From assembly GCF_026571515.1 (NCBI RefSeq), contig NW_026863846.1, positions 124,001 through 188,000 of the forward strand: DNA of 64,000 nucleotides, read 5' to 3'. The position numbers were made by a program, and so were the translations under genes. Source of the stretch: Ruditapes philippinarum. Its lineage: Eukaryota. Each line of letters starts with the position of its first letter. The stretch's first letter is position 1. Below are positions 1-64,000 of the stretch, in pieces. The notes below the pieces were generated by a model that made no database searches, had not been told where the DNA came from, and worked only from the letters and a program-made list of their open reading frames with translations.

Positions 1-470
1 CCCAAACAATAATGTACACAAGTCCAAGTTTGTGTATTATTGTTCGGCCTCATCGTAATAGGAGCAAATTATTTATCACTTAAAATCAAAGCATCTGAAT
101 TGATTTAAATATTCGATGTTAAATAAAAAAATTTCTGAAGATAAGCCAAGTTTGGATATTTTACAAATGTTGCTCGGCCCTCGAATGTCTTGATCCATAT
201 TGGCATTATATTAACAAAGCAATAGGAAAACTATTTTAATGTTCTTAAGGAAAACAATAAAAACAAACATGGAAATGACTACATTTCTTTCAAGTAAATA
301 TCTATGGCAATACTGACAACGATGTTTTAATGGTTCTCACCTGTGTCATTTTTAAGATAATAATATAATGACAACGATGTTTCAGTAAGTGTTGTTTTCA
401 TATCGTATCAAGGGTTCTGACCTGTGTATTTTTTAAGAAATCCTCAGCGACAAGATATTTTATATTAAAG

Positions 471-776
471 GTACATATTCCTAGAGGGTTGGGTATCAGC
501 ACTATTTTGTTTGGCGTATGTGGAATAATGTGTGCACTGCCGTACTTTTTACAAGACCATTCTTCATACGATATTGAAAGTAGATCAAGTAATATCGGAA
601 TGTCAAACGTGTCGGTTGTAAGAGCTGCAGGCGGCCGGAAGGTGCCTCTATGTCAGAACGAGACTATGAACGCCGACGGAAGTTGTAACGCGGCTGAAGG
701 AAGTGCGCAAGCCACGGCGAACATGGAACAACTACATATCAAAAAAGTTGCCTACTGTCTCATTGCTGTAGGGATG
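471..776 (+). CDS. SLCO: SLCO exon A (VHIPRGLG...LIAVGM)
   Basis: aag|GTA acceptor, ATG|gtacgt donor, phase 0/0. Confidence 0.85.
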
Positions 777-3700
777 GTACGTATAAATTGATGAATTTCT
801 AAATCTGTTTTGTTTTCTGGTTTGAATGTTATAATTTATTTTTCGTCTAATTTATCCCTTTTTTTTCTTTTGTTAACCAGTTTTTGTTAAATAAAATGTA
901 AAAGAAATAATAACTTTTTATAAATATATTTTAAGTAAAATAAAGACATGAAGAACAATGTTTCCTGTCAGTTTGACAAGTATTGGGTAATATCTTTATT
1001 GCCTTGCTCTCTTACAACTTGGCAAGTGGTAAGCAATCATATATGATTGACATGCTCTGAACGCTTGACAAGTACTTGGCAACCATGTTTGATTTTATGC
1101 TCTCGAAAAACTTGGTTAGTGGTAAGCAACCATGTTCGGCTGGAATGATCTGTCAGCTTGGTCAAGTGTTTAACAACAATTTTCGTATTGCCTCCTTGGC
1201 AAGGACTAAATAGCCATATTTGATTTGCATGTTTTGCCAACTTTCCAAAGAGCCATATTTGATTTGCATGTTCTGCCAACATTCCAAATTAGCAATGTTT
1301 GAATGGCATGTTCCACCAGATGACAAGAGCTAACTAATCATGTTTCATTTGCATGTTCAAAAGGTCAAGGACGCGGGTTTTGTATTTATTACTCTTTATA
1401 TCTCAGAATACATAATACAATTTTAGAGTCGTTACCGCTTTCCTATTGCAGGTATTTCAAGGCGTCGGAAAATCTGTCCGTTATCCATTTGTTACCTTAT
1501 ATGTGGATGACGCTGTCGACAAACGAAAAACTGGTTTTTACATGGGAATTTTGACTGGTACCGGAATATTTGGTCCGGCACTTGCTTATCTGCTGGGTGG
1601 CCTCTTTAGTAAAATATATGTCACGCTTGAACGTACGTTTATAAGTACTTTTATAAGCAACATTTACTTGATTCTAGAGTTAAAGATATACTATGCTCAA
1701 GTTTATAATTTCAAATATTGATAATTGCTACACAGACTCTTTTAAATATAGAATATGCATGTTGTGACTACACACAAAGTAGATATCTTATGTTTGACAC
1801 AATAAGAATATATAGTGTTCTTTAAAAAAAACCTGGCTATTTTTGTTAAGAAAGGACAAACTTTACCTGATCTATAATAAGATATGCAGCTTCCAACACA
1901 CAGTTTGTACATTCATTTTTACTATTAAACATATTCAGAAAGAATTACATATATTTCTATTAATTTCTCGGATAAAAATATTTTACTCTAAGATGAGCAT
2001 AATATATCTTTAATACATCTAATTGCTGGCATGACAGCGCAATTGCAAACTGGCATATAATGGACAGTTGAGTGCGTAAAATCTTTACCTAATCTTTAAC
2101 TGTATCTGAATGACGTCAGAAATCGCCAATGAAAACGTATTGTAGAATCGGACATTTCTTAGATAACTTTATAGCGTCACGTGTAGCGTTTCTTCGGTAT
2201 AAAATAAAGATATTAGTTGGTTTGTTCTGTACCGCAGTACTATGGTAGCTAATTTGGAGCGCTTTTGTGCGTCGTGTTAGCACTAGCGACAACACAACAA
2301 AGCGCCAAACGGCGGGTTGTCGGACTTTCGTCTTGTCGTCCTGTCTCTAGCGTACGCCAAACAGCGCGTTGTTTTGCGGCGCAGTATCGCGATGTCGTTT
2401 GGCGTGCGCTAGAGACAGGACGACAAGACGACAGTGCGACAACGCGCCGTTTGGCGTTTTGTCGCTAGCGACAAGGCGAACAGGAGATAACAATAAAGGA
2501 TGTTAACGACAACGCAACTCGCAGTGTACCAAAAAACCACCATAGCAGTGCAGTACTCGACCAATTTAATTTTGTAAATACTTACTAATGGTTACTAAGC
2601 TATACGTAATGATGTCTGTAAGGCAAATAACGTGTAAGTTTCTTAAACTACTTGACTTACAGACTGAAATGTGGGAATTAACAACAATAAAAGTATTATG
2701 CTTTATAAAATCGTATAGTAAATTTAAATACTTTTTTGTCCAATAAAATATGAATATTTTCAGCGGTCAGTATCACACCCACTGATCCACGATGGATAGG
2801 GGCGTGGTGGCTGGGGTTTCTTGTGTTCGGGTCATTTGCAATACTATTCAGTGTTCCAATTATGTGTTTCCCTCGTAAGCTAAGAAGTAAAAGCCGAATG
2901 AAAGATTTAGAAATATCGGAGAAACAGATGAAGCCAGCTGCAAAAAGGAGTGCGTCCAAAACATTGAAGCATGAACTGAAAGGTATTAAACTCTCCGAGA
3001 GTTTTACATTAGTACCAATAACAAGTATTAAGTCAATGTAGCCTTATAATTACATTTAAAAATATCATTCTCGTAAATAAACTACCACTTTCGGTATATC
3101 ATTCTACCACTTCCGGTTTATAATGCTTCCACTTCCGGTATATAATACTACCACTTCCGGTAAATACTACTACCACTTCCGGTAAATAATACTACCACTT
3201 CCGGTATATAATACTATCACTTCCGGTATATAATGCTCTGTAAATAAAATACATCGATATTCTAAAATCTTTTATCTTGAATATGATAAATAATTATTTT
3301 TTTCAGAATTTGGACAAACAGTCGGGCGTGTTTTACGTAACCCTGTGTACATGGTCATAACCATATCGTCCTGTATTAACATAATAGGAGTGGCTGGAGT
3401 TTTATCATTCATGCCGAAATATCTTGCTGCACAATACACGATCCCGTTATGGCAGGCGAACATTATACTTGGTAAGAATAATTTATTTTAGATAACAGCA
3501 TGCCAACATTTAATGTGTTTCGGTAGGTTCAGCGCAATCTACATGTAAACGCGGACATAACACAATGGGGGAACCTTGACAGTACGGTAGTAACAAGACG
3601 TTAGTACTACATGATATGGTGAAGCGCGACAGTACAATGGTGACAGTACGAAAGTACAATAGCCAAGAGCGACAGTACAATGGTGACAGTACGAAAGTGA

Positions 3701-6700
3701 TAGCCAAGCGCGACAGTACAATGGTGACAGTACAAAAGTACGATAGCCAAGCGCGACAGTACAATGGTGACAGTACGAAACTTTGATAGCCATGCGCAAC
3801 AGTACAATGGTGACAGTACGAAAGTACAATAGCCAAGCACGACAGTACGATAGCGACATTGCAATGGTGGCAGTTTTAATTCCACTGAACTTTCGCTCTT
3901 CGCCATCGTCCTGTTGAACTGTCACCATTCTAATGCCTTGGTTTGCGCTCTGAGTCCTTAGGGAAAAAGGTGCTTGCCCTAACAGAACATAGCCGCTTAC
4001 TTGTAATTCCAATATGTTCAAAAGTAAGCTCTATTTAAAGCAAAGACGATTGTATTGAGAGTCACGTTACCTTCCATGCTAGAGGAAGTTAAATATAAAG
4101 TAATGGTAATGAGATGTTTAACAATGTCTTGCTTGAACCTTCATTTGAGGCATACTTTGTATTTGGATTGTTATTAATGTCACAGGGTGATAAAAAAAGT
4201 GAAGCTTAAACTGGACTCGAACCTGGAACTCTCGGAATACCGTTCCATGGCTCTATCGACTGACCTATCCGACCACTTACACATCTTCTATCCTAAAAGT
4301 GAACAGTTCTGAACCATGACATACTCCCCAGCTATATTGAAACTCGTCCTCGAATTTCTCAGGGTTACAGAGTAATGTAGATTAAAATCTGAGCTATATG
4401 TAGTCACGTTACTACGTTGGTCGCCAAATGTTAAAGTATGCAGTCTGGTCGGAACTTGAACCCGGACCCTTGGAGTACCAGGCCCTTTACACATTTTTTC
4501 TCCTTAGTAGTGAAAATTTCTGCACCGTGATATAAACGTCAAAAATAAATTGTCATTTGTTAACAATTTCAAACTATATTAATTTTTTCTTTGTTCCCCC
4601 GTAGCACCGCCTTAATAATTGTTCGACAGTAACAACAACGTTTTACTTTTCTTTGATGGCCTACCAAAAGTATTTATTTCCCTATTTGTTTCAGCTCTAA
4701 GTTCAATATCGGCTGTGGCGCTGGGTTCTTTTCTCGGAGGTGTGATGTCACGTAAAATTGAGATGACCCCACAGACTACATTAAAATTATTGATATTTTT
4801 CTATCTGTTAAATTTTATATGTATGTGCAGTGGGTTCCTTCTCGGATGTGATCAGCCAGCTTTGGTTGGAGATAATGGCAAAAGGTATTATTATATGAGC
4901 AGCGTCATGACAAAACCAACGTAATGGGTTTGCGAACAGCATGGATCCAGACCAGCCTGCGCATCCGCCAAGTCTGATCAGGATCCATGCTGTTCGCTTA
5001 CAAAAGTAGAGAAGCTAATAGCGAACAGCATGGATCCTGATCAGACTGCGCGGATGCGCAGGCTGGTCTGGATCCGTGCTGGTCGCAAACCCATTATGTT
5101 GGTTTTGTCGTGACGCGGCTCATATAATTATATATACACATGGAAATAAATTATGCACACCCCCGGCATTTTGCCTCAATTTTGACATGACAACAACCGA
5201 AAATTTAAATGTTATTTGGGTAAAGGGACGAACCACCTGTAGGCCTAATCAATCTGCAACAACTGGAACAAGCTCTGAACTAAGAATAGCAAAATTTACC
5301 TCAAAATCGTATAAGCGCCTTATTAAGTTTTCGATAGTATGAGGAGAAGGTTTGAGGCTATCATCCGGGCACGTGGCGATTACAACACGTTATTAAGGGG
5401 GCAGGGGACCATAAATGAACAATTTTGTATTTCAGTATGGCCAGAAACACAATTCCAAATATTTCAAAATCTGTTTCACAGGCTGATAACATGCTGCACA
5501 GCATTATTCAAGGATATTTGACATACATGTAAGTAAATAATAGTTTGCATGCATTGCTCCTTACATAAATGACTGACAGCAATTTATGTTTACCCCCACC
5601 CACCAAAAATCACACCTAAAATATACCAATATGGACAATCTTCATGAAGGTGCAGCATACTCAAGAATTCGCCCGATTCTTTGTAAAATATCGCTAAACC
5701 AGTGCAATGAATGGAATTTCAAAAATGACCAATAAAGTGTCTGTCATAGTTTAGATTTTTCACAAAATTTAACCAAAATTTCTTACTTGTTTGGCGCCAA
5801 CTGTTAAAGCTTGATTTTTAACTTTTTCACCTCCATTCGGAGAGTCATAAATACATACACAGCTACCAAAATGCTTTGTTTCGGGTAAAAACCCAAAAAT
5901 ACTGCTCTTTCCTTTACACACAAACAAGAAAGAATTACAATGACAGAGAAATATCAAAAGTTTCAAGTTCCTTCAAAATATCATGTCTAAGTTATTAACA
6001 AAAATTGACGGGGCCATCGTTCAGCTTTGTCCCCTGTCCCCTTAAAAAATTGGCTACATAACGTCATTTTAGGTTACGTTATCGTTAACATTTACCGAAA
6101 TTATCCACTTGAAAAAGTTTTGTCAATCGAGTCGTCATTTCGTGACAGTGATTTCAATCACAACCAATTTTAAATTTCCGGTGTGTACTTAACTTATTTC
6201 CAGTTGTATATATATTCTTTTTCTTTATGATAAATCTAATAGTGTTAAAAAGGACGCTTACTATAATAAAAGATCTATGATTCAAGATATTCCGAATAAA
6301 TTTGAAGGTGTTAAACATATCAATATATGCTTGCTGCCATTTAATCAAATCTGAAGGAATTAAAGCTACCATTAGACGATTCTTGCCATATATTTAAATT
6401 TGTAGGAAAAGACGTCCGGATAGCTCAATAGGTAGAGCGTTTGACTGTGAATCTGACGATCCGGGTTCGATTCCTGGACGATTCCGGTCACTTTTGCTGT
6501 GATTTATCATGAATTTTTTTTACGGTCATTCGCACTGTGCCTCTCTGCTCGAGCATGTACAGAAGTTTCAGTTTCTTGCAAAAGTGGAGGCAGTTAGTAC
6601 TGGTTAAGTGCTTTACAGCCAGGAACGATGCGTTAGCTGAAGTAAGCTCTGGTGATAATGTGGCTTACTGCCGTGACCCAGAGTGAAAACCACATCCACT

Positions 6701-9700
6701 ACCTATCGGAAGATGCTTGTTTATTTATTTATTTATTCATTCATTTATTTACTTATTCTTTTTAGATATCATTCTTAGATATTCTACTTTCATGTTTGGA
6801 TTAAGTTTCATATCTAATATTTAAACTTTTCCTCCTATATACAAGCATTAAAAATTTCTTTAGTATTTTAATCTAATTTTTCCTCGGTTGGCTAATTAGT
6901 CCAACATTATATGTAATAAACTATTAAAGACTCTTTTTTTATAAAGTGAGTTGTCCCCCTTGTTCACACCTGTTGAATCGTGCGTACAAGGTTGTGTCTG
7001 CGACGACGAGAAATATTTCCCAGTTTGCGGCGATGATGGACGGTCGTATTTTAGCCCTTGCCATGCCGGGTGCACGGTGAAAGATGTTACGGTATATTTG
7101 TGATTACTAACTATATAGTCGACTAAATTAAAATAAGACATTTATACACTAGCATTTTTTTTACACTTTTCTTGATTGAGGATACAGTTATAAATATTTT
7201 TAATTGTTTTTGTTTGTTTGTTGTTTTTAATTGATTTTACGTCACACCGACACAGTATAAGTCATATGGCGACGTTCTAGATTTACTGGTGGGTGCCGTT
7301 CCGTGCATTATTTCAGGCAAGAACGGGCTCCTAAGTAGAACCACCGACGTTCCGTAAGCTAGCTGGATAGCTTCCTCGCATGAAAGAATCCACAGTCCCT
7401 GACGGGATTCGAACCCACAGCAGTGAGGGACAAGTGGTTTGAAGTCAACGACCTTAAGCAAACGGCCATAACTTAACGTTTACTTTTATTACAAGTAAAG
7501 GTATTTAAAGATCCTGTATGTTGTAATTGAGGTTGTAAACCACACTTAAGAGGAATTATTTATATGTATATAATTATGCTTATAAAACAATTTTCAAACA
7601 TCGAAGAATATGCAAATTATGTACTGCAAATATTTGTACATCTTATATGTAATCATTAAAATATATGCATTCAATTCTTATCGAAAAAATTGAGTTAGAC
7701 TTTATAGAAACTATTTTTTTTAATTACCTCCCTTTATATACATGAAATGTAAATTCGGTAATATCTTTATAAATAACGCTTTTTGGAACTTACAAAATTG
7801 AAAATTTTTAATTTGAGCATCGTATTTATGATACAAAACCATAAAAAAAATGTGTTACATGATCTTTCAGCTGAAATAAGAAATGAGCCGTGTCACGACA
7901 AAACCAACATAGTGGGTTTGCGACCAGCATGGATCCAGACCAGCCTGCGCATCCGCGCAGTCTGGTTAGGATTCATGCTGTTCGCCATTAGTTTCTCTAC
8001 TTGTAATAGGGTTGGTAAGCGAACAGCATGAATCCTAACCAGACTGCGCGGATGCGCAGGCTGGTCTGGAACCATGCTGGTCGCAAACCCACTATGTTGG
8101 TTTTGTCGTGACACGGCTCAGTCTGATTAGGATCCATGCTGTTCGCTTACCAACCCTATTACAAGTAGAGAAACTAATGGCGAACAGCATGGATCCTGAT
8201 CAGACTGTGCGGATGCGCAGGCTGGTCTGGATCTATGCTGGTCGCAAACCCATTATGTTGGTTTTGTCGTGACGCGGCTCATTTCTTATTTCAGACATTT
8301 ATGAACTGCTCGTGTATAAGCACGGGTCAGGCTACAGCTGGACTCTGTGATCAAGGGTGCTCGTCTAAGTTGTACACTTACGCTGCCTTCACGTTTGTTG
8401 GAAAACTTTTCACAGCCTTCAAGATTATACCTACATTTTTGGCAAAAATTAGGTACTCTAAAATTTATTTACTCTCATTTAGTGGCAATTACACAAAACA
8501 ATGATTACTTTAAACTTTGCTAGATAATATTTGAACGTTATCATTGATTTTTCACCAATTTGCATAATTACTATGATGCCAACAGTGTTTTTTTTTATCA
8601 GAGGAGAGAACTAGAACATGCATAATGCCAAACTCCTCGTGGCGGTTACTTCCCTTTATTATAAGAATTAAGAGGTGATTGGCATTGCAGTTTCGATAGG
8701 GCGTGAGTTCAGTTCAAACCCCTGAATATGCAGTTTTTAAATATTTGTCTTTTGTCTTTCTTTTTTTCGTTTCGTCAGATTATGATTTTCTTTATTAATT
8801 CATATCATAAATTTGTAATTAAAACAATGAAGTTTTTTTGTGTGTATATTTAACTGTGATTAACTAGATGTGTTTTGCTAATATATACCGTATTTACTGT
8901 TACAGATGCGTTGAGGAAAGGGACAGAGCAGCTGCTTCAGCATTTTCCGGATTTTTAGTTTCTGCTCTAGGTATACTGACATACATGTATATTTACAATT
9001 ATTTAATGTGAAAAAACTCTCATTTAAAATGAAGGGTAAAACGTAGCTGCGTATCAAAAGAACTATGATAACTTGCTGTCAAAATTACAACATAGTATCT
9101 GAGTATTGATATTGGCAAATTTATTTGTGCATTATTTTATCCTCATTCATGTTCGGAACTGTTTCTATTTATTAATACTGATTGGCTGCTGGACCCTGTT
9201 ACACTCGGAAATATTATTTTTATGTAGGTTTGATTCCCGGCCTTGTTATATATTCGGAAATATTATTCTAATGTAGGTGTGATTAACGGCCTTGTTATAT
9301 TTGAAAATATTATTTTTATGTAGGGTTGGTTCCAAGTCTTGTTATCTTCTGTAATATTATTTTCATAAGGTTTGATTCCCGGCCTTGTTATATTCGGAAA
9401 AAATTATTTTCATGTAGGTTTGGTTCCCAGTCTTGTTATGTTCGGAAATATTATTTTCATGTAGGTTTGGTTCCCGGCCTTGTTATATATAAAAAACTGC
9501 TATTTTATGTAGGTTGGATGCCGGGCCCTGTTATATTTGGAAGGATTATTGACGGAACTTGTTCACTGTGGAAATACACGTGCGGGGAACGCCAGTCTTG
9601 TCTACTTTACGACATCGTATTTTTCCGTAATGCTGTTCACGGATACGGGACAATAGCGACATCCGTCGCCATGGGTATCGTCATTATGTTGTATATCTAT

Positions 9701-10571
9701 TTCCGTGTTAAAGGAGTCACGAAATGGCGGGAGGACGAAAAGAAACCGGAAGTAGAAAACACAATTAGTGTTGGAAATGAACAAAATGGAAAGGTCAGAG
9801 TTATATCAATTTTTTTTCTTGTAAATGTAATCTGAAACATATATAGTATATTTATAAACAAGATTAATTTGACAGATGATTAATTTGACAGATGATTTAA
9901 TTTGACAGATGATTAATTTTTACAGATGATTAATTTTTACAGATGATTAATTTGACAGACGATAAATCTTACTGATGCATATAAATAGACTGTCAATAGA
10001 TACAACAAGCCCCGCGGCTTAAGTTTGCCTATTATTCATAATTGTTTCAACAGAAACAACTATGATAGTTACCTTTATACATTAAATATTCAAAATAGCA
10101 TTTCTTTATGCTAAAGGCCCATTTTATCTCCAAAATGCATATCATTTTTATTTCTCAAAAACTTTTATTTTTTCCAGAAAATTCTCATTTCCTTTAAACT
10201 TAACCTATCTTTTGCTCTGTTGGCAATTGGTATAATGATAGTGAATTAATATTTTGCATGGAAGTCAAAAAACTACTTTGTTTACATTTTCCCACCTTTA
10301 AGACATATTATTGCAATTTCAGACAACAACCTTTAGCTGTTTTTAAACATTTTTTAACATGCCCTAAATCCATTAAATTATAATTAAAACATTACATGAC
10401 ATTTCTAAAGAATAAGAAAAATATTTATTTCTGAGGCACATTGTGACTTTAAAATTTGAATCTTATTACACAAAAGCATGGACTTGCGGAACATTTGTTT
10501 CATTTAATTTATTGTGATTTTTTCTTTTCTTTTGACAGATATACAAACCAATGGAGAAAACAGATGATTGA
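471..10571 (+). CDS. SLCO: Organic anion transporting polypeptide (OATP/SLCO family), 5'-partial; 10 coding exons, 580 aa in window
   Basis: Phase-consistent GT-AG exons 471-776, 1452-1632, 2764-2982, 3307-3471, 4695-4884, 6947-7091, 8295-8452, 8906-8970, 9513-9793, 10539-10571. Contains the OATP signature DPRWIGAWWLGFL, the Kazal-like loop PVCGDDGRSYFSPCHAGC and GWMPGPVIFGRIIDGTC. Subfamily cannot be assigned by eye. Confidence 0.95.
1452..1632 (+). CDS. SLCO: SLCO exon B (VFQGVGK...YVDDAV...GPALAYLLGG)
   Basis: ttgcag| acceptor, |gtacgt donor, phase 0/1. Confidence 0.93.
2270..2480. mobile_element. GC-rich foldback/MITE-like element; related copy at about 19520-19765
   Basis: Long inverted arms (cgtcttgtcgtcctgtctctagcg / cgctagagacaggacgacaagacg). 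Confidence 0.65.
2764..2982 (+). CDS. SLCO: SLCO exon C (OATP signature DPRWIGAWWLGFL)
   Basis: ttttcag| acceptor, G|gtatta donor, phase 1/1. Confidence 0.95.
3080..3235. repeat. ~22-bp minisatellite (taccacttccggtatataatac)
   Basis: About 7 tandem units. Confidence 0.85.
3307..3471 (+). CDS. SLCO: SLCO exon D (LRNPVY...FMPKYLAAQY)
   Basis: tttcag| acceptor, G|gtaaga donor, phase 1/1. Confidence 0.93.
3575..3870. repeat. ~43-bp tandem repeat (gacagtacaatggtgacagtacgaaagtacaatagccaagcgc)
   Basis: 5-6 units; explains the repetitive ORFs at 3510-4021. Confidence 0.85.
4178..4532 (-). mobile_element. Degenerate TRIM with tRNA-like LTRs (same family as 42073-42472)
   Basis: 3' LTR 4178-4321 matches the reverse complement of 42328-42472; PBS-like tggcgaccaacgt; purine-rich ggggagta before the LTR; 5' LTR carries deletions. 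Confidence 0.75.
4695..4884 (+). CDS. SLCO: SLCO exon E (GSFLGG...LGCDQPALVG)
   Basis: tttcag| acceptor, AG|gtatta donor, phase 1/2. Confidence 0.92.
4895..5123. mobile_element. Palindromic MITE family A (ATGAGC...GCTCAT, ~100-bp TIRs)
   Basis: Near-perfect inverted arms; five loci in the window. Confidence 0.9.
5131..6210 (+). mobile_element. Non-autonomous Tc1/mariner remnant with a nested MITE
   Basis: TIRs tatacacatggaaataaatt / acttatttccagttgtata; SMRRRFEAIIRARGD resembles the Tc1 transposase C-terminus. Confidence 0.7.
5393..6045. mobile_element. TTAA-flanked (Kolobok-type) MITE nested in the Tc1 remnant
   Basis: ttaagggggcaggggac ... gtcccctgtccccttaa. Confidence 0.75.
6414..6710 (+). 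mobile_element. tRNA-derived SINE
   Basis: A box (tagctcaataggtagagc) and B box (ggttcgattcc) followed by a non-tRNA body; 3' limit approximate. Confidence 0.65.
6947..7091 (+). CDS. SLCO: SLCO exon F (Kazal-like extracellular loop)
   Basis: CVQGCVCDDEKYFPVCGDDGRSYFSPCHAGC; phase 2/0. Confidence 0.92.
7211..7470 (-). mobile_element. tRNA-derived SINE with (AAAC)n tail
   Basis: Reverse B box (gggattcgaaccc) and gtttgtttg tail. Confidence 0.75.
7505..7868. mobile_element. TTAA-type MITE family C; inverted copy at 56087-56450
   Basis: TIR ttaaagatcctgta / tacatgatcttt; internal sequence matches the reverse complement of 56087-56450. Confidence 0.75.
7883..8282. mobile_element. MITE family A, one full copy plus a tandem partial copy
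   Basis: Same sequence as 4895-5123. Confidence 0.9.
8295..8452 (+). CDS. SLCO: SLCO exon G (NCSCI...GLCDQGC)
   Basis: tttcag| acceptor, AG|gtactc donor, phase 0/2. Confidence 0.92.
8906..8970 (+). CDS. SLCO: SLCO exon H (RCVEERDRAAA)
   Basis: ttacag| acceptor, G|gtatac donor, phase 2/1. Confidence 0.9.
9181..9540 (+). repeat. 46-49-bp tandem array derived from the SLCO exon I acceptor junction
   Basis: AG at 9226, 9275, 9322, 9368, 9416, 9463 and the true site 9511; each is followed by an exon-like gtttg(g/a)ttcccggccttgttata. Confidence 0.9.
9513..9793 (+). CDS. SLCO: SLCO exon I (GWMPGPVIFGRIIDGTC...CLLYD)
   Basis: tatgtag| acceptor, AAG|gtcaga donor, phase 1/0. Confidence 0.92.
9862..9965. 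repeat. ~17-bp minisatellite (gattaatttgacagat)
   Basis: About 6 units. Confidence 0.8.
10539..10571 (+). CDS. SLCO: SLCO probable terminal coding exon (IYKPMEKTDD*)
   Basis: Long polypyrimidine tract plus tttgacag; in phase; stop followed by AATAAA near 10685 and 10706. Confidence 0.65.
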   Translation: MYKPMEKTDD

Positions 10572-10832
10572 AAGTAATACAAGAAAAAAACAATCAGCAA
10601 TTTATTTGTTCTAACTTCCGTGTTTTAAAGCTGTTACAATGGACAGTGTCCGAGACTACATCCTATTACATCACGGTCGTTCGTAATAAAGGACGCTTTC
10701 GTTCAATAAACTTTGACCATTTCCTTGCTTTTTTATTGTTTTTTAACAGTATGACTTATTTTTGTTGCTTCTCGTTTGTGTAAAGTTCTTTATCATAACC
10801 CCTCGAGCAAGGATACGAATGTCAGCCATTGG

Positions 10833-10865
<33 letters not shown>

Positions 10866-11039
10866 TTTATTTAGCAATTAAGCATTACAATGCTTTTAGC
10901 CATAATATACATTTGACATAAGGTGACAAATGACACGAGAAATCATTAGCAATCAAATATTTTCTGCATAGAGAAGCTTACACTATAAATAAACTAGTTT
11001 GACATAGGTAAATTTAAATCGATACCAATATAATAATTA

Positions 11040-14000
11040 TCAAATTTCTAAACTATTCCTTAATTTATTTGAAAAAAATATATATTTTGATAAGTTTAAC
11101 AATTGTCTTTCATTATCTGTGGACATCAGTCTATCAAATTTATTAAGAGTTGGCCACCTACAAAAATATGGTTTGAAGTATTTTTTCCTTATTTCTCGAT
11201 ATATTGGGCAGACAAGAAGAAAATGATACTCATCTTCAATTATATAATCTTGGTTGCAAAATTTACATATTCTATTAGTTCGTTCTATATTAAGATATCT
11301 ACCTCTTTCTATTTCTAAATTATGCGATGATAATCTAAATCTACTTAAGGCAATCCGAAATTTCCTTTCACTTATTGAATTTAAATATGTTTCAAAGTTA
11401 AAAGATTGTTTAAACCTACAGTAAGTAAGTAAACGTTGTGAATTGTTTATGTTTGCATACCAAGCTTGATAATAATTATCTAATATCCTTTGTTTAATTT
11501 CTAAAAATGTAAAATTTCCATTATCTTGATTTATCCATATATTTGAAAGTCCTAGATTGTTTAACATTGTTTTTTATATGAAAGGCCCAATTTGAATTAT
11601 TGTATGTTATATTATTATTGGCATCATTCTTAAGCATGATATAAATTTGTTTTTGCAAAGAGTTGTCTGATTTCAGTAAATGGATCCAATATCTTATCAT
11701 ATTTATTTTTCTAAAAATAATCATAGGAACTCTCCCTAATTCTCCGTAGAGACCAGTAGTATTAGTTGATTTATTAACATATAAAAGTTTTCGACAGAAT
11801 TTTGTATGAATAAGTTCTATATCTGTTCCTGCATTCATTCCCCAGACTTCTGAACAGTAGTTTAGTACAGTAGCAACTAGCAAATCAAACAATTTACTTT
11901 TTTTCACTAGTAGAAAATTCATACTTATCCAAAATTGAAAATAGTTTATGTAAAAATTTAGATGCATGTTCTGCAATACATTTTTTGGGTTCTATTCTAA
12001 TTTGCATTTTTGAAAAAATATACGCCTAAATATTTAAAAGAAGTAACATTTGCTAATGGAGTATTATAAAGGTAAAAGTCATAATTTGTATGTTTACTGC
12101 CTTTTTTTAAAAAATCATATTCTTAAAGTCGTTGAAGAATTTATTTTAAGACCCCATGTATTACAATATATTTCATTATCATTTATTATTGATTGTAAGG
12201 ATTCTGGTGATGTTGCAAATAACACCTGATCATCTGCGTATAAAATTAAAAATAAAATTAAATCTTTCATATGTGAATAATCCATCTAGATTAGTATTTA
12301 TATTGTCAACAATATCATTTACGAACATCATAAACATCAAAGAAGAACTCGGGTCTCCCTGTTTCACGCCCAAGTGTGAGAGAATTGGCTCAGAGAGTCT
12401 ATTATTAAACCTAATACGTAATCGAACAGTTCTATACATAGATTTTATTGCGTTTACCATTCTAGAGCTAACGTTTTCACTTAATAACTTTTGCCAGAGA
12501 GATGATCTATTTATCTTATCAAAACATTTTTCATAATCAATGAATACACTATATACTTTTTTACCAGAATTTAATAACTTTGAAATAACAGAATGCAAAA
12601 TGAAAACACAATCGACTGTACTTTTCCCTTTTTGAAATCCGAATTGATTATTAGCAATTTTCTCATATTGTATAGTCCATTTAGTTAACCTATTTAAAAG
12701 TACCTGAGAATATATTTTGGCTATTATATTATTTAAAGTTACACCACGATAGTTTTTTGCGTCAGTTTTGTCTCCGCCTTTAAATATTGGTATAATATAT
12801 CCATCTCCCCAAGCTTCAGGGTAATCAGAATTTAAGAATAATCTATTAAATATATTAAGTAAGTATGAGAAATGATATCATACGACGACTTAATAATTTC
12901 TGCGGATATACAATCGGGACCACATGCCTTAAAACTTTTTTGTCCATATACTGCGTTCCGAATTTCATTCTCGGTAATATCTTTATCTAAATTTTCATAA
13001 ATATTGGTTTCTTGTCTAAATTCTGATTCTTGATCATTAGTTTCAGGTATTTCCCCAAAAAGATTATTAAAGTGATCGTAAAGTTCATCTATTTCTATTT
13101 TTTCTTCACAGATGTTTTTACTTTTATAGCATTTTTTTATTGACTTCCAGAATGTACGCGGTTGTGTTTTTGCAATTTCTTCTAAACGTTTCGCTTCATT
13201 AATTTTAAAATTTGTTTTTGCTTTTTTCTTTATTAGATTGTATTTAGTTCTACTTTTGGTGAATTTAATTCTATTTTCATCAGTTTTATTTCTCAGAAAT
13301 AAATTCCTAGCTATTTTAAATTCTTTTTTAGCCAAGAAGCATGATTCATCAAACCATTTCGACTTTTTATGTGTCCGAATTTGTATATCCGAAACAGGGA
13401 CATCCTTTCCGAATATTTTCATAGCATTTGAATACAAATAGTTTGAAAGTGTCTCGGTCTGTGTTTTCAACAGTATAGTTATCCCAACGCAGGAATCTAT
13501 ATCAGTTTTATTTGCAAGTAGAAGTTCTAAAAAATCTTTTACTTTGTCATTATCCCAAATTATTTTGTTTTCAGTAACATTTTCTTTAACCCTGCTATAT
13601 GTCTGATCATTAAATAGACGACATTTTCTATTAAAGGTAAAATATAAAGGTGCATGATCCGAAAATTCATTCCATTCTAGAATATCAAAATCAGAAATAA
13701 AACTATAATTCAAAAAATGTGATAAAAGATAATCAGTTACACTAAGTCCACGTACTGAGCAGAAGGTAAAGTCACCTTTACCTTGATCTCCATGTATTCG
13801 ACCATTAAGTATGATATATCCTGTACTTTTACACATAGAAATTAATTTTTTTCCATTATTATCAATACAATTATCTTGATTTATACGTATTGGTATATTA
13901 CTAATTTCAACCATTAAATCATCATCATTATCAATATCAAGGTATCTATCATACTCTAAAATATCATTTAAATCGGACGTTCTTGAATTGAAGTCTCCTA

Positions 14001-14469
14001 TTACATAGACTTTCCCTAATTTACTATATTTTTCTATACCTTTTTCAATTTCTTCAAAAAAATCTACTTCTTTATGATTTAATACATTTGAGCCTTTCGG
14101 CGGAATATACAAATTGCATAAAAATACATCTTCATTGAAATCAAAAACATCATGAGAAATTTTAAGCCATATAAGTCCATCATTGTTCTTTTCAATAACA
14201 GATATTTTACTTTTTAACTTATTACGAAAATATATTGAGAGTCCTCCACTATATCGACCTTTCTTAGTTCCTTTGCTTTTATTACCAAAAATATGAACAC
14301 TGCTATATCCTTCGATATCTATATTGTATGTATGTGTTTTACTAATCCATGTTTCGCTTAACAAAATTAGGTCAAACGAATTTATGTATTTAATAAATTC
14401 ATCATCAGTTATCTTTCTCAATAAGCCATTAACATTCCATGAGATACACTTTAGCTCCTCTCGACATCC
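11040..14469 (-). pseudogene. LINE ORF2 (AP endonuclease, reverse transcriptase, Cys/His tail), frameshifted
   Basis: ISWNVNGL, LSETW, GDFNSR, SDHAP (APE); QFGF, GVKQGDP, LYADD at about 12229-12243 (RT); broken into several ORF-track pieces. Confidence 0.9.
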
Positions 14470-15584
14470 CTAGTTTGTAATTTGCTTAAATTCCTCACTG
14501 TCTTTATGTTGAACAAAAAGTCTATCACCGATCCACTTGATCTTATTTCCGGCTGCCTTTTCTCTCCGCATAATATGATTTAACGCTTGTCTTTTTTCTA
14601 GAGTTGATTTAGTGAGTTGTACTCCTACACCAGTTTTCAAAGATTTTAAATGCTCTTTTCGTTCGAAAGATGTTTTTCGGATCAATTCCCTATCCTTTAG
14701 CCGATTAAATTTTACCAAAATAGGCCTGGGTCCCTTTCCTTCTTTTGAACCAATTCTATTTACGAAATCAATTTGTATATCATCCGTTATATTCAGATTG
14801 TCTTTAATGAACCTTTTAATCGTTAGCTCACAGTCCTCGTCAACTTCTTCTTTTAATCCATAAAACATAAGATTTTCTCTTAATCCATGAAATTCCACAT
14901 CATTAACTTTTGATTCGAGTTGTTGGTTTTTTTGCTTCAAGATTGTTCACCATTTCCTGGAAATTTTTTACATTTTTCACCTAGCCTTTTAATTTCTTGC
15001 TTTGCCGACTCTAACTTCTTCTTACTTTCCTCAGTTTCCTGATTTATGAATGTACATGATGCTTCAGTTTGTTCAACTCGTATGTCAATGTCTTTGACTT
15101 TAGTTTCTAATGTATCAACTTTCAAACATACCCTATTTACGGCTTTTTCAATACTATCAATTTTAGACATTGACTTTTTAATTTGTTTCATATCGTTTAT
15201 CAAATCAGCAGCCCAAGGTGGCGGGCTGATACTCTGTACACCGGCAGCATTGAAAGGCATGTATGACTGTGGTGGCATGAATGTCATGTTTAAAGGGTTC
15301 GGAATGGGAGGGGTGTATGCCATACTGGATGGTATATTGTTATCCATTTCATAAGCCTTTGCGCCAAATTTGAAATAGTCCGGCGAAGAAGTATTAAGTC
15401 GTTTGTTTTGTTTACTCACACTTTGTGTACTGTCCGTTTCCTGACCACTGGTCAAACCGGTTTCCCTCGTTATGTGTGTAAAGTCTGTGTTATCTAAGTT
15501 TATCGGTGAAATAACTTTCCTTTTTCCTCGCTTTTTCTTCGACTCTGAGTTCGCTTTATCACTATTTATCTTCGGAGGCATCAA
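14470..15584 (-). CDS. LINE ORF1 (coiled coil plus RRM-like region), one frameshift near 14960
   Basis: Heptad-rich segment, then RENLMFYGLKE...VNRIG...RPILVKF typical of L1-type ORF1 RNA-binding domains. Confidence 0.8.
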
Positions 15585-16104
15585 GTATTAATCCTATATG
15601 TCACTCAAATAATATTCCTGTCACTTATTTTTAAATTTAACTATGCTTTAAATCAAGTTTTATTCCAAAATTTTACTGCTCGAAATTTCGTGTCTACACC
15701 CCATGTCACGTGATCTTACTCAATTGGTAAACACTTTATAACTTATCGCTATATTAACTATTGAGGTGTGAAAATTCAATTGTATAACGTAATTTCTTGG
15801 CCACTAATGTGATAATGTATTTTTTTCATACGATTTCTGCAAAATAAAAGGGGGACCGAGAAATAAATACACATGCACATGCCTTAAGTAGAAGGCGCTT
15901 ACAAACTCACGCACGCACGCGCACACACGCACGCAACAACATTTAAGTAGCCTACTACATCATAATTTGCCGATGATTTTATAGGCCTAGTATAGTTATG
16001 GTAATTAAGTACATGCATCTTGAACGGAGGTCAAAATAGAAAGCCTACTACATGTACTATCACATTTTGCTACTTGTATGATTGCCATACAAAACATTTG
16101 ACTT

Positions 16105-16482
16105 CAAGGCACATTACGCCTCAGAAACAAATAAATTTTTACTCCTTGACAAAGGGCAAACATGTGTTTTATTACATTTGAATTATGATTTAAGAGCATG
16201 TTAGATGCTTCTTACCTTAAAAACTAGTCCTAATTGTGATATTTTGATTATTTGTCATAACCAGTAGCAACATGTAAACAAAGCAATTTTATTAATTACA
16301 TACAAAATAGTAAAAATACTAAATCACTATAATTGTACAAATTGTTAAAAGCAAAATAACAGAAAAGGTGAGTCTGATAATTTGCCAGTGAGTCTCTTTT
16401 TGTAATCTAGAAAGAAATACCAAAAATTTAAAGCTTTTGAGAAATATAAACAAACGCGTTTCTAAGGCATAATGGGCCTTTA
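16105..16482. mobile_element. Probable TTAA-type MITE
   Basis: aaggcacattacgcctcagaaac / gtttctaaggcataatgggcctttaa inverted termini. Confidence 0.55.
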
Positions 16483-16977
16483 ACCAATTTCTTCGCAGCC
16501 ACTTTACACTTGCGTAAAACCTCGCTTATATAAACGTTATACACGACTGCTGACAATCTATGAAGTTTCTGTTTTTTCTCTGAAAGTAAAGCGTGCTGAA
16601 TCATAATGTTTCTTGATAGGTTATATGGCCCTTTATAAACGGTTGGCTACATATATAACCCGAGCCGCAAGACCATATAACTTGTCGAATATTTGTCTAA
16701 CTAATGGTGTTATTTCCTCAAATTTTTATTGCAGAAAAATATACAAGAAAAAAAATGTATTCTAGATATGTTTTATCTATGTGCCCAATGAATTAATATC
16801 CTGAGATTTTAGACAGTGCTTAGTAAAAATGTTTTATAACCTCGAGGCCAGGTGGTCAATGTTATAATTTCCTATTTGGATAAATTAGAATGATTCTCTT
16901 GTAATAATGATGACAATAATGAATATATCCCGGTACGATGTAAAAATTGTCAAACTAAGTCTTGTGTATCTGTTCAT

Positions 16978-17105
16978 GAAGTTTTTCCTATATTTGACCA
17001 AAGAAGTTTTTCCTATATTGGATCAGAGAAGATTTTCTATATAAGACAAGAGAAATGTTTTTCTATATTGGACCAGAGAAGTTTTTCCTATATTGGACCA
17101 GAGAA
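16978..17105. repeat. ~25-bp minisatellite (agagaagtttttcctatattggacc)
   Basis: About 5 units. Confidence 0.75.
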
Positions 17106-17469
17106 GAAATGTATAGAGCGGACAAGGTGTTTGTTTATAAAGAGAGCAATCGTACGCGTTTGTAAAGGAAATAAATCATTAGTTTCTGACAGGATATGGC
17201 CTGAATGAGATAAATATGAATAAATCTAATAAATATATACATGTATGAGATATTCCTTCTTCACATAGTTCTATGTACAGTATATAGTCTTTTCATTTTG
17301 TATTTTTAATAAACGTATTATCTTTCCAGACACGGTTATAGGAATTTACTTAATATTAGTACACATTTTTTTGTGATTTAGTTAGCAGGAAACTTTTACA
17401 ATATCAGTAATATCCAAACATGAATAAATCATTAATTTATTCAAACAATTTGACGTCAAATATGATATA

Positions 17470-18244
17470 CAGTAGAACTTCTATGAGTCGAACTTCGATT
17501 AGTCGATTTTCTCGATGTGTCGAAGAAAAATGAAAGTCCCGACTTTTCCCTCTAAATATTCCTTATAAAAACCTATTTATGAGTCGAGATTTTATGTGTC
17601 GATTTTTTCGATGTGTCGAAGTTTTTTCGTGGTCCGTGTTAAGTAAATCTAGTGCAATTTACCACAAATAAGTCGAAGTCGTTCGATTATTTTGACACCT
17701 TCGATCTCGAGACATTTTTCACACCTTATCTGGCTGCGAAGATGATTTCCAATTAACTTGTTTGACAGGTGTTAATTTCACAGCCGTGTGTTCAAAGATA
17801 AAAAGTGTGATTATATAATCGTTACTTATTTAATTGCCGTGGTGGTATTTGAAAGTAAACAGTAAGAATTACTTTCATTTGAAAACATCCTTGACCCGGT
17901 GTCGCGTGAGAATAACACGTTAAATATATTCTATAAGCTGGTTAAGTTATCGCCCTTTCGTATTGTTACGCCTTTTGCAACTCTATTGTTTACGTCATCG
18001 GGTAGCCGTGAAAAAAGTGATTTAACATGCTATATTTATCATTGTAATATTTATCATTGTAAAATGTGAATATCAGATTAATGATGGAAAAACGTGAAAT
18101 AGGTTTCGTTATATACCTTATAATAAGGACTAGTCACGGGTCGAAATTTTGTTATGAAATTGAGAGCGATTCATGAGTCGAAGTCCCGATGTGTCGAAGT
18201 TTTTACGCAAGTCCCTTCAACTTCGACTTACCGAAGTTCTACTG
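17470..18244. mobile_element. Tc1/mariner(pogo)-type MITE
   Basis: TA|cagtagaacttc ... gaagttctactg|TA; subterminal gtcga repeats. Confidence 0.85.
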
Positions 18245-18975
18245 TACTTACAAATTGTAATGTCTGTATTTTAGAGGAAATCATTCGGTAAGATTACGAC
18301 GGCCTCTTAAGTGTAATAAGTAAATAAGTGTTTAAGTCTCTCCCGTGTGGAGGAATGAAAAGGATGATAAGTATAATCAAACTCCCCGCAGCAGTTACTT
18401 CCCCTGATCAAAGCGTGACGTAACCGCTGTGAGGAGTTTGAAGTATAGAATAAATCTTAATGCTTTCTTGATTTAATTACTATATTATAGCTCTACATCA
18501 AAACTTATGTCAAGATGCTGTGTTATGATACTATTAGTATCTTAATGAATGTATTAATTAATACGAAAAATAACATGTTTTCTAATTTATTTCGTTCATT
18601 TAAATATGTTGAAGGTATTATTATAACAATATATTGTTAACAGTAATTAAAATGTCTCATTAAATATTTTTCTATACATTACATTATATAATATTCAGGA
18701 AGCGTTTATTTTAAAAGAAAACATTTGTTGACCCTGCTCATTTGAACGCATTACATTAAAACACGCGGAATGAAACGGAATATTCCGAAAGTAAACAAGC
18801 TCGTGACGTAAATCTTTGGAGCTAAATCTCTATCTATACGTGAACATATTAAATTTTAGTCCAGTATTTCATATTGATCATTATTTTACCTACACATGTA
18901 GTTCCGTTTTATTTTATTCACTGAATACAATTATTATTGTTACATATCGAAAGCATAATCTGAGAGAAAATATTA

Positions 18976-19089
18976 TTAGTTGACAATTCCTATTATAGAG
19001 CTGTCATCAGAGTTGAAGTAGACCGATCTAATGTTGTACATCAGAACGCCAGACAGTATCACCGTGACGAAAAACGCAACGCTCAGTAT
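18976..19089 (-). CDS. ZP gene exon 12 (TM plus short tail, stop)
   Basis: tttacag|, TAA at 18976-18978, AATAAA about 60 nt downstream (18908-18918). Confidence 0.85.
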   Translation of the reverse strand: MLSVAFFVTVILSGVLMYNIRSVYFNSDDSSIIGIVN

Positions 19090-22000
19090 CTGTAAATAAA
19101 AAGAAAAGTTTCAGTTTATAAGCGTTTCAGTGACACGGTGTTTGTTTGCTCAGTGTCATATTAACGCTTATTTATCTTGGAAAGGGACGAAAATGTCCCG
19201 ACATATTTTATTTATGCTCGACAGCAAAGAAGGCGTTTAGTTTTTTAGACCACTCTCGAATCCACTTCTCAAAAACTACTTACCAGTGAGTTCGGACCTC
19301 GACCCCCATAGGATTGCAGGACAAACACTAAACTACTAGGCCACAACATCCTTTTGTTCCAAGTATGACGCCAAGATCACCTCCATGAATATAATTTTTA
19401 AAGTATCGTTAATACGTCGGATGAAGGAAGAAAATGCACAACCAAGCACAGGTTTAAGCGGAACTCAAAAAAAAAGTTAAATTAAAATATGTGTAATTTA
19501 TGGTGTCTGATTTGGAACGTGTTGGCGCTAGCGACAACACGACAAACGGCCCCGTTGTCGGACTTTCGTCCTGTCGCTAACGATGCACACCAAACGGTAT
19601 GTTGTCGTGCGGCGTGTTATCGCGATGCCACATTGCCTCTTGGCTCGGTTCAAATCAAAGGACTGGCTTAGAAGCCAAGCGACAGGGCGACAATGCGCCG
19701 CACGATAACGAGCCATTTGGCGTGCTTGTCAAGAGACAGGACGACATGACGACAGTGCGACAATTTTAGAACAAGTAATCAGGGTGCAAGTATATGAAGA
19801 AAAACTCACCGTGGATATATGGATGACAACAGGTGTAACTATATTTTAAAACAAGTTATCAGAGTTCAAGTAAATAAAGAAACACTCACCGTGGATATAC
19901 CAACAAACATCATTGATTCTGGACATGAATTGGAATGTGCCTGTTTAGATCCTAAATAAACGGAAATATAACATAATTGAGCATTGGTAAAAAGATAAAA
20001 AGAATCATCTTTGAAGGAAACTGCAGGATTGCAAAGTACATATGAGCCGCGTCACGACTAAACCAACATAATGGGTTTGCGACCAGCATGGATCCAGACC
20101 AGCCTACGCATCCGCGCAGTCTGATCAGGATCCATTCTGTTCGCTATCATTTTCTCTACTTGTAATAGGGTTTGTAAACGAACAGCATGGATCCTGATCA
20201 GACTGCGCGGAAGCGCAGGCTGGTCTGGATTCATGCTGGTCGCAAACCCATTATGTTGGTTTTGTCGTGACGCGGCTCATTTAATAATAACACAATGTCT
20301 CTCGGGGTAATATTAGCAACCCGAGAATTAAAATAACACCCGGGGACGAAGCCTGAGAGACACGTGTGTTGTTGTTGTTTTGTTTTTTTAAATATATTCA
20401 CATCGTGCCAACATTTTTATCAACCAGATTTTACTGGTTTGAGTCTCGGGCAAGGTTAAATTTAAATTTCTCCTTGACAACTGACTTCAGACATTGTGTG
20501 TAATGAAATTGGTGATTACTAGCTAGATATCTGGGTAAGGCGGCATGGTGGACTGACCGACTAAAAGTCTAATGAAATTGATAATTGGTTTACACAGAAT
20601 TTTTTTTAGTTCGATTATGTAGGAAGCTATTAGCTTATAAACACACTTTCAAATCCGTTCCTCGAATCAACCAGTACTGGAGCAATGAGTGCTCAAGAAA
20701 ACAACGACTTGCCACTGTCAGGGTTTGAACCCATACGGCTAGCGATCATAAGATTACAGTCCGATGAGTTAACCACTTGGCCATGCCGACACAAATTGGT
20801 AATTGATAATTACTAGTTAGATATCTGAGTAAGCCGGTGAGGTTGACCGACCGTCTAAAAGTCTAAAGAAATTACTAGTTAGATATCTGGGTGGATCGAC
20901 CGTTTAAATATGACCGAAAATGTTTTAAATCGGTGTCAGAGCTGTATAGTATGTTATAGTAAATGACTTTAGTGTCAGAGACATAGTCCTTATATCATTT
21001 AACAATTCGGAGTCATATCTTATTATGAAAACCATGCTGATTAACAAACATAATATTTATTTTGCACTTGTCTGCTATTTCTGAAAGAAGCACACATTTA
21101 ATGTAAAAATTTACCAAGTAAGCATGTAACACAACTATAGATTATTAGAAAGGTTACCTGGTAACGAAACGCTCACCGCCACCGATACTTCTGTTGGATA
21201 CCCAGCTGTGTTGCGGGTAAATCCAGTGACCGTGTCATTAGCCTCTCTTTTCTTACGTGCACAAGCTGGGTAACCAATTCTTTCTTGAGTTTTTGTACCC
21301 TAAATAGTTTTCAAGAAACAGAAACAGAAACAACTTTAGGGAAAGATTTTAAAGAGTTAAGTACAAACACTTAAGAAAAATCTATTAACTGGGGATAGGA
21401 CCAGCTTTGACCACAGAGTCATGATTTGAAAAAATGCCACACACGCAATATCTATAGGCTATGCTTTGTAGATATAAAGGATATTTTTAAATGATTTTTT
21501 TTTTCAATATAAAAGCAAGCGACCGCGGGGCGGGGACAAGTTTTGACAAAAAGGTAATTATATGAAAAACTTGGTAGCGTGTTAAAAGAAGATGATTAAC
21601 GATCTTTATGTTCAGTCAGATACACTATCTGTGTGTTCAGTCACATACATTATTTGTCTGTTCAGTCACAAACGCTATCTTTGTGTTAAGTCACAAACAC
21701 TTACTGTGTGTTTGGTCAAATTTGCAATCTGTGTGTTAAGTCACATATGCTAAATGTGTGTTCAGACAAATTTGTTTGTTCAAAAATTATACTATCTGTG
21801 TGTTCAATCGTATTCACTATATATGTGTTCATTCAAATTTATAATCTATGTGTTCAGTCAAATTTATTATCTATGTGTTCAGTCAAATCAATTATCTATG
21901 TGTTCTGTCAAGTTTTTTATCTATCTGTTCAGTCAGATTTATTATCTAAGCGTTCAATCAAATTTATTATCTATGTGTTCAGTCAAGTTTATTATCTATG

Positions 22001-25000
22001 TGTTGAGTCAAATTTATTATCTCGTGTTCAGTCAAATGTATTATCTATGTGTTCAGTCAAATTTATTATCTATATTTTCAGTCAAGTTTATTATATATGT
22101 GTTGAGTCAAGGTTATTATCTATGTGTTCAGACAATTTTATTAACATGTGTTCAGTAAATTTATTATCTATGTGTTCAGTAAAATTTATTATCATGTGTT
22201 CAGTCAATTTATTATCTACGTGTTCAGTCAACTTTTTTATCTACGTGTTCAGTAAAAATTATTATCAATGTGTTCAGTAAAATACATAAAACCCGCTTAC
22301 ATAAATTTTGATTCTCTCGAGGATTAAAGTTAAATATTCGACAAACAAGAGCCGGTTGAACCGGGTGATGATCCCCGAATAGGTTTTGGGCACAGGAAGG
22401 TATACCTCTTGTTGCGTGAGAGTTATGTCACAGACAAAGTTCAAAGTGTAAAAACAACCAAAATATTGTGCACGACACATTGTCTCAATATGGTGATCAT
22501 TTTTGTGAAATAGTTGTAAAATCCGACTTCAAATAACAAAGTTATGCGCCGGACATGATTTTGCTGCAAGGTCATGCTGTGGCCTTGACCTTCAAAGTAG
22601 CGACCCAAATGTTGCATGCGCCACGTCGATTCAATATGGTGATCATCTGTGTGAAATAGTTGTTAAATCCGACTTCCAGTTACGAAGTTATGGGCCGGAC
22701 ACGATTTTGCTGCAAGGTCATGCCGTGACCTTGACGTTCAAGGTAGCGACCCAATTGTTGCGCGCGACACAATGTCTTATTGTGGTGTTCATTTCTGTGA
22801 AATAGTTGTAAAATCCGACTTCAAATAATGAAGTTATGTGCCGGACACAATTTTGCAGCAAGATCATGCTGTGACCTTGACCTTCAAGGTAGCCACCCAA
22901 TTGTTGCGCGCGACACGTCATCTCAATATGGTGATCATTTCTGTGAAACATTTTTAAAATCAAACTTCAAATAATGAATTTATTGGCCGGACACGATTTT
23001 GCTGCAAGGCCATGCTGTGATCTTGACCTTCAAGGTAGCGACCCAAATGTTGCGCGCAACACATCGTCTCAATATGGTGATCATTTCTGTGAAATAGTTT
23101 TGAAACCCGACTTCAAATAACAAAGTTATGGGCCGGACACGAATTCGGGACGTACGTACGTACGGACGGACGGACGGATGGACGGACGGACGGACGACCC
23201 GACGACTATATGCTCCCCCGAAATATTTCGGGAAGCATAATAAATGAGAAATTGCACAGTATCATAACCGTTATTGAAAAAAAAATTTGAGAAGAAAAAA
23301 ACAACTTACAAAACATTTCGTGTCAGACGAGGAAAAACAGTATTCAATTTCACACTTGTAGACAGTTCGGGCGACAGCATCACGAATAGCTCTCGCAAAT
23401 GACACGGCCTCCGTAGGAAAAGACCTGATCATGTAACATGTATAGTAAATATCATAACAGAGAGAATAATTTTTAATTCTTGAATAGATATAAGTATGAT
23501 ATCATATATGAAATACATAAAAAATATAACTATGATACCATATATGAAATACAGAAAAGATATAACTATAATATCATACATGAAATACAGAATATATATA
23601 ACTATGATATCATGTATGAAATATATAAAAGATATAACTATGATATCATATATGAAATACAGAAAAGATATAACTATGATATCATATATGAAATACAGAA
23701 TATATATTACCATGATATCATATATGGAATATATAAAATATATAAGTATGATATCATATATGAAATACAGAAAAGATATAAGTATGATATCATATACATT
23801 GTATTAAATACAGAATACATATTTGTATGATATCATATATGAAATACAGAATAGATATAACTATGATATAATACATGTAATATATAATAGATGTTACTAT
23901 GATATCAATTATGAAGTAAAGAATAGATGTACTTATGATATCATATATGAAATACAGAATAGATATAACTATGATATCATACATGAAATATAGAACTGAT
24001 ATATCTATAATATCATGACAGGAAAACAAAATAGATATAAATCTGATAATATTATCATATATGAAAAACAGAATTGATATAACTATGATATCATGCATGA
24101 AATACAGAATAGATATTACTTTGATATCATATATATATGAAATACAGAATTGATATCATATATGAAATACAGAACAGATATAACTTTGTTATCATAAATG
24201 AAATACAGAAAAGATATAACTATGATATCATATATGAAAAACAGAATAGATATCAGTTTGATATCATATATGAAATATAGAATAGATATCACTTTGTGTC
24301 ATATATGAAATACATAATACATGTAATTATGATATCATATATTAAATACAGAAAATATATAATTATGATATCATATATGATATATAGAATAAATATTACA
24401 ATGATATCATACATGGAATACAGAAAAGATATAACTAAAGTATCATATATGAAATACAAATTTGATATTACTATGATATCATGCATGGAATACAGAATAG
24501 ATATAACTATAATATCATATATGAAAAACAGAATTGATATTACTATGATACCATGCATGGAATACAGAAGAGATATAATTATGATATCATACATGAAATA
24601 CAGAATATATGTAACTATGATATCATGTATGAAATACAGAATAGATAAAATATGATATTATATATTGAATACAGAATAGATTTAACTAAAATACCATATA
24701 TGAGATACAGAATACACATTACTATGATATTGTATATGAAATACAGAAAAGATATAACTATGGTATCATACATAAATACAGAAAAGATGTCACTATGACA
24801 TCATATATGAAATACAGAATAGATATAAATATGACAGCATATATGAAATACAGAATAGATATTACATAGAGGATATTTGTTTGTTTTGCATGTAAGATTG
24901 AAATATAATTTCACTGAGTGAACACCAGATTCCGCGTAACGTCGCGCATTCTTCTTTGTGACGTCATCACATCATGACGTCACATCATTAATTTTGAAAT

Positions 25001-28000
25001 ATAGTTCTGTTAAATTTTGTCTAATTTTGTTACATTTTTAATATGGTGTATGGTGACATCGACTTTATTTTCCTTTCTTTTCCTAAAGAAGCAAAATTTG
25101 CGCATGACAGCATTTATTTCTGCCTGTTATTCCATTTCGTTATGATTTTCTATTCATCCGCATTCAGATATAGTCCGGCTACTGTGAAAATTATTTTTTA
25201 TAAATTTCACTAGTGGTTTATCAGAATATAATCATCTGATATATTACAATAAAACACTTGAAAGCATGAAATAAATAACTATGTCATCATAAGTGAAAAA
25301 CAGAATATATATAAAAATGTTATCATATTTGAAATACATAATTGATATAACTATGATATTATGCATGGCATACAGAATAGATATAACTATGATACCATGC
25401 ATGGAATACAGAATAGATATAACTATGATACCATGCATGGAATACAGAATAGATATAACTATGATACCATGCATGGAATACAGAATAGATATAACTATGA
25501 TATCATAGATGAAATACATTTAGAAAATTTGCCAGATGATCAAAAATATTAGCCAATGTTTACAAACATACATGTTTTTAGGACGTTTCCTGTAAACCTG
25601 ATGAAGACTTTTGAGTCGAAACTATATGACTTTTAATTAAACATTAGATTTTTAATAAAACATAAAATAATAAAACAGTTTTAAATTAAACAGGAGTTGA
25701 TTTCTAGTTTCAAACTTATATTGAGGACAAGAGAAAATACAGTCTCATAGTTAACATAAATTCATACAAAATTATACTTTTGTTTATATATTCATACCAA
25801 TCAGTTTACTCTTCAGTCGAATTCTACACTTTTAAAGACTACTCCACTGAGGCTTAAAAGCCTAAAATATGATATTTGAATGTCTTACATAAATGAGCTG
25901 GGGCACTTTAAACAGAAATCTATGCAAAGATAGTTAAGAAATATACTTTGAAATAAATTGAAAATCGTATTTTTATGCTTTTCTCCGCCCGATTTGAGTG
26001 AAAAGCGTTTAAACGCTTTTCATTTTGGGTCGTTTTTGTACAATTTAAATAATTACTCTGGAAAAACGGAGTGCGCGAATGATCGGAAATTATGCACAAA
26101 GATTAGTGGTCTAAACCTACATCGAATGGTATATTTATCTTGAAAAAAATATTTTCAGTCCCAGCATGTCACTAAACCTCAGTGGAGTCCCTTTAATAAT
26201 GTAACAAAACTTAATAGGTACTCTAGTTAATTAGACCCTCAACCTTTTCAATGTGTGACAAATTCCTGTTTTATATTTAGAAACAGTCAGTTCTATTTTT
26301 AAGGGATTTCAAAATCTTAAGGTTCCAACCCCTGTTCGTACTGATTATACGGGTAGCAAGACTGATATTTTTCAGTCCCAGTAGAGTGACGGGTTATAAA
26401 TTATAATGTCGTAGGGTGACGGGTTATATTGTCATATATGACTAACCGGAAACAATTCGGCGTCCTTAACCAGTCTAACGTTGAATCCGTTGAATCTTTG
26501 ACATACATGAACCCCCTTTCATTGGGCAGCCCAGATTTTCCGACCATTTCCATTGGATCCACGCCCAAACCGCAACTACAAACAATGAAAATCTGTTGCC
26601 ATGATTAATTATTACACCTTATTTATTAATAACAATGCATATACAGGACATGATATAAGTTATACTGTATAACGTTCTTCATGATAAATTATTACACCTC
26701 ATTTATTGATAACAACGCATATACATGACATTATACATGTATAACGATCACCACAATGAACATCTAAGTTACTGATTACAACGTTAACGCACGTTTTATG
26801 TAAAGATTGCCATTGCTTAACCAGAACAATTTTAACATTTGTTTTATAAAAAGAATGGTGGGGTGGCAACGGGTGCCAGTGAAAGCATAAATTAACGTAA
26901 TATATAAAAACTGTAATGTTTTTAAATGATACATTTGTTATCATTATATTTGTTATTACTCGTAAATACAAATATTTGTGCTCTGTGACATCAAATAAAA
27001 TGAATAACACACATGTAATTCAATACCGCGCATGGTTTGTGAAAGTTCATCAGCCATCGTTCTTTAACGTGCCTATTAGGCTCACGTGAGTGGAAATGAT
27101 CTGCATTAATTAATTAATCAAACTAAGCTGGAATTAAATACATGCGAGGAATTATATCACGGGGGCGTAACCCGAGTGATATAATTATGCGCATCCGAAT
27201 GACAAACATTATCAAGCGATAAAATCACCGATTGGGATATATTATTTCGATTCTAACACGACATCAAAAAATGAATGCTGCCGTACCTGATATTAAGCTA
27301 AAATTGCGATTTGTTTTCGTACTTATTTTCAGCGCGTCGGATTTTTAGTGGTTACGTCACATGTATATAATGATAACGTCACATATCTAAATATAGAACG
27401 TCAACGGTGATTTTATTGCATATTCTAACACGACCCGCATTTTTCCCCGTTGAACATAGAAGAACCCAAAGTGTGTGTTATTATGCAATAAAATCACAGT
27501 TTGACGTTCTATATTTAGACATGTGTCGTATTTAATATACACGTGACGTAACCACATAAAATGTGACGCGCTGAAAATAAGTACGAAAACAAATCAGGCG
27601 CAATAATATATAGGTAAATCAGGTACGGCAGCATTTATTTGTTGATGTTGTTTTAGAATCGAAATAATATATCCAAATCGGTGATTTTATCGCTTGATAT
27701 CGCTTGTCGTTCGAATGCGCATCATTATATCACTCGGGCTACGCCCTCGTGATATAATTCTTCGCATTCGAACTCCATTGAGCGATCAAATCACTGATTT
27801 GGATATATTATTTCTTAATTATAGCACGTACCCATCTTCAATAAATGTAACCGGCGTGTCGGCATCTATACCAGGTGTACCGGTGTCTTTGTCATTTGTC
27901 GCTGTGCATTTCTTCACGTAGATTCCGATTGGTTCAAAACCATCATCTGTAAAAACAATGACATTAACTCTTGAACAATGAACTTTTCATCACTTAGTTG

Positions 28001-31000
28001 TCTATCAAACGCAAAATAAGTTTTTTAATGTACATGTATGCACTTATAGCACCAAAATGTTCATTGTTTTGAATGTTTCTTGGTGGAGTGACTCAATAAC
28101 TTTCTATTTTAAAGGTCTTATATCGGATATATAAATAACCTCCCACACAGGAAATAGATGAAATTATACTATAATGTAATTATTTATTAAATACTCTAAC
28201 TATGACAATAATTATACATATATCCTCGAATTTATAACATGTTTCAAAACTGTCCTGGGCTATTTTGATTTTCTCAATACTCTCCTATATGTTATGTTTT
28301 TGTTGTTAACGTGCTCGGAAATAGTGACCAGTGTACTTTGATTTGGTCTGGCGTGATATAATTTCTTAAAACTATATTCTATTATAATCTTTTAATGAAA
28401 TATTGAGAAATATTGATGAAATAAAATGCGTATTTTTATTTTCCGTATTATCACTGTAAAAAAAGTATTTAACACTGCAGTGAAATATTTTGTATTTTCC
28501 GTATTTTCACTGATGTCTGGCTAGACAAAAAAAGAATTCTTCCTATTCATAAGGTTAAAAAAGAGAAAAAGTATAATATAATAGACATAGAATACGGAAT
28601 TTCTTTTCATCTTGTGGTATTAAAATTATCATAATTCACTCGTGACGAGCATAATATTATTTTATTCAACGAGTTTAATAAATTCAGTAATGAACTTAAA
28701 CGAATTTAATATTCTATTTATCACATTCCAAAAATAAAGACCGTTCGAAGTGAAAAAATATATTTTTTATTTACGCACCTATAGTATAACGCTTACATTT
28801 AGCGTGTCATTACACTATGCTAGTATAACGCAAATGACGTCACGGCTGTGCAATACCATTTTTACGGAGTCGTTAAGCTGCACGGTTATGTGATAAAATA
28901 TGTATCATTGATATTTAAAATTGTGCTATTTTTTGGTCTATTTATCCTTAAAACTACAGTGGAACAAGTCAAAGACTGCTATCTTATGATATTATGAAAT
29001 ATGATTTACTACAGAACGGTTAGTATGATATTATGAAACTTTACTTACTAAAGAACAGTTTGTTTGATATGATGAAACATGACTTACTAAAAAATGGTTT
29101 GTATTTTATTATGAAATATGACTTACTAAAAAATGGTTTGTACTTTATTATGAAATATGACTTACTAAAGAACGGTTTGTATGATATTATGAAACATGAC
29201 TTAATAAAGAACGGTTTGTATGTTATGATGAAACATGACTTACTAAAAAACGGTTTGTATGGTATTACGAAACATGACTTACTAAACAACGGTTTGTATG
29301 ATATGATGAAATATGACTAACTTAAGAACGGTTTGTATGATATGATGAAATATGACGTCACTTACTTAAGAATGGTTTGTATGATAAGATGAAATATGAC
29401 TTACTAAACAACGGTTTGTATGATATGATGAAATATGACTAACTAAAGAACGGTTTGTATGATATGACGAAACATGACTTACTTAAAATGATTTGTATTT
29501 TATTATGAAATATGACTTACTTAAGAACGGTTTGTATGATATAATGAAATATTACTTAATAAAAAATGGTTTGTATGATATTATGAAGCATGACTTACTA
29601 AAGAACGGTTTGTATGATATTATGAAGCATGAATAACTAAAGAACGGTTTGTATGATATGATGAAATATGACTAACTAAAGAACGGCTGTATAATATGAT
29701 GAAATATGACTTACTAAAGAACGGTAAGTATGATATTATGAAATATGACTTACTAAAGAACGGTTTGTATGATATTATGAATTATGACTTACTAAAGAAC
29801 GGTTTTATATGATATTATGAAAAATGACTTACTAAAGAACGGTTTGTATGAAATTTATAAAATATGACTTACTAAAAAATGGTTTGTATGATATTATGAA
29901 ATATTACTTTCTAAAGAACGGTTTGTATGATATGATGAAACATGACTTACTAAAAAATGGTTTGTATTTTATTATGAAATATGACTTACTAAAGAACGTT
30001 TTGTATGATATTATGAAATATTACTTAATAAAGAATGGCTTTTATGATATGATGAAACATGACTTACTTAATCAAAGCACAGAAGGCGCTGAATTTGTTT
30101 GGGTCTCAGAATGTCAGTGAGATTATAAACCAATTTGTTTTTGTATAGTGCCATCAATGCTTTCCAGTGTTTTGACTGTAGTAAATTGGCTATAAGACTA
30201 ATTGCAACACTGATATTCAATTCAATGTTTATTTGACTAAAAAAAACATGAGTTGCCTCAACTGGGATTTGAACTTCAGACCTCTCGATTCCTAAGCGAG
30301 CGTGCAAACCCCTCGGTCACGGTGAAGTTATATGTTATTGACATGAAGAAAACCATATTATTCTAAATGATAATTTCAACGCAAAACCTGTTGTTTAACA
30401 CAGATGTATATAATCATGTAGCTAACTATAAACATGTATATCTATAAAGAATAAAACAATACTAGAAATTATCGACCATTCAGGAACTATTTTGCTTGAA
30501 AATAAATGCGTCTGTCCTTTGACATTCTTTACGCAGTGATCTCCCCTAAATTTTTCGGCTTTAGTGTGCATATAAAGGGAAAAAACGCTTCAAAAAAGCG
30601 GACTACTTTCGGCATTTGCAATTAACAGCGCCAGGGTCTGAAATTTCGCTACCATTCTTTGTTTGGTCTGACGACCCAAACAAATAAAAATGGTTTATAT
30701 GTTATGATGAAATATGACTTACTAAAGAACGGTTTGTATGATATTATGAAACATGACTTACTAAAGAACGGTTTGTATGATATGATGAAATATGACTAAC
30801 TAAAGAACAGTGTTTATGTTATGATGAAATATGACTAATTTAAGAACGGTTTGTATCATATTATGAAATATGAGTTAATAAAGAATGTTTTGTATGATAT
30901 GATGTAACAAGACTTACTAAAAAACGGTTTGTATGTTATGATGAAACATGACTTACTTAAGAACGGTTTGTATGATATTATGAAGCATGACTTACTAAAG

Positions 31001-34000
31001 AACAGTTTTGTATGATATGATAAAATATGACTAAGTAAAGAACGGTAAGTATGATATTATGAAATATGACTTACTAAAAAACGGTTTGTATGATATCATG
31101 AAACATGACTTACTTAAGAGCCGTTAGTATGATATTATGAATTATGACTTAATAAAGAATGGTTTGTATGATATGATGAAACATGCCTTACTAAAAAAAT
31201 GGTTTGTATGATATTATGAAACATGACTTACTAAACAAGAGGGCCATGATGGCCCTATATCGCTCACCTTAAGGAATAGATCTTAACTGGATTTTTCTTA
31301 TTTAAAACAAGCAACATGTTTATAAAATACTTTAATGTTATTTAGTTAGTGCCAAATGTAAAGTATTTTTAGCCAACAGCAACAGGAATGCAATCAAGTG
31401 TATAGAAATACCTCTTTTTTCTTTTCTTTAAAGTATACATATAGGTTGCTAAAAAATACACTTCCTGTAGTGTGTTTACATCCTGAACATTTTAACAGTG
31501 ATATCATAATTAACAAGGCGAAGTACAAATTTGGATAATACATCAATAAAAATGGGTCAAGGACAAAAATGGCCGGGTTGCATTTGTATACCAAATAACA
31601 TGACTTATGAGTCTGTGATGTTACAAAAATGTACTACCATCGACCATTAATGTTGAACATTTAACTAAGTTGGTAAACAGGAAGTGGATAAGGGATAGAC
31701 CTGAACTTGGGACCACATATTAATGCAGTCACATTACCAAATATCAAGAGGCTTTGTTATGTAGTTGCTGAGAAAACTGTTACGGAAATGTCCTTCTATT
31801 TACAATTAATGCCGAAAATTTAGCTAAGTCATCAAACGGGAAGTGAATGAGCCACATACCCGAAATCATATCCCATTGTATGTGACTACATGTTGATGCT
31901 GTATAGGCTGTGATAATTAGTTGCTGAGAAAATTGTTACGAAAAATTCCTACCATTGACCATTTTTTAACTAAGTCAGTAAACATGAAGTGAATGAGTGA
32001 CAGGCTTGAAATCGAAACCCATGGTATGGAACAATGTGTTAATGCTGTATGATAAATATTATGAGGTTCTCTAGAGTAGTTGCTGAGAAAACTGTTACCA
32101 AAAATGACCCAACCAATTCGCCTACCTGCCTTGAATCAAGTCTCAATACATGATGGTAAACAGTATTTTTTTTGCATATGATTATGTAAATTTTTTCGAA
32201 AACCAGTATTATAGTTGTACCAGATATCCCATTTGATTTTAAATATTAAAATATTTTTTGATAAAAGTGTTTACTCAGGGGTATCATGTTGGGGACAGGA
32301 TCTAACCCCCAAGCATCTGTGGTTTATCATATAAGGACACCCCTTTCTACAAAAACTTCTTCCTGTTCAAATGAGAGGCTCTATACACAGGTTTAATCAT
32401 AAAATTAAATCATGTAAAATGTTATTAAAAAAAACAACAAAAAACAGCAGGGATTTCAGGAAGACTGTTTGACCAAAAATTTTCATGAGTCAAATAACTT
32501 TTTTCTTGTGTTATTTTTCTACACAAATCATTTTCATGTTTTCAGAAATTACTGTTTGGGAAGTCATTTAGAGTAGATTTTCAAGTTTAAATTGATAACT
32601 ATTGTAAGGTAAGGCAATTATCAGCTTCTTGCTTAGAAAACATGATAAAGATAAATATATTAAGTATTTCTAGCACCATGGTTAATTACCATAATTATTG
32701 TTCCATTTTCACTTACATTTATTGAGGTGATTAACACATACATATGTGTACATGCAGGGGTAAAAGTTACAGAAACTGAAAATACTGAAAGAAAAAGTTG
32801 GGGGCCAGGGGGCTGCTAGGACCGCAAGTGGTTCCAGGGAAACGCCCTGGCTAGGAGTCCAGGGGCTGGAGGCCCTCGGAAGCTTTTGCAATTTAGTGAA
32901 TTTATAAGCTCAAAAAAAGGCTCAGATAAATACTCAAGTGCTTTATTTATCTTCAGATGTAATTAATCTGATATGTTAAAATTTACACAAATTCACTGAG
33001 GAATACTTTTTAAGCAATCTATACACATTCCACATAACAAATTATGTTCATTCTTTTTACTATTTTCAATTTCATATCTTAAATTTATTCCTTTTCCATT
33101 GTCTTCAACTTGTTGATGCAGTACACTCTCAACTGACTTGACAATTTCTTCAGAAGTGGAAACATTTTGAATTCTCTCAATCCTAAATGATCCATTACTA
33201 CTTGACTAGTTCTATCATCAAAGTACTGAAAGATTATATTCAGTACTTTGTTATTGGTTTTTGTTAGTTGCCCCATACATATTCAAAGATATTAACTTAT
33301 CTTTCACTTTTGACTTCACTCCATCCTTAACAGATTTGGCTACACCATGTGTTGTTTATAATAATAATGTACATTGCACTGGTTGGAGAAAGAAGAGTTT
33401 TTTCAAGAGCAGGCTTGTCTTCAGCTAAACGTTTGGCAAGATGTTAGATTAGAGATCGCCTGCTATGGAAAATGGCAGACAATGTTCACTAAGAAAGGCA
33501 GTTGTGATTGCTCTTTGTTTGGCAATGCCGTCTTGCATACTTTCAATCTTTTTGTGCACAGCTTTTGATGAGCCTGGCAGTACCTGAAAAAGACAATTTT
33601 CAAATAAAAGATGTATGAAAAAATATCAAAAAATATCACACTCATAAATTGTCAATTTAGTTTTGAAACAAGGAGATAATCAAACTAAAAAAAACATAGA
33701 TAAAGAAAATCGTGTTCTAATCATTAGAATAATATTCAGCTGGAAAAAAATCTATTATTCAAGTGGTGAAAAAAATTACAAGTCCAAATTCACAAGTCCA
33801 AATTACAAGTCCAGACCTATTAAAAATTTGGGCATAGGTTCCCCTGCATAAGGCCATTTTTTAATTTGCCCCCCAACCCTTGCCCAGACCACATGAAAGT
33901 TGGGGGAAGACAGAAGAAAAAGAGGGTGGGGTAATGTGCATTGTTTATTAAATACACAATGCACAACTAAACCTCTTTTCGTTGCTAACACTAGATAGTG

Positions 34001-37000
34001 GCTAAACTACACAGAGAAATGATCTTACTTGGTCTAAGATTCTTTTAGTGGTCCTCATCTTCAGCTCATCGTGATTAAGAAGCACCTTTTTTCTGTTCGA
34101 ATTTGTCTTGTTGATCGTTTTGGAACAGACTTCACAAAAGCCCATTGCATTTGGTTTCTTCAACCAAGCATCCCATTTTTTACCTTTAAAGTCCTCCATT
34201 TGTTTTTTGCACCTTTTTTAGATCGTTAGTATTAACACTTCACTGTTATTGTCATTGTATTTGTACATATATGTATTTTGACATCAAATGACTATGCAAC
34301 AAACGATTTCATTGGCTTGTAAAAATAACGACGACCAATTAAATCTGACATTGTATTAATCTAACTAGCTCAATTTTTCATCGGCAATCTCCGTATAGGC
34401 CCTTTGCATGTTATTGTTATGAAATCTATTAATAGTAACAAACTGCTGATAAAGAGATACAAGTAACTTTCGGATGGTTGGCAAAAAGTATGGTGGCTGA
34501 TAAAATGCAAAATATAGTAATTTTATATTTATAATAAAAAACTTATTTTTCATGAAACAGCTTAGTATTTTATATCATTAGAAAGGTCATTTTACTCATA
34601 TTTTATATATAAAAAATAAATTAACCAAGCGTTTTCATTTTTTCTTGGTAAGGAGTTAAACTTGGTGCTAGAAAACTATTGAAATAACAGTTGAAAAAAA
34701 GCTGAGCTTTATTTTTTAAAAGCAAAAAATGAAAATCCGCTAATATTTTAAAAATATGAATATAAAGAACTTTCAAATGATATAAGAATATAAAAAACCG
34801 ATCCACAAATAAAAAAGTTCAGGAATTTAAAAATTCTGCTGCTATATATTGTTTATAAATATTGGTTCTTCTTTCCAACCGGTAAATCTGCTAAATTCTG
34901 GTAGCAGGTGCTTGTGATGTCATTGTGCAATGGGTCTATTGTAATTGTTTTGATTCGTATATTTCCCATTTTGTGCAAACAGGTCTGAGACGGACAAATT
35001 TATTTAAAATAATATATCAAGCATTATCAAGCAATGTGCACACGCTAATTAATGAGGCATGCACACACACCCTTCCCGATTTCTCAGCGGATTTTCGTCA
35101 TTCAGAAAAATGACCTCGGAGATCGCCGAAAATACGGAATTCCGTCATACATATAAAATCTTAGAGATCATATCACGGGAGGTGATATTTACATAAATAC
35201 TAAATGTCATCCCTTAATACTTCACAGATTGTTAACAAAATACCTGTTTCAACGTAGCCCACCGATAATAGTATTCATCTTCACTTCTTTGTTTTGAAAT
35301 ACGAGTTTATGTTACAAAAATTCTCAATTTCCTTGTTCAAGGCCGCCATTTTGTCCTACTTCCGGTCGGTTAGTTTCGTAAATAGGTCAGATTGATACAG
35401 ATGTTTTCTGGACAAAAATGTTGACTCAAGACTGATTGATATGCATTATTTAGTGATTTGAATTGTATGTTTATGATCAGAATGAAATATAATGGCATGA
35501 TTAAAATCGTTCAGCAGATTCAGTAAAACCAGCGTACACAATGTTGAAGTCCGCAAACCGGAAGGAAGAATCTAAGTAATATCCGTACAGTAAATTAAAC
35601 TTTTATCTTAATCAGCTTTTTTTGTGAAAAAAATACAACATTTTTGTTTACTTTCGTTTCTTTGTGCAATATCTTACACAATAATATGTGCAAGTCAATG
35701 TCAAGAACCAAAATATATTACATTTTATTTCGGAAATGACACAGTCTCCTTTCTGATGGTATTACGAAATTAATGGAAGAATCTATTATTGCATGGGGAA
35801 ATCAACTTCATTTTAGCTCTGAAATTTTGGCTATTCTGATTGACTTTGTTTTGAATTAACATTCACATCTAACAACATTTTCATCTTTCTAATGCTTTAA
35901 CAGAAAAATCCTCATAACAATGTCTGTTGAGACAAAAAATACAAGATACACTTTTTCAATTATCCCTACAAAGACAGTCTATACAATCTTGCAATAAAAA
36001 AACACTTTGACCCCCAAAACAGAGACCAATTTTCAACTCTAGACCATAATTTTAATATACTTTGTAGAATCCAACAAGCTCATGCCTTGAGAGAAATATC
36101 TAAGCTCTAGCCTTTTCCATTTTGAAGTATAAGACCTTTTAAGTTTTTTCTTTTAGTTGCCATAGCAACCAGAGTTTAGCATGAAATGGAATTCTTTGAA
36201 CAATCTTGATAGAGCTTTATACAAAGAGTATTCCTGCCAAGTTTCATTAACATTGGCCTTGCGGTATAATAGAAGATGTCCTTAGAATATTTAAAATGTG
36301 GACGGACACCGGACGACGGACGCCATTTGGTTGGCCATCCAAAAAGCTCACCTGCACTTTGTGCAAGGTGAGCTAAAAACGGTTTGTATGTTATGATGAA
36401 ACATGACTTACTAAAGAACGGTTTTATATGACATTATGAAATATGACTTACTAAAGGACAGCTTGTATGATATTTATGAAAAATGACTTATTAAAAAATA
36501 GTTTGTATGATATTATGAAATAATACTTACTAAAGAACGGTTTGTATGATATGATGAACTATGACTTTCTAAAAAATGGTTTGCATTTTATTATGAAATA
36601 TGACTTACTAAAGAACTGTTTGTATGATATTATGAAATATTACTTAATAAAGAATGGTTTGTATGATATGATGAAACACGACTTACTAAAAATGGTTTGT
36701 ATGATATAATGAAACATGACTTACTAAAGAACGGTTTGTATGTTATGATGAAACATGAATAACTAAAGAACGGTTTGTATGTCAGATGAAACATGGCTTA
36801 CTAAAGAATGGTTAGTATGATATGATGAAATATGACTTACTAAAGAACGGTTTGTATGTTATGTTGAAACATGAATAACTAAAGAACGGTTTGTATGTTA
36901 TGATGAAACATGGCTTACTAAAGAACGGTTTGTATGTTATGATGAAACATGGCTTACAAAAGAATGGTTTGTATGATATGATGAAATATGACTTACTAAA

Positions 37001-40000
37001 GAACGGTTTGTATGATATGATGAAATATGACTAACTAAAGAACGGTTTGTATCATATTATGAAATATGGCTTACTAAAAACGGTTTGTATGGTATTATGA
37101 AATATGACTTACTAAAGAACGGTTTGTATGATATGATGAAATATGAGTAACTTAAGATATGATGAAATATGACTTACTAAAGAACGGTTTGTATGATATG
37201 ACGAAATATGACTTACTAAAAAACGGTTTGTAGGATGGATCGCTCGGCTTAGACGGATTAATCAAACATATCTCCAAATAAAACGTGGTACCAAGGTCTA
37301 GGACCCCAGTGACCTCTTTGACGTTATTTGAGTGGGAACCATCTTCTGATTGTGGACCATTTGGCCAGGGTACCCCAGCAATATCATCATTGGTGTAAGC
37401 CTTGAATGTGACCTCAAACTGGTGAGCATGATCGATCGTCGGCGGGGTGCTACATAGAGAAAATTGAAGCAAACAAAAATTAGAAATGTACAGGGGGGGG
37501 GGGCATTTCTGAATCATACAATATATCTGGCTGAGGATATTGACAGAAATTGAATACATTCACGGATCAAGAGACAGAGAGGGGGCAATAGGGGATCATG
37601 ACCCATAGAAATGAGATTTGGCTATTTTGTATAAAATATATATCAAATAAAGATCTGGATATAACGTTACTCTTTTTTATTATTTTTTTTTCGGTGAAAA
37701 TCGCGCAAAGATTTTTCTCTTGACCCCCACCATCTGGCAAGCTTATTTAAAGCCAAAACCCATTTAAATTATATATAGCACATTGTCGAAATTATGCAAC
37801 CACTTCTCTAATAAAATATTCTGGATTCAAGTCTGAAATTAACAAGAACCACCGCTAAGCAAGTGCCTAGCTCGGTCTTCAGACCCCAGTTCTCTTACTT
37901 AAAATTTGCCATTGCAAAATGAAAATAATGAGATTGCACTTAAAACATAACACTAGCACCAAGAACATGTCATAGGATATGTTGTAGTTTTTTTGTGGTT
38001 TTGACCAGCCTTTGCTTCCGCGCAGTCTGATCAGGATCCATGCTGTTCGCTATCAGTTTCTTTACTTGTTACAAGGTCTGTAAGCAAACAACATGGATCC
38101 TGATCAGACTGCGCGGATGCGCAGGCCGGTCTAGATCCATGCTAGTCGCAAACCCATTATGTTGGTTTTGTCGTGACGCGGCTCATATGTAAATTATAAC
38201 TTACGCTACAGTGATGTCTTGTGGGTCAATCTGTAGACTGGTGCACGCATCCTTGTCGGCATCGTAATAAACTAGGAACGTATAATCAAACAATTTGTCG
38301 TATAACTCGTATCTCTTACATGTCACCGCGAAAACCGCCTTGGTGTCCTATAAACAACGAAAAACATCATCTTAAAGGGACTACACTGGGGTTTAAAAGC
38401 CTAAAAACCTTACATTTGCATTTCTTACATAAATGAGTTTGGGCACTTTTAACAAAAATATATTCAAAGATAGTTAAGAAATATACTTTGAAATAATTGA
38501 AAATCGTATTTGTATGCTTTTCTTGGCCCGTTTTGAGTGAAAAGCGTTTAAACGCTTTTCTTTTTGGGTCATTTTTACAATTTGAATAATAATTCTGAAA
38601 AACAAAGTGCGCAAATGATCTGAAATTTGGCACAAAGATTAATGGTCTCCAAAATGTTTTCAGTCCCGTCATGTCAAAAAACCTCAGTGGAGTCCCTTTA
38701 AACAAATATTTTACATATGAAAAGAATAAATCACGAATAACGCAAAAAAAACTCTATTTTAAACTTAATTTTACTTTGAATCATAAAAATATTACAAATA
38801 AATCAGGAAAACTTTATTTTAAACTAAATTTTACTTTGTATTATAAAAATATGAAAGAATAATGACGAATAACAAACGGAAAACTTCATTTTAAAATAAG
38901 ATTTTACATTGAATCATAAAAACATGAAAACAAGAAGGAGACAAATAACAAAGGAAAACTTTATCTCAAATGTAATTTTACTTTGAATCATAAAAAAGTG
39001 AAAAACGAAAAGTAACGAATAAATCAGGAAAACTTTATCTTAAAACAAAAGTTTACTTCGAATCGTAAATATTTAAAACAAAAAATGAGTAAAAACAGGG
39101 AACTTTATTTTTAACTACATTCTTATTTAATTATAAAAAAGGTAAACAAAAAATGACGACTAACACAGAGAAAACCATTTTTTTTATTTTGAAAACGACG
39201 AAACCAAGATATGACGAATAACAGGGAAAATTACGAAAGACCTGTAGGGCCATTTCAACTTCACGAATTCACGATTTCAATTTCATGAAGTTGAAATCGT
39301 GAATTCGTGAAGTTGAAATCGTGAATTCATGAAGTTGAAATCGTGAATTCTTGAAGTTTAAATCGAGAATTCATGAAGCTGAAATCGGGAATTCATGAAG
39401 TTGAAATGCCCTTACCGGTCTTTCGTAGAAAATTTATTTAAGACTTAATTATACTTAGAATTGTAAAAAAGAAAATGACGAACAGTAAATGCAATGAAAA
39501 TTTATTTAAAGCTTCACCAGAAAAAAAAACATCATATAAATCTTATATTTATAACAATATTTCGTAATTATCAACAATCATCGTGTTTTTTTTTCCAAAA
39601 TATATCATATCTTCTATTTAATTTACAGGGACATACACACCTCAGATAATAAAAATATCTGAGTTTATATTGAAACTGGACACTTCGTTTCTACTGTTAT
39701 TACATAACAGGTGTTTACCATGTTTTTATATCCACCACAATCATACGAGTTGTCGGAAGGATCGAAACTGATTTTAGTTTTAAAGGTTCGACTATCAAGG
39801 TCAGTGCCTATATCACCTCCCGAATTGCCTCGCACCAAGGAGGCAGAACCACCACAGCCTGTGAGAGTTGTCGCCTTCTGAATGTTCTTGTTGTCAACAT
39901 ATTCCTTTGCATCTATCAGAAAACATGCTTGGTATCTACACATAAAAATAAAACAACACAAAAATATCAATTATAAAGATGCGTATAAAGCTACCGTTGA

Positions 40001-43000
40001 ATTGGAATTATATTAATTTAAAGCAAGAATATTGTAACATTGTAAGTGTATATTATCTAGTTCTCTTAAATGACATGAAACTGCAAACATCGTTTTTTCA
40101 GAAACACGCTTAACATTTTATATTGTACTAATAACACGAAGAACATCTCTTCTTTTTATAAAAAAGTAAACAATTGTATAATCAAAATTGCTGTATTTTT
40201 CAGTAAATAATATTTTTCAATTTGTATGTTAAATCACATGTTTGGATTTATTTTGTTATATTGTGTACGACGTGCATTTTCTGTCGTGCCTCACTATTGG
40301 CATGCAAAGATTTTGGTTAATATCAACAAAAATGTAAAATGTTGTTACAAATAATTTTAATGATTTATCAATAAAACTTTATACGTTTTACCAACAAATT
40401 TCTTGAATGATTTATCGATTAAATCTTAATATCTTACTCTAACATATGTCTAACGTATGTCTTTAGTAAACTTAAATCACGCACATTGATTTTTTAATTT
40501 GCATATCCATATCGGTAAAGAGGTAGCCCGTGCCGCTTCAAAACCGAAAGTAGAATGTTTTTATGAATTTTACATTCATTTTTAATTAATTATTGCAATT
40601 TGTCGGAATATGATGTGTATACAGATGAATACATATAATATGTGTGTTGCGTATATAATCAAGTAACTGGTTCATTTATCTCGGGGCGGTGGTAAGTCAA
40701 GATATGTCGATTTTATGTAGTTTATTGTGAAGTTACAGTAACTGAAAACTGGACATATGACAAAACAACACATATATAAAATATCATAGTCTTCTGTGAT
40801 ATACTACTTTACCACATGGCATACGCCTTTTCCTCGTTACAATGGAATTGCGTTGAATTGCTAACCTATCCATCGCCAGCTTGTTTTGAGCAGAGAATGG
40901 CCCGTGCATGTGCAAGAAAGGGTACCCTTTGAGTAGATTTCGCAAAGAGGGTACCGATATGGATATGCACCGTGTAATAAACTGGGCTATCATACTATTT
41001 AATATCTACCTTGAATGATTTATCAATTAAATGTAAACATATTAAATGAAAATACATCACTCACTCTACAAGTTTATCATCGTCAGGTCCAATGTTACTA
41101 AATTTGAAGGCTGTATCTTTCTGATAGACGAACAGGTTCATATCTACGTCAGTGGATGCAGGTGTACTCTTTGTACAGTGACTCCGAACTACATATAGAA
41201 AACAAAAAACATCAATATACAATAGATTGGCTGTTACATTTTACACCCTCATAAAATATACCGGATTTTATTTCATTTGGAATGAATTGATTTATACATT
41301 GTTGGTAAATAATTGCCCACATTCTGATGATGCTAGTTTTGTCGAAGTAAAAACTGAATAAACTTATGAGTCTTTTTATATAAACTTCTTCTGTAAGAAG
41401 CTACATTTAAATACCATAAGCAATGAACACCAAGTTTACATTTTAGGAACAGTATTGTATCGTGTTTTAAATTTTGACCTAAAACTTCTGAAATATTAGC
41501 TGATATACTACTTGTTTACTACTGCTTTCTCATCATATAAATCTATGTAAAATATATGAGGTAAATTCAATGCAAAATATGAGGTAAAATATATATGGTA
41601 AAATGTGAAGGTAAAATATGAAAGTAAATATGAAGTAAGATTTAAGGTAAAATATGAGGTAAAATGTCATGTAAAATATGAGGTATAATATTGAAGGCAA
41701 AATGTAATCTAAAATATGAGGTAAAATGTTACTATGTAAAATATGAGGTAAATGGAGTGTGAAACGTGAGATAAAATATGAAGGTAAAATATATTGTAAA
41801 ATATGAAGGTTCAATATGAGGTAAAATATTAGGTTAAATATGAGGTAAGTGTAAGGTAAAATGTCTTGTAAAATATGAGGTAAAATGTTACAAGGTAAAA
41901 AAGAGGTAAATGTAAGGTAAAATATATGGTAAAATATGAGGTAAAAATATGGTAGAATATGAATGTAAAATATGAATGTAAAAACTGATGGTAAAATATG
42001 AACGTAAAATTTGAAGGTAAAATATGAAAGTAAAATTTGAAGGTAAAATATGAAGGTAAAATATGAATGTAATGACCCGGTTCAAAACTATTCACTTTTG
42101 AGGGGGAGAAGATGTGTAAGCGGTCGGATAGCTCAGTCGGTAGAGTCACGGAACGGTATGCCGAGGGTCCTGTGTTCGAGTCCCGGTCAGGCTGCACATT
42201 TTTCTCATCATGTGACATATTTTCGCCAAACGGGGGACCGTGAAAAATATAGCTCACAGTTGAATTCACATTGCTCTGTAACCTGAGAAATTCGAGGACG
42301 AATTTCAATATAACCGGGGCCGGAGTATGTCACGGTTTAGAAGTGTTAACTTTTAAGGGGAAGAAGATGTGTAAGCGGTCGGAAAGCTCATTCGGTAGAG
42401 TCACGGAACGGTATTCCGAGGGTCCCGTGTTCGAGTCCCAGTCAGGCTTCACATTTCTCTCACCCTGTGACAGTAAAATAGGAAGTAAAAGATAAGATAA
42501 AATATGAGATAAATATAAGGTAAAATATTAATGTAAAATATGAGGTAGAATTTGAGGTAATTTAAACTACTCACTTTCTAGCTTCGGTGTCTGTAAAATA
42601 TAAAACAAGATTAATGATGTTATATACAGTACTGGAAGCAATCTATGTTAAACAGTTTATATTTAGATTTAAAAAAACTTTAGTGTCCGCATCATTATAA
42701 ACTAGTTATAATTTATAAAACGTTTATTAAACGGCAACACATATTTGACATGCATATAAGCAACACACTGTAATTATCTTATTAATTTTGGTTACAACGG
42801 CGTTTTATAACGTCATTTCTTTGACATCATTTGAAATGGCTTAATTATCTCTTCGCAACCGTTTTATTCCACGCCTACTAAACAGTGGCTCTTTCACAGT
42901 TTGGTGATCTGTTTAAATGAGAGCCCTTGACACTTCCGTTATAGAGCCATCGACCAAAACATAGTAGGAAAAAGTAAATACAGTTTATAAAAACATCCGA

Positions 43001-45069
43001 TTAAAAAAAATATGCTTCTTTTTCAAAAATCGAAGAATGCCATGCCGCATAGAACATTTTTCTCATCAGTTTGAAATTTACAAATTTGAAACGGCACTTA
43101 CAATCCAAAAGAGGTCAAAATATGCATAAATACCTCTTATTGCGTTAGTTTAGTTTATACAAATTTATTTTAGTTAGATTGAAACACTCTCGAATCTGTT
43201 CCTGGAACCAACCAGTACTAAGCAATGAATAAAATGTTTATTGCTCAAGGAAACAACGGCTTGCCCCTGAGAGGGTTTGAACCCATGCGGTAAGCAATCC
43301 TTAGATTACTAGTCCGACGAGTTAACCACTCGGCCACTCCGCCACTCTTACTGCGTTAGTAACACAGTAGAATTATATAGATTAATACTGCAAAATCAGT
43401 CATTAATTGCACATAACATGTAAAAAAAATAATTAAATTTTGAATCATTTTACTTTTCTTAAGATCTTAATACATTTTTCTAAAGAATGAATTTCTTGAA
43501 ATATTTTGGCTCATCTGGAGGCGGGCAGCGTTAACGAAATGACTTACATCGGCGTACAGCGTTAACTACTAGTAAATGACATACAACGGTTCAGATTTGA
43601 AGAAATGACTTACACCTGTGTGCAGCTTTAAATAAATGACTTACATCGGCTTGCAGCTTAAAGAAATGACTTACATCGGCGTGCAGCTTTAAAGAAAAGA
43701 CATACATCGGCGTGCAGCTTTAAAGAAATGACTTACATCGGCGTACAGCTTTAAAGAAATGACATACATCGGCGTGCAGCTTTGAAGAAATGACTTACAC
43801 CTGTGTGCAGCTTTAAAGAAATGACTTACATCGGCGTGCAATTTTAAAGAAATGACTTACATCGGCGCGCAACTTTAAAGAAATGACTTACATCGGCTTG
43901 CGGCTTTAAAGAAATGACTTACATCGGCGCGCAGCTTTAAAGACATGGCTTACATCGGCGTGCAGCTTTAAAAGAAATGACTTACATCGGCGTGCAGCTT
44001 TAAAGAAATGACTTACATCGGCGTGCAGCTTTAAAGACATGACTTACATCGGCGTGCAACTTTAAAGAAATGACTTAAATCGGCATGCAGCTTTTAAGAA
44101 ATGACTTACATCGGCGAGCAGCTTTAAAGAAATGACATACATCGGCGTGCAGCTTTGAAGAAATGACTTACACCTGTGTGCAGCTTTAAAGAAATGACTA
44201 ACATCGGCGTGCAGCTTTAAAGAAATGACTTACATCGGCGTGCAGCTTTAAAGAAATGACTTACATCGGCGTACAGCTTTAAAGAAATGACATACATCGG
44301 CGTGCAGCTTTGAAGAAATGACTTACACCTGTGTGCAGCTTTAAAGAAATGACTTACATCGGCGTGCAGCTTTAAAGAAATGACTTACATCGGCGTTGCA
44401 GCTTTAAAGAAATGACTTTACATCGGCGTGCAGCTTTAAAGAAATGACTTACATCGGCGCGCAGCTTTAAAGACATGGCTTACATCGGCGTGCAGCTTTA
44501 AAAGAAATGACTTACATCGGCGTGCAGCTTTAAAGAAATGACTTACATCGGCGTGCAGCTTTAAAGACATGACTTACATCGGCGTGCAACTTTAAAGAAA
44601 ATGACTTAAATCGGCATGCAGCTTTTAAGAAATGACTTACATCGGCGTGCAGCTTTAAAGAAATGACTTACATCGGCATGCAGCTTTAAAGAAATGACTT
44701 ACATCGGCATGCAGCTTTAAAGAAATGACTTACATCGGCATGCAGCTTTAAAGAAATGACTAACATCGGCATGCAGCTTTAAAGAAATGACTTACATCGA
44801 CGTGCAGCTTTAAAGAAATGACTTACATCTGCGCGCAACTTTAAAAAAATGACTAACATCGGCGCGCAACTTTAAAGAGATGACTTACATCGGCGTGCAG
44901 CTTTAAAGAAATGACTTACATCGGCGGTTCCTTTCAAAAACTCACTCCCGGCAGCTCCGTCAGCACCTCCCCCGAGTTTTGGCGGGTATTTCGTGGGTTT
45001 GGTGGCTCCTTTAATGTGGCTCACGTGCATTAACACTAACAACGCGAAGAGAGCACTTGAATATTTCAT
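18976..45069 (-). CDS. ZP (zona pellucida) module type-I membrane precursor, 12 exons, 519 aa
   Basis: Exons 45069-44920, 42590-42575, 41188-41065, 39935-39719, 38347-38205, 37449-37217, 27946-27832, 26575-26447, 23424-23310, 21299-21158, 19951-19890, 19089-18976 join via GT-AG into one 1560-nt ORF. Signal peptide; ZP-C-like motifs GTTFYLEI, IYVKKCTAT, FIEDGC, VYKCEIEYC..C; RKKR furin site; hydrophobic patch VSVAVSV; TM FVGISTILSVAFFVTVILSGVLMY. Confidence 0.88.
19520..19765. mobile_element. Degenerate copy of the foldback element at 2270
   Basis: Shared ctagcgacaacac...gttgtcggactttcgtc and gagacaggacgac..gacagtgcgaca. Confidence 0.65.
19890..19951 (-). CDS. ZP gene exon 11 (SKQAHSNSCPESMMFVGIST)
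   Basis: tttatttag|, ACG|gtgagt, phase 1/0. Confidence 0.82.
20042..20280. mobile_element. MITE family A
   Basis: Full palindromic copy. Confidence 0.9.
20600..20795 (-). mobile_element. tRNA-derived SINE (CORE-like); related copies at about 43165-43345 and 19245-19345
   Basis: Reverse B box gggtttgaaccc; shared aaccagtact...gctcaag.aaacaac body. Confidence 0.7.
21158..21299 (-). CDS. ZP gene exon 10 (PACARKKR furin site, hydrophobic patch)
   Basis: atttag|, CAG|gtaacc, phase 0/1. Confidence 0.88.
21605..22280. repeat. 25-bp minisatellite (atttattatctatgtgttcagtcaa)
   Basis: About 27 units; source of spurious ORFs 21708-22280. Confidence 0.9.
22343..23240 (+). mobile_element. Non-autonomous Helentron/HINE (DTC84/pearl-like) with internal 146-bp tandem repeats
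   Basis: aaacaagag start; about 5 x 146-bp units (caatatggtga at 22486, 22632, 22924, 23070); (GGAC)n microsatellite; terminal hairpin atgctcccccgaaatatttcgggaagcat. Confidence 0.85.
23310..23424 (-). CDS. ZP gene exon 9 (VSFARA...VYKCEIEYCFSSSDTKCF)
   Basis: atcag|, |gtaagt, phase 2/0. Confidence 0.88.
23480..25520. repeat. 36-bp minisatellite (atgaaatacagaatagatataactatgatatcatat), interrupted at about 24865-25260
   Basis: Dozens of units; source of many spurious ORFs. Confidence 0.92.
25832..26196. mobile_element. Kolobok-type MITE family B (TTAA|agggactccactgagg)
   Basis: TTAA-flanked TIRs; copies at 38372-38701 and 46345-46706. Confidence 0.85.
26447..26575 (-). CDS. ZP gene exon 8 (CGLGVDP...TPNCF)
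   Basis: tttgtag|, CG|gttagt, phase 2/2. Confidence 0.87.
27113..27820. mobile_element. Long foldback MITE (~300-bp inverted arms)
   Basis: 27140-27420 is the reverse complement of about 27485-27770. Confidence 0.8.
27832..27946 (-). CDS. ZP gene exon 7 (GIYVKKCTAT...FIEDG)
   Basis: tttacag|, GG|gtacgt, phase 1/2. Confidence 0.9.
30071..30685. mobile_element. HINE-like insertion in the 39-bp array, carrying a tRNA-like segment (about 30250-30325, - strand)
   Basis: Subterminal IR atttgtttgggtc / gacccaaacaaat with a terminal hairpin; the array resumes in register. Confidence 0.65.
31234..36379 (+). mobile_element. 5.1-kb composite Helentron/HINE inserted in the 39-bp array
   Basis: aacaagagggccatgatggccctatatcgctcacct start; ~157-bp internal repeats 31600-32110; ggacgga tract; terminal hairpin agctcacctgcactttgtgcaaggtgagct; inserted in an A-run. 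Confidence 0.8.
33085..34199 (-). pseudogene. Decayed hAT-like transposase fragments inside the HINE
   Basis: WLKKPNAMGFCEVCSKTI...LLNH (BED-finger-like) and NKVLNIIFQYFDD..VVMDHL (hAT catalytic-region-like); many stops. Confidence 0.5.
37217..37449 (-). CDS. ZP gene exon 6 (FEVTFKAY...GTTFYLEICL...YKPFF)
   Basis: ctatgtag|, TTTA|gtaagt, phase 2/1. Confidence 0.87.
38003..38186. mobile_element. MITE family A, truncated at the left end
   Basis: Same sequence family. Confidence 0.85.
38205..38347 (-). CDS. ZP gene exon 5 (DTKAVFAVTC...DACTSLQ)
   Basis: tttatag|, |gtaagt, phase 0/2. Confidence 0.88.
38372..38701. mobile_element. Kolobok-type MITE family B
   Basis: ttaaagggactacactg ... cagtggagtccctttaa. 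Confidence 0.85.
38720..39230. repeat. Degenerate ~60-70-bp A-rich tandem repeat
   Basis: Recurrent aaaactttattttaaac..ttttactttgaatcataaaaa. Confidence 0.65.
39232..39427. mobile_element. Small MITE with internal 21-bp repeats
   Basis: TIR tacgaaagacctgtagggc / gcccttaccggtctttcgta; (gaagttgaaatcgtgaattcat)n. Confidence 0.75.
39719..39935 (-). CDS. ZP gene exon 4 (YQACFLID...YDCGGYKNM)
   Basis: tgtgtag|, ATG|gtaaac, phase 2/0. Confidence 0.88.
41065..41188 (-). CDS. ZP gene exon 3 (IRSHCTK...DKLV)
   Basis: tatgtag|, |gtgagt, phase 1/2. Confidence 0.85.
41545..42560. repeat. 12-13-bp minisatellite (gtaaaatatgag), split by the TRIM
   Basis: Many degenerate units. Confidence 0.88.
42073..42472 (+). 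mobile_element. TRIM (miniature LTR retroelement) with tRNA-like Pol III boxes in both LTRs
   Basis: 145-bp direct repeats 42073-42217 and 42328-42472 (TG...CA); 110-bp core with a PBS-like and a purine-rich end; 4-bp TSD GTAA; A box tagctcagtcggtagag and B box gttcgagtcc. Confidence 0.85.
42575..42590 (-). CDS. ZP gene exon 2, 16-nt microexon (TPKLE)
   Basis: ttttacag|ACACCGAAGCTAGAAA|gtgagt; needed to convert phase 0 to phase 1. Confidence 0.75.
43165..43345 (-). mobile_element. tRNA-derived SINE (same family as 20600-20795)
   Basis: Shared body and reverse A/B boxes. Confidence 0.7.
43526..44926 (-). repeat. 31-bp minisatellite made of the ZP exon 1 donor junction (about 45 units)
   Basis: Unit CGCCGAT|GTAAGTCATTTCTTTAAAGCTGCA; the first unit overlaps the exon end at 44920. 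Confidence 0.95.
44920..45069 (-). CDS. ZP gene coding exon 1 (signal peptide MKYSSALFALLVLMHVSHIKG...)
   Basis: ATG at 45069; GAT|gtaagt donor, phase 0. Confidence 0.85.
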
Positions 45070-45174
45070 CTTCTGTAAAGAACAATTTTCATTTTAAAAA
45101 CGTATGGTAGTTCGCCACATGTTAGAGAATAAGGTGGTCTATTGATACTTTCGTTGTGAAAGGATAGTGAAATA

Positions 45175-45181
45175 CTTTATA
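45175..45181 (-). promoter_or_regulatory. Possible TATA box (TATAAAG) for the ZP gene
   Basis: About 105 nt upstream of the ATG; a tttacag acceptor 3 nt before the ATG instead suggests a 5'UTR intron. Confidence 0.25.
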
Positions 45182-46344
45182 AAGGAAGAACAAAATCAAT
45201 CGCTAACATCATATGTATATCACATACCTTTATACACAGGTCACTATGATTGGGGCATTTGTTTATGATATGACTTTGAGGTTATATCGGGTTCGTGTGG
45301 TGACATATGTCCAGCAAACTGTTGAAGGACAGTTACCTATATCTAAGTACACACCCGTTCCTAAGGTAAAACTTCAGCAGTCAACAAATTTTCTTTATAT
45401 GTAAGTAATGACAGTTGCTTCAAAATATACCTAAAGGACCGCGAAATATGGAGTTACGATAGATAAAAAATGCTTATCTATAAGAAAAATGACATGCGAT
45501 TTTAAATAACAAATACACAACTGTTAAAAATAAAGAAATATGACGTCATCAGGTGCACTTCTATTGAACCTCAATTTCACCAAACGTTAACGTCACAAAG
45601 TGTGGCTAATGCGTGCAAATACGTCTCAAGAAGTGTGACAATTACGGTTGGACACAAATTTCATACGGACATAGAAACGCTTGTATCACAAAAATATGGA
45701 AGGAAAAACATGAATAATTACGTTGATAATATATAGTATAAGATATAACAACAAAACACGAAAGAATTATGCATGGAAGTTGTTGGCTAGTGTGGAAGTT
45801 GTTGGCAAGTTTGAGATACATCCGATATTACATAAATGTATTTTATTTAGCAGATAATGAAATGTTTTGAATAAAAAAATATTTTCAATATTACTAGTGA
45901 CAATAAAATCGTACAAAATGCAATTTTCTATCGTTTGTATATTTCTTTTCAGTAAATGTAATGTATATTTGATTTTTTAACATTGGACATTTGGAGTTAT
46001 TGTTTCAAACTCATATCACTTTATTGAAAATATTGTGAATAAAAATCAACTTACTTTTACTAAGTTTTCCGAACCATTTCGTTTCACAAATAAAAAAAAC
46101 ATAAGGCGTGTCGAGTTAAGGCAGTCACAGCCGAGTTGTTTCGTTGAACGTTTAGCCCATAGTCACGCCTGAAATCATTTTGTTCAGTTACCCAAGATAC
46201 GCAAGTGTGTAGCTAACTAACGAACAAGTATAATTTATAAACATCTGTCATGAACTAAATCTATTATTAAAACATTTTAAACATATGTTTTTGACATTTC
46301 TAAAGAATAAAATAAAATATGTATTTCTTAGGTATAATATGCCT

Positions 46345-46706
46345 TTAAAGGGACTCCACTGAGGTTTAAAAGCCTGAAAATATAACATTTGAATTTCTTA
46401 CATAAATGAGCTGGGGCACTTTAAACAGAAATATATGCAAAGATAGTAAAGAAATACACTTTGAAATAAATTGAAAATCGTATTTTTATGCTTTTCTTTG
46501 CCCAATTTGAGTGAAAAGTGTTGAAACGCTTTCCTATGGGTTACTTTTTTACAATTTGAATAATTATTCTGGAAAAACGAAGTGCGCGAATGATCGGAAA
46601 TTTTGCACAAAGATCAGTGGTCTTAACCTATATAAAATGGTTCATTTATCTGGAAAAAATATATTTAGTCCCATCATGTCAAACAACCTCAGTGGAGTAC
46701 CTTTAA
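46345..46706. mobile_element. Kolobok-type MITE family B
   Basis: ttaaagggactccactgagg ... cctcagtggagtacctttaa. Confidence 0.85.
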
Positions 46707-49700
46707 AGTCATTTATATAATTACAAAACTCGCAGAATTTCATGTACCATGTGACAGTTTTCTTCCCTTTAAACATAAAGAAAATAAAATAACTTAAAGG
46801 TTATATAAGCCTTTATAAAAGTAGACATTTTATGAAAGAGTATTGCTTGAATAAATTATTCTGAATGTTTTTATGAACCGGAGACACTGTTGTAGGTTGT
46901 AATCAAGCAATCACCGGGTATGGAAAATGCTGATTTAAATTACGGAAAGTAACGGAATGCGACGGACCACTTTTCCGACTGTGACGTCACATGAGGTTTC
47001 TGTTTCAACAAAGATCTGAAAAATACATACTGATTTAGTGTAGGATATTCTATAAACTTACCCATCAGTTCTCAATGATGTAATCTCAATGATGTAACTA
47101 CATATTTATCTTTCTCTTTTTGTCTATCAGACCGGTTTTCTTTTTTCTTACAAAATTACATATGATTACAAAATTTGCAGAAATGATTTTATTGTAAAAT
47201 TATTTTCAATTTTGGGCTTTCTTTTTGGCTTTATATCTGGCTGCATTTGATAAATAGAAATGATGGATACATTAAAAGGATTAAATTGTATGATTTTTTT
47301 TTAATTTTACGTTAGCCGTATCGTAAAAAAAAAACCACGGCATTAAGGTCACGGGACATTGGTCTATAAGAAACACCATTTGGCTACGCCCGTGCACAAT
47401 TACACCAATAGAATACATAACCTGGGTGGATGCATTTTATGTTCACGTTTCACTACACCTAGTTTACTATAACGCTTCAGTGTACATTTTGATAAATTTG
47501 TATTTTTTTATTACATATGCTCTAATATAGAGTGAAATATTCATTATTTAGTTGTCATTTTCTACTTGAGTGACTTATTTCCATTTTAAATTTCACAAAC
47601 GTGTCGGATTGACGTAAATTTAACAAAAAACAAAGCGTTATAAAAACGAATGAATATATAAAATAATAAGCAAATGAGTAAATAAATAAATAAATAAATA
47701 AATAAAATTGAGCTACAAAAAGTGTACTAGAACTCTATAATGGCCACTTGAAACCAGGCAAGTTAAATTGTCCACTAGTTATATTGTTAGTAAATTGTTA
47801 TTGCTAATAAAAGTAGGGGAAAAACGTTTGTAAACATATAACAAATGTTGAAAATGCTTCTTTTTTCGCTTCCTCTTTAACAATAATACTTCAAAATTAT
47901 ATTCCATTTAATTTTCTTTATAATTTCATTTTACATTTGATATAATTATGCTCATGTATGTGTAAAATACTTTTATGAATCTGTGAATGTTTTTACTGAC
48001 TATGTCTAATTTGAATAACAGAACGTACAAGCTATGTTTGGGTGGCTGCGTATTCTATTATTAGTCAAGTTAAAGTGGTACTGTCTTGAAAAATCTGCAA
48101 GGCTTTAAATTAATGACGCTGCATGTATGTAGTATGAAGAGTAAAATACTCATTCACTGTTGACGTGACTGTTTACATGTATATAGAATCAAATTTGATA
48201 TGATATCAAATTTGATCATAATATATATTTAATATTCTTTTTCAAATTTACATATTATTCTTTTCTATATGCATAATTATGTATAGACCGCACATTATTG
48301 TCCATGTAAAGGGAAGGAAAAAGGTAAAACGACGCGTATTTTTCATTAACTCAACTTATATTCATGTATAACTATTAAATTATTTTTTATTGTCGTTAAC
48401 CGTAAAACATTGGTATTTTCTCTAATATTTCTTGATGTTGCGACACACATAATTTTTTTATACCTTAACTTTACTTGACGTAAATCATGCCTGCCCATCA
48501 GCAGAAATTGACTATACGTGTCTATTGACGGAAGGGAGTTAACTGAATTGCTCTTTAAGCAAAATGTTAATTCGGTTGTTTCCCTTGTTCTCCCCTGCAA
48601 ACGCCCCTGAAAATCATGCGTTTCGCGCATGCATGTAGGGTTTTAATCGTCTGACATAAACTTTTTTTTTGTTAATCGGCTTATGTTTCCAAACAGCAGA
48701 CGAGATAGACAAGCCGGATATGTACTTTTGTTGATTGTTTTTTTCTGTTATATTTCTGCAACCGGATGATAACATATGCCAAAAGTTTAAAGAACAAATA
48801 CCTAGCTATTTATAATATGTAATATAAGCATTAAATATTTCTTATCTAACGTGCGAGTATAAACAACGATATTTTTGTCTTAATAATTTAATCTTAATAG
48901 TTTGTTAAATAAAGATAAAATGTAAAATGATTAATTTTCTTTAATTGAAATGTAGTTGTTTGATAAAAATAGAATTTCATATTCGTCAGATGCTTGAGTT
49001 TGTTAAAATATCATTTCATATTTATTTACGGATGTTAATATGCAGTGATTCTGTGATGAAATAACAATTTGACTTAGAAATTTGTACTGTTACAGGGTAA
49101 TATAATATCAAATCGCATGTAAAGAGAATCTGACATGTCGATGTCAAAACCTTGATATTTAACTTGACAAATCTTAATCATAGAAAGGGATTATCTATCG
49201 AATATTTGCCAATCCATAAATTATTATGAATTATTATGATTTTATGATCATAAATGTTTGTATTTTATGTAATAAATTATGTTTAAAACAGTCAATATGA
49301 GCATATTTATATCGCTTATTTTTTTTTTAGTTTCATCTTGATAAAACTTTCTATGTTCATATAACCTTGACATATGTAAACAGGATAAATTTCCGACCTG
49401 ACTTCATGTTCATACAGAAAATATCAGGATCATTAATAACTCAGATTTTAGTTTTCTGCACTAATTGAAACTTATAATGTAAATTATTATATTAGGCTAA
49501 ATGATATGGTTAATGTAAAATAGTCAAAACTAATTTTGGATTAAATAATACAAAGCTCAGTAATAATTGGATAAAAATAAGGATCAATTTGAGGACCAAT
49601 GTCATTATTTGGATCAACGTGCACATAATTATTTTTTATGGAGTAACAAATTCATTTTTAAGATAACATTCTACTAGATGTTGTATATATAACTTTAAAC

Positions 49701-50254
49701 AGAAATTGCTACATTTCGTTAAAAATAATTTATCATCGACTCTAGTTCTTTTTTTATTTTGGTGTCCCCAGATTTGCAATTTGTTTTATTAGCGTATTGT
49801 ATTGTATTATATTGTATTTATTGATAAATGGTCAACCAAAGTCACTTACAACTTTTCTTCAGGAAAATCCAAATGATACATTTCTATTTTTTTTTATTTT
49901 TTTTTTTGAAATACATTGTATTAATAGAAAATGTACCCATTGTAGACATATCCTGTTTAAAAGGGTTAAAGGTTACAAGAATGCTCTGTTTCTAGACCGG
50001 CTGCAATCTTTTTTTACACATTTATTGAATGCGGTATAAAATGAAAACAAAATCAGACAGCTGTTACATTCATCAGAAAGTACGAATCTATTATTTTAAC
50101 ATTACTGCATATTTTATGAATAACTGTCACGCGAGTGCGTAGGATACAATAATCTGGGCATTTCCGACTTTTTGTTTGTTTATCGTTTGATGCGGTTTAA
50201 CGCTTCCGTCACTTTTAGTCACATGAGTTGAGAATACAAGAAAAATGGAGGTTA

Positions 50255-51110
50255 GATAATGATGATGATTATGACCATGATGGTGATGAATAAAGTGACA
50301 ATGATGATGATATTGATGATGATGATGATAATGATAATGATGGTGATGATGATATGGTGGTGGTGGAGATTATGTTGATTCTGGTGTTGGTGGTAGTGAT
50401 AAAGAAAATGATGATGAGGGTACTGACGATGATGATGATAATGATGATGATGATAATAATGATGATAATAACGATGATGATGATGATAAGTATTGTGGTG
50501 GTGGTGTTGTTGGTGGTAGTTGAAATGATGTTGATTCTGGTGTTGGTGGCAATGATAATGACAATGACAAAGATGATGGTTGAAGTGATGATGATCATGA
50601 TGATAGTGGTAGTGATGATGATGATTGAGATGATGATGCTGATAGCGATGGTGAAAATGATGATGATAATGAGGATGATGATAATAATGAGAAGAAGAAG
50701 ATGATGATGATGATGATAAGTATGGTGGTTCTGTTGTTTGTGGTTGTGGAGATGATGTTGATTCTGGTGTTGGTGGCAATGATAATGACAATGACAAAGA
50801 TTAATAATGATAATGATGATAATACTGGTAGTGATGATGATGATGATGATAATAATTGTAATTGTAGTGATGATGATCATGATAATGATAATAATGGAAG
50901 GGATGATGATGATGATGATAATTGTGATGATGATGATGATGATAATAATAATTGTAGTGATGATAATAGCGTTTGTTGTTGTGATGATAAGAATGTTAAT
51001 GAGGGATTGATGAAAATGTTTTTGGTAGTGATTGTGATGATAATGGTGATGATGATGATAGTTTTGATTGATGATCATATTGATAATGATGATAATGATA
51101 ATAATTGATG
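50255..51110. repeat. Degenerate (GAT/AAT/GGT)n trinucleotide tract with internal block duplications
   Basis: Low complexity; the block atgttgattctggtgttggtgg occurs three times. Confidence 0.9.
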
Positions 51111-52559
51111 TCGGTGGGGGTCGGGATGGTGACAATGATTATGGTCAAGATGATGTTGCTTGTGGTGCTGCATCAGTTACTTTACTTGACTTTTTGAGAC
51201 GTCCGTCCGTCAGTTGACGACACTTGACTTTTGTATAAGTTTTTCTCTTGGGATGATATTTTTACTTATGGCTTTAGCCTTATATATATGTTACATATAT
51301 AATTTCATGAATTGTTATATAGCAAACCAAATTTCAATTCCATGAAATTCCGTGGTTCAAAATCAGTTATCAAATCAGACCTGAAAACGAAATTAGATTC
51401 ACAAAAAATACCCCTAAACGAAGGCCATTTTCTGCGAATTGAGAACATTTCCATACTCTCTGTCATTACCATTAAGTTCAATCATGCCATTATTTAATGA
51501 CATTTGCAATTCAGTCTCGTTTTATAACTAGTATAATAGAGAGAAATCTATTTTAGATATTAACTTGTCTGAGCCATTTCGTAAACAGAATATCTGCAGC
51601 AACCCCTAATAAAATATCGACTCTGCCGCGATCCGCATTATAACGAATATCGCGCAAAGCGGGAAAAATTAGAGAAAATAAGAATCCCTAAAGAAAGTCC
51701 AAAACGGCAAAATTGAAAATGTTGCTAGCTCGGTTTGATTGAATCTGTTCATAGACGGTACTGTCAAGTGCAAACTACGTCCACCCCCCCCCCCCAACCA
51801 ACACAGGCTTAAGCAGAATTCAACATTTAAACATGAAAATGGTGAATTTTTGAATTTAGAAACATCCGTAAATGAGTTCATACGGCGGTTATCATGGAAC
51901 CTTCTATGGAACACTTTCGTGCCATTCCATGAAAAGCGGCATATGGTCCCCAAGTAAAAGAAAGCGTGGGCACTAAACGAGAAAACAATTGGCGGAACAA
52001 ATTAGAATGGATTTTTGAAAGGGGATCAGAGGTTATGAAGCCTGCATATCACAAATAAGACGTCAAAAGACAGATCTATTCAAAATAATCCACTTAAATC
52101 AATTATACAGGCATTCAAACCAAAGACAAAAACATATATGTATTTAATGTCAATTTCAAACCTTTCTAAAGCTGCAGCAGCTGAACAAAATACATACAGT
52201 GTAAAACAGCTGATTTATATTCATCATCACATGGTAATCTTACATTAACATAAGTAAGTTTTATACAAGAAAATTATATAAATAAGTCTATAAAACAATA
52301 AACGAGTTTGCGATGTATTGCCAACTACAAATGTATATAAATCTATACTACATCTTCTTTATATGGTAAATGGCCTTGAACTCGTAAATATTTAACTACA
52401 GTTCCCACGCTCTTATAAATCGAAACTGAAACAAAAACGTTTTATTTATTTAGCATGCGCGGCGAAATATGCGTTTTAGTAATACTCACAGAAAATCTAT
52501 TTATAGTTACACAGAAGTAATATCTATTTTAAGAACAAAATTTCCCAGCAGCGAACATA

Positions 52560-52631
52560 ATATATATATATAACATTGGGGGAAATAGTAACAGTGCAAA
52601 ACGAAACAGGAGCCACATTTGAGTTCACAAG
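52560..52631 (+). promoter_or_regulatory. Putative TATA plus short non-coding first exon of the peptide gene
   Basis: TATATATATAA about 25-30 nt before ACAGT; AAG|gtatgt donor at 52631; tttcag| acceptor at 53216. Confidence 0.45.
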
Positions 52632-53294
52632 GTATGTTTATTTGTCAATGCTAAACATAATATATTTAATGATTTTTAAAAATTATTTAGAAATTAAAGA
52701 TTCTTTCTTTTTTTAACAATGTTATCATTTTAAAAATACTAAAGCTCGTAAAGTAAATTTTTTTTTTTATTCTTTAGAAATTAAGGTCAATCATGCGTGT
52801 AATACTGTTTTAATAATCGATTTAGAGAATGTAAAGTGTAAAACAAGTGATAAAAATAGCGCTTTAAAATGGCAGTTATATGTGTTATAAAAGTTGCAAA
52901 AATGCAAACAAAAAAGTATTTAGGCTTCCAAATAATACATGTATAAATGTTTGTTTATATAGACTAAATATGATTTACATAGAAGAGAAAGAAGAAAACT
53001 TATTCAGTGCATTATTATAATGATATCAAGGTATGAATTCAACGTTTTCCCCGATATAAAATTTGCCACATTTTTTTTTGTATATACATGTACATTGTAT
53101 TAATTTTACCATTTCCTATTCAACAGAATTCCATAAAAATGTCACACATATGTTTACTGAAGATGCGCCGCGACAAAAATGATAAATATTAATCTCTGTT
53201 TTAATCTTAATTTCAGTGATTTTGGATAAACTTCCACACGAGTATATACAAATTATCTATTTTCAAAGGAGGGAAATAATCAATATTGACAATA

Positions 53295-53549
53295 ATGCGG
53301 CCAATCGCCGTATTTCTGATAGGAGTACTAGTGATGGCGCTTATAGTCTGCCATAGTGAAGGCAAACGGCGCAGAAAACTTTGTCGATTTAACAAGAAAG
53401 CAAACACGTGCACTGATTTTATTCCAAAGAAACGACGAAAATTTGGCAAAATGAAAGTAGGACGATGTGCGAAAAAAGGCGGGACTTGCGAATTATTTCA
53501 AGGCAGGAAAAAAATCCGTTGTTTTTGTGACACCCCCTTTGACGTTTAG
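53295..53549 (+). CDS. Secreted cationic cysteine-rich peptide precursor (84 aa; AMP-like)
   Basis: Signal peptide MRPIAVFLIGVLVMALIVCHSEG, then 61 aa with 6 Cys and 22 K/R versus 4 D/E; upstream acceptor. Confidence 0.8.
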   Translation: MRPIAVFLIGVLVMALIVCHSEGKRRRKLCRFNKKANTCTDFIPKKRRKFGKMKVGRCAKKGGTCELFQGRKKIRCFCDTPFDV

Positions 53550-54959
53550 GAAGTGAACGATGAATACATAAAATAACACGAATAATTTAATACGGGTATA
53601 TATTAGACCAAAATTGATGTATGTTGTACATTAGTGAAAGTAATCTAAATTACTTGTGAAAGTTTTACATGTGCAGCCCTGTGTAGACGACGTGTATATT
53701 ATACATTTTCAAATTTATAAATAATTTTATTGCAATGCTTTTGAAATTGTGCACTTTAGCGGATACAGTTAAACCTCATTTATAAATACGTTTTCAACGG
53801 AATATATGTTATTATAACGAAACTGTGTAATCTTAATGCCGCATACTTAAAACTGTTTCTTAAATGTTTCGCCAGTAAGCCAATGTATATGTTTTACATT
53901 TTTGTTGTTGTAGAAAATACAACAAAACCATGTAAATGAATGTAAATGTTACATTATATGCTCATTTGCAAATAGATTTCATGTGCAGGCTTAATTATTT
54001 GTATGAAAATGGGACAACTATACAGGTTTAACTGTAATTAAGTCAGCATTATAGATGTGTGAGCTTTGTGTTCAGGAGTGTGAACAGTCGTTACACTAGG
54101 ATTTGTGACTATGAATATGTTCCACATTTCTAAAAGGATAAAATAAATTACGTTGTATTTGTTTACGCTAACGTTTTGTTTTTGTATGAGAATGTATATA
54201 ATGTTTTACTATTTATTTGTGATCGAAAGACAGACGTATTATATTAGGATAAGGGAAATTGTCTAACTGCTTATTAAACTTCCTACACAAAAAATGTTCA
54301 AACTTGTGTACTCTTCTATTTCCTGTTTTCCGAATTAAGATATGTTTTTTTTCAACCTAACATACCATCTTAATACAACACAATATATTTCAAAGTCAAG
54401 GCACTGTTTTGCCAGTTGATTTTGGGAAACATATCGAAAAAATTGCTTATTTTGGGAAGTAAAAAACCTGGTGTAAATTCAGATTTTTGGGTAAATTGCA
54501 TGATTTAAACTAAAGGTGAAAAATCACTGCAAGGTAGAGATAGAGGTCAAGAAGTTGACTTAATTAAGTTGTTTTGTTTTTATTTCTCCTTATAATCAAA
54601 ACTAATGTTAAGTTATGTTAAGTGTTATGTTATTAATCCCATGTGGTAATTAGCACTGATATTTGACCGTAGCTTTTGTCAGTCACCAACGATCATTATC
54701 ATGCGCCAACAACATTTCGTAATGTTTACATTAAATGCATAATCACGTGCTGCAGTTACATGTAAACAAGCGGGGAAAAAACTAATTCGGTTGATTAAGA
54801 AAAGTGTACAGTTAATACCCCAAAACACCGAACATTTAGGGTATAAAACATACGTACGGTTATTTAACAGATGTATCCGGTTTTCTCTTATCTCATGACA
54901 TTTAATAAAAAAACATGTTGCGGTATTTATAAAGTAAATGCACGTAAATAAACTGTATA

Positions 54960-55620
54960 CAGTCAAAACTGACATAGTGACCCACTGTTTTCAGTGACTT
55001 CCTGTCTTATTTGATCTTGTTCGACTGTGCCCAACGATTTCGACTATAAAGTTGCACTGTATTAAGGTAGAACACCACTAATGGGCACTTTAAGGAACTG
55101 TAAACTTGACAACATAGGACAGTTATATGCCTTAAATGTCCCCTGTAGAAAAAATTTCAACAAAATTTACCGTGTGGTTTATGAGTTATGGACATTTTTC
55201 ACAGTGATTTGCGACCAGCGACCGTGATTTGTACTGAAATGTGCATATCCCTGTTTTTAGCGACTATGTTATGAAAGATAACTCTGTTCTTACTTCTGTC
55301 TTGTTAAAAAATGTCTACATATTCAATATTATTCTGACATTATCTTAATAGTTTTATAGGTACGTTGTTTAATAATCTAATCAACTATCAAATATTCAAT
55401 TACATAGTACATGTATACAATTTTAACACTATGCTCACTTTTATTGTTCTTACCATAAATGAATGTTTAAACACTACATATATATTTTCTATTAGTATTA
55501 TATTGATTTATTTGGATAATGTTTGGATGTTTGACAGTAAACTTGTATCAAGAGACTCCCTGTCTTATGTGACCTTCTTAAGAAAGTACCTTGGAAGGTC
55601 ACGTTAGACAGTTTTGACTG
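54960..55620. mobile_element. Tc1/pogo-type MITE, probably with a nested insertion
   Basis: TA|cagtcaaaactgac..gtgacc / ggtcac..gacagttttgactg|TA. Confidence 0.55.
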
Positions 55621-56086
55621 TAGTTTTAAAGTTTAGTCCATTTGGTTCTTATATGCAAAGAATAAACAGATACCTGCTATAGATTCTAGAGAACAAGGTG
55701 GTGGTATCCGGGGACAGACGTTTTTACAAGACAAGATTTTCTGTTCATCAAATAAAAAAATCTAAAAAAAAGGCCTTTATCGGTAGATATTTTATATGAC
55801 ATTCGAAGGTGGTCTTTGACGCAGGTTTTACTACACTTCACCGAACCGTTTTATGACCATTGATAGACAAAATTTAATTAAACTTTCTATATTAAACAAA
55901 AGGAAAATATACGAGCAACAACTTGTAAGTAATAAATAAAGATACTACAGAAAATACAACATTGTGATGACGTCAAAAGATACTTGTTTAAGTCAAGTAA
56001 ACAGATACCACCGGATCTTTAAAATCATTATTTGCACTTGATAAATTCAAGCTATCATGTTAAATGCTGAAATATCCGGGGCTTAT

Positions 56087-56450
56087 TTAAAGATCCTGTA
56101 ACACAATTGTTCATGGTTTTATATTATAAATATGATGCTCAAATAAAGATTAATCAATATTGTAAGTTCCAAAAAGCTTTATTTATAAATATATTACCGA
56201 TTTTAACATTTCATGTAAATAAAGGGAGGTAACTAGAAATTTATTTTCTATAAAGTCTAAGTCAAATTTGTCAATGAGAAATGAATGCATATATTTCAAT
56301 GATAACATATAATGTGCACAAATATTTGCAGTACATATTTTACATATTCTTCGATGTTTGAAAATTGATTTATAAGCACAATGATATACATTTATAAATT
56401 TTCAGTAAAGTGTGGTATACAACCTCAATTATAATATACATGATCTTTAA
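56087..56450. mobile_element. TTAA-type MITE family C
   Basis: ttaaagatcctgta ... tacatgatctttaa. Confidence 0.75.
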
Positions 56451-57321
56451 ATTATTTCCCGTTACTCTAACGTAACTGCATGTATCAATAATTAACTGAA
56501 ACAATTGTTTCGTCCCTGTGGACAAAGGAATGAACCACTGTCAACATTCATTTATGTTCAATACAACTGCAAGTCGTCAACATCGATTGATAAGCAGGTG
56601 AAGTAAGTGCGGTGGGTAATAAATTGTTACCATTATCAGACAAAAAATTAAATATCGGTCAACAAATATCTACTTTGATGTTTATTGATACAATATATTA
56701 CAGCTCGAAATAATAAACAAAAGGTATATATGATAACAATCATTTTAACTATACAGCATTTATATATCAGATAATGAGACCTGAGATCCGAACATTGTCG
56801 TCGACCATATGGAATCCTTAGAGTCGAGCCTATATGGGACAATAAAACTCGAGCGTGGTCGTCGGGCCTATGGGGCAATAAAAGACACACGCTGTCGTTG
56901 ATTTAAGCCCAACATTGCCGTCAAGCATATAACATCATGAAATTAGAATATTGCCGTCGAACCTAGGGGACCATGAGGGTCAAATATTTTTATCGGGACC
57001 ATGAGGGTCAAATATTGTTGTCGGGCCTATAGGACCATGAAGGTCAAATATTGTTGACATAAGAATTGGACATTGCCGACGAGCTTATACGTAAAGGAGA
57101 GTCAAACTAGAACATGAAAATTATCTATAGATCCCATGTATATTCCGCACCTTTCTTTAATTGTATCGTACTTTTGTTGGCTTGTTTTCTTAACTGAATA
57201 CAAAATTATAAGCGAGTTTTATTTGTTTGCACTGATAAGATGTTATTACAAAAAACCTTGATTTTATTGGCGGTTTATGCTGTGATGTGGTGTTTCTGTC
57301 TGCTAAACAACATCAGTAAAT

Positions 57322-57560
57322 ATGAGCCGTGTCACGACAAAACCAACATAATGGGTTTGCGACCAGCATGGATCCAGACCAGCCTGCGCATCCGGGCAGT
57401 CTGATCAGGATCCATGCTGTTCGCTATTAGATTCTCTACTTGTAATAGAGTTTGTAAGCGAACAGCATGGATCCTGATCAGACTGCGCGGATGTGCAGGC
57501 TGGTCTGGATCCATGCTGGTCGAAAACGCACGATGTTGATTTTGTCATGACGCGGCTCAT
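57322..57560. mobile_element. MITE family A
   Basis: Full palindromic copy. Confidence 0.9.
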
Positions 57561-60500
57561 TTAATTAACTGTATGTGGTTGATAAATGAACCGGTTATGA
57601 TATCATGCAGGAATGATGCTTTCATTCTGTAAGTTTTGAACTTTAAATGTTTGTCTTTGGGATTGATGTGGCAGCTTCAAAAGCACAAGGTCATGAGTTA
57701 AAATATTTTCTCACGAAAATAAGAAATGGTTCGCATATAAATATCTTCAGACGAGAAAAGGCTTTGCAACTTGTCTATGTGCTATGCAATCCAATGGCTA
57801 TTATTATCAATAACGGAGTAAAAGTAGTTCTACCACGTGGTTTCAGATGTTAACAGAAACAGAAAGTGTTATCGTTGATAATGTAAAACAAATGTACATA
57901 ATTATTTGACATTCAAAGAAAAATAAAGTCTGTTTCGGTGCAAATATGAGTACAAATATATCTAACAACCATTTTTGTACTTAAATATACCCCCCTGATG
58001 TAAATTACAAATCCGACTTAATGTCAGCATGGCAGTTTTGTACTTTCGGTTTCTACAACTATAATAGTAAGTAGATGAATAATGTACTGTTTACTTTAAC
58101 ATTTATGAATTAACTTATTTTAGGCCGAAATTTACTTGATATGTTAAAATAAAACTTGTCAATAGCTGCCAGCATTTAATGACTATTTGTTAACATAATT
58201 AGTTTCCTAGCTTAGATTAGACCGAAATACCGTATCCGTTCTGTGTATTTCTACTATTGTGCTCGTGGTCCTTATCCGAAGACTAACGGAAAGGGCCGAA
58301 AAGTTGCGATTGGCACCAGGTCATGTCAAGGGCAGATAATAAACAAAGCTCAGCCAAACATTATTTCTTCTTCTGTTCATGTAGCTAATATATTTACGAG
58401 CGGTATGTGGGGAACGGCTTGTTGATAATTATAAACGTGTTTCAATTTTACTAAGAGATCGGTTTGACTTCCTGTCAAATTTACAGCGAAGAACTAGATA
58501 TTAGAACGATTTTTATTGGTCATTTTAAAATTGCAAACTGAAATCCGGGAATGTTATTGGCAATTCTAAAATTAGTATAATAATCTAAAGGATCTTTCTG
58601 AAACGTATACGCGTCCAAATTATAAAATAATCAGGACACGCTTTCTATAGTAATTAAGATCAGTTAACTTCCTGCCAATAATTATTATTTTTAAACCGTT
58701 ACATTAATTTTCTAGTGAATATCTTATTCAACATAGGAATTTACCGGACGACCAATAACGTCCACGATCCCGGAAAAAAACGTGTGAATACTGAAAGACA
58801 CCATGCAATTAAGTAAGAATATCTCTTTAAAGAAACTTCTTGTTTGACTGACTATAATATTCTGATTTCTCATGACATATATATGTATCATAACAGGCAG
58901 TTATATGAATTTGTAGTGTGGGGGATGAAAATAATCATAAAGGCATGTAGGAAGAAAATCTTATTTGAAAATAATCATCAAATCTAATTTGTTTTATATA
59001 AATTAGTCACAATATGTCAAGTGTTGAAGAGTGTTCTAGGAGTCCATGATGAAAAACACATGATAATACGTATATGTAGTTTGTGCCAGTGACATAGCTA
59101 AACTGTGGCGCCACAAATTTAACATGTTTTTTATAGAACAGAACAGAACATTTATTTTATTTCTTAGACACAGAATACAAAACAAACATTTTGTTATAAC
59201 ATGTGAACAAATAAACAATTTGTAAACTAGTTTACAAAATAATATATACATTACAGCATTTTTAACTAAAAAGGATGGCGGGATATGGGGAAGCTGATCA
59301 TATTAAAGAAAGGATATCATTAAATCTGTACATTTAATTATGGTATCAGATGTTCAATGATTCAGTATGTATTGCTAATTGTTTAATTTCAAAAGGTAAT
59401 AAAATCCAAACACATACATAATCCATTATATTGAATAACATAAATTACAGGTACAATGATGTCACCCCTATTATTTGAACATAGTTTCGCCTATTCAGAT
59501 CTTAGTTTGGAGAATTTAGATCCGGTCGTCGAGAGCTATGCCTATCTTTTTGATTGACTGATAGAGCAAAGGGTTCGGTTCACAGAATTGACTCAATGAC
59601 TTGATTAGTTTTGTTATATACTGGTGTTTTCTTTTACCGATTACAACTTCTTTATTGTAAAATAAATCTGAATTTATTCGTGCCTACTCCTCCAATCATG
59701 CATTACAGTCAAACAAATCAAATATAGGTGAGTTATGTAGTACAGTATTAAAGTGGGATGACGGGAGATTTTAACTTATAAATTGTTGGTAATAATAAAA
59801 TATGATGACGGGAATAGTGAGAAGCATGTTACAATAATGTATATCACTTGCTGGATTTATATACTTCTAGCGTTCATCATACGTTGCATGATGTGTTTTC
59901 CGGCTTTCTGTAAACTTCACCAATTTAGACATTTTAGATATGCCAATAGTATAATTACATAAATTCAAATCGCAAATCTGGCCTATTTTAGTCATTCAGT
60001 TATATATTAAGAAAATGCATGAAAATTAAAGAAAATGGTGTAATTTGATGTAATGTTTTCAAGCACTTAAAATGACCAATAAATGTTCTTGTTTACTTGT
60101 ATTTATCATTTTACTATTAATTTAAACGCACAAGTTTTTAAAATTATTATTATATTTCATCAGATGGAAAAGTTCGGAAATTTCCGAACATGACATAATT
60201 ACATTTACGTATATAATATACATGTATAAAACATGTATAAACTAGAACATCGGTCAGAAACTTCCTTAATTTTCCAGCAATCGTGGAAAATTTCATTAGT
60301 AAGCAGCTTTGTTTCACAATGAATAAAATAAAATTAGCAATATGAATTGTCACAAAATAAGGTTTTTCCGCCTGTTGAAATGACAAAATTCTTGTACAAA
60401 GAAACGGTTTTCTCTATTACTCACACATAGGAAAAAAGGGGACATATTCCCACTCAAAAGAAAATGTTTAAATTATCAAACTCCTGCACTAAATGAATTT

Positions 60501-62674
60501 TCAGTCTTCTATATGTCTATTTGTAACAAAAACAAACACCTTCAAAATAAATCATAATACAAGAAGAAAGGGGAAATTGCTCCATGTGGTGTCTTTTAGG
60601 ACTGGTAACTGTATTAAATAACCAAGACGGCAAACTTAAGATTACCATGCACCCTTTGCAGATTTGTACTGATAAAGGGAGATCACTGCGTAGGAGATTG
60701 CCAAGACGGTAATGACAGAGTATTCTCCCTTTTATTTATATATGGTTTCTGGCCGACGCTAACATTACGTGAAGAAAAGCATTAAGATGACAATAAGATG
60801 ATATCAAAGTAGTCGATTTTGGGTCTAATATCAGCTAACTGAGGGTATGAAGATACTTTCAAATATTTTAATATAATTATACTGATAAACATATTCTTCA
60901 ACTATAAAAAAATAAATGAGAAAGACTATATAAGTTATATATACATGTACATGTATATCACAAGTAGACTGAATATTACATCACTGATCGATATATTGAC
61001 AATAATTACTTTGACTAATGTTAAACATTTATTAGGTAAGCTATATTAATTGCATCATTAAAACTCACATTTGTTCCAGTCAGTGATTAACGCTTCATGC
61101 TTATTGCACAATCAGTAAATTGCTTTATATATAAAACAATGATGAAATAAGTTCACGGATGATGACGTTGTAAAGAGTTTGTTGGACTATGGAATTCCAA
61201 ATAAATTTTATTTAGTCACGTTATAAACATTCACATTGAGCATTTTGGTTAGTACATATATTTTTCATTACGCGTATTTTCCTTTTTGCGTTTATATTTG
61301 CAATACTCACGTGGTTATATTTATTTATATGGTGATATGCCTGTATGAACTGACGATTTAAAGCTGCATTAATTAAATAAATATGTGAGAATATTTTGCC
61401 GTCAGCCTAAAAACCAAGCATTCTACAGTTTCATTAACCTTTTTAACAGTATTGTTGTAAATAAAATTAAAAATTGTCCATAAAGTACGATTTTAAACGA
61501 TAATTCTAAGTTCGTATACGAATTATAACATGCAAATAAAGACTATAATATTGATGTACGGATGACCCGAAGGCCTAGTTTCTCGTGCAAACAGAAATTG
61601 TACTTCCGAGTTCACAATGAGGTTGCAGATTTTTATGCTTATAAAACTCATTTTGGATATCTGGACACCAAAATAAGATCCGGAGGCGATATGAAACCCA
61701 ATTTATAAATGAATTGTCGCTATTTCTATTTTAATGAAATTTATTACATGCAGCTTTAAACACTTTTTTTTTGTTTCATTCTGTTATGCTTATTACATTA
61801 AAGGTACATATGAAACAGGAGAATAATAGTTGTCATAACGTGCACTAGTCTTTAATACAAGTTCAGCTATGCTAAGTTTTATGTAAATTTTAAGAGAACA
61901 ATTAACACATTGCAAAAAGCACTTGCAAACAACGTATTTTACCATGCAGAGGTTAAAATAGGCATGAGTAGCTCTTACTGCGTTAGTCACGCGGTAGAAA
62001 TATGGTGATGAATAATGTAAAACCAGTCCGTAATCGCGCATAACAAAACAATTATTACTAAAATATTTTCCTTTTATTAAAATCTTTATTCATTTTTCTT
62101 AAAATTGATTTTCATGAGATAGTTTGGCTCATCTGGAGCATGCAGGCTTTAAACGCAATTTTCATACAATAATGTGTCATCAAAATTTTTTTATCATTTT
62201 TTTTATTAACGATATACAAGTAGTTTTGTCTTTTCTTACTAAAATATAATGCTGACTTAGCAAATTTTACATCAGCGAATTTCCATTTTATTTTTTTTTT
62301 CTGAGTAATTAAATGTTAGGAATGATTTCCGAGTAAACTTAATTGTCTTAGATTTTTGCTGTTTAACTGAAACATGACTTACATGACATGGATTTATAAT
62401 GGGTTTTCTTCCGGGCAACACTTCCTGGTATCTTTTTTTAATGAACCCAATCAATGAGAAATAAAGACAGGAAATATAATTGCACACATTGTGATTCGTG
62501 AGACTTTGTCATTCATTCATTACTTGTTGGATAAGTAGCTACTTGAAGTTATCAATGGCGAACTTAACACTATAGTAACGTAATGAGGTAATTCTAAATA
62601 CAGCAAGAAAATAGTTCTATTGTTTTGACTGGTCTTTAATACAAAAATGTCTATATGGGTGAAAATCATGAGTC

Positions 62675-63520
62675 CATCAATCTGTACATTCTTTACATAT
62701 GAGGATCATTGTCAACATTATTTGTCAGTATTACATAAATCTGTACATACTGTAATATGAGGATTAGTGTCAACATGGCATGAATCTGTACATTTTTTAA
62801 ATATGATGCTCGTTGTCAACATTACATAAATCTGTACATACTGTAATATGAGGATTAGTGTCAAAATGGCATGAATCTGTACATTCTTTAAATATGATGC
62901 TCGTTGTCAACATTACATAAATCTGTACATACTGTAATATGAGAATGAGTGTCAACATGGCATGAATCTGTACATTTTTTAAATAAGATGCTCGTTGTCA
63001 ACATTACATAAATCTGTACATACTTTGATATGAGGATCCGTGTAAGCATGACATAAATCTGTACATACTTTGATATGATGCTCTTTGTCAGCATTACATA
63101 AATCTGTACATATTGCTATAGAAGGAACCTTGTAACATTACATATAAATCTGTACATACTGTAATATGACGATCATTGTCAACATTACATACATCTGTAC
63201 ATACTTTGGTATGAGGATCCGTGTAAGCATGACATAAATCTGTACATACTTTGATATGATGCTCTTTGTCAGCATTACATAAATCTGTACATATTGCTAT
63301 AGAAGGAACCTTGTAACATTACATATAAATCTGTACATACTGTAATATGACGATCATTGTCAACATTACATAAATCTGTACATACTTTGATATGATGCTC
63401 ATTGTCAGCATTACATAAATCTGTACATACTGTAATTTGATGCTCCTTATCAACCTCACAAAACTCTGTACATACTGTAATATAAGAATCATTGTTAACA
63501 TTACATAAATCTGTAGTTTT
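62675..63520. repeat. 45-46-bp minisatellite with higher-order structure
   Basis: Recurrent cattacataaatctgtacatact at ~45-bp period. Confidence 0.9.
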
Positions 63521-64000
63521 TGGATTGTACAATCTGTCGTTTGATACTTTCTATTTATTTTTCGTTGATTTAGTCATCTTAGAGATTCTTAACTACGTAA
63601 CTCTTATTCGATATTGACTTTTATTCATTGTTATATATACTAAAATGCGGTGTGATATTTGTATATCATTATCATGTTTTATTATACACTTCAGTATTGC
63701 AGGAATGAATAAAATGTAATACTAATACCCCTTGTCAACAATTTATAAGTGTGTTAAGATCTACTCCATTAAGAAATAAATAAAAGTGGAAGCAAAGCAG
63801 GTGTCATGTTCGTGCTATTTCAACGATTTTAGCAAAAGACACATTATGAAATATTTATATTTTAAATTTTAAACAGGGTAATCGTTTGATCATGGTGAAA
63901 TGTATATCTTACATTTATATATGCTTAATTTTATTTTAATACATGTAATTGCAATAAATATTGCAGAACATAACTTACAGCTTGCTGACGTTATACTTAT

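What the first reader, a model, noticed from the sequence alone, without database searches (positions are those of the whole stretch)
9181..44926. Recurrent splice-junction-seeded tandem arrays: splice sites amplified into the intron in two unrelated genes
Seen: four independent cases where the repeat unit is a real exon-intron junction and the array runs only into the intron. These are the ZP exon 1 donor (31 bp, ~45x), the ZP exon 6 donor (39 bp, ~60x), the ZP exon 11 donor (2x) and the SLCO exon I acceptor (~47 bp, 7x). The units are unrelated in sequence except that both large donor arrays begin GTAAGTCAT. Established: GTAAGT is the optimal U1 snRNA pairing site, and U1 binding can suppress premature polyadenylation (telescripting). 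Inference: either a mutational mechanism that preferentially seeds tandem duplication at splice junctions, or a retained regulatory device (over 100 decoy/U1 landing sites in one pre-mRNA) that tunes splicing, NMD or isoform length through copy number. A neutral survivor effect is also possible, since duplications spanning a junction leave one intact exon and look intronic.
Basis: partly seen in the sequence, partly recalled or inferred. Interest (0 to 1): 0.85.

Follow-up and report, generated by a model that had tools for sequence, protein, structure and literature searches.

The report
Splice-junction minisatellites ("mirages") in bivalve genes
Four tandem repeats in two clam-like genes really are built from copies of an exon-intron junction. 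This is an already described kind of repeat ("mirage", or F7-type boundary minisatellite), and here it looks like a tolerated by-product of a very repeat-rich genome, not a regulatory device.

Summary
Observation confirmed. There are four junction repeats:
- a 31-bp x45 array at 43520-44926;
- a 39-bp array of about 59 units at 28985-37236, which is one array split by two later insertions;
- an 80-nt, roughly 2-copy duplication at 19763-19899;
- a 47-bp x7.5 array at 9197-9550.

Each unit consists of an exon edge plus its splice site, and each array lies on the intron side.

Spliced transcript contigs from two studies join the first coding exon at the first GTAAGT only. Homologues (Mercenaria LOC123541078, P0008) support the first donor of exon 6. 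Pfam OATP colinearity supports the last acceptor copy.

All three large arrays are unique to this locus in the 1.41-Gb genome. The one paralogue found and a 67%-identical relative lack the exon-6 array. GTAAGT decays no more slowly than the rest of the unit.

Tandem repeats fill 18% of the window and 35% of the ZP-like gene's introns. Random placement therefore predicts 0.7-0.9 junction-spanning arrays here, against 3 seen (P 0.03-0.06, uncorrected for post-hoc choice).

The kind is known: amphioxus "mirages", and the human F7, IFI6, CBS, LMNB2 and PDGF boundary minisatellites. The scan noted the same thing on other pieces of this genome, and two follow-ups also called it mirages.

Best reading: neutral slippage minisatellites, tolerated because the exon-proximal site is used. 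A modest junction bias is not excluded.

The parts
44920..45072 (-). First coding exon of the ZP-like gene (ATG at 45069). Its last ~22 nt are the founder copy of the exon part of the 31-bp unit.
   Evidence: Transcript contigs X1 record 1 and X3 record 7 end here and splice onward. The exon end ...EFLKGTAD is conserved in Mercenaria P0009.
43520..44926 (-). 31-bp minisatellite of 45 units. Each unit is a donor (GTAAGTCAT) plus a diverged copy of the exon end. It has higher-order structure.
   Evidence: Unique to this locus. A 528-nt internal segment is repeated at 97% identity.
42575..42590 (-). 16-nt micro-exon (exon 2), flanked by AG and GTGAGT.
   Evidence: 16-17 letters lie between exon pieces in both transcript contigs (table 5c). 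Located. It encodes TPKLE, as in Mercenaria.
41065..41188 (-). Exon 3.
   Evidence: table 8.
39718..39935 (-). Exon 4.
   Evidence: table 8.
37217..37449 (-). Exon 6. Its last ~18+ nt are the founder of the exon part of the 39-bp unit. The donor GT is at 37216.
   Evidence: Joining 37217 to 27946 gives ...YKPFF-N-DGFEPIG, which matches NYQFFNDGVGPIG of P0008.
36373..37236 (-). 39-bp minisatellite, proximal block (about 19-22 units).
31236..36372 (.). 5.1-kb insertion inside the 39-bp array. The unit phase continues across it.
   Evidence: No Pfam hit on its ORFs.
30685..31235 (-). 39-bp minisatellite, middle block (14 units).
30069..30684 (.). 616-nt insertion inside the 39-bp array.
28985..30068 (-). 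39-bp minisatellite, distal block (26-28 units).
27832..27946 (-). Exon 7, the acceptor partner of the exon-6 donor.
19890..19951 (-). Exon 11. The donor GTGAGT is at 19889.
   Evidence: Its similarity to the P0008 transmembrane-proximal segment was judged by eye only.
19763..19899 (-). 80-nt-period duplication (two copies, 88% identity) of the last 10 nt of exon 11, the donor and about 47 nt of intron.
9197..9550 (+). 47-bp minisatellite: six decoy copies of the acceptor plus the first 36 nt of the exon, then the authentic copy.
   Evidence: Unique in the genome.
9513..9793 (+). OATP/SLCO exon whose 5' edge seeded the 47-bp array.
   Evidence: Pfam OATP profile positions 506-542 start at this exon. 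The preceding exons cover up to position 487, plus one short exon.

Best explanation
These are 'mirage' minisatellites, also known as F7-type boundary minisatellites. My reading of how they arose has five steps.

1. Origin. A short tandem duplication (31, 39, 47 or 80 nt) happened to span a splice junction. Replication slippage or unequal exchange is the likely cause. This step is inferred.

2. Tolerance. The spliceosome keeps using the exon-proximal copy, so the mRNA does not change and the duplication is as harmless as any intronic one. Use of the first donor is shown by RNA for the first coding exon and by homology for exon 6. Use of the last acceptor is supported by profile colinearity.

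3. One-sided look. The same duplication placed wholly inside an exon would be removed by selection. That is why the arrays appear to run only into the intron. This step is inferred.

4. Growth. Unequal exchange then expanded the arrays to 45-60 units and partly homogenised them. This is shown by the higher-order repeats and by a 97%-identical 528-nt internal duplication.

5. Decay. The extra splice sites decay like the rest of the unit (shown), and transposons have since landed in one array (shown).

Such arrays recur here because tandem repeats fill about a third of the intron sequence, so roughly one junction-spanning array per two genes is expected by chance.
For: Arrays and unit composition.

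RNA: contigs from two studies join 44920/44921 to the micro-exon, then to 41188. Depth is about 0-6 across the array, against 11-36 on the exons.

The exon ends are ancestral coding sequence:
- ...KGTAD then TPKLE in Mercenaria P0009;
- FFNDG across the exon 6/7 join in P0008.

The arrays are locus-specific in 1.41 Gb.

The exon-6 array is absent beside the equivalent donor in two places:
- the paralogue on C10334;
- relative P0002, which reads 150 nt into a non-repetitive intron and is not encoded in this genome.

Non-consensus rate at GTAAGT against the rest of the unit:
- 31-bp array: 10.5% against 7.4%, rank 25 of 31 windows;
- 39-bp array: 8.8% against 11.4%, rank 12 of 39.
The most variable columns include the CpG positions.

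Two insertions split the 39-bp array.

Tandem repeats cover 17.9% of the window and 34.7% of ZP intron bases. The null expectation is 0.71-0.91 junction-spanning arrays.

Precedents:
- PMC1557585 describes minisatellites whose first monomer spans an exon-intron boundary in F7, IFI6 (6-16), CBS, LMNB2 and PDGF, with the most upstream donor selected.
- PMC3087553 and PMC3902484 describe amphioxus mirages at both donor and acceptor boundaries that do not disturb splicing.
Against: Three arrays seen against 0.7-0.9 expected is still a 3-4 fold excess (P 0.03-0.06). First-stage readers also flagged about ten similar loci in this genome, so some junction bias is possible.

Many decoys remain perfect consensus donors (32 of 45 and 36 of 59). 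All six decoy acceptors keep AG.

RNA evidence covers only one of the four junctions. It comes mostly from assembled contigs, which drop rare isoforms, so low-level decoy use is not excluded.

Arrays homogenised by unequal exchange give a weak per-site selection test.
Confidence: 0.75

Rival explanations
1. A mutational bias places tandem duplications at splice junctions more often than elsewhere. One route would be slippage between the splice-site motif and a similar motif a unit-length away in the exon. Another would be a transcription- or splicing-coupled lesion.
For: The local excess is 3 seen against 0.7-0.9 expected.

The exon stretch one unit-length upstream of each donor resembles the whole unit. 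Exon 1 has AGTGAG about 30 nt before the donor's AAGT, and exon 6 has CTAAGCC about 38 nt before GTAAGTC. These are possible short direct repeats.

Many similar first-stage notes exist in this genome, and one follow-up proposed slippage between short direct repeats.
Against: The window was chosen post hoc. The microhomologies are only 3-5 nt in an AT-rich genome.

Genome-wide, periodic GTAAGT triples (12,302 matches) are not more common than the reversed control (20,385).

I inspected the first five GTAAGT-bearing array families listed genome-wide. None abuts an obvious coding exon, and one is ambiguous.
Confidence: 0.13
2. The arrays are a retained regulatory device. Dozens of decoy donors or acceptors would act as U1 landing sites or competing splice sites, tuning splicing, NMD, premature polyadenylation or isoform length through copy number.
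For: There are many intact consensus sites. The 39-bp unit is a multiple of 3 and stays open for two units past exon 6. The penultimate acceptor copy is 48 nt upstream and in frame. In human IFI6 the two proximal pseudo-sites are used constitutively (PMC1557585).
Against: The splice motif is no better conserved than the rest of the unit. The exon-6 array is absent from the paralogue and from the related species. Transcript contigs show only the first donor, with near-zero depth in the array. Use of the second 31-bp donor would shift the frame.
Confidence: 0.07
3. A dispersed satellite or transposon-borne repeat landed next to the exons and donated the splice sites, so the exon ends would derive from the repeat and not the reverse.
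For: The genome is full of repeats. The two donor units share GTAAGTCAT.
Against: Each array occurs only at this locus in 1.41 Gb. The exon ends inside the units are conserved coding sequence in homologues at 47-61% identity.
Confidence: 0.02

Closest known systems
Amphioxus 'mirages'. [quoted passage not shown] 2002, as described in PMC3087553 and PMC3902484).
   Same: The unit spans an exon-intron boundary. Both donor and acceptor boundaries occur. Several genes are affected in one genome. Normal splicing is not disturbed. Repeat turnover shows concerted evolution, with more diverged edge units.
   Different: These are in a different phylum (a bivalve). Copy numbers are much higher (45 and about 59, against a few to about 6 reported for the globins). 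Three occur in one gene. Length instability was not tested here.
Human F7 IVS7 37-bp VNTR and the related IFI6 (6-16), CBS IVS13, LMNB2 and PDGF boundary minisatellites (PMC1557585).
   Same: The first monomer spans the exon-intron boundary, so the donor is reiterated in the intron. Only the most upstream donor is used in F7, LMNB2 and PDGF, which matches the exon-1 RNA result here.
   Different: F7 has 5-9 copies with 4 nt of exon per unit. Here there are 45-59 copies with about 18-22 nt of exon per unit. There is also an acceptor-side array. No functional assay was done here.
Intron gain by tandem duplication across AG/GT proto-splice sites (the Rogers model, as discussed in PMC3087553).
   Same: A tandem duplication that contains splice signals is hidden from the mRNA by splicing.
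   Different: No new intron is created here. The duplicates sit in a pre-existing intron.

Membership tests
Mirage / exon-boundary minisatellite | Head-to-tail tandem array of a 10-160 nt unit. | tested here: met
   TRF: 31 bp x45, 39 bp x about 59, 47 bp x7.5. The 80-nt x about 1.7 repeat comes.
Mirage / exon-boundary minisatellite | The terminal unit spans a real exon-intron boundary, so the splice site is reiterated in the intron. | tested here: met
   RNA contigs support the first coding exon. Homology across the join supports exon 6. OATP profile colinearity supports the acceptor. Exon 11 rests on sequence and weak similarity only.
Mirage / exon-boundary minisatellite | The exon part of the unit derives from ancestral coding sequence, not the reverse. 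| tested here: met
   The exon ends are conserved in the Mercenaria protein and in P0008. The arrays are unique to the locus.
Mirage / exon-boundary minisatellite | Regular splicing uses the authentic, exon-proximal site. | tested here: met
   Shown by RNA for the 31-bp donor array only. Inferred from homology for exon 6 and for the acceptor. Rare decoy use is not excluded.
Mirage / exon-boundary minisatellite | Copy-number instability or polymorphism (VNTR behaviour). | tested here: inconclusive
   Higher-order repeats and a 97%-identical 528-nt internal duplication show recent exchange. P0001, from another sample, carries different first units. No population or long-read DNA was laid.
Zona pellucida (ZP) domain protein | Pfam ZP-C / Zona_pellucida match above the gathering score. 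| tested here: inconclusive
   Homologue P0008 scores 17.2 bits against a cut-off of 24.6, E 0.0056. Single exons give no hit. A basic RKKR site and a C-terminal hydrophobic exon fit a ZP-like precursor, but only by eye.
OATP / SLCO transporter | Pfam PF03137 match above the gathering score. | tested here: met
   Seven exon ORFs match colinear parts of PF03137 (positions 58-542), and there is a Kazal exon.

The most novel reading that the evidence does not exclude
Boundary minisatellites are genuinely over-represented at splice junctions across this bivalve genome. This would reflect either a junction-biased duplication process or weak selection for reiterated U1/U2AF binding sites. Bivalves would then be a natural system in which splice-site copy number varies between individuals.
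Probability: 0.12. Interest if true: 0.6.

Novelty: new member of a known kind. Interest (0 to 1): 0.28.

Why it matters
The finding extends a phenomenon described in amphioxus and in a handful of human genes to a mollusc, and at unusually high copy number: up to about 59 reiterated consensus donors in one intron, and three affected junctions in one gene.

Such loci are natural tests of how the spliceosome picks one site among dozens of identical ones. They are also a trap for gene predictors and read aligners in repeat-rich invertebrate genomes.

As far as the evidence goes, there is no new mechanism or function here.

Tried and rejected
- **Pfam on single ZP exons:** no hits.
- **The look-up of encoding contigs:** I tried it for P0002, P0003 and P0008, to see whether the Mercenaria orthologue and the 67% relative carry arrays.
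- **Original mirage paper (PMC117041):** not held. The class is therefore cited through PMC3087553 and PMC3902484.
- **Genome-wide periodic GTAAGT pattern against the reversed control:** no excess, but the counts are matches, dominated by a few big arrays and (GTAA)n. It is only a crude test.
- **First five GTAAGT-bearing array families genome-wide:** no clear coding exon lies upstream. One family on C109 may follow a short exon, which is undecided.
- **Dispersed-satellite origin:** rejected.
- **Second literature search:** my search for bivalve minisatellites in introns returned nothing specific.
- **Spliced protein model:** I built none.
- **Read laying:** it allows one call of at most 6 kb, so only the first-coding-exon donor could be tested with RNA. 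The exon-6 donor, the exon-11 donor and the SLCO acceptor were not.

Full report
**What is there**

TRF finds 61 rows of tandem repeats in the 64-kb window.
- a 31-bp array of 45 units at 43520-44926;
- a 39-bp array in three blocks (36373-37236, 30685-31235, 28985-30068), with 59 gapless units;
- a 47-bp array at 9197-9550 on the plus strand.

On the minus strand both large units start GTAAGTCAT.

The three 39-bp blocks are one array. The unit is cut in phase by a 5.1-kb insertion and a 616-nt insertion.

The '2x' case at exon 11 is an 80-nt-period duplication with 57 nt at 88% identity. It carries the last 10 nt of the exon, GTGAGT and about 47 nt of intron.

**Are the junctions real?**

Two runs from different studies hold transcript contigs of 1640 and 1662 nt. 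Their pieces lie at 39718-39935, then 41065-41188, then 16-17 unplaced letters, then 44920/44921-45072 (tables 8 and 5c).

The unplaced letters are a 16-nt micro-exon at 42590-42575, flanked by AG and GTGAGT.

So the first coding exon ends exactly at the first GTAAGT of the 31-bp array. Depth across the array is about 0-6, against 11-36 on the exons.

The X1 contig runs 245 nt beyond 45072 without lying on the next 128 bases.

An exon-6 search of the 1.84-billion-protein library returned two useful homologues: the Mercenaria mercenaria protein LOC123541078 (P0003/P0009) and a 500-aa homologue, P0008. tblastn of these against the window gives eleven exons.
- The first coding exon ends ...EFLKGTAD and the micro-exon encodes TPKLE, exactly as in Mercenaria.
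- Joining 37217 to 27946 gives ...YKPFF-N-DGFEPIG, against NYQFFNDGVGPIG in P0008. The first donor of exon 6 is therefore the one that fits homology.

The exon ends that form part of the repeat units are ancestral coding sequence.

On the plus strand, seven exon ORFs match colinear parts of Pfam OATP. The exon starting at 9513 takes up the profile at position 506, after exons that reach 487 plus one short exon. The last acceptor copy is the authentic one.

Exons were searched singly by reference.

**What the units are made of**

- The 31-bp unit is about 9 nt of intron plus about 22 nt resembling the exon end.
- The 39-bp unit holds at least 18 nt of exon end.
- The 47-bp unit is 11 nt of intron end with AG, plus 36 nt of exon start.

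In all three, the exon stretch one unit-length from the cut aligns to the unit far better than shuffles do, and the next unit-length does not.

**Origin**

Each array occurs only at this locus in the 1.41-Gb genome, so these are not dispersed satellites.

The only paralogous exon-6-like sequence, on contig C10334, has a G|GTAAGT donor and no minisatellite within 3.2 kb.

P0002 is a 67%-identical relative that is not encoded in this genome. It reads from the same FF|A-GTAAG junction into 150 nt of non-repetitive intron. The exon-6 array is therefore lineage-specific.

P0001, which is 99% identical and from another sample, reads into the array but with different first units.

Inside the 31-bp array, a 528-nt segment (17 units) recurs at 97% identity, against 88-92% in other registers. 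Unit variants recur in blocks. This is the signature of unequal exchange.

**Selection on the decoy sites?**

Across 43 gapless 31-bp units, the non-consensus rate is 10.5% at GTAAGT and 7.4% elsewhere (rank 25 of 31 cyclic windows). Across 59 units of 39 bp, it is 8.8% against 11.4% (rank 12 of 39).

The most variable columns include the CpG positions. The test is weak, because arrays are homogenised.

**More than chance?**

I took the 18 distinct arrays inside the two genes, with 20 and 18 junctions. Placing a founder segment of each unit length uniformly over intron plus junction-spanning positions predicts 0.71-0.91 junction-spanning arrays.

Three are seen among TRF-detected arrays, giving P 0.03-0.06. 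That is before any correction for the window having been picked because of this pattern.

Genome-wide, triples of GTAAGT spaced 20-40 nt give 12,302 matches, against 20,385 for the reversed control. I inspected the first five GTAAGT-bearing array families. None abuts an obvious coding exon.

A strong junction preference is therefore not supported. A modest one is not excluded.

**What is known**

PMC1557585 states that several human genes carry minisatellites whose first monomer spans an exon-intron boundary. Its examples are:
- F7 IVS7 (37 bp x5-9);
- IFI6/6-16 (25 pseudo-sites, the two proximal ones used);
- CBS IVS13;
- LMNB2;
- PDGF.

It shows that in F7 the most upstream donor is chosen, by an oriented scanning-type process.

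PMC3087553 and PMC3902484 describe the same structures in amphioxus as 'mirages'. They occur in Adh3, globins, TnC and PGBD5, at both 5' and 3' exon boundaries. They show repeat turnover and no disturbance of splicing.

The lead to the word 'mirage' came from two follow-up notes of this scan on other pieces of this genome. I checked it in the two papers. The original 2002 paper is not held.

**Verdict**

The pattern is a known class. The best explanation is neutral: these are boundary-spanning slippage minisatellites, tolerated because the exon-proximal site is used, in a genome where a third of the intron sequence is minisatellite.

New here are the phylum, the copy numbers and three affected junctions in one gene.

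Noticed in passing
window 42575-42590 (-): A 16-nt micro-exon encoding TPKLE, flanked by AG and GTGAGT. It is present in transcript contigs of two studies and conserved in the Mercenaria protein. Gene predictors miss exons like this easily.
   Followed up: yes
window 11043-15587 (-): A non-LTR retrotransposon with long open frames, lying between the two genes. Pfam finds Exo_endo_phos (E 6e-9) and RVT_1 (E 5e-24).
   Followed up: partly
window 45073-45200 and upstream (-): The X1 transcript contig continues 245 nt beyond the acceptor at 45072 without lying on the adjacent DNA. The ZP-like gene therefore has at least one upstream non-coding exon outside the stretch laid.
   Followed up: no
window 23482-25518 (-): A 36-bp minisatellite (about 45 units in two blocks) ends about 50 nt upstream of the exon-9 acceptor (23424). 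Its unit contains a TCATAG motif resembling the acceptor region. It may be an old, degraded acceptor-side mirage. This is undecided.
   Followed up: no
window 50255-51110: A long degenerate (GAT)n tract of about 229 copies at 65% matches. No convincing open frame covers it. Its meaning is unknown.
   Followed up: partly
window 42031-43713: Very high RNA depth (hundreds to tens of thousands) at 90-95% likeness, with many loose ends. These are reads from a dispersed expressed repeat family inside intron 1, not from this gene.
   Followed up: no
L031/L032 (G000:C109 about 108975 and 124500): An 18-bp GT[AG]AGT-containing array follows a short AG-flanked segment. It occurs twice, 15.5 kb apart, as part of a segmental duplication. 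It may be another boundary minisatellite on a short (perhaps UTR) exon.
   Followed up: partly
window 26449 (-): The exon-8 donor reads GTTAGTCAT. Three donors of this gene therefore share GT[AT]AGTCAT, and two of them seeded arrays. Chance is not excluded.
   Followed up: no
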